Source of the DNA: Haliotis cracherodii
Taxonomy: Eukaryota
Direction of reading: 5' to 3'
Length of the DNA: 64,000 nucleotides
Assembly: GCF_022045235.1 (NCBI RefSeq)
Contig: NW_027266341.1
Span: 37,076,001 to 37,140,000, forward strand
Part shown: in pieces, positions 1 through 64,000 of the stretch
Layout: every line of letters begins with the position of its first letter
How positions within the stretch are numbered: position 1 is the stretch's first letter
Notes under the pieces: model-generated
Database searches by the model: none
Told to the model about the DNA's origin: nothing
Seen by the model: the letters and a program-made list of their open reading frames with translations, nothing else
Position numbers and translations under genes: made by a program

Positions 1-399
1 GAATATATTGTAATTTAAATTCTCTAAAGAAAGGAAGTTATAAGGACAAATAGAATACAGTTATGGTATAAGGTGTGGTTGAGGAGGGTATTACCCCGCT
101 TTTAGGATTCACAAATTGCACCCATGTTCGGATTGAACTCGGGTATTTGGCGCGACGAGCCGACTCTTTAACCACTGGACTCACGAACAAGCGCTTATAA
201 CCGGGAGGTAACGGAAAGTAGGTTATTTACGAGTGAACATGTCATGTTTTCTACAGCCTCTCATGGTGGCTAAAGTCATTTAAAAAAAAATTGATATCAC
301 TATTTTTTACTTGGAAAATTTAGGTCTAGATCTATACACACTTTCATTTAATGCACGTGACTTCATGTTTACACTGACAGCCTGTATCGCGGACTAAAA

Positions 400-1030
400 T
401 AGTTCCTCAAAAAGAGAGGTGACACGAGTGTATGCAAGCTCAACGTCCTCTACATGAACATCTGTTGCCGTTTGTTTCAAATATCATTGGAGGAGAATGG
501 TCTGTTAAGATGTGCATCAAGTACAAGACGTCAAAATGGCTGACACGATAAACGTGAAGGGAGATATTTCCGAAGTTGTTAATGAACCTGTGGCGGTTAC
601 ATGTATTAGTCATCATTGATCAATTGGCCGATCATTGAAAGGGGATTATAAAAATGTGTCAAATAGACACTATGGTAAATTCGTAGATTGCTGTAGACTG
701 TCACTGTCAGCCTAGACATGGATGGTTTGGATGTGCATCTATCGTATTGTTCTCTAGGATGGGTCGTAGCGAGGATATTGGTGAACGATCACGCAGTCAG
801 ATTCTCTGACGTTTCTCAATGTATGACTAAACGCCAAGTTCAAGGTTAAAGGGTCTAAATGATGAGAAAACAACGCTTCTCTATGTAAACGTGCAAGGGA
901 ATTCCCAGGGGTTCCCCCAGGAATGCGTTATTAGTCCGTCAGTGCTTATGTCATTTCAAGAATACGGTCTCTTCAAAAGCGTATGAACTTGTGTATTGAA
1001 CGTCAATTGTATGCTCAAGTGACCGACCTC
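400..1030 (+). mobile_element. Possible highly decayed Tc1/mariner-superfamily transposase remnant
   Basis: Frameshifted fragments (W.D.H...MGR near 720-790 and KRMNLCIERQ near 975-1005) loosely resemble the C-terminal part of Tc1-like transposases. Weak, by eye only. Confidence 0.25.
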
Positions 1031-1955
1031 TCGTCCAATGTAAAAGTTCTATATAGTAAATATTTAACATTAAAAAAAATACTGCATAATAAACAACTCC
1101 CACTCGTCCTTTGTTTCTTATATGAGATAATAACATCATGTACAGCCTCTTCAAGGATGCTATTAAAATGTACAAATTTTTAACATACTCACGCGTTTTT
1201 AATTAATGAAGACTCCCAGAAAACAATCCGACCTCCATTTTATGAACAGGAGGTTAAGTTAGGTATTTACGGGATATTCTCATAATTTTCACGTCGATCA
1301 TCTATATTGTTTCTCTCAAATAACGATTGTCAGATCTCTCCCACTTTTGAATGCGATCGTTCGGCCATTGCTCTTATCTGCGTTGCCTAAATACATCTAT
1401 GAGGAACAACTCAATAGACACTTCCCTCTTTAAAATAGCGTCGTCCAATTTACGTCATCAAGTCGCGAGCGCATGTTTAAATCTCCAGAAATGATAGAAT
1501 AATGTTTCATCGTGACACAAACCACACCTCGCTCTTCATTGTTTCTTGCGTAGCTAGTTTATATTCACAAATAGACTTCTCTTTCTTCTTCATTTTCATC
1601 TTGCATACAATAATGAAGACACCGACGTATCTTTCAAAACATTCATTTAACCAAAAGTATAATGTAAATTACAATCAATGGAGACACATGAGGTATTACG
1701 AATGGTACAGGCCAAACGAAACAATACATGCCATGAAGCAGTCACTATTGTTATGCAAACCGGAACTGAGACTGAAAGTCGTGGTTAAACACATACTTCA
1801 CCTCTTTCTACATCCGGTAATTCAGATCAATACTAATGCAAGATGCACAATATAGCATGTCGTTCATAATATGGCATTAAATACAAATTCAGCCTCAACC
1901 ATGAAAATTAAGATAACCTACTTAAGGAATTTATATTACTTCGAGGAAATATTAA

Positions 1956-2105
1956 ATGCTAATAAGTAAGATGCATTTCGTTTGAAAGCTAATTCTACTT
2001 CCAATGACATTTGTATTAAGCCCCAACAGGAAATATCAAATGCTGATAAGTTAGATGCATTTCGTTTGAAAGCTAATTCTACTTCCAATGACATTTGTAT
2101 TAAGC
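1956..2105. repeat. Short direct duplication (~66 bp, two copies ~83 bp apart)
   Basis: AGATGCATTTCGTTTGAAAGCTAATTCTACTTCCAATGACATTTGTATTAAGC occurs twice. Confidence 0.85.
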
Positions 2106-2749
2106 ACCCAACACATGTTGTTTAATTTAATCTCATATTAACGCTACTCTACATAAAATAATAAAGACAACTATATGTTTCAATGTATTCATTTTTATCA
2201 TTAGTAATATTCAAATAAAAATCAGTGGAGACAAATCATACAGACAAAACGAAACAATATGAAACATGATATGATGCAGTCGTGGTTCAACATCTATTAT
2301 AGTATCCCTGGTTGTTCTAGCAGGCGCTACTGTGTTTCAGTAAATCCTCACATTCCTCAATCTACCATAGTGTCTGTGTCTGTTCGGTTAAATATACATT
2401 ATCTATACAAGTTTACGCTGTCGGTAGATCAGTGTTTTGGTGTTGTAACTTCGTATATAGACATATTAATGTGACAATCAGTCTTTTTCATTTGGTTCTT
2501 TAGCTTGGTAACATTGCCAAAGAACATATAACATGTGACATGTGCTAACCTTTTGGATAATTGATTGCTGTTTCAGCAAATCCTCTAATTTAGTATACAG
2601 TGTATATGACCTTATATTCAATTGACAACCAACAGTGCTGTCACACACACAAACACAGGGAACAGAGAAGGTCGATTTACTTTGAGTGTGCCTAAGTCAA
2701 GAAAGTGAGACAAAGCATAGCCAAGTAATAATAACTCAAGATTGCATTC

Positions 2750-3035
2750 GGGGGTACGGGTGGCCATGGCCCAGTCGTCTAAGGCGCCGCGATTCGCTTG
2801 GTCACGCCAGAAACCTATGATTGTGGGTTCGAATCCCGGTTCGCCCCGATTTTGTTTTTAGGTTTGTCAGGACCATACCCGTGCTCGTGGGTTTCACCGA
2901 AGTGGTAAACGTCTGAGCCCTGCATCACTTCTGGATTTCCTCCCACATTAAGCTGACACGCCGTGATATAGCTGGAATTCTATTCAAAGCGGCGTTAAAC
3001 CCAACTCACTCACTCACTTACTCACTCACTCACTC
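2750..3035 (+). mobile_element. tRNA-derived SINE, family 2 (full length)
   Basis: A/B-box-like head (GGTTCGAATCCC), (CACT)n tail and a 16-bp TSD ACTCAAGATTGCATTC at 2734-2749 and 3036-3051. Confidence 0.9.
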
Positions 3036-3229
3036 ACTCAAGATTGCATTCCAATGACATTAGCGCAATGAAACACATAAATATACAAAACAAATATTAC
3101 ATAGCATGCATTGTCAACTTTATAAACAAATATATTACATGTCACACATCCGCCGCTGAAGGTCGAATTCTATTCCAGGTCACACAGGAAGTACAAGTAC
3201 GTACAGTGTTTGTGTGGTACGTACAGTGT

Positions 3230-3770
3230 GTGTGTGGTACTCCCGTGAGGTCATATCAAGGATATACAAGCCATATGGTTTACAAGAGTTTCAAGATGTG
3301 ATATTTCTTGTTCTTGTAGCCAACCCGTCTCAGTACATCCGATCAAATCATCTCTGCAGTGGACTAGCTCGAGCTTATGTATGTTTCCTTTTACACTACA
3401 TAAGTCTATTACTGAGTCTAAACTTTGAAAAAGAGCATTTTCGATATGTTCAATTTCTACATGAATCAGATCTGTTCCTTTAAGTTTGCCTATGTTCATC
3501 AGATGGTTTTAGGAAAGACATTATTCTTTTCCATGAGGGTATTTATATTATTGTGAAACCTGTTTTGAGAACTTCAATTACTGAGAAGTGCAGCCTTAAA
3601 CAAAGATAGTATTCCATTGCCAATGATGGTTTAATGTTCGTATTGTCAACAGTGACTTTTTTTTAACAACAATGGTGAACAAATTCATTTTGGAGAACCA
3701 AATAAATTACCTCCCATGACTATCACATGTTTGACATTTTCCCCGAGAACTTTTCTTTAGAAACGCTATA
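3230..3770 (+). repeat. Unclassified dispersed repeat; reverse-complement homolog at ~50420-50950
   Basis: Both copies translate NALFQSLDSV...VKGN..KL.L (ORFs 3251..3499- and 50613..50894+), and nucleotide similarity extends over ~500 bp. Confidence 0.75.
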
Positions 3771-3979
3771 AATAACTACTTTTCCATGTAGATTCATTCA
3801 GGATAATACAGACCCGTTTTCAATGGCACAGTATACACAGTCTTCTTGTTCATGTCAAATATAAGCATTTCACGTTGTAATTATAACGTACTATTCATGT
3901 AATATTTGACTAATCGAATGGTCTAATTATGTCCACTGGATGGGGCATCAACTGGTCCTGTTTGTGCCACTCCTGCTGG

Positions 3980-6900
3980 TTAAGGGGAGGTACCTTCTGT
4001 TGGAGTGACCTTTAGTTCATCATTTGCAGTAGTAGGCATGTTTGTACCTGGATAGAAAAAGACTGTTCATGTAATGTTGCTTGAACGTCACAGGCTTAAT
4101 GTACGAAGTGTTCGGCAAGCCAATGCCATTACGAATGTCTATTCGATTACTGTGCAGAGGTCGCTGTCAAACATTTTGCTTGTACCATTTTAATGTGCAA
4201 AATTTGCTTATAAAAACTATAAATATATTACTAACATTATCCGCACAATCAAATTTTCGGGATCACCCTGTCGTCTGCTGGTTCATACATTACTATTAAT
4301 CAAAGTCTCTCAGATCCTGATACGGCAAAGGGAAGTAATTCTACTGTGACATCTGTGAATTTGTAATAATAGGAAGTGAAACGAATGCGAGTCTCTTCAC
4401 TGGTTGTATTTAAAGAACAAATTGAAACCGAACCCCTCGGCCCGATGTATAAATTGTTATCTTTATAAATAGCCTGAAACGTGCAGAGTGTACCTTTGTG
4501 AGGTGGAGTTTGATCTGCTTCATCGTTTACAACAATGGTTGGTTTTGTATCTGGATCTACAATGAAACAAAGAATGTTATTCTCATTTTAACCTGGAGAC
4601 AATCAGTGTGAATGTTGTTTGAGAAGCTTTACGATCACAGACAGTTTGCTTCGACAATAGATTTGGAAATAGATAGAATTGCCAAATTGCGTGGAAGGGA
4701 TTTAAACTGGCTCACCATACTCCTTGGTAACCGGTGAATATACCCCTTGGTGACACGTGAGTATACCCCTTGGTGACCGGTGAATATACTCCTTGGTAAC
4801 TGGGGAGTATACCCCTTGGTGACCGGTGAGTATACCCCTTGGTGACCAGTGAATGGCCTTAACAATGCAGGTTCATGGTTTACAGAAGCTGCTGACATCA
4901 AGGGCGTGGAATAGTTGCATACTGCAGGTATTGTCGTATAAAGCAGTTGGTTACAACTTGGTAGAACACCTTTTGCCTGTTTTATGTTGTAGAACATATG
5001 TAGAGAATCTCACCCATGTGCCTTTTGATATCAAATATATCTACACAAGACGATAAAACTCTCGGAGTCTTAAACCTTCATCGACGAGTGTTGATATACA
5101 TGCTATCAAAAGATCCAAGGGTGAGATTCTAGGTATCATCCAACATCATTCCTCCAACTTTATCAGTTAGCAGACAATAAAAAGCACTCTCTTAAGTGTA
5201 AAAAGTACTGCTAACAGCTTCAGTAGGAGAGCCATTAGTGATGTCATTTGATTGTGACGTTATGGTTACCAATGACGTAACAATGGTCTGCAAAGCATTC
5301 TGATGCAATTTCATTGCGGCGACATCTTTAATGTAGATATCGCTTGATCGATACCTCCTGTGGCAGCCAGTTTTTGAGGCAGCCAGTTTTTCATTATATA
5401 TATATTCTTGGCCTTTGTCGGTATGGGGGCGGGAGTGTTATGGTGTCATACATGAAAGGCCATCTGACTTAATTATTGTGAATGGACATTTCACTGGCCA
5501 GTGATGTGTTGACGAAATCTTGCCTCTGTAGTTTCATTCTCTAGAATTATGGGCAGAAATGTTGAACTTATAAGATGACATTTTCTTAACACGTCCCGTG
5601 TAGAGCATCTGTGGGATGGCTTCGGGTGGCGAATGTACGCCAGAGACCCAGCACCCGCCAACGTGGCCCACCTGGGGGGAGTGTTTCATGTGTCATGGCG
5701 TGCAATACCAAGCAACCACACGTCAACGTGGCCCACCTGCGGGGAGTGTTTCATGTGTCATGGTGTGCAATACCAAGCAACCACACGTCAACGTGGCCCA
5801 CCTGCGGGGAGTGTTTCATGTGTCATGGCGAGCAATACCAAGCAACCATACGCCAAACATACTGCACCGGTCAACATGGCCCACCTGCAGGGGGGAGTGT
5901 TTCATGTGCATAGCGTGCAATACCAAGCAACCACACGCCAAACATACCGCACTCGCCAGATATTGATCTAAACGCCCGACACTTATCGCCATTACACCTA
6001 CACTATCAATTTATCAGTTCCCTTATTTTTTGTCTGTAGTATATATAGCAATTAGTATGGATAGTAAGTGTATCGTATCCGATTTTCTTTGAAAATTGTG
6101 ATTAAGTTTTAAAGAAATGTCATCATAAACACTAAAAACACTGAAATCGGAATTGCCTTGCGAGCATTAACACAGCAGGCAAGCTCCCACTGGTGACTTG
6201 TGCTGCAGTTGGAGTGGTTCATCAATTCTTTGAGAGAAAGGAGCCAAACATTTTTGATTTACCCACACCACATACTTTTTCAAACGTCCAGGACAACCTC
6301 ACCCACACTCCCCAACATCAAATTGTCTGTTAGTCTATTTTGTATATGTACCTGTAGATTTGTCATCCTCTTTGTCGATGATCCCAACTCGACCTCGAGC
6401 TCCCTTTGGTTTCCAGAAGATGACATAGCCCATTAGGATAATTGTTGCAATTATACAGCCCAGGGCAATGAGGCCAACCACCGTCGGCATTACCACATCC
6501 CTTACTATGCGTTCATTGCTGAAAGAAAACAACCTTGTGTTATCCCTTGCATGTAATAATGTCAAAATATATCCTTTAGGATGAACACAAAATATGTGTT
6601 CCTGAGGAAATATGTCTTCGGGATGGTGACAGTGTGCGAAATGCAAAGAGGATAATATGTACAGCATGTTCAGTAAGAAGGTGCCTGAATGAGCTACTTT
6701 GTATCATGTTTTGGACATGACATAGAAGGAAACCATGCCTATACTAATTGCAGTTCAGAAAGATGCCACACTTGTCTAATAAATAGCAACATAGTTCCGT
6801 CTCTTCTACAAGTTAACCGCAGTGATAATGCTGGATTATTGTTAAACTTGGTGTAAAACTCACTCACATATGTATGACAGATTGCAGACTATACCCATCG

Positions 6901-9900
6901 TTTCTACAACGAGACTCTGCCTTGACATAACGGGTGACCTACTGACATTCCATTGAACACCATTTACAAATGGTTCCTGACTGAGATGAGTAAGCTGCTT
7001 GTACTCCATTGTCATACAACATGGGAATCCCACAGGCCAGTTGAAAGACGCAAGTAAGTAGTGCTGTGTGTCGAGGGTATATGTACTGGCTGATCCGAGC
7101 TTTATTTCCCACATCGTGGATTCTACTGCAACGATCTTCAGTTTATGTATTGACTGTATTTAAGATGGTTGGGTGTTGCGAATGTCAGTCACGATTATGA
7201 CTGTGAGATATTTAAGCTTACACACTGTTTCGGCTATAGTCAGTTTCTATCTGATGCAATATGCGTCTCAGCTATGTAGCTATGGTGGCTTTATCTGACT
7301 ACCGCAATAGGAAGTAAACACTTGATTTTGTTTTCTCATTCGGTAAACATTATGATTTTGTTTATAACTGTCGTTGTTTCTGTAATACGGTTATGTGAGG
7401 TTAATTATTTGTTCTCTTTGACAAAATCACATGTTATCTTACCTCGTGTAAGCTAGCTCACCTCACTATTATGCATGAGAAGTTCAACTAGGAAGTACTA
7501 CACTTACTTATCGCACCAGAGCTGCTATATATTCGAAAAACAATTCGATTTTCGTTTTCGTGCAATCAGCTTATCAAATGTTTATTACATATACAAATGC
7601 TCGTCACGAGTGAAGGTCTAGCAGCAAAGACATTTCGGCCCAAAATAAATTCAGTGCATTTAGTTTATAGGGCACAGTTTATAGTAATGGTTTCTAGTTT
7701 TCAACGATTTGTCTACTTGACCTAATTGTAAGGCAGTGTTCGGTGGATAAGCTAGACTGGTTACTCGTATATAGCGATGTGTGTGCATGTGTGTGTGACT
7801 ACTTGTACTTGTCCGGACTAAAGTCCGATTTTAGTGCTAGCTCACTGAGGCAGTTATACATGAATACCCCACTCAGACACAGTATACTGACTCCGAGCCG
7901 ATAAGTCCTTTGTTTACCCTTAGTGCCAAGTGCAAGGCAGGGTAACAACAAGTACCATCTTTCAATGTATTTTCGCGTGGCGCTCTAGATATACTTTGAC
8001 CTAATGTCAGAGTAATGATTACAGACAAGTCAAACATGCATTTTCTTTTCATAATCCTTTACATTTTCAAAGTATACAATAGTATACTCCACCTTGTCGT
8101 AACAACAAGTTTTAATAGCTATTTTAAAATCACTGCATCTAAATCGAAAAAGAACTACTTTCAAGCAAGTGTCTAGGGATGTCAGAACATTCTCTACATT
8201 CAGTTGTGTTTTATAGTGGTTCTTCACATTACCAACTTCTTCACAAAACAACTCATAGCCAAATCCATACTGGAAAAGCATATTTACATTTCAGTTGCCC
8301 ATGTTGTACACCAACTACCATTAAATATTAGTACAATGTGACGTTGGCGTGGTAATCTGTTATCTGGAAGCTGAATAACACTACACCAATATTTGATGTC
8401 ATGTAAATGAGTTGCAATGGGAACCTCTCACATTCACCCAGGACCATGCCATTAATTACGATGTTATCAGTGGTGTTCTGCCAATTCCTAAGAAAGATTC
8501 ACAAATGCTTTTCTGTACATATTCAATAAATTTACAATGAGGGGCTTCCATAGCAAAGAATTGACGTTAGCAATGAATTAGATATGTTAAAGTAGGCAGA
8601 TACACTGATTTTGCGTTGAAAACAATATGCGGACACAACTGCCGTTCTGGCTTGTGAAGTTAAACAAGTTTTAGCGCTGGTCCATACAAGTTTGGATATA
8701 AACACTAGTCTCAAGTAGAATGAGACAATTTAAATAGGTTCACCCTTACAACAACATTTCTCTCCAACAGTACATATGTACAGTCGTCCACATTACTGAA
8801 GTCCGTGCCAGCTGAACAAGGCGTAGATGAGGGACGTGATCTCACCTGCCACAGCAGTATTCATGGGAGGTTTCCCCGCTTTTGCTCCCGCAGCATATGG
8901 TGTCGTCAGGATAGGCGTCATCCTCAAAAGTGCAATTTATTCTTTTTTCACCGAGCCCGATACAAACCTTCGCATCATGTGCTGCAAAAGAATAAACATC
9001 ATTGACAGTTCATTTCTGGTAAACATCACCATGGTACAAAATACAGCTTTCCCTCAGTATACTATCGCGCTCCCTCGCAATACTACCGACGCTCCATGGG
9101 GATCAGACATGGACTCTTCCCAAAGTTTGTGGCCGTTACTTGCAAGTCCGCGATAAGTATTATTAACTAATATCAAATGTTCTCTGTTGTGATATTGTTG
9201 GTAATTCTTTTCTTTCTAATTAAGGATTGACTGTGTATTTTTTCGGTTCATTGAGGTATGAATCGAAATACCGATGTGCAAACTATTGTAAGAATCCGAT
9301 ACGCGGAATTAGTGAGTGAGTTGGGTTTAACGCCGCTTTTAACATTATTACAGTTATATTACGGCATGTAAGCTTAATGTGGGAGGAAAGCCCGAAGTGA
9401 TGCAGGTCTCAGACGTTTACCACTTCGGTGAAACCCACGAGCATGGGTATGGTGCTGGAAAACCTAGAAACATAATCGGGGCGGGATTCGGGACTCGACC
9501 CCACAATCATAGGTTTCTGGCGTGCCCAAGGGACGCAACTCTGCACAGCCAATCGCCGCGCCTTAGACCACTGGACCACCCGTGCTCCCTACGCGGAATC
9601 AGACAAATATGACGAGATTGATAAACATTCCAGGCGTAGGAGAAGAACTGCATCTATTACGAATCCGAACAAATACGCCAGGGAGAATTAAAGGAGGCTG
9701 TTTCAAATGAAATGGTCAGTAACCTCCAGATTCAAGCATTAGTTTCCTGAAAACTGGTAAACACAGTTTGAAAATTGCAAGTTAGAAATGAAATGCGAAG
9801 ACATGACATTGATTTGTAGAACTGAGATTGTGCAATGCCGGTGTTCATGTTCGTGTGGTGTATTCAGCTATTTAGAACACAGGGGTCACAATGAACACAA

Positions 9901-10726
9901 CGAAAATTAAATTACTTAGATATGTTTCTGTACTTGGTGCAGGAAGAATTCTTCACGAAGCATTTGGCAAAGCAGCACCAAAGCTATAAGAAATAGCCGC
10001 CCATCAAATAGTTCCTGGTGGCTTTCCACAGCATTGTGAATAAGAGCCAATAAACTGATACCAATGGCCTTTCCAACTTCAGTATGCATGTTCTGGTTGA
10101 AGCTTTGTCACTGAGCTACTGATGAAGCCCTCATAAAAGGCCAAAAACTATTGTTTCTAAAAAAATGATTGACCACAACCATATTACCACATTCATATAT
10201 AATAAATTGTTGTTGCAACACATTTGACCCATTGTTTTGCCTTATATAGAAGACATTACTAGTCTCAGATGATATTTAAAAGTACATAATAAGTTTCGCG
10301 ATAAAACACGTTATATCCCTCCGCCGTACGCATTATCTGCCTGTTTTCTGTTCCCGCAGTAACTATTTATAATACCAGTTCCTAAAGGATTGTAATCAAT
10401 CAATAACATTGATAGATACCAGTACCTGGCTGAATAGTTATAATAGCTACATGGAGTGACACAGTGTGTACACTGTATTTTAGGTTCATACCTGCAAAAA
10501 CACAGAATTTTTAAAGTTGATTCTTAATTAACAACTGCAGCCCCTGTGTGTTTACACGAACTGAGTTCTGACAGTGACGAAAGCACCACACAGAGGCTAG
10601 AATTTGTACTACGGTTACGTCCATTTCATTTCTGATTCTCTTTGACATATGACACAAACAAATAGGTATATACTCACAAACAACAGCCAGTGCAAGAATA
10701 ATACACACAGTCGTTCGGGACAGCAT
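3980..10726 (-). CDS. Shisa-like/CYYR1-like single-pass membrane protein, paralog E (divergent; ~160 aa; 5 coding exons)
   Basis: Exons 10726-10678 (49 nt, MLSRTTVCIILALAVV signal peptide, GTGAGT donor), 8981-8846 (HDAKVCIGLGEKRINCTFEDDAYPDDTICCGSKSGETSHEYCCG), 6518-6352 (NERIVRDVVMPTVVGLIALGCIIATIILMGYVIFWKPKGARGRVG..., TM), 4556-4494 (DPDTKPTIVVNDEADQTPPHK) and 4047-3980 (GTNMPTTANDELKVTPTEGTSP*). All junctions are GT-AG with matching phases 1,2,1,1. The 3' exons are less certain. Confidence 0.78.
4715..4855. repeat. Minisatellite, ~21-bp unit (TACCCCTTGGTGACCGGTGAG-like)
   Basis: About 6 tandem imperfect copies. Confidence 0.85.
5001..5390 (+). mobile_element. Non-autonomous element with an internal palindrome; second copy at ~39391-39648 (-)
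   Basis: Inverted arms AGAATCTCACCC..TTTTGATA / TATCAAAA..GGGTGAGATTCT (5001-5131). The ~200-bp body (CTCTTAAGTGTAAAAAGTACTGCTAACAGCTTCAGTAG...) is reverse-complemented near 39400-39580. Confidence 0.7.
5655..5950. repeat. Tandem repeat, 65-bp unit, ~4 copies
   Basis: CAACGTGGCCCACCTG recurs at 5659, 5724 and 5789, with a variant copy at ~5872. Confidence 0.9.
7765..7985 (-). mobile_element. SINE family 4, partial
   Basis: Reverse complement of the body seen at 56254-56604 (GTCCGGACTA..., CTCAGACACAGTATACTGACTCCGAGCCGA). Confidence 0.75.
9310..9589 (-). mobile_element. tRNA-derived SINE, family 2
   Basis: Reverse complement of the 2750-3035 element; TSD TACGCGGAAT at 9300-9309 and 9590-9599. 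Confidence 0.9.
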
Positions 10727-11199
10727 CCTGCCGAACTCAGAGTATCAGAACCTAATGCAGGTGTACCTAGTGTACCTTCGCCATGATATGTACATACAAC
10801 GACCAAAACATGTATAGCTGACATTCAATGGAAATAGTCCCACGCCAATCGCCATTATAGCGATCTTTTATGTTGATCTCTTAACGCCGCTCATGGTGCA
10901 ATGAACATTGAGTAGGACTACATGCATTCATGTATGTCTTTCAGTGTATAGATTATTTGTAACTCTTACAATACCATGAAATACCTTTACTAGGCGACGA
11001 TATATGTGCATGTATTCAGTGGTTAAGGCACACATACTCACATTCAAAGTGTGTGCCTTAGCTACCGTGAATATAAAATAGACTCGGAGTTGATAATGTC
11101 GTTCCAGCGTATTCGAGAGCGGTTAGTACCGGATGTACATTACATTGAACGTACGAATGGATTCAATGAATGTTCTGACACTACTTTCCTCGATAACAT

Positions 11200-11450
11200 A
11201 GGAGCGGAGGGGTAGCCTAGTAGTTATAGTGTCCGCTCGTCACGCCCGTGTTCTTCATGTTCAATGTTTGAAGCCCATTTATGGTTACCCGCCTTGAAAT
11301 TGCTGGACAAATTCAAAAAGCGGCGTGAGTGAGTGAGTGAGTATGGTTTTACGCCGCTTTTAGAAATATTCCAGCAATGTCACGGGGGGGGGGGGGGCTT
11401 CACACATTGTACCCATGTCGGGAATCGAACCCGGGTCTTCGTCGTGATGT
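11200..11450. mobile_element. Two family-1 SINEs tail-to-tail (+ then -)
   Basis: GGGGTAGCCTAGTAGTTA..GCTCGTCACGCC head on +, followed by (GTGA)n..TTTTACGCCGCTTTTAG..GGGAATCGAACCCGGG on -. Confidence 0.75.
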
Positions 11451-13229
11451 GGATCATATGTAGGATCGTTTGATTGTCTCAGGATACACCCCGCATCCCA
11501 CACCACACACTACGAAGAGCGCACCAAGTCCCCAACCTTTCCCAGTTGAAAACAAGAGACAACACACTCACTTAGTAAACCGTAGTGATTCGTTCAAAGT
11601 TGTCCAGTTAATGCAAGACTGTTGCAAAGTGTATGTACCACATTATGAATGAAAGAATGCATCATGATCAAGATATGAAAATATTTGTAATTATGTACAC
11701 ATACACTAAGGCAACTTTAAACGGAGTTTTGGGGTCGGGATTGGTATGGGAGCAAGTCTCCTGTCTTGTTTCATCTGAATTGTTGAGCCACGCATTGTGG
11801 GTTTGGATGGACACTGTATTACCGTCTCTGTCTGGCATGAAGCCAATACATAAACTTTGACTTAACTTGACTTACTATCATTAGCCAACCGTACACGTAT
11901 ATTGTGTACTGCAGTTACACCTCATTAGATTATTATATATATTTAATCACTCGACCAAATTCAATTGTAGACGTGTCACATGGAAATGAAGAAAAACACT
12001 ACTTTGGTCTATTTAGATTGGATTGGATAAGAAGATCAAATGGTATCATGGTATCATCGATAGACATTTGACTGATGTTCAGGCAACAACCTTTATAAAA
12101 TTCCTTCATAAAATACTATATAAATTACGTGAACACATGGCCTTAACATGCATTTAAGTTTATGGGGACCGATTTTCATAAAGATCAGCTTGTTGACGTT
12201 CTTCTGCAGTTCTACATTTGGGGAATGTATGGTTACACTGACTTGACTCGTTGCTGTGCATCAATGACAATTTAACAGAAGTAGCATGTACAAGAATGTT
12301 CTACGTTGCATTCGAACTTACGTTGTGACTCGAATTAAAGTCAAATAGCTTTAAGTTAGCATTTAGTTTGAATTGGGTTGCGCTCACGTTAACCATAAGT
12401 AAACAAGTGATACCATTTCCAGTTCTACGTCCCTGTCTTCTTTTTATTGTAAGGAAAAGAGGAGACGCAGGCATGTTCGATTTGAGTTGAAATAAACTGT
12501 ACATTGTGATCTGAAATTGATAACACTTGCAGTCTTAACATGCAACCAACGTATACCGTATCGTATCATAGCTACTGTATATTCCAGGAACATATGTGTT
12601 GTTTGTTTTGTCAAATGAACTTTCAAAAGTTCATTAACATATACACGTATTCTCAAAGTACCAATCACACAGTGCACATGTGATGGGCTCCATTGGTGGT
12701 GGGAATGCTCTCTACTTATCGCGAACACCTGTATCAGTACAGTTGGACCCTAAACTCCGGCTTCTGAGGTGGTCGGAAGCATGCAATACACTCATCGTTT
12801 AGCAGACCTTTCGTATGGTAATGGAAATGGTTTTGTGGTTTTTATGATAAATACCTTACATTAAAAGAGTCTTAGATAAGGAACACGGACTCACTGTTAC
12901 AGCAATACACGTCGTAACAATACAGATAAATGAAACGATGGGCTGTTTTACTTTAAACTCATGTGCCATTGAAATGTATAAAATATATTCTTTGTAATCA
13001 CCGTGGAGCTTTCACATGTACAAATCGGCTCATACTACACTGACCGCATGTCCTTTTTCGAGAGGGTAAACACCCCTCACTTTTCAACCCACGCCCTATA
13101 CCCCCATCCCATATACCACAACCACCACGCAACAGACCAGACACTCATCTACATCATTCACATGCGTGGGGAGATCGATATGTTCTGAGCCTCACATTGA
13201 AAGACAAGACCTAAATGCCTTTTAATAAT

Positions 13230-13770
13230 TTATTTTCCAATTGCAATGTGATCCCCAATCACATTGATATACCTTTGGCAACTATGTTATGGGGATTTTA
13301 TCCCAGTTGTGGAAATCCTCGTCTCGGCTGTCGAAAGCGATCTCCACAGCTGCTATGGCATCATCGTTCAAGTGGAAATGGGTTCCATCTTGGGCTTCAT
13401 TCATGTCTGGGAACAGGTGGATTTTTTTCAGTTCAGATCAGGAGGAAAAGATGGGAGCTGAAATAGTGTTTGCCATTTTAGGTGTTTGGGATACCAAATG
13501 GTTCCATTTTTTCGCTTGTTGTCCTGACTCAGGATTGAAGTAGCGAACCCAGGTTTCATCCATAGTCACAAGTCGTTGCAAGAAGATTTCTGGATCAGCT
13601 TCAAGCAGAACTAGATCATCACGAGAAATGTTGTGCCTGGTGTGTGCCTGGTGTGTATTTGATCAGTCATCAGAAGATTTAGAATCCAACGAGCTGATGC
13701 TTTCTTCAGAGCAAAGCTTCCGCGATCCATTATTGCATGTTGCGTTTTATCAAATGCCAACATAATCAGC
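13230..13770 (-). pseudogene. Decayed mariner (DD34D-type) transposase
   Basis: Minus-strand translation gives LKKASARWILNLLMTDQIHTR (cf. KKVSARWVPHLL), FLQRLVTMDETWVRYFNPESGQQAKKW (first catalytic D, cf. IVTGDETW) and PPDL..HLFPDMNEAQDGTHF (cf. YSPDLAPSDFHLF). It has frameshifts, a stop and an internal deletion. Confidence 0.88.
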
Positions 13771-14734
13771 AGATATGCAGTTGGCACCCAAAGAATCAAG
13801 GATATAAACAGGAAAAGAGAAGATCAATTTATTCAACTAATCATTGTGCATAAATCAAGAAAGTAAGAGAATTGAAAATCTGTGCGAAGCTTCAAAACGT
13901 CTACATGTACAATGAAAGACATTGCGGTTGGCACAATATAACTATTGGTAATCTTTTTTAATATATCTATAAATGTTTAGATGTTGTCAGTGAGTGTAAC
14001 ATAAATTGCGGCCAATACAAGATGTATATATGACAGACATTGTTAGAGGGTCGAATACAGGATTTTCTTCATTTGATAAACCTGTAGGAAGGTTTTGTCA
14101 AGGCAAATGGTCCACATAAATTTCAAGATGTAACATTTCGAGTGCTTGTGCTCAGCCTGTTGGATGGAGTTACTCTTTTCACCACTATAACTGAATAATG
14201 AATCCAAATTTGAAAAAAGAGACAGACCATACATTATAGTGTATTCCTCCATGTACCCGATGTTGTCCTTTACATTCAACTTTGTGCATCCATAGGTCTT
14301 AGAACAGACATAACCACCGTCAAATAGCTGGAATATTGCTGAGAGTGTCGTTAAACAAAACACAAATGAACAAAATTGAACAGACATAATCATTTAGCCA
14401 ATATAACTGTTTTAAATGTCTATTCCTTTACACTCGTTGTGCATTGAGTACAATCACAAACGACGCCTTGGCTGTCATGATTGTGCATTTCTATATACAT
14501 TGTTTGTAGCATGTCATTATGTATATAGAGTTCGCGCAACTCTTACAACATGTGTAAATATATATACACATAGGCTGATAATGCACGTCTGTTTAAAACG
14601 TTCAACTGACGATAACGGTCGAGGATAATGATAGTTTTCCCTATTTCAATACGAGAAAATCGTTTAATGGCAGATGTACTCTGTACTAAAGGGCGACTTA
14701 TATTGTAAACATTCTGACAACGCCCAGCAACAGA

Positions 14735-16045
14735 CAACACACCCAGCAACACACAACCCCACAGTATACATACTTCACTCCACACAAATCCTATACTCCA
14801 CAGAATACATACATCACACTACACATACACCCCACATCCCACCCTCCACACAAACCACACACCACACAGACCCTATACTCCACAGAATACATACATCACC
14901 CACCCTACAAACACCGCACACCATACAGGGCGATATTCCATAGTATACACACATCACACTACACACACACACACACACACACCACACAAACCCTATACCC
15001 TACAGTATACAAACATCACACTGCACACCCACGCCACATTTACCACACACCACACAAACTCTATTCCTAAAGGTAATACATACACACTACACACCCACAC
15101 ACACCGACACTCCATACACACCACACACCACACACCACACAGACCCTATACCCCACAGTGTACATACATCATACTAGTACACACCTACCCCCACACACCA
15201 CCCTCTACACACGCAATACACCACACACACCCTATGCCTAAAAGTAATAAACATCACACTACACACCCACACACCACCACACCCCATACACCCCAAACAC
15301 CCCACACACCGCACAAACGCTATACCCCACAGTGTAAATACATCACACAACACACACACCCCACACCCCACCCTCCACACACGCAACACACAAACCCTAT
15401 AACCCACAGTATACATACAGCACACTATACACACATACCCCCACACGCCACCCTGTACACACGCAATACACCACACAAACCCTATACCCCACAGTATACA
15501 TACAGCACACTATACACACATATCCCCACACATCACCCTCTACACACGCAATACACCACACAAACCCTATACCCCACAGTATACATACATCACTTAATAC
15601 ACCCACCCCACACACACCACAAAAAAACCAATACCCCACAGTATACAAACATCACTATACACACCCACACACAGGCCTAATCCTCCAAACACACCACACA
15701 CCACACAAACCCTACACTCCATAGCATACATACATCATACTACACAACCACCCACACCCCACCCTCCACACAGACAACACAGGCGCTATGCCCCACAGTA
15801 TACACACACCACACACACACAATCGTCCACACACACCACACACCACACAGACCCTACACCCCACAGTATGTATACGTCACCTCCCCACACTCCACCATCC
15901 TCACACACCACGCAAACCCTTTACCCCACAGTATACACCCACCCACACCTACCCCCCCACACACCACACAGACCCTATACCCCACAGTAAACATACATTA
16001 AACAACGCAAACACCCCACACCCCACACCCCACACACACCACACA
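14735..16045. repeat. CA-rich complex minisatellite (core ACCCTATACCCCACAGTATACATACA..CACACTACAC)
   Basis: Many degenerate units with a strong strand bias; this generates the spurious His/Thr/Pro and Cys/Val/Gly ORFs. Confidence 0.9.
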
Positions 16046-16056
16046 AATGATTTATT

Positions 16057-16191
16057 GATGTCAACGCCTTTATAATGAGGAACATAACGTTTCAGAACAT
16101 ATGCCTACTCCTTCATCAGAAGGATGACCTGATGAAGGAGTAAGTGTATACTCCGAAAACTTGTGTTCCTCTTAATGAATAAGTTGACATC
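16057..16191. ncRNA. Inverted pair of minimal hammerhead ribozyme motifs (Penelope-type)
   Basis: + strand: CTGATGA-A-GGAGTA(agtgta)TACTCC-GAAA at 16129-16158. - strand: CTGATGA-AGGAGTAGGCATATGTTCT-GAAACGTT at 16119-16086. Outer inverted arms GATGTCAAC/GTTGACATC. Confidence 0.65.
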
Positions 16192-18186
16192 CATAATTTC
16201 TCTTCCTCGTTGTGTCACTGTTTTCGGATGTAACGTTTCATACGCTGTTCATATGCGTTTGTGTAGAAACAGTTGCTACAACAATGCCAATAAGCACTGT
16301 GAAAGATCCTTAATATTTGTAATACCTCATATCCTGTTAGTTCTACCCATGTCACATAAGAATGAGATACACATTCTCAGACCATTTTCTTCCTAAGAAT
16401 TATGATTATAAAAGTGTTGTATACATGTTAATTTGAGCTTTACAGTTGCCTGTGTGAATATACATCCTTGTAGATTAATCTCAAGAATTGCTTCCCTTGT
16501 CATTTAAACTTTATCTGAGTTAGAGAGTAATAATACAGAACAACCATGTACATAATAATACACTTTAAATTTTATTCAAACCGTAGATAAGAACAAATAT
16601 AATATATACACTAATGTGATGATTTACCATGGCTATATATTATGTCTGTCCTATTGAGTCAATGAGAAACAACAGACCACTATTACTCGTAGATTATGTC
16701 CAGCTAAAGATTCGACACAGTGGCCATAATTTAGAATAAAATGGTTTGAAATAATGGTATGTGTTGTATCTTTAAACGTACACACACACTCGTTTAGTAT
16801 GCAATTAAAATACATTCCCTAATAACTAAAAGTGCCGGTGAAAGAAATTAAGCTTTAATTTTATGTGTTCTTAACATAGGACAGTTCTTCGAGCCCATTT
16901 AATCCTATGTAGATTGTGTGCGTAGTCAGCTCTAAATATGTAATGAATAGTTTAGCACATTTATATTTGCGACATCATTAGTAATCCATTAGTGAGTGTA
17001 TACTGTGTACATGTAAGTGCAACTGTTCCATCTACAAATAATTCTTAACAAATACATTTGTTGTCTATATTTAGTATTTTGGTATCGTTGCAATTTAGTT
17101 AAAAAGAAAAGATTTGTCGCCACGTGCACTTTTTTTCATAACTGGTGGGATGAGTGATTGTTTGAGTGTAATATTCATTAATAGGCTGAACTGTAGAATT
17201 AAAGGATCAGAGACTGATGTGTTTGCAATTGCTTTTATTATACTAAAATCATAATTTTCCCCATAAAACTCTATCAAATGTGAGACAATAATGTTTGAGG
17301 AACATATACCATTTTAAGAATTATAATTCCACGAATTCTCGTGCACGTGCAATATGCATAGTACTTATTTCGTCATTGATATGAGAGTGACAGAGGCAAT
17401 TTGGTATAAAGATTGTTCAAAATGCATTATATGGTTTTGAAGTTTGGTGTTATTATTATCGTATGTCCGCCTGTGTTGTGCCATGTTTCCTCAAACATCA
17501 TTTTAAAAAGATACCTTTTGGTTGCTGAAGTTGTGACATTCTGCGAAACGCCCTTATGAAATGATTAAGAAAATCTAAAAATATACGTGAAATAAGGTGT
17601 TGCCGGAAAGTCAGCTGTATTAGGTTAAATCCAATATGCAAGCGATAACATGTTTTCATAAATGTATGTATTATTATGAAAAACATAAACTCTAAAGAAA
17701 ATTAGTGTGTGTATATTTTGATATAAAATTCGTTAGCTACACTTAACAAATGTTTCTCGACCTCACTCTGCCCTAGGAGTAGATAAATGTGTTCGTTTAT
17801 CTATCCAGTATAAAGATAATTCTCACAGGAGTTCTTTTCTTTCTATTTAACGTCGACACCAGAGGGTAATCAGTCTCGATTATCTGCCGAAACAGATTCC
17901 ATTTTGCGTCAAAAGGAAAATAGTTGTGAACATTATATGAATGGATCACTGAAAATCAGTGAACCTTTCAACTATCCTCAGCCTCAGAATTTCAATGATA
18001 CTGAGCATTTTACAAACTAAGATAATATTCACCATCGACGTGAGCATTGTCAGCGTTCACCACTTGCTACCACTTGTACCACAATAATGGCATGAGGCTT
18101 GTTGACGAGAGACCTTGTTTCCCGTATTACATTTCCACTATTCTGCGTATTATGTTTACCAAAGTGGTTTTGGACCGAATAGTTCT

Positions 18187-21100
18187 CTACCACTGTAGGC
18201 TTGAATACACGTGCTCGTCAGTGTCGTTTGTTCGCATGGCTTGGGTATGTTCAGAATTGTTACCCATTGTAGGAGCAACAGATGTAGCCGGAGGGGCTGC
18301 TCTACTCGGTGGGGGATAGGCGGCTTGTCCTGCCATTGGTGGATTTGCTTGTCTCGCCATTGGTTGATTTCCTTGTCTTGCAATTGGTGGATTTGCGGCT
18401 TGCCCTACCATTGGTGGATGGACGGCTTGTCCTGCCATTGGTGGATGGAAAGGTTGTCCTGCCATTGGAGAATAGGCTTGTACTGGTCCTGGTCCTATCT
18501 GAGGAGAGTAGGGTGGTGGAGGTTCCGCCATCCCAATAGGTGGAGGGTGAGGTGTTCCAGGAGGAGGCTGAACCGTGTGCACATATCCTGCATTATATGC
18601 AGCAGTGGGTGGGTTCCCGGCTGGATAGAACAAGCATTATGTTCGTATAGTATAAAGATGGGGGTTCTGAGGCTGTGTATTTAAGAGGACCAACGACTGT
18701 TAAGTTGTTTGTCATACATCTGACTTTAGGACTTTTCATATATAATGAGAACAAAATACAATGGACATTGATCTACAGTAATTACACTTTACAGAGTTAG
18801 TTGTCAAAGCATCATATGTGCCACAACTTTGAATCCCTTATTTGTGTTTGTTGTTTAATGCTGCTCGCCGCAATATTCCAATTATATGAGTATGTTTAGT
18901 ACCTGCAGATATGACGGTAAGTTGTTGGCTGGTGGTCACTACCTGACCCCGGTGACCTCGGGATGACCTACAGCAGCAGACACAGCACACGACTATTCCT
19001 GCAATCGCGGCGATCAAGACGCCGACACCAACCACGACCCCGATTATCAGTCCCGTCGTTGAAGGATTCCCGCCGTCAGAGCTGTTATTGAGGTTAGAGA
19101 GAACACAATGTTATGTAAAGAAGCGATCTGGTATACCTACATAGTGACTACTGATTTTACACATATTGACTTATGACTGATTTTCACACGTATCTTCGAC
19201 AAAGGTCATTCCAATCTATTTTCTGTTAATTCTATTCATTACTGTTAATCAACGCTAACATACACCCTATTTACATTTCGCACAATGCATCAAACTGTAT
19301 TTTACATCACTATGTGTGATAGAAATATATAAATTCTTCTCAATTTCTTCGGAAATTAACATTTATATTATGTAGAAACATTTATATATAATGCACCTCT
19401 GTGGGGCCAAATGGAATTGCAATAATATAACGTTACGTAAAAGTTAAACTAATATTATTACTGCCCTCGAATTGTTCATATTAACGACAATCAGCTTTAT
19501 CATATTTTTATTATTTTTTATTTTTTATTATATCATACTTTATTACTATCACTTAAATTAGCGGATAAAACCATGTTGCGAATTCCAAAAGAAAGCTGAA
19601 GGATAATGAAAACAAATATTTTTTTAACCATATGCATATATTTCAATAATTATAAAATTAGTTATAAAATATTTATCAATATTGTTAAAAATTCCAGAAA
19701 GATCACAGTCTAATGAATAATGATCACGATGTGTAAATATTGATAAGGCAGACTCTTACAGACGTGTATTTTTTTTAATACAACAATTAAAAAAATATTG
19801 TATATTCCTCAAACAAATGTTAACGTAATTATAAACTTTGTTACATCTCATACGTATACAGAATGTTATTTTCGAATGTTAATCAGAAGAAACGTACAAT
19901 ATCTTTGGCCCAGTTCAGATGTAACGATTGAAGCTGACAGACACATAAGTACACCTAGACGTTTGAGATTATGTTCCCATTGTTCCTTAAGTGAGTGACG
20001 AGTGAGTATGGTTCTACCCCGCTTTTAACAATATGCCAGCAATATCACAGGGTAGGACACCGGAAATGGGTTTCACACATTGTTCCCATGTGGGGAATCG
20101 GCGTGACGAGCGAACGCTTTAACCACTAGGCTACCCCACCGCCCCCATTGTTCTTTGAACGAGGTTGAAGATGAATAACCATTTTATAAGTATGTTGCAA
20201 ATAAAATCAATTTTCGAAAATATTATATTGAACGACAATATCATGTACATCCCAATGGAAATAAACACACTTTATGTCATGTTCCTAAGGCAAGATAATT
20301 CGTACCCTTTAAATGTTTAGAATATCATGCTGTGTCAGTTCGAAATCATCCCTGTAAACTCGACAAACGCTTCTGTATTCTTTAAATTATGCACCTTTGC
20401 ATCTACAGTATTACAGAAAAAAAACCTTATATCTACCATACCTTATGCTATCTTCATTTACATCACAAAGTATTAGGTCATACTACTAGCTGGTCGAAAA
20501 TGACAAACTTATCAACCAAATATTGGAATGGTGCACCAGGTTTTTATAAATTAGTCTTTTTTTAAAATGTGTAATGCCAAAAGTCATCTGGAAGCTGACT
20601 GTGATATTGTTATGATATTAAACAAACAAATGGTTGCATTTTGCTGTTCAGAAAATAATAAATTATTTGTTACTGTTTCCTCTTTTGAGTCTGTAACGAT
20701 TGGTCGCAATACACACACCGTGGATACTTGTGAAATCCTTATTAATATGATCAAGTCAGAAACTTTTGTTATTCTATTAGTCTACTTGTAACAGTTGACT
20801 ATATACAGTGAAAGCAAGAAAATAGAGTGATGCATATGTACATACTCACCAGCAATATCGGGAAGAGCTTATTCCACAGCATGAGTCAGTACATGTTAAT
20901 GTCCTGGTTTTAAAACTGCTGTACTCGTAACATATTTCATAGGCAGACACTGGAAAAAAACAGACCCAGGAAGTAGTTAGATAAACTGTAAAGATATGCA
21001 TGTGTAAGGGTGAATGTTATCCTGCCCTATTTTTTATCCCGGGAATGCAATTCTCTAGTGTCAGGATGATTCTCCCCAGTGAATATGAAGCTATACCAGT

Positions 21101-24100
21101 GTGTTTAATCCTATCAACATATATACTCTAGAGTAAAACTTTCCCCGTGATAATATTTAGGTAGGATATAATCCTTGCTTACACATACACACATTTTTGT
21201 CCATTGTGGTGAATGAATCAGTGTATGTATTATTTCAATACTGAACACCTCGGGCAAATACAGTAAACTACGGTTATAACGAACTCAAAGGGACCGCTAA
21301 ATTTAGTTCGTTATAGCCGTAGTTCGTTAAAAGCACATTTACAGCATATATACAGCAAATGGACGGGACCAATAAACAGTTCGTTATATCCGTCAGTTCG
21401 TTATAAGCGTGTTCGTTGTAAACGTAGTTTACTGTAGTACAAAATATTGTAGAAATAGATTTGGAGACGACCTAAATAATATTGTATGATATTCACAAAT
21501 GTAGTATATGCATGAGGATTTTCGGGATGTAGCATTCGTGGTAAGTAACCTTCATGATCACTCACTCATAATTTATTTTTACATAAATACTGTACTTGAA
21601 AAAATTTTCAGGAAGTAGAACAGACATGTAAATATTTTATAGTTTCTTGGTGTATTGAACAGCTATCATCGTGGTTTGCGACGCTGGTTCAATTATGAAA
21701 AAGCAGAACAGAAATTGACGCAGAAAACACCTTGTTGTTGGCACTCAAGCATGTCAAGTTAAATCTCATAGAAAATACCGTTTCCCCTTACACTCTATGA
21801 ATATGACTTTGCATCATCGCCTATAGTTGAGTCACTTTACCTTTTTGAAATGCACGTTCCGAATATGAATTCCTAGGTCAGAATCAACTGCAACAATGGC
21901 GTGATGTCACCATACTTGTTTAATGAGGATAAACACATTATTAATGGTTAAGTACCCGTGTCAAAATCCAGTACGCTCTTTGACAATGGTACGCTCTATG
22001 ACTATCGCAAACGTATGTTAAAGTATGGGCGTTACGAACACTAAGATCAGGGTCCTGAACGCCTTACGTCTGATTTGAACTAAATGATTGCTAAATATGC
22101 TTATCAATGTAAGTAAATCCCCTGTAATTATAAACGTGTTTGATACATCCCTCTCTGTGTACACGAACAATAATACATAACAATGCAAACATCTTTTACT
22201 TTAAATTATTTTGCATATGCCTTTTAAACTTCTGCGTAATTACGCGGTATTCCGCATCATTTTTTAAACAGATCTACGTAGCTTCGCAGACACTCTGCTG
22301 AGCTACGCGGATATTTGCGAAATTAATTTTCCCTTGACAAAGTAGACACAATTAATGGCTAACAACTTCTTTATTTACTGTAAATGCGATGTTTCGTTAT
22401 TGATTCTTTTGCCGTTGTCAAGCAAGGCTGAATAATGAACATGGTACAGAATATATATACATGTAGTAGGTGGAGGACTAACAGTAACAACATAAGTGAC
22501 GTTAACATGAGTAGGTTAAATAATGACAACGGAAGGATAATACTGTAACAACATGATGGACAGAGAACACATGATGGGGAAGCCAACAAGACAGGAAGCT
22601 AATTCAACAGGATTTAGTGCACATAGGAGGGGTGATTATTGCTGAATAAGTTCATAGTAGGTGGATGGGATGAAATAGCCTTGATATATTTTGACTGGTG
22701 GCTTGCGACGGCGAATGTGGACTGCTTCTGTCAGCTTTCTTTCAGTGAAGTCCTGGGGGTCTCATGGGGGTTGTTGGAGATGATGTTGACGTTTTCCCAG
22801 TTGATGTTGTGACTGGGGCAGTTATCTGTCAATAATCAAGTCTGGACCAGACAATCCAGTGAGCACTGATCTACACAATTGGATACGATGACATGCATGA
22901 ACGACAAGCATAGTCGCCTTTTATGGCAAGCATGGGCTGTTGGAGACCTGGTCTAAATAGGATCTTCACAGGTACATCACGTTTGATTATATTTTCAATT
23001 GAAAAGTTAGCGATATTATATCCAAATACCAAAGTGTACCAGCGCTAAGTCAGCACTCGAAGACTACTTTTCATGCTTATATTTTTTAAACTTTAATTTG
23101 ATTTAAAACCTTTATTTCAAAAGTGTCGAATTATTTGAACGCACATTACGATACCGTACATGGCAAGGTGAAGCAAGGTATAGTTAATGCCATCACGTGA
23201 CCCTGGTACCATGATGACAAACACAGTTAACTTTTTCCTGTTTGACCCTGGATTCGAATTCTTTAAGACTACGTTATACCCTGTCCAGAATTGTGCAAAT
23301 AGAAACAATTATGTGAGTCATTTGAACGCACATCAAGATGAGATAACACATCATGATACAGGTAGCTTACTCATCAGTTATGAAATTGTGTGTCGGCACA
23401 CGTGACCAAACTTACAGAAAAAAGGGTATGTCAAGGTGTAGGTAACTACTTCCACTGACGACAGTTGATGTACATAACACATTAGTTACAAACCATTACA
23501 AAATATGGTGCTGTCTTATTGGCCGTGTGTCTGATAGTAATGTTCTGACACTATTTTACACGAAGACGGAACCATATTTAGTAATTGGTTTTAATTTACA
23601 TAGAATAGAAATTGAACTATATACGTCTAATGCCAATGCTTATTTAGTCATCAAATTTGTGGGAGTAATGCACTTCTGGCATTATTATGGCAGGGATATT
23701 TCGCAAAATGGTTTTTATTTATCAAACATTACCTGCATTCCATTCACAATGTAGCATCACATATAGAGAGTATCAAATATAGAGAAGACAAATCTGTACT
23801 TCTTTGTAGGACATTGAATAAATGGAAATTAAGTATAGTGTAATGGTTAACGTCATCTGAAATGTTCCACAGATGTTTTGTTTAGTTTGTTTAAAGATCA
23901 ATTAGTCGGTGTGGAATAAGCTAGGTTTTACCTTACTCCTTACTCCTTAAAGCTTCATGTAACATACTTTTAATATACCAGGTGTGTTTTGAATAATTTG
24001 TTTCAATGGCTCGAACGTAGTTCTCTCTTTGAGTTCCTCTTACGGATCTGCTTCCCATGTCTGTTCACACATTCTGAACGCGGTAAATGGGGCATATGAC

Positions 24101-24212
24101 AGTGTCACCATTTCGTTAAACAGTACATTGACAATGTGCATTTCCGTTGAAATCGAATCCCTGTACCTGTACCTGTACACACACACTCACACACACACAC
24201 ACACACGCGCGC

Positions 24213-24245
<33 letters not shown>

Positions 24246-25791
24246 CAAAAGCGTGGCTATGTTAGTGCAGTAATCTAACCCGTGACTGGGAATACATACT
24301 TAACTCCATACTGCCGCTTATTTCATGTATCTGAACTTGTCGTTAACATAACCCACTCTCTTACCCAGAGTTCCTTGCGGCCAGCATAGTACCACTGCAA
24401 CAGGGCGGCGACATGTGACGATTCGTCAAATCTTACTCAGTCCATTCAAGATGGTGCACATGTTTTTCATCTGTTTCATTTTTGACGAGTCTACATATTT
24501 ACATAAACGTATGTCACAGAATGGATGACTTTCATTGAGAAAACTTCCTAAAACGTGAAAAACTAATCCATTTGCGTGTTTATATTTTTGCGCTGTCATC
24601 GAAGCCCTACGACGAGCTAGAGATACGGCCACTGTAAGGATTCATCCACGTCCTGCTACACAAGTCACTGTCGTAGTTGTAGCAGCGTATCCATATAATA
24701 ATGCAAAGGAATGTGAAGCGCACCGAAAGGCTTGCATTGGGCCCCTCTTTTCCGATTTCAGAATAAGCGCGTAAGCTTACAAACAAGAAAAAAGTCCGGT
24801 CACGTGATATGTAAATTAGCTTGTGGCAGTGGTGTTAATGCCAAGTCATTGCTGCCCCGGTTGTGTAACATTACTATTTCAAAGGCTGATACACTTCGCA
24901 TGTTCAAATTGCCAGGCGACTGGGGCGTGACGACGTGTACTTTACATCCTGTCTCACCTCGCCGACTCATACGCCATGAATACTGTACATTCCTGATAAC
25001 ATCTGACTGAACGCGTCGAGCCATAACTGCGACACAGAGAGATATGCGATGAATGAGTGAGTGAGTTTGATTTAACGCCGCTTTGGACAGTATTTCAGTT
25101 AAATTACAGCATGTCAACTTAACGTGGAGGAAGATGCCGAGTGATGTAGGGTTAATAGGTCTTGTGAAAGCACAAATATGGTACTGTTAAACCATTCCTG
25201 GGTTCTGGGATTCGAACAATGGCATGACAAAGGGACACAACTCTGACATCCGTGTCACCAGGTGAAGGAAGTGTCTCAACTCTTGAATTGCGAAGTCAAT
25301 ATTCATCTTTAATTAATGCCAAATACATTTATGGACTAGACACAGAAGCATTTAGAAGCCGTGGGGAACATGTAATTTATTTTCACATTAACGACGTTTA
25401 TCGTGTATCATATTAAGCTAATTTTCTTGCGTATCTTTTGAGATCGACCAGGCTGAAGTTATTGTCACAAATGAACCTGTGACGAGCTAAGATTCTTTAT
25501 CGGGTCATTTGCGGGTAACTAAATCTGACATAGATATTTGATGTTGATTCAGGTTTTTTGTCACCGTTCCCAAACTGATCACGAGGACACTATAACACGG
25601 AGCTGTTTAGATCATGTACGTTCACTGATAGTATCTAGGTCAGAGGTGATCTGTTCTAACGGCACAGTGTCATGTCACTCTGTGTAGATGTAGACGTTAC
25701 ACTTATAATGACCAGTGGTCTACAAATGATGTGAATACTTACCAATAGAAGCTACACAGAGAAGAGTCCACCCAGTTTTCAGAGAAATCAT
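18187..25791 (-). CDS. Shisa-like/CYYR1-like single-pass membrane protein, paralog A (253 aa; 4 coding exons)
   Basis: Exons 25791-25743 (49 nt, MISLKTGWTLLCVASI), 20949-20850 (SAYEICYEYSSFKTRTLTCTDSCCGISSSRYC/C), 19081-18903 (TM GLIIGVVVGVGVLIAAIAGIVV then CCVCCCRSSRGHRGQVV) and 18620-18187 (Pro-rich tail with PPPPY, ending DEHVYSSLQW*). GT-AG sites, phases 1-2-1, 762 nt uninterrupted. Confidence 0.9.
19990..20146 (-). mobile_element. tRNA-derived SINE, family 1
   Basis: Head GGGGCGGTGGGGTAGCCTAGTGGTTAAAGCGTTCGCTCGTCACGCC on -; TSD CCCATTGTTC. Confidence 0.88.
21261..21434. mobile_element. Tc1/mariner-pogo-type MITE
   Basis: TIRs CAGTAAACTACGG/TTTATAACGAAC...CGTAGTTTACTG flanked by a TA TSD. 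Confidence 0.85.
22830..22975 (-). mobile_element. SINE family 3, partial
   Basis: GTCTGGACCAGACAATCCAGTG..GATACGATGACATGC..GCATGGG matches the 46325-46587 copy. Confidence 0.7.
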
Positions 25792-26699
25792 CTTGCTACA
25801 ACACGACACTCCCTACACGCAGCAGTGCGTCTGACTTGAGAGATGATGTTACTGTTTTGTGTGGAAGCAGCGAAGCACATCTTACATCGCCATTCTAAAT
25901 ATACCACACTGAACATACAGTCACAAACAAAGTAATTAAGCTATAACATATTCTCGTCCTCAGCTAACACGTTCAATGTTTAGCTCTGGATCCGAATCAC
26001 ACCAATTACAGGCTGATTGTCAGTTTTCTGCTTATATTACTATGTTCGATGTACACCGTGATCATCGCGATCTTGCATTCTAGTGGGGAACTGGGATGCA
26101 CCGGTGGCTCTGATTTTAAAGACGCCGCAATTTGATGCGCAGTTGCCTTCCTTGGGTATGCCGGAAACCTACCATCATGGATTCGAATCCCTGCTTAACC
26201 TGATTTTGTTTCTAGGTTTTTCTCCTACTTCAAGCTGACACGTCATGATGAAATACCGTGAAATGCAACGTGAATATCACTCACTATCCCAATCATCCAC
26301 CCACCTACACACTCACCTTCCCATACACCAACCTACTCACTCATACACCCACTCACTCATGCACTCACTCACTCACTCACTCACTCACTCACTCACTCAC
26401 TCACCCGCCCACCAAAACACTCACCTTCCCACAAACCAGCCTACTCACTCACACAACCAGTCACTCATGTACTCACTCACCCACCCAAACTCACTCAGTT
26501 TGGAAGTTAGAGTGAATCTCTAACACGGGGGTGCTAATGACCCATGCTTGTCATTTCCATGACCGTATAGATTATACCCGAAGACCATGAATGTCATTGC
26601 GTTGTGTTTACAGCAGTTCAAATGGAAGGTATGTAAAGTGAAACCCGTTACTCAGGGCGGTAGCGGTCCCGTTGAAATCTTTCAATTTTACAAATGTCC

Positions 26700-28053
26700 A
26701 GACAATGCTCAATAAGCCCCTTCACTGTCAGTCACCCGATGCTCATGAAGTTCCTTCACTGTCAGTAAACACACTGTACTCTTCCTTCACCGATGCTCAA
26801 TAAACCCCTTCACTGTCAGTCACCCAGCCATGCACACTGTACTCTCCCTTCACCGATGCTCAATAAGCCCCTTCACTGTCAGTCACGCAGCTCAATACAC
26901 TGTACTCTTCCTTCACCGATGTTCAATAAGCCCCTTCACTGTCAGTCACCCAGCCCCACAAACTGTACTCTCCCTTCACCGATGCTCAATAAGCCCCTTC
27001 ACTGTCAGTCACGCAGCTCAATACACTGTACTCTTCCTTCACCGATGCTCAATAAGCCCCTTCACTGTCAGTCACCCAGCCCCACAAACTGTACTCTCCC
27101 TTCACCGATGCTCAATAAACCCCTTCACTGTCAGTCACCCAGCCATACACTCTGTACTCTCCCTTCACCGATGCTCAATAAACCCCTTCACTGTCAGTCA
27201 CCCAGCCATACACACTGTACTCTCCCTTCACCGATGCTCAATAAGCCCCTTCACTGTCAGTCACCCAGCCATACACACTGTACTCTCCCTTCACCGATGC
27301 TCAATAAACCCCTTCACTGTCAGTCACCAAGCCATGCACACTGTACTCTCCCTTCACCGATGCTCAATAAACCCCTTCACTCTCAGTCACCCAGCACAAT
27401 ACACTGTACTCTCCCTTCACCGATGCTCAAGAAGCTCCTTCAGTGTCAGTCACCCAGCCATACACACTGTACTCTCCCTTCACCGATGCTCAATAAACCC
27501 CTTCACTGTCAGTCACCCAGCACAAAACACTGTACTCTCCCTTCACCGATGCTCAATAAACCCCTTCACTGTCAGTCACCCAGCACAAAACACTGTACTC
27601 TCCCTTTACCGATGCTCAAGAAGCTCCTTCAGTGTCAGTCACCCAGCCATACACACTGTACTCTCCCTTCACCGATGCTCAATAAACCCCTTCACTGTCA
27701 GTCACCCAGCACAAAACACTGTACTCTCCCTTCACCGATGCTCAAGATGCTCCTTCAGTGTCAGTCACCCAGCCATACACACTGTACTCTCCCTTCACCG
27801 ATGCTCAAGATGCTCCTTCAGTGTCAGTCACCCAGCCATACACACTGTACTCTCCCTTCACCGATGCTCAATAAACCCCTTCAGTGTCAGTCACCCAGCC
27901 ATACACACTGTACTCTCCCTTCACCGATGCTCAATAAACCCCTTCACTGTCAGTCACCCAGCCATACACACTGTACTCTCCCTTCACCGATGCTCAATAA
28001 ACCCCTTCACTGTCAGTCACCCAGCCATGCACACTGTACTCTCCCTTCACCGA
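26700..28053. repeat. Satellite, 63-bp unit, ~21 copies
   Basis: Unit CTTCACCGATGCTCAATAAACCCCTTCACTGTCAGTCACCCAGCCATACACACTGTACTCTCC, seen as 21-aa periodicity in the ORF track. Confidence 0.95.
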
Positions 28054-28545
28054 TATATTTATCAACACGTAACCACGTTTTTATGATACGTATCATTACA
28101 ACATGGGTCCGGCGTAATGCATCAGCTAGGCACACAAATAGCGTGTGTTTTCTATTTATGATTCGAGTACCCGCAAAATGATAACAAACAATTTGTCAAT
28201 ACAAAAATATTTTTTATCTGCCGGAATGTTATCTACAAGCAAATTTATGAACACTGAACATTCCCCTTTGAATGCATATATACATGTCGATTTTATGCAA
28301 AGCCTGTGAAATAGGAGAACTAATGGTTATTTCGTCAATGCATCTGTCAGTGATTATCTGATAGAATCTCACTTTTTGATGGTGTAACATACTCACATGC
28401 TGATGATATAGTTGGAGACGTACAATCGACTCTGCTTTTAGCACAGATTTCTTAAAAATGTGGAAACGGTTTTGCGCTTTTATTTAGGTAATTCCAGAAG
28501 AGATTGTATTCTTTGCACTTCTTTGACTATTTAAACAGAGTTTCT

Positions 28546-30515
28546 TCAGCGCTCTAAAGCTGTATACATGTGCTCCTCTTCGGTGTGTTTTGGAGATGTT
28601 GCTGCGTTGGGTGGAGTCATGGCTGCTGCTGCTCCTGGAGGATTTCCCTGAGGGGGAACATACGCTGGTGCTGTTGTTGCAGCTGGTGTGTAGGCTGGAG
28701 GAAGGCCTGCCATCTCCGGTGGAGGGGGGTAGAATACTCCAGCAGGAGGTTGAGCTGGGTAACCGTAGTTTGGCGTGAAGGCAGCATTGGTAGTGTTAGC
28801 TGGAGGTGGTCAGAATATTTACATTTGACAAACATCTTGCACCTTTGCAACCTCCTTAATTTACACATGTCTTATTGTGTAATGAAAATAGGTTGGTATA
28901 CAGTGTAGCTAAACTCATTTAGGTCACAGTACACTCTCATCATATGTGGAGAGAAAACGCCATTTTGTACACACAACTTTGGCAATATAAAAATGAATAC
29001 TTAAAAATACATCGATATTGTTATTCATTAATTAAAGTAAAATTATTGCTTTAAACTTTATACTCCATTTTATAACGAAAGATCATAAAATATGTCAATA
29101 TTAGCATATACCTGACATTGTATATATAAATGATGTTTACACCAATAGCCCGAGTCGTTATTTACTACAATCTACTGATTTAATTTTTGAGTATTCAACA
29201 TGAATTACAAAACTGAGAAATTGAGTTTTAAAAATAAAGACAATAGTTTCAAGAATTTGACAGTTCTCTGTTCAATTAGTTGAGGAATTTCTGAGCATAA
29301 TGCATGACAGGACATGGGGTGAACCAAGGCAGTTGTATGAGAAAGTGATATGATGGCATTCACGGGATGTCTAGGGTTATGTAACTCACTGTTTAAGAAA
29401 GCAGACTACCAATAAATGTGCTCAATTGTGAAATAGTAAATCATTCTGAAATAGGTAGCTTTGGAAACCCTGTTTGAGAGTATTTTCTTCAGAAAAAGTA
29501 ATACAACATACTATGTATTCTGCCCTGATATAATTTAAATATAGATTTGCAGAAATACCTGTAGTTATGACAGCAAGTTGGTGGTTGGTGGTCACTACCT
29601 GACGCCGGTGACCTTGAGATGACCTACAGCAGCAGACACAGCACAAGACGATTCCAACAATCAGGGCGATCAAGGACCCGACACCACACACGATCCCGAT
29701 AATCAGACCTGTTGTTGTCCCGGAACTGTAAGATAAACTTAATATATAGAAGGGGGTCCGTTTGAAGGTAACGTTTCGATTCAACATATATTGCTCATTA
29801 TTTGAGTTTAATATTTATTGAAATGTAGATCCATTGATGCAGGTAGACGACTCGTCCATAAGCTGATAAATAACACATTTCAATAAAAACTATTATTCCG
29901 TTCTGCCAAAATAGGTCAACTGATTCATAAACACATGTTTATGGTATAGTCAGAATCGTACAATCGACTCGGCTTTATGCAGAGATTTCTATTGGATATG
30001 GAAACTTAAGTGTTTTGTCGCTGTATTTTCGCAAAAGGTATTAATGGTAATTTGTACATCATCAAGAAATTCTCTTTGATTAAAGCTGACATCAAATGAA
30101 CCAATCCCTAACATGTTCAGGACCTGACCAAAAGTTAGGTCGTACATCTACTTACCTTCCATAATAACTGCCACAGCAATATCTGTACGAGCTATCGCCA
30201 CAGCAGAGTGTGGAACAGTACTTGGTCCTGTACGTTCCAAAGGACGTTTTCTCATAGCACGTTTGGTAAGCAGATGCTAAAGGAACAGATATTCCAGTAT
30301 AAAGTATAAATATATCTTTGGCTAGTACTAATTTTGATAATAACGTGTAATACATTAACATGTAATCATATATTGTAATAAAATTGAACACAAAATGAAT
30401 TGAACAAATATATATTTTAGGGATTACAATTAGGGATCGCATGAGGTGATGCGAGACGAGGTGGAGTTTATTGTTGCGTTCAAGTTTATTTCACTTGCAT
30501 GTGTGTGTGTATGTG

Positions 30516-30551
<36 letters not shown>

Positions 30552-32044
30552 TGTGTGTGACTGCTTGTACTAGTACGGACTATGTCGGTATGACACTGCT
30601 ATTCCACTGAGATATCAGGACGCAGTTTAACCTGAACACCCCACTCAGACACAGTTTACTGACTCCGGGATGTTGCTTCCCTAAATCCCGAGTGCCAGAC
30701 AGGGTAGTAACGTATCTTTTAACGTCTTTGGGAATTACTATTGATTTTTCCTTAACAATATTTAATGTCTTCTTTCAGGACAACCGTTTATAGTTGGCTG
30801 ACTGAATATTAGGCCTGTAGCATTCTATTTTTATCAGGTTGTTAGTTTGAACCAATATCTACCAGCTTGCATGGAATCAGTAAAGTCTCGAGTAACATTT
30901 GTCTTATATCTTCTCTCCATGTTCTCCTTTAGAACAAACCCTCCTTGAATCCCTTCACTCCAACACCCTTCTCCGCCCTCTTCTCTCCCTATTCCGCCCA
31001 CTTCTCTCCCTACTCCGCCCACTTCTCTCCCCACTCCGCCCACTTCTCTCCCTACTCCGCCCACTTCTCTCCCTACTCCGGCCACTTCTCTCCCTACTCC
31101 GCCCACTTCTCTCTCTACTCCGCCCACTTCTCCCCCCTACTCCGCCCACTTCTCTCCCCACTCCGCCCACTTCTCTCCCCACTCCGCCCACTTCTCTTCC
31201 TACTCCGCCTACTTCTCTCCCTACTCCACCCACTTCTCTCCCTACTCCGCCCACTCCTCTCCCCACTCCGGCCACTTCTCTCCCCACTCCGCTCACACAC
31301 CATCCCCCTTCAACCGCCTGTGGAAATGATAGTTTAACCTATATAGCAACGCTTTACTATCGCCTTGTTTATGTGTGTATCAATTTACACCCCCAACCCC
31401 CACCCCCACCCTNNNNNNNNNNNNNNNNNNNNNNNNNNNNNNNNNNNNNNNNNNNNNNNNNNNNNNNNNNNNNNNNNNNNNNNNNNNNNNNNNNNNNNNN
31501 NNNNNNNNNNNNNNNNNNNNNNNNNNNNNNNNNNNNNNNNNNNNNNNNNNNNCAAAGTCAGTAACTGGTCAGTCGAAAAGTAACAATATATTTTACTGAA
31601 ACTTGCTTCTAACACTGAGAATCTATCTATAATCCCAGCAATTAACGCAAATCCCCATTGAAAAATTCTGACACGATCGCCGTTAGACCAGAATGGCGCC
31701 ATGTTTGTTTGTAAACATAGAAATTAGTACCAAACGGACCTTTTGTAATTGTATATTTATTCCTTAATTGACCCAAACGGCTACGCTTAAATCAGTTAGC
31801 TTTGTATTGCCGAGAAACCAACCCATGATATGAGAAAAAGTAGTTTCACGGAGGGGTACTATGTTACGTCGAGATCTAGGTCACCCATCTATGCAATCGA
31901 TGTTTACCTATACTTACCATGATATATCCATCACAATCACCATACGATATTCGAGTGTTATTGATCTACTGATCTAGATAGTACTATATACTTACAGATA
32001 GCGAGTAAAGGTAGAATAATCCACACAATCTTCAGGGAAGTCAT
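28546..32044 (-). CDS. Shisa-like/CYYR1-like single-pass membrane protein, paralog B (196 aa; 4 coding exons)
   Basis: Exons 32044-31996 (49 nt, MTSLKIVWIILPLLAI), 30276-30156 (SAYQTCYEKTSFGTYRTKYCSTLCCGDSSYRYCCGSYYG), 29725-29559 (TM then CCVCCCRSSQGHRRQVV) and 28799-28546 (tail with LPPAY, ending EEEHMYTALER*). Phases 1-2-1. Intron 1 spans the N gap. Confidence 0.88.
30443..30730 (-). mobile_element. SINE family 4 with internal (GCGT)n microsatellite
   Basis: Reverse complement of the 56254-56604 body. Confidence 0.75.
30970..31295. repeat. C-rich minisatellite, ~21-bp unit (CTACTCCGCCCACTTCTCTCC)
   Basis: About 15 tandem copies in intron 1 of paralog B, near the N gap. Confidence 0.92.
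31413..31552. other. Assembly gap (140 N)
   Basis: Run of N. Confidence 1.
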
Positions 32045-32259
32045 AGCGCTGAAGTAGTAGGCCGTCAGCTACTCACACCCGACTCTACCTGTCACAGCTG
32101 CATGGGAATAGCTTCCTGCATAGCAGGTATTTGTAAAGACAGGTAAGAGGTCATGTTTATAGCGACAACTATTCGCTACTGTCGTGTTGGGTGTGAACGC
32201 CTTCTCTTGTGGATTTCAATGACGCGTGTATTCGACTGAATACATGCTATGCATAGTGA

Positions 32260-32452
32260 CAAGGCGGGAAATCCTGCTTCGTGATAACAAGCAGCCTACG
32301 GAGGTCGAGGCGACCAAATGGATCGGGTGGTCACGCTCGGTGCAGACGGGTCATCCTACCCCGACGTATTTCGTTATTCACTGGATTGTCTGGTCCAGAT
32401 TCGATTATTTACATGCTGCCGTCATGCAGTTAGAATATTGCTGATTGCGGCG
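32260..32452 (+). mobile_element. SINE family 3, degenerate
   Basis: GGATCGGGTGGTCACGCTCG..CACTGGATTGTCTGGTCCAGATTCGATTATTTAC..GAATATTGCTGA.TGCGGCG. Confidence 0.7.
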
Positions 32453-32905
32453 TTTTCATATTTAGATCTATGCATGAAGATTCAGAGTGACAAAACACTC
32501 TCCACAAGACTGTATGACAAGAGGGATGACTTCAACTTTCCAATTGTCAACTTTCCCTTCATGTCAAGCAATATTCCAGCAGCTCAAGCCTTTGGTGTTT
32601 ACATTTCGCAACCTTTGAGATACAATCGAGCATGCTCTTTCTACCAAGATTTCAAAGAGCGTCATTCGACTCTTGCTCAGAAGTAATTGATCAAAAGTTT
32701 TATGGAAGACATGTGGAAGACATTTCCAAATTTGACGCATCAGTGACAAACATTATGACCGATGCAATTCCCTATTGTGACTTGTACCATATGTTCCTAT
32801 GTTTTTTCAGGTGAACAATTGACTTGCCTTTGCATGTGTTTTTGGTGGGTGCCACCGGTGGGACAGGATACGCTCACCTTATCGCGAACACCTGGTATCA
32901 TTACT
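32452..32905 (+). mobile_element. Penelope-like retroelement 3' fragment (RT C-terminus/thumb; Naiad/Chlamys-like)
   Basis: SYLDL..IQSDKTLSTRLYDKRDDFNFPIVNFPFMSSNIPAAQAFGVYISQPLRYNRACS is the typical C-terminal RT motif of this PLE group. It is followed by a stop/frameshift and a conserved 3' motif (CAGGATACGCTCACCTT.TCGCGAACACCTGG). Confidence 0.82.
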
Positions 32906-34156
32906 TTTTGAAAGGGAATTATTAACACATGCCCATGTTATAGTCGAAATTGTACAATCGACTCTGCATTATGCAAAGATTACTATTGGATGTGGAAAGG
33001 GTTTTGTCGCTTTAATAAATCAGCTTTACTATGAATTTGGAAATTACTCGATTCTGATTGGTTAATCAGAGGTTATCAAATCACAGTAAACCCTCTCTGA
33101 CTGAAAGTTTACGGTCACATCACCGTTCCAACTAATATTTGTATAATACTAGTTCTTTTAGCGATGAGATAGCATAAAAGTGACGTGCGGTGAAGAACGA
33201 AACCTTGCAAGACTTGCTTATTTTTCTTTGGGCTGCCCACTTCATGTCAGCTTACGACATTGCTGGGCTACATGCTTTCAGTGTTCGCCAGATGTTCGCG
33301 TGATGTATCTAGGTGTAACAAAAAACTGCTTGAAGATGCTGCGCTCTATTTTGTTCACAACACTGTTTTATTTCGTCATGGTTGTATAGAAATATAGATA
33401 CTGCGTCATCAATGTAGGACGAGGTTATCTGTAAATTCAACCGCGATAAATTTGACATTTGTAAAACTCACGCTGTGCTTTCCAAATTCAAATTGAAGGC
33501 AGTTTTAAATTGAGCTCTGCATTGAGAACACGTTTTTCCTTCTAAACAATGAATGTAGAATATAGTCGTCAGTTAACTGGTTTTGTTAAAACCAACAACG
33601 AGTTCTTAATAAGTTATATTTTCACTACCAGTACTTGCTGTTCAAACCAATACATTAGCCAGAACAAATATCCTGAATGACTTCATGTCTTGTCTGCCAG
33701 ACAATGGCAGGAGTGTCTTCCCATAAGCAGCTCGCGGCTATCTACGTCTTCCCGCTGGCAATATCATTCAGCTCACGGGTATCTGATCTGTATCTTCCCG
33801 CTGGCAATATATCCCGTATTCCGCTCGCGGGTATCTTATCTACGACTTCCCACTGGCGATATATCCCGTGTTCAGCTCGCGGGTATCATATCCGAGATTA
33901 TTTTGTTTAAGGATATGAACATTATCAACATTATGGAAGGACATTTCATTGTATGTGTTTTATTTTTAGATGTGTTTTATGTATTTTGTTTACCTTTTAA
34001 CATTATTGACATATCAATGACTCTGTAAATTGTATATTATAGTATTTAAGTGTCAAGGTAATTGTATGGTATAGTAGACTAAGTTCAGTGTGTCACTTAT
34101 GAAAATTTGAGACGGCCCCATGTCTGCTATTGTTCTCCGCGTCATCCTGCATGACT

Positions 34157-34435
34157 GGGGGCACGGGTGGCTCAGTCGTCTTAGGTGCCGCGATTCGCTG
34201 TGCAGAATTGCATCCCTTGGGCACGCCAGAAACCTATGATTGTGGGTTCGAATCCCGATTACGTTTCTAGGTTTGTCAGCACCATACCCGTGATCGTGGG
34301 TTTCACCGAAGTTGTAAAAACGTCTGAGACCTGCATCATTTCGTGCTTTCCTCCCTAATCAAGCTGACACGCCGCGATATAACTGTAATACTGTTAAAAG
34401 CGGCGTTAAACCCAACTCACTCACTCACTCAATCA
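34157..34435 (+). mobile_element. tRNA-derived SINE, family 2
   Basis: Full length with (CACT)n tail; TSD TGCATGACTG. Confidence 0.9.
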
Positions 34436-35304
34436 TGCATGACTGATTCGCCTGTTGTAAATAACAGGTGGTGGCAAAATGAGGAGACACCTTTGTAACA
34501 CACACCGTATCACTAAACGGCAATTATTTGTGATGTAACTGTATTCTATATTTGCGCCACCTCCACACATGCGACATTGTTTACCAAGAAACAACTCTTT
34601 TTCAAACTGAGTGAAACCTTCATAAAATGGCGAGGGATGCGGTGGTCTGTGGTTATGCGCTCTCGGCATTTAGTAAATTAGAGTGACCTACCTTGGTGGT
34701 ATTACGATGAACCACACACTATATCATTCGAGAAGTTTCACGAGGTTACAGTTTCTAGAAGACTGGCTGTACCTGTATAAGAGCAGGATGAAGGCGATTC
34801 TAGGCCTTGGAAGACCCGAGTTCACGTTTTCTCTCCTTGCCTGGTACCGACGGGATACCTGTCCGAAAACACCAACTTCATTCAAGCTTTCAACTCTGTA
34901 TACGGGACTCAATTGCAAATTAAACACGTGCTACATTCAAGAAATTCCACTGAGAGAAATTCTGGACATTCGTGAGTGCACTGATACTTATAGGGTCTAT
35001 AATATTGATGCTGCCAATTTGTCCCTTTGTATTGCCTCGTGTGATTGTATACCTAATCCTGTGGCTTTCAATATAATTTGTTAATTATTCATTTATATTA
35101 TGTGGTTATTTACTGATTTAACAAATTAGTTCTGTATGTTCTGGCCCGATTAGTAGGTTAACCTTCGTGTATGAACTTGGGAATAACTGCGTAACGCTGT
35201 ATCCTGTTTCTCACTGATTGTCGATATCTTTGACTTGAGTACTGGGTGTCGATGGGGGTGTTGTCTTTCCACTTTAAAGGAGATACATCAAAGGATACTG
35301 CATG

Positions 35305-35550
35305 GTGAGTGAGTAAGTGAGTTGGGTTTAACGCCGCTTTTAACATTATTCCAGTTATATGTCAGCTTAATGTCGGAGGAAAGCCCGAAGTGATGCAGGT
35401 CTCAGACGTTTACCACTTCGGTGAAACCCACGATCACGGGTATGGTGCTGACAAACCTAGAAACATAATCGAGGCGAACCGGGATTCGATCCCACAATCA
35501 TAGGTTTCTGGCGAATCGCGGCGCCTTAGACGACTTGGTCACCCGTGCCC
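35305..35550 (-). mobile_element. tRNA-derived SINE, family 2
   Basis: Full length on -; TSD GGATA(C/T)TGCATGG. Confidence 0.88.
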
Positions 35551-38179
35551 ACGGATATTGCATGGAGATAGTATTCGTAACCAGAGCGCCACATCATGTC
35601 AACTGTTTTGAAAGAATAGCATCTGGCTGACGGTGCTTTATAGGCAATGCTTACCCGTTTTGTGTGGCTGGATTTCTGATCCAGCATGTGATTGTCCCTT
35701 TCCTTTACATGACGCCTTCGCATGACAGGACTACTGCTGTGCTTTTTCAGACAATAAACTTCTATTGTTTGCGCAAATTGTGTGAGTGGCGAACGCTACC
35801 GGTACGGCAGGATATGCTTACCCTTTTTCTCGAACTTCTGGTGTCATCACTGCTATTTTGCCTTTTACATCAAATGGAATCTGGTGCTGGCGTTTTATAT
35901 GGACTAGATATTTCGATACACGATGGACTTTTCATGACTAGATACTTTTCAAACTGACATCAACAATTGTTGTCGATATGATGATAAGGAGTGGTATGTT
36001 ATATCAAGCGGTCAGAATTCCCACTATTAACTACGTATGTCAGTCGTATTTCACTATAACATACACTTCTCCGCTTACATTTGTGTACGTTCTGATAGTG
36101 GCTGATGTCAATTATGTTAATAACACCAACAAATAAAAACCAAATAATAACATTTCGTTCTGGTGTTTGTACATCTATAGTATTGTTATGATATATAAAA
36201 CTCAAACTATATGAAACAATAAAAGTTTCTTAAAATCAAATTCTGAAAATGACTCTTTCACGTACAGGCAAATATAAAACGTCAATGTCAAGAGAATAAC
36301 CAGTTTTGATTATCCAGCTTTGTCATATGTCTGAAAACAGTAGTTAACGATTGTTGGTGTGGTTACACATTCCAAAACAACTGACTAATTATTTCATTTA
36401 ACCTTAGAAATTTAGATAATTAGAAATTGACATCTGAGCAAATTGTCCATGTCTGTGTTCAAGTCGTGTTTGGTCTGACAATCATGGTCTGGAATAAGTT
36501 GTATTGTTAATATATTGAATAAGACAATAGTATGACAATTTATTATATATACCGATAACTTAACATCAATAATAAAACATCGAAAATGTGCCTGTTTCTA
36601 GATCTGAGTCTGTGATCTACAATCGTCTCGGGCGCCACCATTCTCTCGATGGAGTCGCGTCCCCTATGTACGACAGAAATTTTACTACTGGTTTTGAATT
36701 CGAAAAACGCATTCGATAGTGTTAACTTACTAAATCTCCGTTGCTTATGCATATGTTGCATCAGACTGAAATGTGAAACTGGACCACCAAGTGTGATTTT
36801 GGAACTGTGGTCAGTTTGCAAGACCAATCCCGTGTACAATAGAATACATTTCTGCCATGAAAATTGAATAAACGAATTTGGGATTTGGATAGATATTTTA
36901 CTTTGAAACATTTTATACACTCGCAACTGTTGCCTGCAATTGGTTGCGTGAAAATTATCAATAATATGAAACACATCATCAATAATAACATATAACATAT
37001 TTCATATGTCTTTACAAATAGAAATGGACAAATATACAGTAACGGAACAATCATTCATAATGTGTCAATTATCATTACGGGGTCGTGTAATAGAATATCA
37101 TATATCATTGCAAGCTAAGATCGAAGCACATTCAGAGGATTATGGTCATAGCGGCACCATGGGAAAACGGCAGTGCTTATTCGATGTTCAGTTCAGGATT
37201 GTTCAGAGGCCACCCAGAATGTTTTCAACTGTAACATTTATTAGCATTATGCTACAAATGAAGACTGGTGTCTATGTTCAACAATATCATATGGTTTGAA
37301 TGTTGCTAACATCGTTATATTCAGAGAATGTGGTCTGCTTTGAAAATATATTTCATAGTAGAATTGGATTGAATGTTGTCAGGCTGTCAAATAATGTATA
37401 TGATAAATAGATATATGATGCATGGTAAAAAGTGGATGCTTTCCCTATATATGCCGAATGATATATGGCCACGTTGTCGCCAACAATATCTCGAGCCGTT
37501 TAACCAATTTTTCACGCATAGTCGTTTACCAATCAGAGGGTAAAAAGAACTGTCAAAACGCTAAAGTTTGTTATTCGTACATTGACAACACCCTTTAGAA
37601 GGTATGACTTCGTCAATGTAGGAACCAAACGTAGGACGTAACAAACAAAATGGTAAGTCGTAACAAGTTTATAGACTAAGTAATTAGACGGATATGTTTT
37701 GTTCATAAGAATGAATATACCTCGGTACAAAACTACATATGTGATATCTCACTTCTAATCTACTTTAAGTTGCATTGTCATCCTTATAGCTTGTAACGCT
37801 GGTAGAAAGTCTAGTGGAAATTGTGTAATATTAACTAATTTTGTATTTTATGAAAATGCAAAAGATGCAGTACATAGATGAAAATGATGTACAACATGGA
37901 TGATAACAAACAATGGAAAGTCTGGTGTTGATGTGCATGAACCTCCTTCGGAGATATCTGGATATCATTGGATTTTACTTACGAAAAAATGATGTAATTG
38001 TATACAATTATACATTCAGACGAACAGTATGAAGCTTGTCAAACCTTTCTACAAGAACTATCGATGGATTCATGTGATTCCTGCACATATTCCTTTGTTA
38101 TTGATTTTGTTGAAAATTAACATATTTGGTTTTTACTTTTTTTTATTAAATAAATGATATTATCCTACATGAAAACACA

Positions 38180-38320
38180 ATGCCATTGATCGTGTGTTGG
38201 CGATTAGGTGCCTCAGTCTGGCAGTGTGGGTTCGAATCTCGGATGGGACTCAACCAAAAAAGGTACTCGAATCTGTACTTTACTAAGATAGTGTTATCCC
38301 AAATATAACATTTGTTACTT
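38180..38320 (+). mobile_element. Probable tRNA-derived SINE (another family), degenerate
   Basis: B-box GTGGGTTCGAATCTCGG followed by a non-tRNA body. Confidence 0.45.
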
Positions 38321-38669
38321 TCATACATGTTTTACAAGTCTGTTTGTTCTACTTTACATCATTTTACTGCATTTTACATATCCCGCGAAAACATGTTTTG
38401 TTAAAAACTTTATATACTTACTTGCATCATATATTTACTTGCTAACGGTTGTTATGTTCCAACACACTTTAATAAGAAAATATTTATACCTTCTCTACAT
38501 TATCTGATGCAAAGCATGTACTGAGAGTGTTAACGTTTTGTGTCATGTCGACCATTTATCAGTCAGGAAAAGCTAAAGTCTGTAACTCGCCCATGCACAC
38601 ATGTATATAGTATAAGCGATTGACATTCACTTGTTTGCTGACATATGCATAACAACAAAACAAAGGTTA

Positions 38670-41600
38670 TCATATATCCGTAACTGTGGCAGATGATGTT
38701 GGTGCAGTAGGCGAGGAAGGGACTGAATGTGTAGATGAACGAGACTGGCGAGGAAGAGAAGGAAGACGTTGCATCTCTACGGGTGGGAGGTAGTACGGAT
38801 CTGGTGGCGGCTCAGCTGGGTAGTCTTTGTCTGAATAGGGTGCATCGGCTGAAACTGAAGATATGTCAGTATTAACACTAAAATAAGAGTCCTAATATGT
38901 CAATAAAGACAATGTAATAGAAACACGGTTTCTACAGCTACTAGTATATGGTGTTTTATTTATTGTACAGAAAATGGTACTTTTGAGATAAATACCTAAA
39001 TCGTAGTCCATTCAAACAAATAATGTGAGGGAGTTGGGTTTTTTTAACAGTATTCCAGTTTTATCACAGCGTGTCAGCTTAATGTGTGAGGAAAGCCCAA
39101 AGTGATGCAGATCTCAGACGTTTACCACTTCGGTGAAACTCACGAGCACGGGTATGGTGCTGACAAACCTAGATACATAATCGGGTCGAATCGGGATTCG
39201 AACCCACAATCATAGGTTTCTGGCCAAACAAATAAAGCTCGAGTTTGTTTTAAACATTTTATATTGACATTAAAAGGGCAAATGGTAGCGGCATAAGTTG
39301 CCCAACATACAACACCATTTCTATGAACAGACTTACAGACAGTGGACAATAATGTAAATATTTTAGCATATAGATAAAGTGCATTTATCATCCAAAACTG
39401 GCTTCCACAGGTAAGATCAAGCGATATCTACATTAAAGATAACGCTGCAATGAAATTGCATCACAATGCTTTGTAGACCATTGTGACGTCACTGGTTAAC
39501 ATGACGTCACAATCAAATGACACCATTTATGGCTACTGCTACTGAAGCTGTTAGCAGTACTTTTTACACTTAAGAGGGATGTTGGTTGAAAAATGTATTC
39601 CTCATCCTCGTCTCTTATCAAAAGACACAAGGGTGAGATTCTCTAAATAAATGCGATACTTCCATGGAAACAATCACATTAATAATATATAAAATCACAT
39701 ATACTATTGCTGTGATGAAGGAACCGTGTACTCCACTATGACGTAATGTATATAAAGGTACATTTGCCAAATTATATCGAATACTTTACTCATGTCTCAA
39801 AATACAACTCTTTTGTCTCATCTTGGAAATTATATAATTGGGCGACTTGATACACAGTAAGATCACCAGCTGCAAATCCTGATTGCAAAGATGTAAGAAA
39901 AAACTGACACGCATTTCTTATACACTTTCAACAAACTGGCAAGAGGGACAGCTCTATAATTAGAACTATCATTAATTTTATACTTATGTACATTTCCATA
40001 TATCAGGAAAATGTGAAGTTAATAATGAGGAATTTAAGAAATTACATAGAGGACAAAATAATAGTTCTGCTAAATACTTTAGGACAAGATTACTAATAGT
40101 ATCAGTCCACGATGTTGCTTTGGAAATAAAATGTCTCTAACTTCAGATTTTTTAGACTCAAATCAAATCTTTTGGTTGACAAATTGTATTAATGTTTGCA
40201 CACAATTTTAAATATCAAGACGGTATGTGTTAATGAGCAAGACATATTACCAAAAGGATTTGTATTGAAAATGGCCTCCAACTGATAAAATATTGTTTTA
40301 TAATGAAGTTCTTATGACATTATAATAGGGACATTCGAGCAAAAAAAGTGATAGACGTTTTCACATAGATTTCCACACAGGCATATTAGGTTTTCTGACA
40401 AATTGATTTTAAATAAATCTGCATTGTGGGAACTAAAGGCATGTAACATTCGGGTATAAATGATATTTGCTGCCCCGGCCCCAGATACGAGTGAGTGTGG
40501 TTTTACGCCACTTTTAGCTATATTCCAGCAATATCACGGCGGGGGACACCACAAATGGGCTTCACACATTGTACCCATGTCGGGAATCGAGCCCGAGTCT
40601 TCGGTGTGACGAGCGAACGCTTTTACCACTAGGCCCCGTCTAGTGATCCTCTGACCAATTATGAGAGTTTGTCATTATAGTGTATACTAGTAAGCTTCTA
40701 TGCCAATCCCTATCAAAAGCTTTTGAGACATCACAGAATATCATACAATTCCTGCTTGTTAACAGATAAATCTATGTCAGTATTAATTCCAAGTACGTGT
40801 GTGATAGCAGGGTGTCCTGTAAACAAATCCGGATTGGATTGAATTGCAACAGCTGATTTCTATAAAATGGTTGTGAAAATGTTTCAAAACAAGTCTGTCC
40901 AATAACTTCCCTGGCATAAGCTTACGAGTCTATAATTCAAGAAAGGAATTTGTGTTCTTATTCAATGGACCCGTGAAGATTCCGGGGTAGAATAGGTCTT
41001 CAGCAACCCATGCTTGCTGTAAAAGGTGACTATGCTTGTCGTAAAAGGCGACTAACGGGATCGGGTGGTCAGGCTCGCTGACTTGGTTGATGCATGTCAT
41101 CGACCCTAATTGCGTCGATCGATGCTCATGATATTGATCACTGGATTGTCTGGTTCAGACTCGATTATTTACAGACCGCCGTCATATAGCTGGAATATTG
41201 CTGAGTGTGGCGTTAAACAACAAACCAAACCAAACCAAACCAAATCTTATTCAGTGTCATAACGTGGGGTTATTTGCTCTCAAATGAAAACGTGTGAAGA
41301 TTTATTGAAGATAATGCAAAATGGTATTGCAACTGTATCTGCTAATGGATCTTATATGATTAAAGTAATCCAGACCCCTGGATTAATTACAAGATAAAGA
41401 CTTGACAAGGTCACGACTTTCTAGCTCTTGTATGGTGATATCAGTGAGGAAGCACGAACAAGGTTGTTCACGGGGAGGTATAGGGTGAGTATTAGCTTCA
41501 ACAGTACCCGGAGACACACAATAACCATAGAGAACTTCAGTATTGTCCGTATCTTTAAACACTGAAGATTTATCTGAGCTAGCTTTAGTGGAGCGCGTGG

Positions 41601-44298
41601 GGATACATGTCGTTCTTCAATCTTTCATAATGTATCAAATAGTCTCAAATAAGTAGTATTTTGTTACTTGCGTGACTAGGAACCTCTTCATGTTTGAATA
41701 AAACTTTCTTTGGCAACCTTTTTCATATCATAAACTTATTTCTTTGGGTTTCCTTTATAATTCGACGTTGACGTTGGCGGTTTATGTGGTATGTGATCAA
41801 GTAACAAGGCGCGTCAAATACTACAGATATATAATCAGTGATATCTTTTAATTACTGTAACAATGCATGTCGGTTTAAATTAGTGCTGTCATAATGATTG
41901 CAGGTTTGGATAAATACTTTCCCCATTGGTGATTCCGGGTCAGAATAGATACTAAGTGTACCACGCTTGTCGAAAGAGCTGACTAAAGACCATCGGCTGG
42001 TAAGGCTCGGCGACCTGGTTAACTAGCGTGTCATCATAACCCAACCGCTTTGGACGACAATCATATGGGCAGCCATCCGGATGTCTGGTCAAAACTCCAT
42101 TATATAAAGGCCGCTGTCATGTAGCTGGAATAGTGCTGCTAGGGGCTTTGAAAACGAACCTCGCTAAATATAATATATACCTGTTGATTTAACATCTTCT
42201 TGGCTGTTTGTGGATACTGGTTGACCCTGTCTTCGTGATTTACGACGACGGTAGAGGCAATATAATATGACACCCACCACCACAGCAATCAGAACTAAAA
42301 TCCCCACCACGAGTCCAACAATAAGTCCAGTATTTGCTGTGCTGAAATGTAAACCAAGACGTTGTCAATGACATGTTTGCAGCTATTATTTCACAGGTAC
42401 ACTTCATTGTACTTCCTATTCCGTTTCAATGTCAGTCTTTAAGCTCCAACATATGAATTGTTATATAATTACCAGACAATTTCTGAAAGGATGCTCGAGT
42501 TATGTTGTACTGTCATCAAGGATACAATGCTCGATAGGGTAAACAATCCAAAGTGAGTGAGTATGGTTTTACGCCGCTTACCAAAAATGGGTTCACACTT
42601 TATATGTGGGGAATCGAACGCGAGCCTGCGGCGTGGCGATCACACGCTTTAACCACTCGGTCTTCCCGCCTACCCACAAGCCGGAGAACCGAGTTCGATT
42701 CCTATCTTGGATACAATATGTGAAGCCGGTTGCTTGTGTCATCCCGCCGTAATATGGATGAACTATTGTAAAAGGCGGTGTAACCTCTACTGCCAAACAC
42801 ACTCATCAAGATGTTTCAGATCTCGAGACTTCGAGACTTACATATTTACTTGTGTTTGACTTCAGAAACACACAATGTCTCAACCCACATTTAACTGTTA
42901 TTTGTGATATCCTGATTTATCTATTTCTGTCACAGAGTCCAATAGTATCAATTGTATTGAATCTCCAATTTGTGATGATAAATACTAGTACCCTGTACAC
43001 ATTCGCTACCACAGCCTCGATATAAGCTCATTTCGAGTGTGACGAGTCTAAAACGTCCAGTTAAATTACTCTCACGAGCGAGGGGGATTCTGTACCACTA
43101 ATGAGATAGGAGAGTTTGAGATCGTCACGTCACTTCCGAAACATACTAATGGTGATAGATTTATTATAAAAAAATGTCATAATAAAATGGAGATATAAAA
43201 GAAAGCTGTTACATAGGTCTCTGACTTTCTGGTATGAATATACCTGTAAGCGTTGTCATTGACGGTCTGTGTATAACGATGACGATACAGTGATAATTTC
43301 ATAATATTTGTTAATTATTGCAATATGGATGTGTAACAACGAGTCCGCACTCAAAGAAATGTCTTTCTGACACACTCTTCAATAACGAATGTCCGATCCA
43401 TTTGTCTTTTGGCAGTCACCTACGTGTACATGTATAATATCCTACACAGTGTGATCAAACATAACAGGTCCTGTGACATAATGATATGACATGACATAAT
43501 GAATGAGTTGTAGTTTATGACGCTTTGAGTGGTATTTCCGTGGTATCACGGCGCGCCAGCTTGGTGTTAATGGAAGGTCCTAGACGATTACCATTTCGTA
43601 GAATCTCATGAGCATAAGTATGGTGCTGACAATCCAGAATTGGTCTTAACTAGGCGAGCCTTATTCAAACCAACGAACATGAACCACATGATCATGACAC
43701 GTCTAAGGGACGCAACTCTGCACAGACTAGGTCACCGGTTAGTGTCGCCTGACACACCGAGCTGAGCATGATACGCATAATTTTAGAACGGTGCTTCACC
43801 AATGAAATACCACAAAAACACAAATGTGTACCCACCCTGGCTCGCTGCAGCAGTATGTAGATGACAAACCACAACAGTTGAATTCACAGTATTTCTTTCT
43901 GTAAGTCCCATCAGAATTTTTCACGTAACACACTTCTTGCGCTTTGGCTTTGGCTTTGGAGGAAACGAATCTGATGATTAATAGCATGCTTTAATTTTTA
44001 ATATTGAAAAATCAACAGAAAATGTGACAGAGAACAGTAGCATACCCTCACTGCTTGTGAGGTTAAGTAAATGATTATCATAAAGTAATATAGACTTACT
44101 ATTTCAAGCAACGAAAACAGGTTACACAATCACTCCCGTAAACACTGAAGCAATGAACGTTTACGCATGAATGATTCGTGTTATCAAGATCAAAATCAAC
44201 AGTCGTGTCCTGATCGGACACATTAACGTGAACATATAGATGTACTCACAGATAGCGAATATAGGAACAATAATACATCCACCCTTCAATGAAGTCAT
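38670..44298 (-). CDS. Shisa-like/CYYR1-like single-pass membrane protein, paralog C (~170 aa; 4 coding exons)
   Basis: Exons 44298-44250 (49 nt, MTSLKGGCIIVPIFAI; an in-frame upstream ATG at 44316 is possible), ~43953-43836 (KAKAQEVCYVKNSDGTYRKKYCEFNCCGLSSTYCCSEP), 42341-42181 (TM GLIVGLVVGILVLIAVVVGVILY then CLYRRRKSRR) and 38854-38670 (SADAPYSDKDYPAEPPPDPYYLPP...ATVTDI*). Phases 1-2-1. Confidence 0.85.
39025..39225 (-). mobile_element. SINE family 2, 5'-truncated
   Basis: Matches the family-2 body (GGGATTCGAACCCACAATCATAGGTTTCTGG). Confidence 0.82.
40490..40635 (-). mobile_element. SINE family 1
   Basis: TTTTACGCC..TATTCCAGCAATATCACGGCGGGGGACACC..GGGAATCGA.CCCG. Confidence 0.82.
40968..41243 (+). 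mobile_element. SINE family 3 (full length)
   Basis: GACCCGTGAAGA..GGGGTAGAATAGGTCTTCAGCAACCCATGCTTG... with an (AAACC)n tail; TSD TCTTATTCA. Confidence 0.88.
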
Positions 44299-44563
44299 TG
44301 CGACACCATACAACATGGCCGTGAGTGACCTAGTTGTGAGTCGCTTGTGTGTGGATGTTCGAGGGCACCCGGCTTGCCGGTGTACTGTATGGGAAGCACC
44401 AGAGCATGACGCCCTAGTTAAGGCGTCTACACATGTAACGCAGGCCTCCGGCGGGCGACCAGTGTAGGGGGTATTAACGGTGACTCTGCATATTGTACAT
44501 TCAACAAGGTGCGAAGGGCACGGTGTGTGTAAGAAGCAAAGGAAACACGAGTTGTCGTTTTAA

Positions 44564-46122
44564 AGGGGCACTGATCTAACGCAATTGCCCGGACTGGTTG
44601 TTGCCTTTGTTATTGTTTTTTCCCCAGGAGTACCCGGATGATACGCAACGCAACTGAGCGTGACCAGAGACTGAGCTACCGTCTGCAAGGACAGCTAAAT
44701 AAACTTGGAGGCTGGAGGCAATATTTGTTTTACGCATTTTTGAACACTGATTAGTTTAACCGTGATCTATAAAGATTTCGACAAAAGGCGCATGTTAATT
44801 AATTTTTTCAGCCTAAACAAACAGACAAAAAGAACGGCGGAGCTCATCGTATGTCGTCATTTGGAAATACCCCAGATGGTTATAGTTTAATGATAAAAAA
44901 AAGCACTCGGTATATGTGTTTACATGTCTAGGGAGTGTTTACATGTCTAGGTTTACTAAAACAAAGGGAATACACTCATATCATGGCGTGAAGTGCCGAT
45001 GTAAAAACAACATACTTTGTTCAAAGGGTTAACTGATAATACGTTGATTGATTGATCATTGTTATCTATCACTCAATGGATTTTTTAGGAACCGTGGACG
45101 TTATGAAAATAGTTGTCACGTGGGCTTTCTCAGCCGACCCTTGAGACTTGACACATATGTGAAACACCTGAAACAATCTAAGTGATCAGTTGAGAAAGGA
45201 ACACGGGTAATAATATCCCGAAACGATATATATCTTTAAAAGTATTTGATTGTTACAGAGACACGTGACATCGAATAAGTTTCTTTTTACAGCTGCAGAC
45301 GAGTGGGATATTTTTCCTTTGTGTGGATATTCACAGATACATTCCTCGAACAAGGAAGCTGCCCAAAATTTATACTCATAAATTTGGTAGGTTGTAATTA
45401 TGGTATTTGCATTTTGTTTTCCTTCATTCGCTGTAGCATTGAACCGATTCGTTCTTGTTTCTCTACGTCTTTGTTGGGAAATTCTTCAGATTGACTAAAA
45501 TTGATTAAGACGATCAAAAGGGCCTAACAACATCACAACAGATTATTATGTTGGATTAGAAGCCAAACAACATAGAAATGTACTTTTCAACGTAACGTTT
45601 TCAGTCTCTTGGTGATAACATTAAACATCAAAATGTTTGGAATTCGTTATCATAATGATACAGATGGAAATGTTTTTCAGTCACTTTGTAAAATAACTGA
45701 ATATTTAGGCGTTTAATAAATTTGATAATGTTACACATTTTGACAGTAAAAAAATATACACACTATAAAAAAAAGCAATGCTCAGGTGAAATATTTACTT
45801 TGTGTTGCAAGTCAAAATAGTGTAAACGAAAATCGCAAAATTACCAAGCAAGTGACTTATCAAAATTTCGTCACCATTACCGATGCTACCCGCAAAGGTA
45901 CCTACATTTCCTTATTATCTCGAAAACTGTATTTCATTTTGTTGATCAATGTGACCATACGCCCTTATTACTACCCATAAAAGTGACTAATGCGCTTACG
46001 AACGGCGCAGCAGAGGTCGCGAACTAGTCTAGATTTCTGCTATACATCCGGGTACTCACTGGGAAAAAACAATAACAAAGGCAACAACCAGTCCCTGGGA
46101 ATTGCGTTAGATCAGTGACCCA
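44564..46122. mobile_element. Non-autonomous DNA transposon with ~75-bp TIRs and TTAA TSD (Kolobok-like)
   Basis: Left end TTAA-AGGGGCACTGATCTAACGCAATTGCCCGGACTGGTTGTTGCCTTTGTTATTG..GTACCCGGATG. Right end CATCCGGGTAC..CAATAACAAAGGCAACAACCAGTCC..ATTGCGTTAGATCAGTGACCCA-TTAA. Confidence 0.8.
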
Positions 46123-46324
46123 TTAAGCCTTTTAAAAATTACTTGTATATGTCAGTCAAAGTCATCCGAGAGCCTCCATGGAGTCCAACGGTCAAGATAT
46201 GACCCGACATCAGGTCCTGACAGTCGAATCCTTGGCTATGTCAAAGGTTGCAGTCAAATTGTTTACTTTCTGTGTTGTAAAGTGTGTGAAATTTGGCCTT
46301 TGTCACCGGCGATTAGGGTACTTG

Positions 46325-46587
46325 GTTTTGGTTGTTTGTTTGTTGTTTAACGCAATATTCCAGCTATATGACAGCGGTCTGTAAATAATCGTGTCTGGAC
46401 CAGACAATCCAGTGATTGACATCATGAGTATCGATCCACGCAATTGGGATACGATGACATGCATCAACCAAGACAGCGAGCCTGACCACCCGATCCCGTT
46501 AGTCGCCCCTTACGACAAGCATAGTCGCTTTTTATGGCAAACATGGGTTGCTGAAGACCTATGCTACCCCGGATATTCACGGATCTC
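46325..46587 (-). mobile_element. SINE family 3 (full length)
   Basis: Reverse complement of 40968-41243; TSD AGGGTACTTG. Confidence 0.88.
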
Positions 46588-47134
46588 AGGGTACTTGCTA
46601 CTGATCAAGTTTATAAAGTAGACAGACAAAGATGTGTTTGACTGACTTCAGTCCAATTTGCTAGTCCAGCCTAATTGCCGAGTCTAGTCCTTTGAGCGGA
46701 TTGCAGACTATCAGTTAGTATCTGAAACGAACATACTTCACAGTTGTTTATATTATCATGATTAAATATAATAAAAGGGAGCCCAGAGTCTATGTTCGTG
46801 TTCAGAAACTGTAAGAACCTAGCTATAGACTTGCCAAATATTATAGATTTTCATGGGCTGTATTGGATATAGTGTGTTGTTCGAGGGTCTGAATGACAGA
46901 CCAAGCGTGTACCAAAAGATGAAGATTAAGAAGATCAGCAATTAAGCTCACGAAAATGTGCACACTTAATTTGAGTAATTATAAATTCTACCAAACTATA
47001 CATACATGTACACTGATATGTTGACCGGTCGATCAGCATGATCGTTAAAAACCATTAACTCGTTTCTTATGACAAGCATGGTATTCTAATAATAATGCAG
47101 CGCTTGTAGCATACATAGCACATGGATGGAGTCA

Positions 47135-48822
47135 TTATATGGAAACCTGTTGTGGACAACACGGTGCAGTAAATGAAAACCTGTCGTGGACAACACGGTG
47201 CAGTATATGGACACCTGCCATATACAATATGGTGCAGTATATGGACACCTGCCATGTACAACATGGTGCAGTATATGGACACCTGTCATGTACAACATGG
47301 TGCAGTATATGGACACCTGTCATGTACAACATGGTTCAGTATATGGACACCTGTGATATACAACATGGTGCAGTTTATGGACACCTGTCATGTACAACAT
47401 GGTGCAGTATATGGACACTGGTCATGTACAACATGGTGCAGTATATGGAAACCTGTCATTTACAACATGGTGCAGTATATGGACACTTGTCGTGGACAAC
47501 ACGGTGCAGTATATGGACACCTGCCATGTACGACATGGTGCAGTATATGGACACCTGTCATGTACAACATGGTGCAGTGTATGGACACTTGTCGTGGACA
47601 ACACGGTGCAGTATATGGACACCTGCCATGTACAACACGGTTCAGTATATGGACACCTGTCATGTACAACACGGTTCAGTATATGGACACCTGCCATGTA
47701 CAACACGGTTCAGTATATGGACACCTGTCATGTACAACACGGTTCAGTATATGGACACATGCCATGTACAACATGGTGCAGTATATGGACACCTGTCATG
47801 TACAACATGGTGCAGTATATGGACACCTGTCATGTACATCATGGTGCAGTATATGGACACCTGTCATGTACAACATGGTGCAGTATATGGACACCTGTCA
47901 TGTACATCATGGTGCAGTATATGGACACCTGTGATATACAACATGGTACAGTATATGGACACCTGTCATGTACAACATGGTGCAGTATATGGACACCTGT
48001 CATGTACAACATGGTGCAGTATATGGACACCTGTCATGTACAACATGGTGCAGTATATGGACACTTGTCGTGGACAACACGGTGCAGTATATGGACACCT
48101 GCCATGTACAACATGGTGCAGTGTATGGGCACCTGTCATGTACAACATGGTGCAGTATATGGACACCTGCCATGTACAACATGGTGCAGTATATGGACAC
48201 TTGTCGTGGACAACATGGTGCAGTATATGGACACCTGTCATGTACAACATGGTGCAGTATATGGACACCTGCCATGTACAACATGGTGCAGTATATGGAC
48301 ACCTGTCATGTACAACATGGTGCAGTATATGGACACCTGTGATATACAACATGGTACAGTATATGGGCACCTGTCATGTACATCATGGTGCAGTATATGG
48401 ACACCTGCCATGTACATCATGGTGCAGTATATGGACACCTGCCATGTACAACATGGTGCAGTATCTGGACACCTGTCATGTACAACATGGCGCAGTATCT
48501 GGACACCTGCCATGTACAATATGGTGCAGTATATGGACACCTGCCATGCACAACATGGCGCAGTATATGGACACCTGTGATATACAACATGGTGCAGTAT
48601 ATGGACACCTGTGATATACAACATGGTACAGTATATGGACACCTGTCATGTACAACATGGTGCAGTATATGGACACCTGTCATGTACATCATGGTGCAGT
48701 GTATGGAAACCTGTCATGTTCAACATGGTGCAGTATATGGACACCTGTCATGTACAACATGGTGCAGTGTATGGAAACCTATCATGTAAAACATGGTGCA
48801 GTATATGGACACATGTCGTGTA
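47135..48822. repeat. Satellite, 34-bp unit, ~50 copies
   Basis: Unit TATATGGACACCTGTCATGTACAACATGGTGCAG with recurring variants. Confidence 0.97.
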
Positions 48823-48949
48823 TAGTGTATAAATTGGGGTGCATTTCCCTAACACAATTTTGATTTGAGGATATCTGCTGGTATGTATTTGTGTTCACTG
48901 AGTAAATCGAACTATCGTTTATCGAGTCCTTTAGGAACACATTTGACGT

Positions 48950-49290
48950 CAATCTGTCACCAATATGAACGGTTCAGGCAAGGATCGTAGACTCAAAGTT
49001 AAAACAGAAGTGAACGAGTGGACATCCACATCATTCTTTAACAATGACGCCACGGTATCAAAACCACGTTCCGTGACATTCAAAGCACTGTATGACATCA
49101 ACAGTGGTATGTCGCTGCACGTTATCAATTGAGGAAATTCGTAAAATCGAACGTTCTTTATCCATTTGCTAAACAACGTAACATACAAGGTCTAATATTA
49201 AAGATTTCTCATTGAAGAACGTTTCATCAATTTTATCATCTATTTTTGGAATTAATTCAAAACGTTGAATGATATTAACTCCTCTATTAT
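48950..49290 (+). repeat. Dispersed repeat; diverged direct copy at ~53390-53690
   Basis: Both share GCACTGTATGACA..GTCGCTGCACGT..AGGAAAT.CGTAA..TATCCATTTGCTA. Confidence 0.7.
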
Positions 49291-49569
49291 GCAAAATTGT
49301 TAACACGGGGGGATGTTGGTTGTTTAACGCCGCACCCAGCAATATTACAGCTATCAAAACCGGTGACTGAAGCATCAGCAACCATCCATGTCAGGGAAGC
49401 ACAGATGCACACTATCAGTCCAGTCGCATATTGAGACACACCGATCCCCATTTGAGTCAGCTCATGATCATACGACAATCAAGGTTTGCCGAGGGCATCT
49501 TATGATCCGGAATACATGGCATGACATTCATTCATCTACCTACCTGCATACTTCTAATGAGTTGTGTCC

Positions 49570-50032
49570 TTGGGTTGTAAGGATTCCCTGGTCGTGTAAG
49601 GATTCCTTGGTCGTGTAAGGATTCCCTGGTCATGTAAGGATTCCCTGGTCATGTAAGAATACTCTGGTAGTGTAAGAAAACTGTTCGTGTCTGGATTCCG
49701 TGGTCGTGTACGGATTCCATGGTGGTGTTAGGATTCCCTGGTCGTGTAAGAATACTCTGCTCATGTAAGGATTCCCTGGTTGTGTTAGGATTCCCTGGTC
49801 CTGTAAGAATACTCTGCTCATGTAAGGATTCCCTGGTCATGTAAGGATTCCTTGATCGTGTAAGAATACGCTGGTCGTGTAAGAATACTTTGCTCATGTA
49901 AGAATTCCCTGGTCATGTAAGGATTCCTTGGTCGTGTAAGAATACGCTGGTGGTGTAAGAATACTTTGCTCATGTAAGAATTCCCTGGTCATGTAAGAAT
50001 TCCCTGGTCATGTAAGGATTCCCTGGTCGTGT
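49570..50032. repeat. Minisatellite, ~19-bp unit (TGTAAGGATTCCCTGGTCG/A)
   Basis: About 24 imperfect tandem copies. Confidence 0.9.
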
Positions 50033-52467
50033 GTTTCAATCAAAATGCAACATAAGTCATAATGATCTGCATAAAGTCTTATGTGTATTTATTTTTCTAT
50101 TTTAGCGTTAATTTTCACATTTTTCACAAGCAAAATAATGATGCACTGTCTACATGACAACAACTTCTGCACAATGTGTGAAAAACCAGAAACGTATAAT
50201 TGGGGCATAAACATCTTCCTTAAAACCTTGGCCTGCCATCCACTTGGTCGATAAAGCTTCTGGCGTTAAAGCAACGTTAACCTTACACGAACAGTCCTTT
50301 CCTACCCAGGTACAAACATCCCCACAGCTGATGGTCGAATATTCAGTAAAATATAGTTTTTAATAGCGTTAGAAATATACACGTTTCTCACACATGCTAA
50401 TACGGATCGTTTCAGAACAATCTAATAAATATAAAACCACAACGTCTTAAAGAAATGTTCAGTGTTTACATGCATGCCATGTGATGGTAATGCGAGGTAT
50501 TTCATTTTGTTCTCAAGAATGGATGCGCTCACCATTGTGGTTGAAAGGAAGTCACAGTTCACAAAGCGAACATTAAACAATCGTTGGCAATGAAATCCTC
50601 TCTTAATGTTAAATGTTGCACTTCTCAGGAATATCAGTAATGATTGGGGTTTCACATACTTATTTAAACACCTTCATGGAAAAGAATGTCTGTTCTAAAA
50701 CCTTCGGGTGCACATGGACAAAATCGGATCCATTAAAAATGCAGCATTTTGGGAATGCTCTTTTTCAAAGTTTAGATTCAGTAACTAACAGATACGGGGT
50801 AAAAGGAAACAGACGTAAACTGAAGTTAGGTTTGATCTGGTTTAACTACACCCCAGACAGGTTGGACACAGGAACAAGACTTTTTACACATTGAAACTGT
50901 GGCGAACCAGATGCCTTGGGTATACTTGACATGACCTTACAGAAGTATCAAATGAAACATACATTGTACATTTATTAGACGAACACTAAACCAATGAACA
51001 CATTTCTGTAAAATAATAATAACTGTTTTTCTTCAAAAGAACCTTTCATCTTCCGTTGTTTTCATGTGGAATAAAACAAACTTGTCTTGGTTAGTTATAG
51101 ATTTGCCTCGGCTTTTAGTAGGAAAAAAACATACGTAAAAATATAAATTCCACAATCATGGCGCAGGACAATAAATATATGTGCTTCCTATGTAGAATCT
51201 AGCGATGGATGTGTCATATTTAATGTACTTGCCTATGTAGTTTTTACGATGCCACACAATCCCCCATTTATTCTTGATACCTGAGATTAATACAATGTGC
51301 CTGCCACTGATCAATACGACAAAGTTTTGTCAACACCCAGCCAGGGTGTTACCACTACAGCTGCTACTGCTGCTTCAAGACAGGGTCGTTCTCATCTATA
51401 TATGACCGCGACATATCCAATGTGACTTTAACTAAATCAATTACTTCTGAAAACACCATATTTTCACTCCTAAAAAACAGTTTCTGTTACCTCCTTGTTA
51501 TAAGCTTGTTCGTGAGTCCTGTGGTTAAAGAATTGGCTCGTCACGCTCGTCACGGTTCAATTTGTGAATCTTATTCTCCGGCTGTTATATGGATGTTATA
51601 TTACTTTTACTCCTAATGCCATTGAATCACTCGGTTTCATTTATGTTTTCCATATTTTGTTTTCCATATTTGTCTTTATCTCTTCCCTTATTGTAAAGAG
51701 AATTTCAGTTACAAAACATGTATAGTCCTCCGTCGATTTCAGTAACCAATGGCAATTTTGGCCACAATATGTTGATTATTATTTATTAATAAATATATGT
51801 TTTAAAGTTGTGTACATTTGTGTACACTATGTGTCGACGGGTGTAATTGCATGCATGCATGTTTGACAGGAGTTCATGGTGGACTTCATCAAGTAAAGAT
51901 GGCAACACATGAAGCGTGTTTTATTGGCTGTAGGTACTGGGTTACAGCAACATCTTATCATTTATTGATTTTGAGCATACGCGTGACCTACTATAGGATT
52001 CATGTGAAGCTGAAAGAGTTATCAGCCTTACGCTAAAGAATGTCCTGACACTTGTACTTGTAACATATTTATGTTGTCCTGCAGAAATGACGTCGTATAT
52101 TTACCATTGATGCACAATACAAACCGGAAGGCAGACAATTTATACTCTTAATTCAAGTCGCCATTTCCCATAGATATCCGACTACATCCCCCTGTACATC
52201 CGTCAGCTAGCTCGTGGTGACAATGATGTATAAAGACTGTTAAACACACACTTGGTCTCTGGACATCTGGGACAAGAAGTCATATCGCTCACATAGTTAG
52301 TAATTCACATACTGAGTAACCAGCAGAGTTAATATTACAGTGTTACTGAACGTACAGAACACGTAGATACCAACGAGGACTTCGTCCAGCCAGGAATCGT
52401 TTGGCTACAAGGAATAAGGTTGACGTCACTATCTGTTTGGTGAAGTGTAGTGAGGTGTGTGTTCACG

Positions 52468-55400
52468 ATGTACTTTCTGAAACGTGGATGGATACTTCTC
52501 ACTCTGACTGCTTTTTGTGAGTATATACATGCTATATGAGTTTTTGGCCATCGGGGAGAACTTACTGCGTTGGAAAACCACTAATATCACTGACACCACC
52601 CAACCATCCCACCATCCAACCACCCCACCACCTCAAAACCCAACCACACCACACATGCCCTATATATTGATGCATTTTGAAATACATTACTGAAACCTTA
52701 ATGTTGAAACAACGTGTCCTGGGATTTTTTCGGGTAATATTGTAGTTTTACAAGCTTCTATGGTTGTAGTAAGTGTACGTGTACCCCAAACGCGGCTCAT
52801 ACACGATAAGGTAGTGTGAGTGATCAGTTGGGTTTAACGCCGCTTGTGGCGTTGTTTCTGTTATAGCACGACGTTTCAGCGTGATGTGGGAGGAACGCCC
52901 GAAGTGATGCGGGTTTTAGACGTTTCACAATTTGGTACAACCCACGAATACGACTATGTTGCGAACAAACCTGGAAACATGATTGGGAATTCGAACTCAC
53001 AATCTGTGTTTCCCCCAACAACTAAGGGACACAACTCTGTACAGTTAATTCCGGCGCCATATGCGACTGGGTCACCCGTGCCCCCATTTAGAGTCTTGAT
53101 GTGTGTTTACGAGCGTAATGACACCGATGGTCTTGTTTTAAAACTGTTTTAGTGTCACGATGAATTATATTTCAAGCGATGATAGAAATCCTTGGTTAAT
53201 GTACACTACATGATATCTGCACGTAGGGCATTTAGACACTGTTAAGTATGTCTGCTGACATGTATTTACGTTCACTGCGCATCTCGAATGTCGTGTGTTA
53301 GGCTATCGACAAAATGTACGTCGCAGGGGAGAATAATGGAATATAAGTCAAATCGTCCAACAAATAAATTGAACTGATTTATTTTACAACAGGTCACGTA
53401 TTCTGTACGGCAAACGTGAATGGGAGTAGCGCCGATACGTGCTTACACTATGACGTCACTGCGACATATATAAATCTCGTTTCGTAACGTCATGGCACTG
53501 TATGACACCACCAATGCAACGTCGCTGCACGTAAGAAATTGTAGGAAATACGTAACTATGCACGTTTGTATCCATTTGCTACAAAATAAGCACACTAACA
53601 TAAAGAAAAATGTTTTTTATAGCTGAACATTTGATCCATAACATATTTGAAAAAATAGTGGAGTTAATTTAAACATATGCTATTAATTATACTTTGATGT
53701 TAAACTGAAAAGCCGGTGAGTGGTTTCCCTACGAGTCTCTATAGGAAAGTTTGAGTGTGGCAGCAGTAGTTACACTTTGCGCCGAGCACAACAAATGAGT
53801 CGCCTTCATATTTCAATTGGAAACTTAGATTAAATCGCCGTGATTTGAAAACTTCTCCTCTCAGAAACAATTAACTACTCTGAATTCAGACAAGCGGACA
53901 TTCGTGATAATGATAACGTGAACCCATAACAGGAACATATTCACACATGCACGCATTTTTCGAAATAATTGTCATTTAAATTGAGTCACATTCCCTGACG
54001 TGGGATGTATACACGGAGATGAATTGCGCAATTGATTTTCGCTCACTTTAACAGCGGAAACTCCGATATGAAACGTCAATGAAATATCTAAATTCATATT
54101 TAAACGAGTGCATTGTACATGTATTGTACATTATTTATGGTACCAAATATAAGCATTTGCTTTAACCGGATGCTGTTATAGCTTATGATCCAACGTATGA
54201 CAATAGCATACTCTGTCAATGACCTGTGTCACTTGGTGCTATCACACCCTGATATAACTGAAATACTGTTTGAAGCGGCATGGCACAATATAGAGTGTCT
54301 ACCCTGTTTGACCAACACTGTTCAACATTCGACCACCTTCTTGCCTTAGTGGATAGAGTGTCTACCCGGTGAGAAGAAGGTCGGAGGTTCGATCCCCAGC
54401 CGCGTCAGACGCAAAGACGTTAAAAGATGGTACTTGTTGTTACCCTTCCTGGCGCTCTACATTAAGGGACTAAAACATGGACTGATTGGCTTGGATTCAG
54501 TATACTGTGTCCGGGCGGGGTATTCGTGTTAAACTCCGACATTGTATCTCAGTGTGCTAGCACTATGAAATCGGCATTAGTCCGGACTAGTACAAGCAGC
54601 CACACACACATACACATGCTTGCACGTCGCTTATATAAGTGCAATAATCTTGAATGCGACGTTAAACCCCATGTCACCTCTTCTGTTCTACATTGCTTTA
54701 ACAAAATGTGCGAGGTTTCTTAATTCAGAAGGATTATCAGTACTTGATCATTCATCAAGTTCGATTACTTTTGATTTATTTTGTCTACGAAGATTATCAA
54801 AATATGGACACGGTACTATAAAAACGGTATTTATCGGTAACGGTAAATCATTCTTATTAAAATGATTACAAGTTCTGTCTTCGGGTCAATTTTTTCCCAT
54901 CACCCCTTCTCTATTGCTTATGTGTGGTTAGTGGAGTTTTTCTCAATGATACGAATACTAAGAGATGGCAAATAACATTTTAATTTTCTTTTATGTCAAA
55001 TAATCTATCAAATAAAACCTGTCGAAAAGTATTTACTGAACCTGTCCATCTGACATACGTCGACAGAATATAAGTTTTGACATTCAATTTTTCAGCCTAT
55101 GCCTTTGACGTGTGTACCGAGTATGGGGATTTTCATACCAAGACACTGACGTGTCGCGATTTATGCTGTGGGTCACGTTCTTTCAAATATTGTTGGTAAG
55201 TATAAAAAAAAATACTGGCGAAAGGCTTTGACAATGTCCGTGTGCGGGGAGGCAATATATCGCAATAAAAGGCGACTTAATTGGATCGGATGGTCAGACT
55301 CAGTGATGATAATGACTCTGATAATCGAGACTGAATATCCTCTGGCGTTATATTCATCATACTATCAATCACTGGTTTGTCTGGCCCAGCTTTGGTATAG

Positions 55401-56950
55401 CTGTACTAATTCGTGTTTCTTCTAGCTCAACTAGACGTCTGTCAGCAAAGAGTATTGGGGTGGTCGTGACTTGTGTTGTATTCGTGATCGCCTTAATTGT
55501 CGGAGCACTCTACTGCTGTAGGCTATATCAAGGCCCCCGGGGGCGCGTCGTGACCACCAACCAACAACTAGCCGTCGTACAGACAGGTACTACACATACT
55601 CCATCAATAAGTCGTACTTGTGTTGATGAAATGACACATAACAGCTACAGTCGTTATCTTTATTTGACGAAACAAATGGATACTTCCTATCTGGTTTCAT
55701 CACTGATTTCCAGTGGTCCATTCATATACTATTCACAGCCATTTTGCCCTTTACACCAAATGGAACCTGTTTCGGCGGATAATCAAGACTGGTTATTCTC
55801 TTACATTGACCATGTATATTTGCATGGTGTGAAGGTGTTGATTCACAACGTATGTTGTGCTTTTTTCGTTGTGGTTTTCTTTCTGAAAGTCTCTGAGAAA
55901 GTCTTTTACTTCTGACATGATCAAACACATAAGTGAGTGAGCGAGTGAGTGAGTATGGTTTTACGCTGCAATATTCCAGCAATATCACGGCGGGGGACAC
56001 TAAAAATGGGCTTCACACATTGTACCCATCTGGGGAATCGAACCCGGGTGTTCGGCGCGACGAGCGACGGCTTTAACCACTAGGCTACCCCACCGCCCTC
56101 AAACACATAAATAATATTGGCAAGAGGGCGATTTTTCTTTAACTTCGAGAGAAATTCTAAGTACTTGTTCTTGTACTTGTACAGGGGGTAGTATTAAAAC
56201 ATGACATGCTTCTTATCATTACGAATTTGGCTGCGCTGTTGTCTTACTATATACCACCTCCGTGGTCTATTGGTGGAGGGTCCGCCCGGAGAGCGGAAGG
56301 TCCGGGGTTCGATCCCCGACCGCGTCAGACCAAAAGACGTTAAAAGATGGTACTTGTTGTTACCCTGTCTAGCGGTCGGCATTAAGGGGCTAAAACAAGG
56401 ACTGGTCGGCTCGGAGTCAGTATACTGTGTCTGAGTGGGATATTCATGTTAAACTGCGGCATGGTATCTCAGTGAGCTAGCACTATAAATCGACATCAGT
56501 CCGGACTAGTACAAACAGCCACACATACATACATGTGCATGCACGGTCGCTATATAAGTGCAATAATCTTGGACGCGATGTTAAACCCCATTTCACCTCA
56601 CCTGTTTTAGTATATGCCTTTAAGGCTGATGCAGAATAACTGACTGCCGTTGCCAATGTGAAGTAATACCCTTACTAGCCTCGCTATAATCAGACTCAAA
56701 TGTATCCTTTATCCTTTATCCAGGTACAAACCCCACCGGTGCTGCATATAATGCAGGATACATCTACCCACCTCAGCCTGCTCCAGGTACGTACTGCCCC
56801 CAACCTGCAGGGACGGAACAACCCCCACCACCCTACTTCCACAGACCAGGGCCAGTCTATGCTCCAACAACAGGAGAAGCATTTTCTCCTTTTACACTCT
56901 CTGAAACCAACTCTGAAACCAAAGCCTTGACAACCAGTGGGCAGGTTTAA
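52468..56950 (+). CDS. Shisa-like/CYYR1-like single-pass membrane protein, paralog D (178 aa; 4 coding exons; inverted relative to the cluster)
   Basis: Exons 52468-52516 (49 nt, MYFLKRGWILLTLTAF, GTGAGT donor), 55096-55195 (YAFDVCTEYGDFHTKTLTCRDLCCGSRSFKYC/C), 55426-55586 (TM then YCCRLYQGPRGRVVTTNQQ) and 56724-56950 (GTNPTGAAYNAGYIYPPQPAPGTYCPQPAGTEQPPPPYF...SGQV*). Phases 1-2-1. Confidence 0.88.
52815..53085 (-). mobile_element. SINE family 2, diverged
   Basis: GTTGGGTTTAACGCCGC...GACTGGGTCACCCGTGCCCCC. Confidence 0.75.
54332..54682 (+). mobile_element. tRNA-derived SINE, family 4
   Basis: A box (GCCTTAGTGG), B box (GGTTCGATCCCC) and a body shared with 56254-56604. Confidence 0.85.
55933..56098 (-). 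mobile_element. SINE family 1 in intron 3 of paralog D
   Basis: Full length; TSD TCAAACACATAA. Confidence 0.9.
56254..56604 (+). mobile_element. tRNA-derived SINE, family 4
   Basis: CCACCTCCGTGGTCTATTGG..GGTTCGATCCCC..GTTAAACCCCATTTCACCTCACCT. Confidence 0.88.
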
Positions 56951-57062
56951 GACAGCCTGCGGTGGTAGAGAATCACGTAGCTAATAGGCAATAGAGTTTA
57001 CTACAACATCTGTTGCGTGAAAAGGGGTAAGGTAGCCCGGAGGGCAATCTTCTATGCATGTA

Positions 57063-57236
57063 CAGTCAAACACCGTTGTGTCGAACTTTGATTTGTTAGC
57101 ATCCTTGTTATTTCGAAGTAAAAGCTTGGTCCCTGCGTATTCATTCTTTATTCACCATTTTCGGTTGTGTCGAACCTCAGATAACTCGAATTATTTACAT
57201 AGGTCCCTTCAACTTCGACACAGCTGTGCTTGACTG
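57063..57236. mobile_element. Tigger/pogo-like MITE just downstream of the paralog D stop codon
   Basis: TIRs CAGTCAAACACCGTTGTGTCGAA / TTCGACACAGCTGTGCTTGACTG with a TA TSD. Confidence 0.82.
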
Positions 57237-58213
57237 TAATTACATTGGACCTAGTTTCTTCTATAATTACATTGGTCTATTATGTCCCGGAGTTTTATCA
57301 TCAGCTCAGTAGCATTTGTCAGTCATGTTGAGTCAAATACAAAAACATGTTCGCCCGAGTCACCAAAACCCAATCCACCCACACACCCACACCCACACCC
57401 ACAACCACATCCAATCCACCCCAACACCCACGCTCACACCCACACCCACACCCATCCACCCCCACGCCCACGCCCACGCCCACGCCCACACCCTACACAA
57501 TCCACCCCTACCCCCACCGCCACTTGTTCACAGAAGATTAAAACCAAAATTAACATACCATTTTCAGTTTCAACAAATTCAGTAAATGCGATATCGTGTG
57601 ACTTGATTTCTGGTCCTTCACTTGATTGTCTTCTTCTGAGTTAGTTGTGTATGTTACATACATGTAGGACCAGTCATTGTATCATACCTACGTTTGATTC
57701 ACACCACGTTTTACGTGATGCGTCAAAACAACCGCACGCAAACATAACGTACGTGTGTGCGTGCGTGCGTGCGTGCGTGCGTGCGTGTGTGTGTGTGTGA
57801 GAGAGAGAGAGATAAGTACTTTCGCCGTGCGTCACTTCTTATTGTAACGCAGTTGTGTATCATTATTTCCATTGAATAAGTATTTGATGTTTAAAGATAA
57901 ATATTTTGCATTTGTTTCGGTCTGTTTTGTCTGTCACTTTGTCCGTAAATGTATGCGACGTGGCATAGGGTATGTTCTAGCAACCACAGACCATTACTCA
58001 TTGCATAACTAAAGGATCGATGTATGACACAAAGTCAACACCCTGAGAAACACTCGTCCTTATCGTATTGCGGAGATTGGATTGAAAGTCAGACAAATTC
58101 TGGATGGTTCAGTATTTGCAGGGACATATTTTTCTAAGTGAGGTCGAGATCTGTTGGTAAGTGCGAGGTAGGATAAAGAACCTTTTTCTGACAACTTGGC
58201 CTTTTCATGTCGT

Positions 58214-58471
58214 AAGTCTTTTACTTCCGACATGATCAAACACATAAGTGAGTGAGTGAGTGAGTATGGATTTATGCTGCAATATTCCAGCAATATCACG
58301 GCAGGGGACACCAGAAATGGGCTTCACACATTGTACCCATCTGGGGAATCGAACCCGGGTGTTCGGTGTGACGAGCGATGGCTTTAACCACTAGGCTACC
58401 CGACCGCCCTCAAACACATAAGTAATATGGGCAAGAGGACGATTTTCTTTAACTTCGAGAGAAATTCTAAG
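58214..58471. repeat. Local duplicate of ~55900-56161, including the family-1 SINE and its TSD
   Basis: Same flanks (AGTCTTTTACTTC.GACATGATCAAACACATAAG ... TTTAACTTCGAGAGAAATTCTAAG). Confidence 0.9.
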
Positions 58472-58864
58472 GGTGAGCAAGTTCGTGACCCAAGAGTCAC
58501 GATAGGGAAGCATACGCTACGACGATATGTCGACTAACAATATGCCCAAGGACATTCGTCGCTGATGACGTCACTGTCGAGAATCGATCCGGGAGATGCA
58601 AAGTACTGGCCCCTTTGGGCGTAGTTACCCTGGGTCTGCCTGTTCTTGGTCTGATCTCTGCCCGGTCTGTCTGTAACGTTGCATCAGGTTACTTACAGTA
58701 ACACTGGAGCAACCAAGAGGTCTAGAAATGTGGGCACGGGTGGCTCCCATCTGTATCATACATACCCAGGGTCCGCTCGCGTTGTTCGGGTGTCACACGT
58801 GGCATTCTGTGGTGGTTATTTATCAGTGTGATCGTCTGATATGCAGTCCGTATCATTTATATAC

Positions 58865-59018
58865 CCTTAGAGGTTAAAGTGTTCGCTCGCCACGCCAAAG
58901 ACCCGTGTTCGATTCCCGACATGGGTACAATGTGTGAAGCCCATTTGTGGTATCCCCACGCCGTGATATTGCTGGAATATTGCTAAAAGCGGCGTAAAAC
59001 CTCACTCACTCACTCACT
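58865..59018 (+). mobile_element. SINE family 1
   Basis: GGTTAAAGTGTTCGCTCGCCACGCC..GTTCGATTCCC..AAAAGCGGCGTAAAACCTCACTCACT. Confidence 0.82.
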
Positions 59019-59184
59019 ACAATTGGAACGTTAGATTATATCATCTGGATTTTAAATCTTTAAATCTCAGAAAAAAATAAATACTCTGCATACAGATCAA
59101 CGGACATCCCCAATAAGGTTTTACAAGACAACATGCATTTAGGATAGCAGGTACTGATGTTGCTTCAATGAATGAGGGTGTGGC

Positions 59185-59410
59185 CCATTCGCTGTGCAGA
59201 GTTGCGTCCCTTGGGCACGCCAGAAACCTATGATTGTGGGTTCGAATCCCGGTTCGACCAAATTATGTTTCTAGTTTGTCAGCACCATACCCGTGCTTGT
59301 GGTGAACGTCGAAGACCTGCATCCCTTCGTCCTTCCTCCCACATTAAGCTGACACGCCGTGATATAACTGTAATAATCATAAAAGCGGTGTTAAACCCAA
59401 CTCACTCACT
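59185..59410 (+). mobile_element. SINE family 2
   Basis: Family-2 body and tail. Confidence 0.8.
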
Positions 59411-59911
59411 GTTTTGTGGGAGCAGTTCTGTGTGTGCTGTGCTCATTGAAGAGCAGGAGAGCGTGACGACAATGTACACCAACCACTTCCTGGTCTATGT
59501 TATAAGGGCCTGTTATTTAAGTTCTATTTTAGTCTGAATACAAATCATGAACGATATCCTTGTCGCATTGTGGTCATGCATACATGCCCTCAATATGATG
59601 GCATTACGAAATAGTGTAAGCTAGAAACATCTACAAGCATTTTTTTCTGCAGATATATCAAATGATGGGATTTCGTGATCGGTGCACATAACGCTCCCGA
59701 ATATAGCCTCAGCTGTACAAACAAAGCACACACATATATACCACGACAAGGTTATCAGGTCACCAGCTATGTCACATCGTCATGGAAACAATCGAGTCTG
59801 GGTCAGACAAACCGGTGACTGAAAGCATCAGCAGCCATTCGTGTCAGCGGAGCACAGATGCAGACTATCAGTCCAGTCGCACATTTAGAATATCATCTGG
59901 CAGCGCATACG

Positions 59912-60074
59912 AGTGAGTGAGTGAGTGTGTGAATGAGTATGGTTTTATTCCAGCAATATCACGGCGGGGGACACCGGAAATGAGCTTCACACATTGTACC
60001 CATGTCGGGAATCGAACCCGGGTCTTTGGCGTGACGAGCGAATGCTTTAACCACTAGGCTACCCGACCGCCCCC
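59912..60074 (-). mobile_element. SINE family 1
   Basis: TSD CAGCGCATACGA. Confidence 0.85.
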
Positions 60075-62271
60075 CAGCGCATACGATATAAATCTACGTT
60101 GATATTGCAATGATATACTGCTCTACTGTATGGTGTGCGGAGTTGTGTCCTTAGGTTGTAGTGTGGTACCTTTATTAATGAACGGAGTTCTCTCCCTCAG
60201 TGTCAAACACAAAGAGGACCTGAACCCGTCGTTCTGAACCCATATGCACCATGTTCGACGCTACGACTAACTTCTTCCCCAGTCTGTCGCTAAGGCGCTA
60301 TGATCCGTCTTGCATAGTTGCGCCCTTGGCCGATTCAGGATCTGCTGATCGCCGGTTCGAATCCATGAGTCGAGTAGAATATGACCTTCGCTTTGCTTCA
60401 GCCATGCATGGCTCGTTGGTGAGACCAAATTGGTAAGCTTCGTGACCTGCACCATTTCAGCTGACTGGACGTGAAATTACAAATATTTACTGTTCAAAGC
60501 CGTATTTGTCCCATCTGAATCCCACCCAATGTCTAGATAAAACACAAATTCAACTTACGAATACTTTTTTATTGTCGATGTATAGCCTGGGAGGATTGTA
60601 TCCAATTTAAATTCACAGACAGATGTGAATCTTATACATGTATTGATAACCTAAACTTTAATTATTGTGATGATGATATGGACAATATGGCCTAAAAATA
60701 AGACGGATCGTATAATTGTGTAATGAAAAGGCCATTTGTTTACCAGGCCCATTTTGTGCGTATCGGGGCGAAAAGGACAGATGCATCTTCTCCTTTCTTT
60801 CCTTTTCAAACTGCTGCACAATACCATGCATGTATAACAAAATAGAATCTCACCACAACTGTTGTAAAGAAAATAAATTAAAGGGCAGAATTACAATTTG
60901 TTAAAATTACATTTCATTAAAAAATATATATCTTAAGAGAGCATATTCCTACATCTGCCAAAATATAACAGAGTACATGTTAGCTTTAATGGCAAAGAGA
61001 GGAGATTTAAGTTAAAGAAACTATCACGATATTGTAAATAAAAACATCACAGATGGACATACTATTTATTATAATGTACATCATATTCTCACATGCACTT
61101 CATGTGGTTGTCATCTTCATATGAACATAGAAAGTATGGATATAAACAATATACATATTTACAAATATGAATGATATGTTCAATTGATACTGAATTACTA
61201 GCATTGTTTCCGCAGGGCATACATCCGTGAATCTCCAGACATGCTACACTATGTTTCTCACATTGCACGTTATCATTCAAACATACCATTGCATAAACAC
61301 GTGTTAATAACAGCCCAGTGCCACTAGGTCAAACAAACTGAATGTTTAATGAAAAGCGATATAATTACTTCAACATTGGAGATTCGGGTTCTTAGGGCAG
61401 TGTTCATCCATGGTGAGTCACAAGGTAAGACCTCATGCAACTTTGTTCAAGTTTAATGAAGGTCAGGGTGTGTTAAACGTAAACGTTGCTTATCCCACCG
61501 TGGGGGTTATATTATGGTTATATTGTTTACCGTCACTCTTTTGTTCTAAAAATAATTCATGGCTGGTAGTCATAACGCATTGTTTGTATCGTGCACAGAA
61601 AGGGAGTTTCCAATTCAGTACTTAATTCACGTATGGTCCTCCAGTCTTTAAATATCGCTCGGTGCTTACCTTTACGAAGAAAATATGGGGACTACTAATG
61701 TGACATAAGGTATTCAACGATGGCAAAGTTACCTGGATAGCATTTACATGAAATACTAATTCATAATGCAACTAATTTAGATGATGTGTTCATTTTAACT
61801 ATTTATATAAACTAAGTAAATGTAAAATATCTTAAATGTGTTCATTGAAATTCCGGTAAATAGAGGTTCATTAACGTCTTTAATTGCTTCTGACAATCTT
61901 CCATGCCGCCTTAAACATTGCATCTTCAAGCCTCTTGTTTCAGTATGGCATCACATCCCACTGACAGACCATGTTTCAGACGCTCTAGAGATGGTGAATA
62001 TGACACGGTTCACACAGTGGGCTCGGGTGTACCTTAGTTGTTTGCGTAGTGAGGTCTGGTCGTTGATTGGGATTACCAGAGAGAACAAGTGATCTGGATG
62101 GGGATTTCATATCAGGACTAGCACCATTTACAAACCTGTCCTTGCGGAGACCACGTGTCTGTGATCAAATACCATACATACTGTGTGCAACATGTCATTC
62201 CCTAATTTGTTTTACAACTCTGTCATTGGAACCAGGAGTGTCCACATACATGAAGAATTAAAAAAAAAACG

Positions 62272-63459
62272 CCAGAGAGTTATCAGTCTCGACAATATGC
62301 CGAAACATATTGCATGGCGCGTTAAAGGCAACATGGTAATGAACTTAATTTAACTGGATCACTGAAGATCCGTGATGACACCAGGTGTTCGCGAAAAGGG
62401 TAAGCATTTCCTGCTCTACCGGAAGTAGACTAATCATTGTTCTTTTCTTGTCGATTATACGATATTATGTGTTTAAGTACATGGATGTGCAAGAACTGAA
62501 TATGTCTGTTTGAATTCCTTATGTGGAAATATTGTGCCTCCAGGATATATGTTAAATATAAGTCATTCCGATTAAACACCAGTATTCGAGAACCACAAAT
62601 TCATGTCCGTAAATATGGACCAGTATATGTACATATAAAATGTTGAAATACTAATCGCAATAGTTGACAACAAATGCAATATTTATTAATTTCTTTAAAA
62701 AACGTCAAAACATGTAACTTTCCAACAGGAAATTTTAACTAGTATTTGATCAATGCACATAGCCGGTGTGAAATACTATAAATGATCAAATTGGTCAGAT
62801 CATACTTAATAAATCTCTCAATATTCATTGCTGTTGATCACCCAGCCAACATATATAAAATGAGACCAGAGAGTTATCAGTCTCGACAATATGCCGAAAC
62901 ATATTGCATGGCGCGTTAAAGGCAACATGGTAATGAACTTAATTTAACTGGATCACTGAAGATCCGTGATGACACCAGGTGTTCGCGAAAAGGGTAAGCA
63001 TTTCCTGCTCTACCGGAAGTAGACTAATCATTGTTCTTTTCTTGTCGATTATACGATATTATGTGTTTAAGTACATGGATGTGCAAGAACTGAATATGTC
63101 TGTTTGAATTCCTTATGTGGAAATATTGTGCCTCCAGGATATATGTTAAATATAAGTCATTCCGATTAAACACCAGTATTCGAGAACCACAAATTCATGT
63201 CCGTAAATATGGACCAGTATATGTACATATAAAATGTTGAAATACTAATCGCAATAGTTGACAACAAATGCAATATTTATTAATTTCTTTAAAAAACGTC
63301 AAAACATGTAACTTTCCAACAGGAAATTTTAACTAGTATTTGATCAATGCACATAGCCGGTGTGAAATACTATAAATGATCAAATTGGTCAGATCATACT
63401 TAATAAATCTCTCAGTATTCATTGCTGTTGATCACCCAGCCAACATATATAAAATGAGA
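62272..63459. repeat. Near-perfect 594-bp tandem duplication downstream of paralog F
   Basis: Copy 1 is 62272-62865 and copy 2 is 62866-63459. They look almost identical by eye; the one difference noted is CTCAATA vs CTCAGTA. Confidence 0.95.
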
Positions 63460-63639
63460 CATCTGGAATAATTCTCAGTAGTCATGCATAGTGTCTCCTG
63501 AGCATAAAGATAAAATTGCAGATTTAATACGTATACGTAATTAATACATATATCAAACTGTAAGAGAGTATACGTATGTCTCATAGTACTCACTTCATTT
63601 AGTTTTAAATCATTATTATCTTCGTTTCCATACCCCCAA

Positions 63640-63920
63640 TTATGCTGAAGGTGTGTATGTGTGCTCGTCTGGAGGGGGAGCCGAAGATTTGGAATCAGGT
63701 GGTCCATTTTGTAAGGGAGAGGCCGTTGCTGCCGTTGGGGAATATGGTGGCAGAGGCATTGGTGGATATTGTGGCCCCGCCATCGGGGGACTGGGTTGTC
63801 CCGCCATGACGGTGGAATACGATGGGGGTGGCTGTGCCATTGCTGTTGATTGGGGGTAGTAGATTGGAGGTTGAGCTGGGTAGTTGTAGCCTTGGTTGAC
63901 AGTTGTTGTGTTTACTGTGC
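63640..63920 (-). CDS. Last coding exon of a sixth Shisa-like/CYYR1-like paralog F (upstream exons lie beyond the window)
   Basis: Acceptor TTTCTCCCACTCAG ending at 63921, phase 1. Reads TVNTTTVNQGYNYPAQPPIYYPQSTAMAQPPPSYSTVMAGQPSPPMAGPQYPPMPLPPYSP...PPPDEHTYTPSA*, clearly homologous to the tails of A and B. Confidence 0.85.
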
Positions 63921-64000
63921 CTGAGTGGGAGAAACATTAGGTAAATAGAAGCAACAGAACCCTTTCCATATTCCAAAAACATCTCTGCCGAAGCCAGAGT

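What the first reader, a model, noticed from the sequence alone, without database searches (positions are those of the whole stretch)
3980..63920. Hidden tandem cluster of at least 6 diversified Shisa-like (STMC6/CYYR1-like) membrane protein genes
Seen: the ORF track misses these genes. Manual splicing gives five complete genes plus one terminal exon, with the same layout in each: a 49-nt signal-peptide exon, a ~100-136-nt six-cysteine exon, a TM exon and a Pro/Thr-rich tail exon, joined by phase 1-2-1 introns. Established: the C-C-CC-CC ectodomain + single TM + PPxY tail defines the Shisa-like group (CYYR1, WBP1, VOPP1, TMEM92), whose members act as membrane adaptors and are usually few and dispersed in vertebrates. 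Inference: this is a lineage-specific expanded array, continuing past the right edge, that may act as a diversified receptor or adaptor repertoire (for example immune or recognition functions, or targeting different membrane proteins for ubiquitination).
Basis: partly seen in the sequence, partly recalled or inferred. Interest (0 to 1): 0.88.

Follow-up and report, generated by a model that had tools for sequence, protein, structure and literature searches.

The report
Abalone tandem array of CYYR1-like genes
The window holds five complete genes and the last exon of a sixth, all for small single-pass membrane proteins of the CYYR1/Shisa-like kind; they belong to an abalone-specific array of at least 11 genes, public annotation already names their neighbours and orthologues this way, and their function is untested.

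Summary
Five complete four-exon genes and one terminal exon lie at the stated places. All 16 introns are GT-AG with phases 1-2-1.

- **Layout:** each gene has a 49-nt signal-peptide exon, a 100-136-nt exon with the C-C-CC-CC pattern, a transmembrane exon and a proline-rich tail exon.
- **Species:** the genome is Haliotis cracherodii (black abalone).
- **Model check:** the same model-building rules reproduce the RefSeq protein of the gene just left of the window exactly (202/202). Gene g3 is 89% identical and collinear with H. rufescens 'shisa-5-like'.
- **Gap:** the assembly gap lies inside intron 1 of g3 and interrupts no exon.
- **Array size:** the array runs past both window edges, with at least 11 genes over about 167 kb. 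A second array with at least 9 transmembrane exons lies 11.6 Mb away.
- **Family:** the closest family is CYYR1 in the Shisa-like (STMC6) superfamily. Some orthologues pass Pfam's CYYR1 threshold and others fall just below it.
- **Phylogeny:** in a tree, all array genes form a Haliotis-only group. Most have one-to-one orthologues in other abalone species, so the expansion is lineage-specific but old.

The most likely function is as membrane adaptors that recruit NEDD4-family ubiquitin ligases through PPxY motifs. This is inferred, not shown. Verdict: real, ordinary in kind, modestly interesting as a family expansion.

The parts
10678..10726 (-). g1 exon 1: 49-nt signal-peptide exon
   Evidence: ATG, hydrophobic 16 aa, GTGAGT donor, phase 1
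8846..8981 (-). g1 exon 2: 136-nt six-Cys exon with divergent spacing C-9-C-12-CC-11-CC
   Evidence: AG/GT, phases 1 to 2
6352..6518 (-). g1 exon 3: transmembrane exon, 167 nt
   Evidence: Hydropathy 2.66 over 21 aa; AG/GT; phases 2 to 1
3980..4047 (-). g1 exon 4: short 22-aa tail with an early stop and no PPxY
   Evidence: Acceptor context almost identical to g5 and g2. The stop comes early relative to the paralogues.
25743..25791 (-). g2 exon 1: signal peptide
20850..20949 (-). g2 exon 2: six-Cys exon, 100 nt. The sixth Cys codon is split by the intron.
   Evidence: Pfam Shisa_N 13.1 bits
18903..19081 (-). g2 exon 3: transmembrane segment plus juxtamembrane CCVCCC
   Evidence: Pfam CYYR1 24.3 bits, profile positions 55-100
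18187..18620 (-). g2 exon 4: 143-aa Pro-rich tail with PPPY and a C-terminal YSSL
31996..32044 (-). g3 exon 1: signal peptide, on the far side of the assembly gap
   Evidence: 15/16 residues identical to the N-terminus of orthologue P0001
31413..31552 (.). Assembly gap (N x 140) inside intron 1 of g3
   Evidence: touches no exon
30156..30276 (-). g3 exon 2: six-Cys exon, 121 nt
   Evidence: Shisa_N 18.4 bits
29559..29725 (-). g3 exon 3: transmembrane segment plus CCVCCC
   Evidence: 91-92% identical to P0001
28546..28799 (-). g3 exon 4: Pro-rich tail with PPAY and a C-terminal YTAL
44250..44298 (-). g4 exon 1: signal peptide
43836..43953 (-). g4 exon 2: six-Cys exon, 118 nt. An alternative phase-1 acceptor lies 12 nt downstream.
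42181..42341 (-). g4 exon 3: transmembrane exon with a basic juxtamembrane stretch
38670..38854 (-). g4 exon 4: tail without a canonical PPxY. This is the least certain exon; a second in-phase acceptor lies 6 nt downstream.
52468..52516 (+). g5 exon 1: signal peptide
55096..55195 (+). g5 exon 2: six-Cys exon, 100 nt
55426..55586 (+). g5 exon 3: transmembrane exon
56724..56950 (+). g5 exon 4: Pro-rich tail with PPPY
63640..63920 (-). g6 exon 4: tail with PPIY, PPSY and LPPY. Exons 3, 2 and 1 lie beyond the edge at window-equivalent 65378-65523, 66694-66805 and 69263-69311.

Best explanation
**What it is.** This is part of a tandem array of genuine four-exon genes in the black abalone, Haliotis cracherodii.

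**What each gene encodes.** Each product is a small type-I membrane protein of about 140-250 aa, made of:
- a cleavable signal peptide;
- a roughly 35-aa ectodomain held by six cysteines in the pattern C-x(12-14)-C-x3-CC-x(6-7)-CC. This holds for g2 to g6; g1 has the divergent spacing C-9-C-12-CC-11-CC;
- one transmembrane helix rich in small residues;
- a cysteine cluster at the cytoplasmic membrane face in most copies, a likely palmitoylation site;
- a conserved basic/Thr-rich juxtamembrane motif;
- a disordered proline-rich tail, usually with one to three PPxY/LPxY motifs and in some copies an acidic YxxL/I end.

**Family.** The genes are CYYR1-like members of the Shisa-like (STMC6) superfamily.

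**History.** The family grew by tandem duplication in the abalone lineage, before the sampled Haliotis species diverged. There are now at least 11 genes at this locus and a second array on the same chromosome.

**Likely mechanism (inferred from human CYYR1 and WBP1L, not shown here).** The tail's PPxY motifs bind the WW domains of NEDD4-family HECT ubiquitin ligases at endosomal or plasma membranes. This would regulate the ligases or deliver membrane cargo to them. The variable ectodomain and transmembrane region would set partner or compartment specificity. Copies without PPxY (g1, g4) would be decaying genes, or regulators that do not recruit a ligase.
For: **Gene structure.** All splice sites are canonical and the phases are conserved.

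**Model validation.**
- g0 = RefSeq P0156 at 202/202; gL2 = P0040 at 158/159.
- g3 vs P0001: 89% identical with no indel at any junction.
- g6 vs P0158: 71% identical, both 195 aa.

**Species and public names.** XP_0710... proteins of H. cracherodii sit on a contig of 61,937,186 bp, which is the length of C78.

**Family.**
- CYYR1 (Pfam threshold 31 bits): P0003 48.9, P0012 35.7, P0005 (g2 orthologue) 32.7. Below threshold: P0156 26.1, and the g2 exon 3 alone 24.3.
- Shisa_N: 13-22.6 bits. WBP-1: 25.9 bits.
- Of 97 homologues, 31 match CYYR1, 12 match Shisa_N and 3 match WBP-1 at E <= 0.001.
- The nearest ESM Atlas clusters are mollusc CYYR1 and shisa-4-like, then chordate shisa-5.

**Architecture and fold.**
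- Cys pattern, transmembrane segment and motifs are tabulated.
- An AlphaFold model of P0001 shows four short strands at residues 21-50 (pLDDT about 87), a helix at 60-96 and a disordered tail.

**Expansion.** More genes lie on both sides of the window, and there is a second array.

**Tree.**
- The array genes form a Haliotis-only group.
- Orthologue pairs have 99-100% bootstrap support.

**Selection.** Paralogue dN/dS is 0.28-0.60 over exons 1-3.

**Mechanism precedent.** Human CYYR1 binds WWP1, WWP2 and ITCH through its PPxY motifs and is placed in the STMC6 family (PMC11399591).
Against: - No transcript evidence was obtained for the window genes.
- No protein identical to g1-g6 turned up in the protein collections. 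I cannot say whether RefSeq annotates them in this species.
- The g3 orthologue scores only 14.3 bits for CYYR1. Exon-level scores are all below Pfam thresholds.
- g1 and g4 lack PPxY. g1 has an early stop in the tail and a long branch. g5 vs g0 has dN/dS 0.60.
- Support for one clade of all 25 array-type sequences is mixed: ultrafast bootstrap 32, SH-aLRT 99. A core of 23 has 90/88.
- The ligase-adaptor mechanism rests entirely on analogy with vertebrate proteins.
Confidence: 0.72

Rival explanations
1. The array is a mix of working genes and decaying copies. In the window, g1 (truncated tail, divergent Cys spacing), g4 (no PPxY, uncertain tail exon) and g5 (inverted copy of g0 that has lost the CCVCCC cluster) would be unexpressed or on the way to becoming pseudogenes.
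For: - g1 has an early stop and a branch length of 1.46.
- No orthologue was found for g1, g4 or g5 among the database hits.
- g0-g5 dN/dS is 0.60.
- The second array holds Cys exons with in-frame stops.
Against: - All three keep intact reading frames, the six cysteines and canonical splice sites in the conserved phases.
- The library is clustered at 50% identity, so orthologues can hide behind a representative.
Confidence: 0.25
2. The proteins work like Shisa proper rather than like CYYR1. The Cys-rich ectodomain and transmembrane segment would bind other membrane proteins (receptors or ion channels) and control their maturation, trafficking or gating. PPxY would be secondary.
For: - Sub-threshold to borderline Shisa_N matches: 13-22.6 bits.
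- The transmembrane/juxtamembrane exon is the most conserved part: g2-g3 exon 3 dN 0.17 against 0.40 in exon 2.
- The Shisa Pfam term is over-represented among gill-enriched genes of a mussel (PMC5549309).
Against: - CYYR1 scores are higher than Shisa_N scores in most members.
- The ectodomain is only about 35 aa.
- No partner is known.
Confidence: 0.15
3. The array is a diversified recognition or immune-signalling receptor repertoire. Variable ectodomains would bind ligands and the acidic YxxL/I ends would signal through SH2 proteins.
For: - Ectodomain loops and tails diverge faster than the transmembrane exon.
- C-terminal YSSL, YTAL and YETI follow acidic residues in g2, g3 and g7.
- The family has expanded in this lineage.
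Against: - dN/dS is below 1 everywhere measured.
- Paralogues are stable one-to-one orthologues across species, not rapidly turning over.
- The ectodomain is tiny.
- There are no expression or challenge data.
- Yxx-hydrophobic motifs are also ordinary sorting signals.
Confidence: 0.08
4. The apparent genes are chance ORF fragments or an assembly artefact.
For: None beyond the assembly gap in one intron.
Against: - Exon-to-exon E-values are 1e-8 to 1e-24.
- The neighbouring gene's model matches RefSeq exactly.
- Annotated orthologues exist in three other species.
Confidence: 0.01

Closest known systems
[quoted passage not shown]
   Same: - Same order of parts: signal peptide, short Cys-rich ectodomain ending in CC-x-CC, a single transmembrane segment whose end is Cys-rich, a basic/Thr-rich juxtamembrane stretch, then a tail with PPxY motifs.
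- Several array members or their orthologues pass Pfam's threshold: 32.7-48.9 bits against 31.
- RefSeq names array genes 'CYYR1-like'.
   Different: - From memory, CYYR1 is a single gene in vertebrates. Here there are at least 20 loci in two tandem arrays.
- Most copies carry one PPxY rather than three, and two carry none.
- Some copies score well below threshold (P0001 14.3 bits).
- Many have a CCVCCC or (CCG)n cluster and an acidic YxxL/I end.
Shisa4/Shisa5 (Scotin) and the Shisa N-terminal domain (PF13908)
   Same: - C-C-CC-CC core, single transmembrane segment and a Pro-rich PPxY tail.
- RefSeq names orthologues 'shisa-4-like' and 'shisa-5-like'.
- A chordate shisa-5 cluster is among the nearest in the ESM Atlas.
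   Different: - Shisa_N scores are mostly below the threshold of 22 bits. The range is 13-20.7, and only P0008 reaches 22.6.
- The ectodomain is shorter than in Shisa proper.
WBP1 / WBP1L (OPAL1) / VOPP1 (PF11669 and relatives)
   Same: - Same superfamily, with PPxY tails that recruit NEDD4-family ligases. WBP1L acts as an adaptor for CXCR4 ubiquitination, as cited in PMC11399591.
- The g6 orthologue P0158 scores 25.9 bits for WBP-1.
   Different: - Below the WBP-1 threshold of 28.1 bits.
- Only the g6 branch shows this affinity.

Membership tests
Shisa-like / STMC6 superfamily (as I recall Pei & Grishin 2012; the paper is not held) | N-terminal signal peptide | tested here: met
   - 16-aa exon 1 with a basic residue followed by a hydrophobic run in g1-g6.
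- The model of P0001 has a helix at residues 2-17.
- No dedicated signal-peptide predictor was available.
Shisa-like / STMC6 superfamily | Six conserved cysteines, C-C-CC-CC, in a short ectodomain | tested here: met
   All nine local genes show it. Eight have C-x(12-24)-C-x3-CC-x(6-7)-CC; g1 has C-9-C-12-CC-11-CC.
Shisa-like / STMC6 superfamily | Single transmembrane helix directly after the Cys domain | tested here: met
   Mean hydropathy 2.0-3.4 over 21 aa in every gene. Helix at 60-96 with pLDDT 80-90 in the model.
Shisa-like / STMC6 superfamily | Pro-rich cytoplasmic tail with PPxY motifs | tested here: inconclusive
   Present in g2, g3, g5 and g6, and in g0, g7 and gL2 outside the window. 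Absent in g1 and g4.
CYYR1 (PF10873) | Whole-protein score at or above Pfam's gathering threshold (31 bits) | tested here: inconclusive
   - Joined window models were not searched, by rule.
- Exon 3 alone: g2 24.3, g3 18.3 bits.
- Orthologues and array neighbours that pass: P0003 48.9, P0012 35.7, P0005 32.7.
- Those that fail: P0156 26.1, P0007 25.5, P0006 24.2, P0008 22.9, P0001 14.3.
Shisa proper (PF13908 Shisa_N) | Score at or above the gathering threshold (22 bits) | tested here: not met
   - Window Cys exons score 13.1, 18.4 and 13.8 bits; two give no hit.
- Orthologues score 14.7-20.7. Only P0008 (g7 orthologue) reaches 22.6.
WBP1/VOPP1 (PF11669 WBP-1) | Score at or above the gathering threshold (28.1 bits) | tested here: not met
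   P0158 25.9 and P0014 18.6 bits.
CYYR1-type NEDD4-family ligase adaptor (function) | PPxY-dependent binding to WW domains of WWP1, WWP2 or ITCH | not testable with these tools
   Known for human CYYR1 only (PMC11399591). I did not run a complex prediction, because short linear motifs give that test little power.

The most novel reading that the evidence does not exclude
Abalone turned a gene that is single-copy in vertebrates (CYYR1, copy number from my memory) into a stable set of 20 or more membrane adaptors. Each paralogue would pair a distinct mini-ectodomain and transmembrane segment with a different mix of PPxY, palmitoylation and acidic YxxL motifs. Different membrane cargoes or compartments would then be routed to NEDD4-family ligases, or to SH2 signalling, by different array members. 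That would be a combinatorial trafficking or immune-regulatory system not described in molluscs.
Probability: 0.15. Interest if true: 0.6.

Novelty: new member of a known kind. Interest (0 to 1): 0.35.

Why it matters
STMC6/Shisa-like proteins are poorly understood adaptors for NEDD4-family ubiquitin ligases and membrane receptors. From memory, vertebrates have one CYYR1 gene.

A conserved set of 20 or more such genes in abalone offers natural variants of ectodomain, cysteine cluster and tail motifs. These could be used to work out which part sets partner specificity. It also marks a gene family to watch in abalone tissue and disease transcriptomics.

For annotation, the exon coordinates given here can be checked against gene models around an assembly gap. 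The find does not reveal a new kind of system.

Tried and rejected
- **Orthologue DNA.** I therefore had no DNA of the orthologues and could do no cross-species dN/dS or synteny.
- **Joined models.** Exons were searched by reference, and database orthologues stood in for whole proteins.
- **PDB by sequence.** Only transmembrane-segment matches to MHC, APP and sodium-channel beta subunits, which are not homology.
- **Foldseek against PDB.** The model gave nothing at E <= 0.001.
- **Third protein search.** A search with the 97-row profile returned only 5 hits because of the word filter.
- **Alternative g1 last exon.** A PPPY-containing ORF at 5397-5468(-) was rejected: wrong phase and no polypyrimidine tract. 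The exon at 4047 shares its acceptor context with the paralogues.
- **Literature.** I found no paper on this family in Haliotis or in molluscs. Pei & Grishin 2012 is not held.
- **Complex prediction.** No complex-prediction job was sent.

Full report
**1. Observation**

A six-frame scan for Cys-dense ORF pieces found five short segments with the pattern C...C...CC...CC, four on the minus strand and one on the plus strand. Using them and the neighbouring hydrophobic segments as tblastn queries against the window showed that they hit each other at E = 1e-6 to 1e-24.

Reading the DNA around each hit gave canonical AG acceptors and GT donors at homologous positions in every gene. The intron after the Cys exon always splits a codon after its second base. 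In g2 and g5 that codon is the sixth cysteine.

A scan of both strands for ATG + 49 nt + GT[AG]AG gave seven sites. Five of them encode a basic-then-hydrophobic 16-mer and sit upstream of a Cys exon on the correct strand.

The resulting models:

| Gene | Strand | Exon 1 | Exon 2 | Exon 3 | Exon 4 | Length |
|---|---|---|---|---|---|---|
| g1 | - | 10726-10678 | 8981-8846 | 6518-6352 | 4047-3980 | 139 aa |
| g2 | - | 25791-25743 | 20949-20850 | 19081-18903 | 18620-18187 | 253 aa |
| g3 | - | 32044-31996 | 30276-30156 | 29725-29559 | 28799-28546 | 196 aa |
| g4 | - | 44298-44250 | 43953-43836 | 42341-42181 | 38854-38670 | 170 aa |
| g5 | + | 52468-52516 | 55096-55195 | 55426-55586 | 56724-56950 | 178 aa |
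| g6 | - | beyond the edge | beyond the edge | beyond the edge | 63920-63640 | 195 aa |

Exon sizes are 49 nt, 100-136 nt and 161-179 nt, and the intron phases are 1-2-1.

**2. The assembly gap**

- The N run at 31413-31552 lies in intron 1 of g3. It is 444 nt from exon 1 and 1137 nt from exon 2. A 21-nt x 15.7 tandem repeat at 30966-31296 sits beside it and is a likely cause of the gap.
- No reading frame crosses the gap.
- No coding exon can be hidden in it. The g3 model (196 aa) is collinear with its H. rufescens orthologue P0001 (197 aa, 89% identity). The orthologue joins the same signal-peptide exon to the same Cys exon.

**3. Whose genome, and is the cluster 'hidden'?**

The window is G000:C78:37076001-37140000.

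Protein searches with the g3 transmembrane ORF returned 'protein shisa-5-like [Haliotis rufescens]'. [quoted passage not shown] These sit on a contig of 61,937,186 bp, which is exactly the length of C78. Earlier notes of this scan had already called the genome black abalone, and this confirms it.

Fetching the flanks and applying the same splice rules gave:
- a gene g0 just left of the window whose translation equals RefSeq P0156 at 202/202 residues;
- a gene gL2 equal to P0040 at 158/159 residues.

These two matches serve as a control on my model building.

No protein identical to g1-g6 appeared in any search. I cannot tell whether RefSeq annotates them in this species.

**4. Extent of the family**

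A six-frame profile search of the whole genome, followed by local searches of fetched stretches, shows the following.

- **This array:** at least 11 genes between C78:36.991 and 37.158 Mb. In order they are a gene at 36.991 Mb, the P0010 gene at 37.032-37.037 Mb, gL2, g0, g1 to g5, g6 (whose first three exons lie 1.5-5.4 kb beyond the right edge) and g7. Nothing was found in the next 10 kb to the right.
- **Second array:** at C78:48.697-48.844 Mb, with at least 9 transmembrane exons and about 13 Cys exons. Two of the Cys exons carry in-frame stops. RefSeq P0006 and P0012 map there.
- **Dispersed member:** at least one (P0087) lies on contig C5.

That makes at least 21 loci.

**5. What the proteins look like** (model of orthologue P0001)

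- **Signal peptide:** present in all.
- **Ectodomain:** about 35 aa, with C-x(12-14)-C-x3-CC-x(6-7)-CC. g7 has a longer first loop. g1 has C-9-C-12-CC-11-CC. In the model this region forms four short strands with pLDDT about 87.
- **Transmembrane helix:** rich in Gly, Ala, Val and Ile.
- **Juxtamembrane cysteines:** CCVCCC in g0, g2 and g3, CICCC in g6, and (CCG)n in g7. These are candidate palmitoylation sites (inference).
- **Conserved motif:** a stretch of the type R-S-S-Q-G-H-R-G-Q-V-V-T-T-N-Q-Q-L-A-V.
- **Tail:** disordered, 9-21% proline.
- **PPxY/LPxY counts:** g2 1, g3 1, g5 1, g6 3, g0 1, g7 1, gL2 2, g1 0, g4 0.
- **C-terminal end:** g2, g3 and g7 end in an acidic stretch followed by YSSL, YTAL or YETI.
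- **g1 tail:** it stops early relative to its paralogues, although its acceptor context is nearly identical to theirs.

**6. Family assignment**

By rule I searched exons separately.
- Cys exons of g2, g3 and g5 give Shisa_N at 13.1, 18.4 and 13.8 bits (threshold 22).
- Transmembrane exons of g2 and g3 give CYYR1 at 24.3 and 18.3 bits (threshold 31), aligned to profile positions 55-100.

Whole natural proteins from the same array or their orthologues:

| Pfam family (threshold) | Scores in bits |
|---|---|
| CYYR1 (31) | P0003 48.9; P0012 35.7; P0005 (g2 orthologue) 32.7; P0156 (g0) 26.1; P0001 (g3 orthologue) 14.3 |
| Shisa_N (22) | P0008 (g7 orthologue) 22.6; P0040 (gL2) 20.7 |
| WBP-1 (28.1) | P0158 (g6 orthologue) 25.9 |

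A profile search of 1.84 billion representatives found 184 relatives at E <= 0.001. Of the 97 that I scanned, 31 match CYYR1, 12 Shisa_N and 3 WBP-1. All 42 hits for which the sources give an organism are molluscs: Haliotis, Patella, Littorina, Mytilus, Mya, Dreissena, Mactra, Mercenaria, several scallops and Solemya. The nearest ESM Atlas clusters are mollusc CYYR1 and shisa-4-like, then chordate shisa-5, WBP1-like, VOPP1 and shisa-3.

Conclusion: the genes are secure members of the Shisa-like/STMC6 superfamily. CYYR1 is the closest family. Individual copies straddle the curated thresholds.

**7. Local expansion or ancient paralogues?**

I built a maximum-likelihood tree of 70 sequences over 165 columns (quick version). 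Six long unlabelled rows were left out: P0027, P0036, P0032, P0051, P0043 and P0023.

- All 25 array-type abalone sequences fall on one side of a branch, with no sequence from another genus inside.
- Support is mixed: ultrafast bootstrap 32 and SH-aLRT 99 for all 25, and 90/88 for a core of 23.
- Two other abalone members (P0025, P0087) fall outside with bivalve, Patella and Littorina sequences.
- Inside the group, orthologue pairs are strongly supported: g3-P0001 100/99, g2-P0005 99/98, g6-P0009/P0158 100/97, g7-P0008 100/98, gL2-P0157 100/99, g0-P0002 99/90.
- g5 is sister to the g0 pair (100/88).
- The second-array genes group with g3 (88/80).

The paralogues are one-to-one orthologues across Haliotis species, including H. 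asinina. All of them nevertheless trace to duplications within the abalone lineage, not to ancient bilaterian genes. Consecutive RefSeq accession numbers in H. rubra and H. asinina hint at conserved arrays there too. That is a weak inference.

**8. Constraint**

Nei-Gojobori estimates between paralogues over exons 1-3 give dN/dS of 0.28-0.60. That is below 1 but high for membrane proteins, and it rests on only about 100 codons.

The Cys exon and the tail change faster than the transmembrane exon. For g2-g3, dN is 0.40 in exon 2 against 0.17 in exon 3. Exon 3 also has an unusually low dS (0.28), which may reflect gene conversion or nucleotide-level constraint.

**9. Mechanism**

What is shown here is the architecture, the family and the expansion. 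The mechanism is inferred.

Human CYYR1 binds the WW domains of WWP1, WWP2 and ITCH through multiple PPxY motifs. It recruits WWP1 to late endosomes and drives its degradation. WBP1L, from the same family, is a ligase adaptor for CXCR4 (PMC11399591).

By analogy, the PPxY-bearing array members most likely recruit abalone NEDD4-family ligases to membranes. Ectodomain, transmembrane segment and acylation would set where this happens and with what partner.

Alternatives are Shisa-like control of other membrane proteins and an immune-receptor role. They are listed with their tests under rival explanations. The only expression hint from the literature is that the Shisa Pfam term is over-represented among gill-enriched genes of a mussel (PMC5549309).

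**10. What could not be done**

- Whole-model searches of g1-g6: left out by rule.
- Structure comparison was uninformative.

**11. Verdict**

The thing itself is a lineage-specific tandem expansion of a known, already annotated family with unknown function. It is useful for annotation and a reasonable lead for abalone cell biology, but it is not a new kind of system.

Noticed in passing
window 26769-28054; 47136-48822; 49576-50032; 15132-15937: Large minisatellites lie between the genes: 63 nt x 20, 34 nt x 50, 19 nt x 24, and CA-rich 85/142-nt units. They produce the longest ORFs in the window (up to 491 aa), which are not genes.
   Followed up: partly
window about 62330-63540: Chance tblastn hits recur in pairs exactly 594 nt apart. 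This points to a direct repeat of about 0.6 kb just 3' of the g6 stop codon. Its period is too long for the tandem-repeat run.
   Followed up: no
window 18903-19081 vs 29559-29725 (exon 3 of g2 and g3): Synonymous divergence of the transmembrane exon is much lower (dS 0.28) than in the neighbouring Cys exon (saturated). This suggests gene conversion or nucleotide-level constraint. Exon 1 shows the same for g0-g5 and g3-g6.
   Followed up: no
G000:C78:48697000-48845000 (L006-L021): A second array of very similar copies lies on both strands. Two of its Cys exons, at 48751424-48751513 and 48797995-48798108, carry the same in-frame stop (..DGS*ETK..), so pseudogene copies have themselves been duplicated.
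   Followed up: partly
window-equivalent 79673-79863 (L002, g7 exon 3): The juxtamembrane cysteine cluster of g7 is a codon repeat giving CCG CCG CCG CCG CCG. This is a microsatellite-like expansion of the putative acylation site.
   Followed up: no
window 18187-18230; 28546-28590; L002 g7 tail end: g2, g3 and g7 end with an acidic stretch followed by YxxL/I (YSSL, YTAL, YETI). g6 has YTPS at the same place. This could be a sorting signal or an SH2-type docking site.
   Followed up: no
window 38848-38854 and 43941-43953: g4 has tandem alternative acceptors in the same phase: 6 nt apart at exon 4 and 12 nt apart at exon 2. Only transcript data can decide between them.
   Followed up: no

What the first reader, a model, noticed from the sequence alone, without database searches (positions are those of the whole stretch)
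8846..55195. Fixed cysteine scaffold with hypervariable ectodomain loops
Seen: the Cys spacing is conserved (C-x12/13-C-x3-CC-x6/7-CC in A, B, C, D), but the loops differ strongly: YEYSSFKTRTLT, YEKTSFGTYRTKY, YVKNSDGTYRKKY, TEYGDFHTKTLT. Meanwhile the TM exons of A and B remain very similar. Inference: diversifying selection on a ~35-aa disulfide-knotted binding module encoded by a single exon, as seen in recognition-receptor families.
Basis: partly seen in the sequence, partly recalled or inferred. Interest (0 to 1): 0.7.

Follow-up and report, generated by a model that had tools for sequence, protein, structure and literature searches.

The report
Abalone Shisa-like adaptor gene array

Summary
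The cysteine scaffold is real (4 matches, 0 in 100 shuffles). It is exon 2 of four-exon type-I membrane genes. Gene A is spliced as modelled, and the genes are STMC6/Shisa-like (Pfam Shisa_N and CYYR1). The window lies in a cluster of about 14 genes; a second cluster 11.5 Mb away has 12 exon-2 copies, 7 damaged.

The selection claim is only weakly supported. Across 15 paralogs, exon-2 dN/dS is 0.38, below exons 3 and 4 (0.51, 0.47-0.49). Site tests are negative although simulated power is 69-94%. Three contig sets show no exon-2 allele differences in gene A. In favour: between species exon 2 changes about twice as fast as exon 3 (24/240 vs 16/322 residues), and gene A's 8 replacements exceed the intron rate.

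The A-B transmembrane likeness includes synonymous sites, and paralog K3 switches parent inside that exon, so recombination likely homogenises it. Best reading: fixed cysteines, near-neutral loops, birth-and-death array. This scan noted similar arrays in mussels (unchecked).

The parts
25743..25791 (-). Gene A exon 1 (coding part): 16-codon signal-peptide-like start, phase 1
   Evidence: joint 20949/25743 in 3 of 4 RNA-type runs
20850..20949 (-). Gene A exon 2: six-Cys ectodomain (last Cys codon split by the intron)
   Evidence: weak Shisa_N hit E 0.1; 8 replacement and 2 silent changes in organism B
18903..19081 (-). Gene A exon 3: stalk, TM helix, Cys-rich juxtamembrane stretch
   Evidence: CYYR1 E 4.5e-5, below cut-off
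18187..18620 (-). Gene A exon 4: Pro-rich tail with one PPxY and a C-terminal YxxL
31996..32044 (-). Gene B exon 1 (signal-peptide-like)
30156..30276 (-). Gene B exon 2: six-Cys ectodomain
   Evidence: Shisa_N E 0.0026, below cut-off; four-strand model, pLDDT 71.7
29559..29725 (-). Gene B exon 3: TM exon, 84.6% identical to that of A, silent sites included
28546..28799 (-). Gene B exon 4: Pro-rich tail with PPxY and a C-terminal YxxL
44250..44298 (-). Gene C exon 1
43836..43953 (-). Gene C exon 2: six-Cys ectodomain (5' acceptor is one of several nearby AG sites)
42181..42341 (-). Gene C exon 3: TM exon
38670..38854 (-). Gene C exon 4: Pro/Ser-rich tail, no canonical PPxY
52468..52516 (+). Gene D exon 1 (inverted duplicate of neighbour Z)
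55096..55195 (+). Gene D exon 2: six-Cys ectodomain (last Cys codon split)
   Evidence: whole model identical to P0005
55426..55586 (+). Gene D exon 3: TM exon, long branch in the exon-3 tree
56724..56950 (+). Gene D exon 4: Pro-rich tail with PPxY
10678..10726 (-). Gene E exon 1
   Evidence: model identical to P0020
8846..8981 (-). Gene E exon 2: divergent six-Cys ectodomain (x9/x12/x11)
6352..6518 (-). Gene E exon 3: TM exon without the juxtamembrane Cys run
3980..4556 (-). Gene E exons 4-5 (4494-4556, 3980-4047): tail without PPxY
63640..63920 (-). Last exon of gene F (three PY motifs); exons 1-3 lie just beyond the window

Best explanation
Genes A-F are tandem copies of a Shisa-like (STMC6, CYYR1-type) single-pass membrane gene in an abalone, and they likely work as adaptors whose six-cysteine outer domain would contact partner membrane proteins while PPxY tails would recruit NEDD4-type ubiquitin ligases for endosomal sorting. 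Shown: the gene structures, splicing of gene A, family features, two arrays with damaged copies, and a chimeric paralog. Inferred for the sequence pattern: the cysteines and a few other residues (about 40% of exon-2 codons, dN/dS about 0.13) are held by purifying selection, while the loop codons (about 60%) change at about the neutral rate in partly redundant duplicates. Recombination between paralogs likely uses the TM exon as its homology patch, keeping TM exons alike and joining ectodomains to different tails. The adaptor function is inferred from human relatives and is untested here.
For: Family: Shisa_N matches 11 of 15 exon-2 peptides at E<=1 (best 1.2e-4) and passes the cut-off for F and two cluster-2 copies in the genome search. 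CYYR1 passes the cut-off in 2 of 10 full proteins. The nearest Atlas clusters are molluscan CYYR1, shisa-4-like and WBP1-like (0.92-0.94). The only chain at Z>=2 among 48,161 is the mouse Shisa3 N-terminal domain (Z 2.7, rmsd 4.0, 39 aligned; weak). Selection: M1a puts 41% of exon-2 codons at 0.13 and 59% at 1; M2a/M8 add nothing (p 0.72/0.67 own tree, 0.30/0.36 joint tree). The same holds with organism B and C rows and in four subsets (p 0.60-1.0 for M2a). Recombination: K3 matches K4/K6/K8 at 81 of 81 informative sites upstream and K2/K7 at 75 of 83 downstream, with the switch inside the TM exon. A-B pS is 0.23 in exon 3 vs 0.52 elsewhere. Turnover: 7 of 12 exon-2 copies in cluster 2 are damaged. 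Mechanism in relatives: CYYR1 binds WWP1/WWP2/ITCH through PPxY at late endosomes (PMC11399591, passages).
Against: Between species exon 2 is faster than a neutral-loop model comfortably allows. Six unambiguous pairs give 24/240 residues vs 50/859 in the other exons (p=0.028); against a roughly 1.2-fold expected ratio (my estimate from the M1a class means) p=0.085. Gene A has 8 replacements on 73 sites vs an intron rate of 3.5-4.8% (p 0.004-0.024, one gene, chosen after looking). The young pairs K4-K8 and K6-K8 also exceed their introns (0.08 and 0.12 vs 0.04-0.05). Only 8 of 17 complete models carry PPxY/LPxY; C, E and all six cluster-2 models lack it, so the NEDD4 step cannot hold for all copies. 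A-B flanking introns no longer align, so that conversion is inferred, not traced. No partner protein or tissue is known.
Confidence: 0.62

Rival explanations
1. Episodic positive selection: the same Shisa-like adaptors, but the loops of some copies (A, D, K4/K6/K8) were driven by bursts of selection from a changing ligand or pathogen. Repeated hits and recombination then blur the signal in old paralog comparisons.
For: Exon 2 is faster than exon 3 in 7 of 7 ortholog pairs (sign test p=0.016). Gene A has 8 replacement vs 2 silent changes (dN/dS about 1.3) and 10% vs 3.5% intron divergence (p=0.017). D differs at 6 of 34 exon-2 residues from its ortholog. Positions 43-46 of the CC-CC loop change again and again in A, D and Z. 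Exon-2 dN/dS in young sets is 0.99 (cluster 2) and 0.82 (A/D/Z plus orthologs), with best-fit upper classes of 1.5-1.6.
Against: None of the site tests on exon 2 is significant. The silent rate in gene A's exon 2 is also high (2/23), and replacement vs silent within the exon gives p=1.0. Gene A's tail shows 8 replacement of 10 listed changes, so the whole gene is weakly constrained. Older pairs fall below their introns (K1-K3 0.09 vs 0.20; D-Z 0.14 vs 0.15).
Confidence: 0.28
2. One reading: a hypervariable, highly polymorphic recognition-receptor family under pervasive diversifying or balancing selection on exon 2.
For: Tandem arrays, a small exposed domain on its own exon, length variation of loop 1 (9-24 residues), damaged copies, and tyrosine motifs at some C-termini.
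Against: Simulated pervasive selection on this tree was detected in 40/58 (dN/dS 2 at 30% of sites), 87/94 (3 at 20%) and 82/87 (5 at 15%) replicates, whereas the real statistic is 0.65-2.4 against a threshold of 5.99. In the A/D/Z/B/F set exon 2 has the lowest dN/dS (0.31 vs 0.78 and 0.43; p=0.021). No exon-2 differences from the window in X5, X6 or X12; three organism-B runs each show 10 differences. Cluster-1 genes keep one-to-one orthologs across species.
Confidence: 0.06
3. The array is mostly decaying surplus with no function of its own.
For: dN/dS of 0.4-1.0 in all exons; 7 of 12 damaged exon-2 copies in cluster 2; loss of PY motifs in 9 of 17 models.
Against: Six cysteines are kept in 16 of 17 complete models despite saturated silent sites. 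Gene A is spliced in runs of three organisms. Orthologs stay open in four labelled Haliotis species.
Confidence: 0.04

Closest known systems
STMC6 / Shisa-like group (Shisa, WBP1, WBP1L, VOPP1, TMEM92, CYYR1), as described second-hand in PMC5578492, PMC6125347 and PMC5037681 (passages); the defining paper, Pei and Grishin 2012, was not held
   Same: Signal peptide, C*C*CC*CC right after it, one TM helix, Pro-rich tail, PY motifs in many copies.
   Different: More than 20 copies in two tandem arrays on one contig. PY motifs are missing in 9 of 17 models. The aromatic juxtamembrane motif described for Shisa-like proteins is not seen in A-E. Recombination breakpoints fall in the TM exon.
CYYR1 (Pfam PF10873)
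   Same: Small size, six-Cys ectodomain, Cys run at the inner end of the TM helix, PPxY tail. The Pfam cut-off is passed by P0004 and P0009, and NCBI labels several relatives CYYR1-like.
   Different: Human CYYR1 has three PPxY motifs (PMC11399591); here 0-3. Window genes score below the cut-off. Orthology to CYYR1 was not tested with a tree.
SHISA4/SHISA5 (Scotin); Shisa_N PF13908
   Same: Weak Shisa_N matches; only fold match is mouse Shisa3 N-terminal domain. YP/PPP-rich cluster-2 tails resemble the ALG-2 type-1-like motifs listed for Scotin and annexins (PMC5037681, passages).
   Different: The domain here is shorter (28-29 residues from C1 to C6 in A-D); vertebrate Shisa proteins carry more cysteines (recalled). 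ALG-2 binding is untested.
Polymorphic invertebrate recognition receptors (e.g. Hydractinia Alr, Biomphalaria polymorphic transmembrane clusters; recalled, not from a call)
   Same: Clustered single-pass genes with a variable ectodomain.
   Different: No shared domain. No allelic hypervariability in gene A and no significant dN/dS>1 class.

Membership tests
STMC6 / Shisa-like group | Six cysteines in C*C*CC*CC order right after a signal sequence (PMC5578492) | tested here: met
   16 of 17 complete models have six ectodomain Cys in this order; K6 has four. A hydrophobic 14-16 codon first exon precedes it; no signal-peptide predictor was run.
STMC6 / Shisa-like group | Single TM helix after the Cys domain | tested here: met
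   Best 19-residue hydropathy window 2.25-3.35, in exon 3, in 17 of 17 models.
STMC6 / Shisa-like group | Pro-rich C-terminal tail | tested here: met
   Tail proline 12-23% in 17 of 17 models.
STMC6 / Shisa-like group | PY motifs (frequent, not universal) | tested here: met
   8 of 17 models, including A, B, D and F; absent from C, E, J3 and six cluster-2 models.
STMC6 / Shisa-like group | Profile or fold similarity to known members | tested here: met
   Shisa_N 11 of 15 at E<=1, over cut-off for 3 array copies in the genome search; CYYR1 over cut-off in 2 of 10; Atlas features 0.92-0.94; Shisa3 domain Z 2.7 (weak).
STMC6 / Shisa-like group | Binds WW-domain E3 ligases and regulates partner membrane proteins | not testable with these tools
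   Shown for human CYYR1 (PMC11399591); no data for these proteins.
CYYR1 orthologs | PF10873 over the curated cut-off and grouping with CYYR1 in a tree | tested here: inconclusive
   2 of 10 over cut-off; D (P0005) 22 bits vs 31. No tree with vertebrate members was built.
Shisa-like subfamily in the narrow sense | Aromatic W-Y/W-F/I-W motif next to the TM helix (PMC6125347, PMC5578492) | tested here: not met
   Not present in A-E by inspection of the models and alignment.
Cystine-knot miniproteins | Knotted I-IV, II-V, III-VI disulfide topology (recalled) | tested here: inconclusive
   Model with four strands, pLDDT 71.7, pTM 0.36; disulfide pairs not reported. No knottin was listed in either fold search.
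Hypervariable recognition receptors | dN/dS>1 site class in the ectodomain | tested here: not met
   M2a vs M1a and M8 vs M8a not significant in 7 of 7 exon-2 runs; power 69-94% for pervasive selection on the 15-paralog tree.
Hypervariable recognition receptors | High allelic polymorphism in the ectodomain | tested here: inconclusive
   0 differences in 100 nt in 3 of 3 organism-A contig sets, gene A only. Contigs drop alleles, and the flanking introns were nearly invariant too.

The most novel reading that the evidence does not exclude
Abalone has turned a Shisa-like trafficking adaptor into a recombining receptor repertoire: crossovers in the shared TM exon swap six-cysteine sensing modules among different tails (PPxY, YP-repeat or terminal YxxL), and bursts of selection reshape the loop between the two CC pairs to track changing ligands or pathogens.
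Probability: 0.15. Interest if true: 0.6.

Novelty: new member of a known kind. Interest (0 to 1): 0.27.

Why it matters
It is a worked case of how tandem duplication plus recombination in a conserved exon can mimic the 'variable ectodomain, constant membrane part' signature of immune receptors. It also maps an expansion of Shisa-like adaptors in abalone that seven literature searches did not find described. If the between-species excess in exon 2 proves to be selection, the array would be a small, testable candidate for a host-pathogen or gamete-surface interface in a farmed and threatened mollusc genus. The ligand of any STMC6 cysteine domain outside vertebrate Shisa is, to my recall, unknown.

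Tried and rejected
Foldseek against PDB: 0 of 48 listed rows at E<=0.001. Sequence search of PDB with alignment A4: best E 0.074, generic TM matches, Shisa3 at E 0.8. The Atlas structure search gave TM<0.5 in all 10 rows. The look-up of sequencing runs listed no holder on record as RNA; the RNA-type runs were used only for splice joints and differences. One search cut its difference table (428 rows not shown), so silent/replacement counts for exon 3 of gene A are unknown and those for exon 4 rest on 10 listed rows.

A mosaic origin of D's exon 3 was considered and dropped: D still groups with Z (support 98) on a long branch. Exon 3 gave M8 vs M8a p=0.018 and 0.014, driven by two poorly aligned stalk columns at the alignment edge; M2a gave p=0.09. 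I do not count this as selection.

Rows left out of the codon models: E and K6 (15 of 17 complete models used; K6 added), J2, J4, J6 (incomplete) and all damaged copies. Exon 4 was cut to its first 36 or 40 aligned codons. K8 was left out of the six-pair count because its ortholog is uncertain (with it: 32/278 vs 20/383, p=0.003). The intron yardstick comes from coded organism B, which is not shown to be the species that labels the database orthologs, so absolute dN/dS for those pairs is not claimed.

Pei and Grishin 2012 was not held. Literature searches found no paper on abalone Shisa-like arrays (listings only). No supplements were read. Complex prediction and the search of protein representatives were not used: no partner candidate.
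Full report
What is there. The four quoted loops are in the window at the places given. Each is exon 2 of a small gene. Reading the flanks and scanning for first exons gave five complete models with GT-AG borders and the same phases (1, 2, 1): A, B, C and E on the minus strand and D on the plus strand. The last exon of a sixth gene, F, lies at the window's end. Each protein has a hydrophobic 16-codon start, a six-cysteine domain, one TM helix and a Pro-rich tail; A, B and D also have a cysteine run at the helix's inner end, C has one Cys there and E none. Models D, E, Z, K8 and K9 are identical to database proteins, and F matches one except for 9 extra N-terminal residues in the record. These records are labelled Haliotis cracherodii and probably come from the same genome, so they support the splice calls only. 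One contig of run X12 follows all four exons of A with no difference in exons 1-3, and the exon 2/3 joint appears in 4 of 4 RNA-type runs from three coded organisms. The motif is not chance: 4 in the window, 0 in 100 shuffles.

The array. The window is G000:C78:37,076,001-37,140,000. In 264 kb around it there are 12 intact six-Cys exons and 14 TM exons between 36.99 and 37.16 Mb. A second cluster at 48.69-48.85 Mb has 12 exon-2 copies and 10 TM exons. Seven of those 12 are damaged: three frameshifts, two stops, one internal deletion and one loss of the last cysteine. Further Shisa_N matches lie elsewhere in the genome. Relatives are labelled H. rufescens, H. rubra and H. asinina.

Family. Pfam Shisa_N matches 11 of 15 exon-2 peptides at E<=1 and passes its cut-off for F and two cluster-2 copies in the genome search. 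CYYR1 passes its cut-off in 2 of 10 full proteins. The nearest Atlas clusters are molluscan CYYR1-, shisa-4- and WBP1-like proteins. The AlphaFold model of B's ectodomain is a four-strand domain of middling confidence (pLDDT 71.7). Its only match at Z>=2 among 48,161 chains is the mouse Shisa3 N-terminal domain (Z 2.7, rmsd 4.0, 39 aligned), weak alone but concordant. The C*C*CC*CC pattern after a signal sequence, with a TM helix and PY motifs, is the published mark of the Shisa-like/STMC6 group (PMC5578492, passages; PMC6125347, passages). Human CYYR1 recruits WWP1, WWP2 and ITCH through PPxY at late endosomes (PMC11399591, abstract and passages). Shisa-domain transcripts are over-represented in mussel gills (PMC5549309, passages). 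The defining paper was not held; my recall, unchecked, is that it reports large expansions in amphioxus and acorn worm.

Is exon 2 more variable than the TM exon? Only A-B shows a clear contrast (20/32 vs 39/55 identical). A-D and B-C are more alike in exon 2 than in exon 3, and the other three pairs are about equal. The loops fall into two pairs, A/D 7 of 12 and B/C 9 of 13 identical. For A-B the silent sites carry the contrast: pS is 0.23 in exon 3 against 0.65, 0.50 and 0.40 in exons 2, 4 and 1 (p=0.0013), and exon-2 dN/dS (0.29) is the lowest of the four. Selection on protein does not conserve silent sites, so recombination is the likelier cause. The younger cluster shows it directly: K3 follows K4/K6/K8 at 81 of 81 informative sites up to the start of the TM exon and K2/K7 at 75 of 83 after it. 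For A-B the introns no longer align, so the event is old and inferred. A contig of organism C that differs from A's exon 3 at 23 of 161 letters, about the A-B distance, suggests that the likeness predates the species split (that this contig is B's ortholog is my inference).

Codon tests among paralogs. I wrote a codon-model fit (F3x4; branch lengths from M0, then scaled). With 15 of the 17 complete models, dN/dS is 0.38 for exon 2 (34 codons), 0.51 for exon 3 and 0.47-0.49 for the start of exon 4; the difference is not significant (p=0.32). Exon 2 fits two classes, 41% at 0.13 and 59% at 1. Adding a class above 1 gives p=0.72 (M2a) and 0.67 (M8) on the exon tree, and 0.30 and 0.36 on the joint tree. 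Simulations on the same tree detected pervasive selection in 40/58, 87/94 and 82/87 replicates; they assume no recombination and a correct alignment. In A/D/Z/B/F exon 2 is the most constrained exon (0.31 vs 0.78 and 0.43, p=0.021); in cluster 2 it is the least (0.99 vs 0.77 and 0.59, p=0.52).

Against H. rufescens-labelled orthologs, exon 2 differs more than exon 3 in 7 of 7 pairs (sign test p=0.016). For six unambiguous pairs the counts are 24/240 residues in exon 2, 16/322 in exon 3 (p=0.030) and 28/441 in exon 4 (p=0.097). For gene A, organism B differs at 10 of 100 exon-2 bases against 11 of 311 intron bases (p=0.017): 8 replacement and 2 silent, dN/dS about 1.3. Organism C shares 8 of the 10. 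The replacements exceed the intron rate (p 0.004-0.024), but the silent rate is also high, and the tail of A shows 8 replacements among 10 listed changes. Residues 43-46 change repeatedly in A, D and Z. A neutral-loop model predicts about a 1.2-fold excess over the other exons (my estimate from the M1a class means); the observed excess is 1.7-fold (27/576 vs 52/1903 sites, p=0.085). This is a hint, not a result.

Polymorphism. Two DNA contig sets and one RNA contig set of organism A have no difference in gene A's exon 2. Three organism-B runs each show 10 differences, with positions seen for one. Contigs drop alleles and the flanking introns were almost invariant too, so this argues against deep allelic lineages in gene A only.

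How it likely works. Shown: structure, splicing of A, family features, turnover, recombination in the TM exon of K3. Inferred from relatives: the Cys domain faces the lumen or outside and contacts a partner membrane protein; the inner Cys run is palmitoylated (recalled); PPxY (8 of 17 models) recruits NEDD4-type ligases for endosomal sorting. Cluster-2 tails lack PPxY but have YP/PPP repeats like ALG-2 type-1-like motifs (PMC5037681, passages). Inferred for the evolution: the cysteines are fixed by the fold, the loops drift near neutrality in redundant copies, and TM-exon crossovers homogenise the middle and shuffle the ends.

Novelty. These are new members of a known group. Seven searches found no paper on the abalone arrays (listings only). 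Two unchecked notes of this scan describe CYYR1-like arrays in mussel genomes; they were read after my reading was formed and are not support. Interest 0.27.

Noticed in passing
L009:8420-9080 (G000:C78 about 48.74 Mb): Paralog K3 is a chimera with its switch inside the TM exon (81/81 sites K4-type upstream, 75/83 K2-type downstream); its intron 2 is 11 kb long. Real crossover or assembly join not checked in reads.
   Followed up: partly
G000:C78:48.69-48.85 Mb (L006-L020, L036): Second cluster: 7 of 12 exon-2 copies are damaged, while TM and tail exons next to K2, K6 and K7 look open. A block of about 5 kb with exon 1 and a frameshifted exon 2 is duplicated at 48.821 and 48.826 Mb.
   Followed up: partly
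window:18187-18210, 28546-28570; L002 (gene G): A, B and G end in acidic-His-x-Tyr-x-x-Leu/Ile, a possible sorting or phosphotyrosine motif; F ends in a similar His-x-Tyr stretch.
   Followed up: no
window:55170-55195 and L003:5087-5110: D and Z both have Phe at residue 46 where both H. rufescens-labelled orthologs have Ser: possible within-species conversion between D and Z in exon 2.
   Followed up: no
window:3980 and 56950: E and D stop earlier than relatives. E's H. rufescens-labelled ortholog reads 19 residues further, and the DNA after D's stop resembles the end of A.
   Followed up: partly
P0002: A database isoform labelled 'rhodopsin-like' is a cluster-2 protein lacking most of the TM helix, a possible soluble splice form; the label is wrong by these data.
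   Followed up: no
L002:5689-5780 (gene G exon 3): The juxtamembrane CCG unit is expanded to ten cysteines here, nine residues longer than in the ortholog P0008.
   Followed up: no
window:14728-16047, 26705-28054, 47150-48800, 30950-31300, 62260-63460: Tandem repeats (GT-rich array, 63-bp unit, about 30-bp unit, GGAGT-rich unit) and a roughly 600-bp direct duplication.
   Followed up: no
window:2746-3021, 9311-9589, 34157-34435, 35305-35556, 39025-39224, 59187-59410; 11198-11447, 19988-20147, 55930-56101: Two or more dispersed SINE-like repeat families, very abundant in RNA-type contigs.
   Followed up: no
G000:C78:12433521-12433670 and 31510709-31510819; C10:28.27-28.32 Mb; C56:21.40-21.42 Mb: Other Shisa_N matches outside the two arrays, the first much stronger (38 bits); possibly the conserved single-copy relatives and further small arrays.
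   Followed up: no
L005:6351-6473 (G000:C78:36992351-36992473): A partial second copy of exon 2 lies just upstream of J1's exon 2.
   Followed up: no
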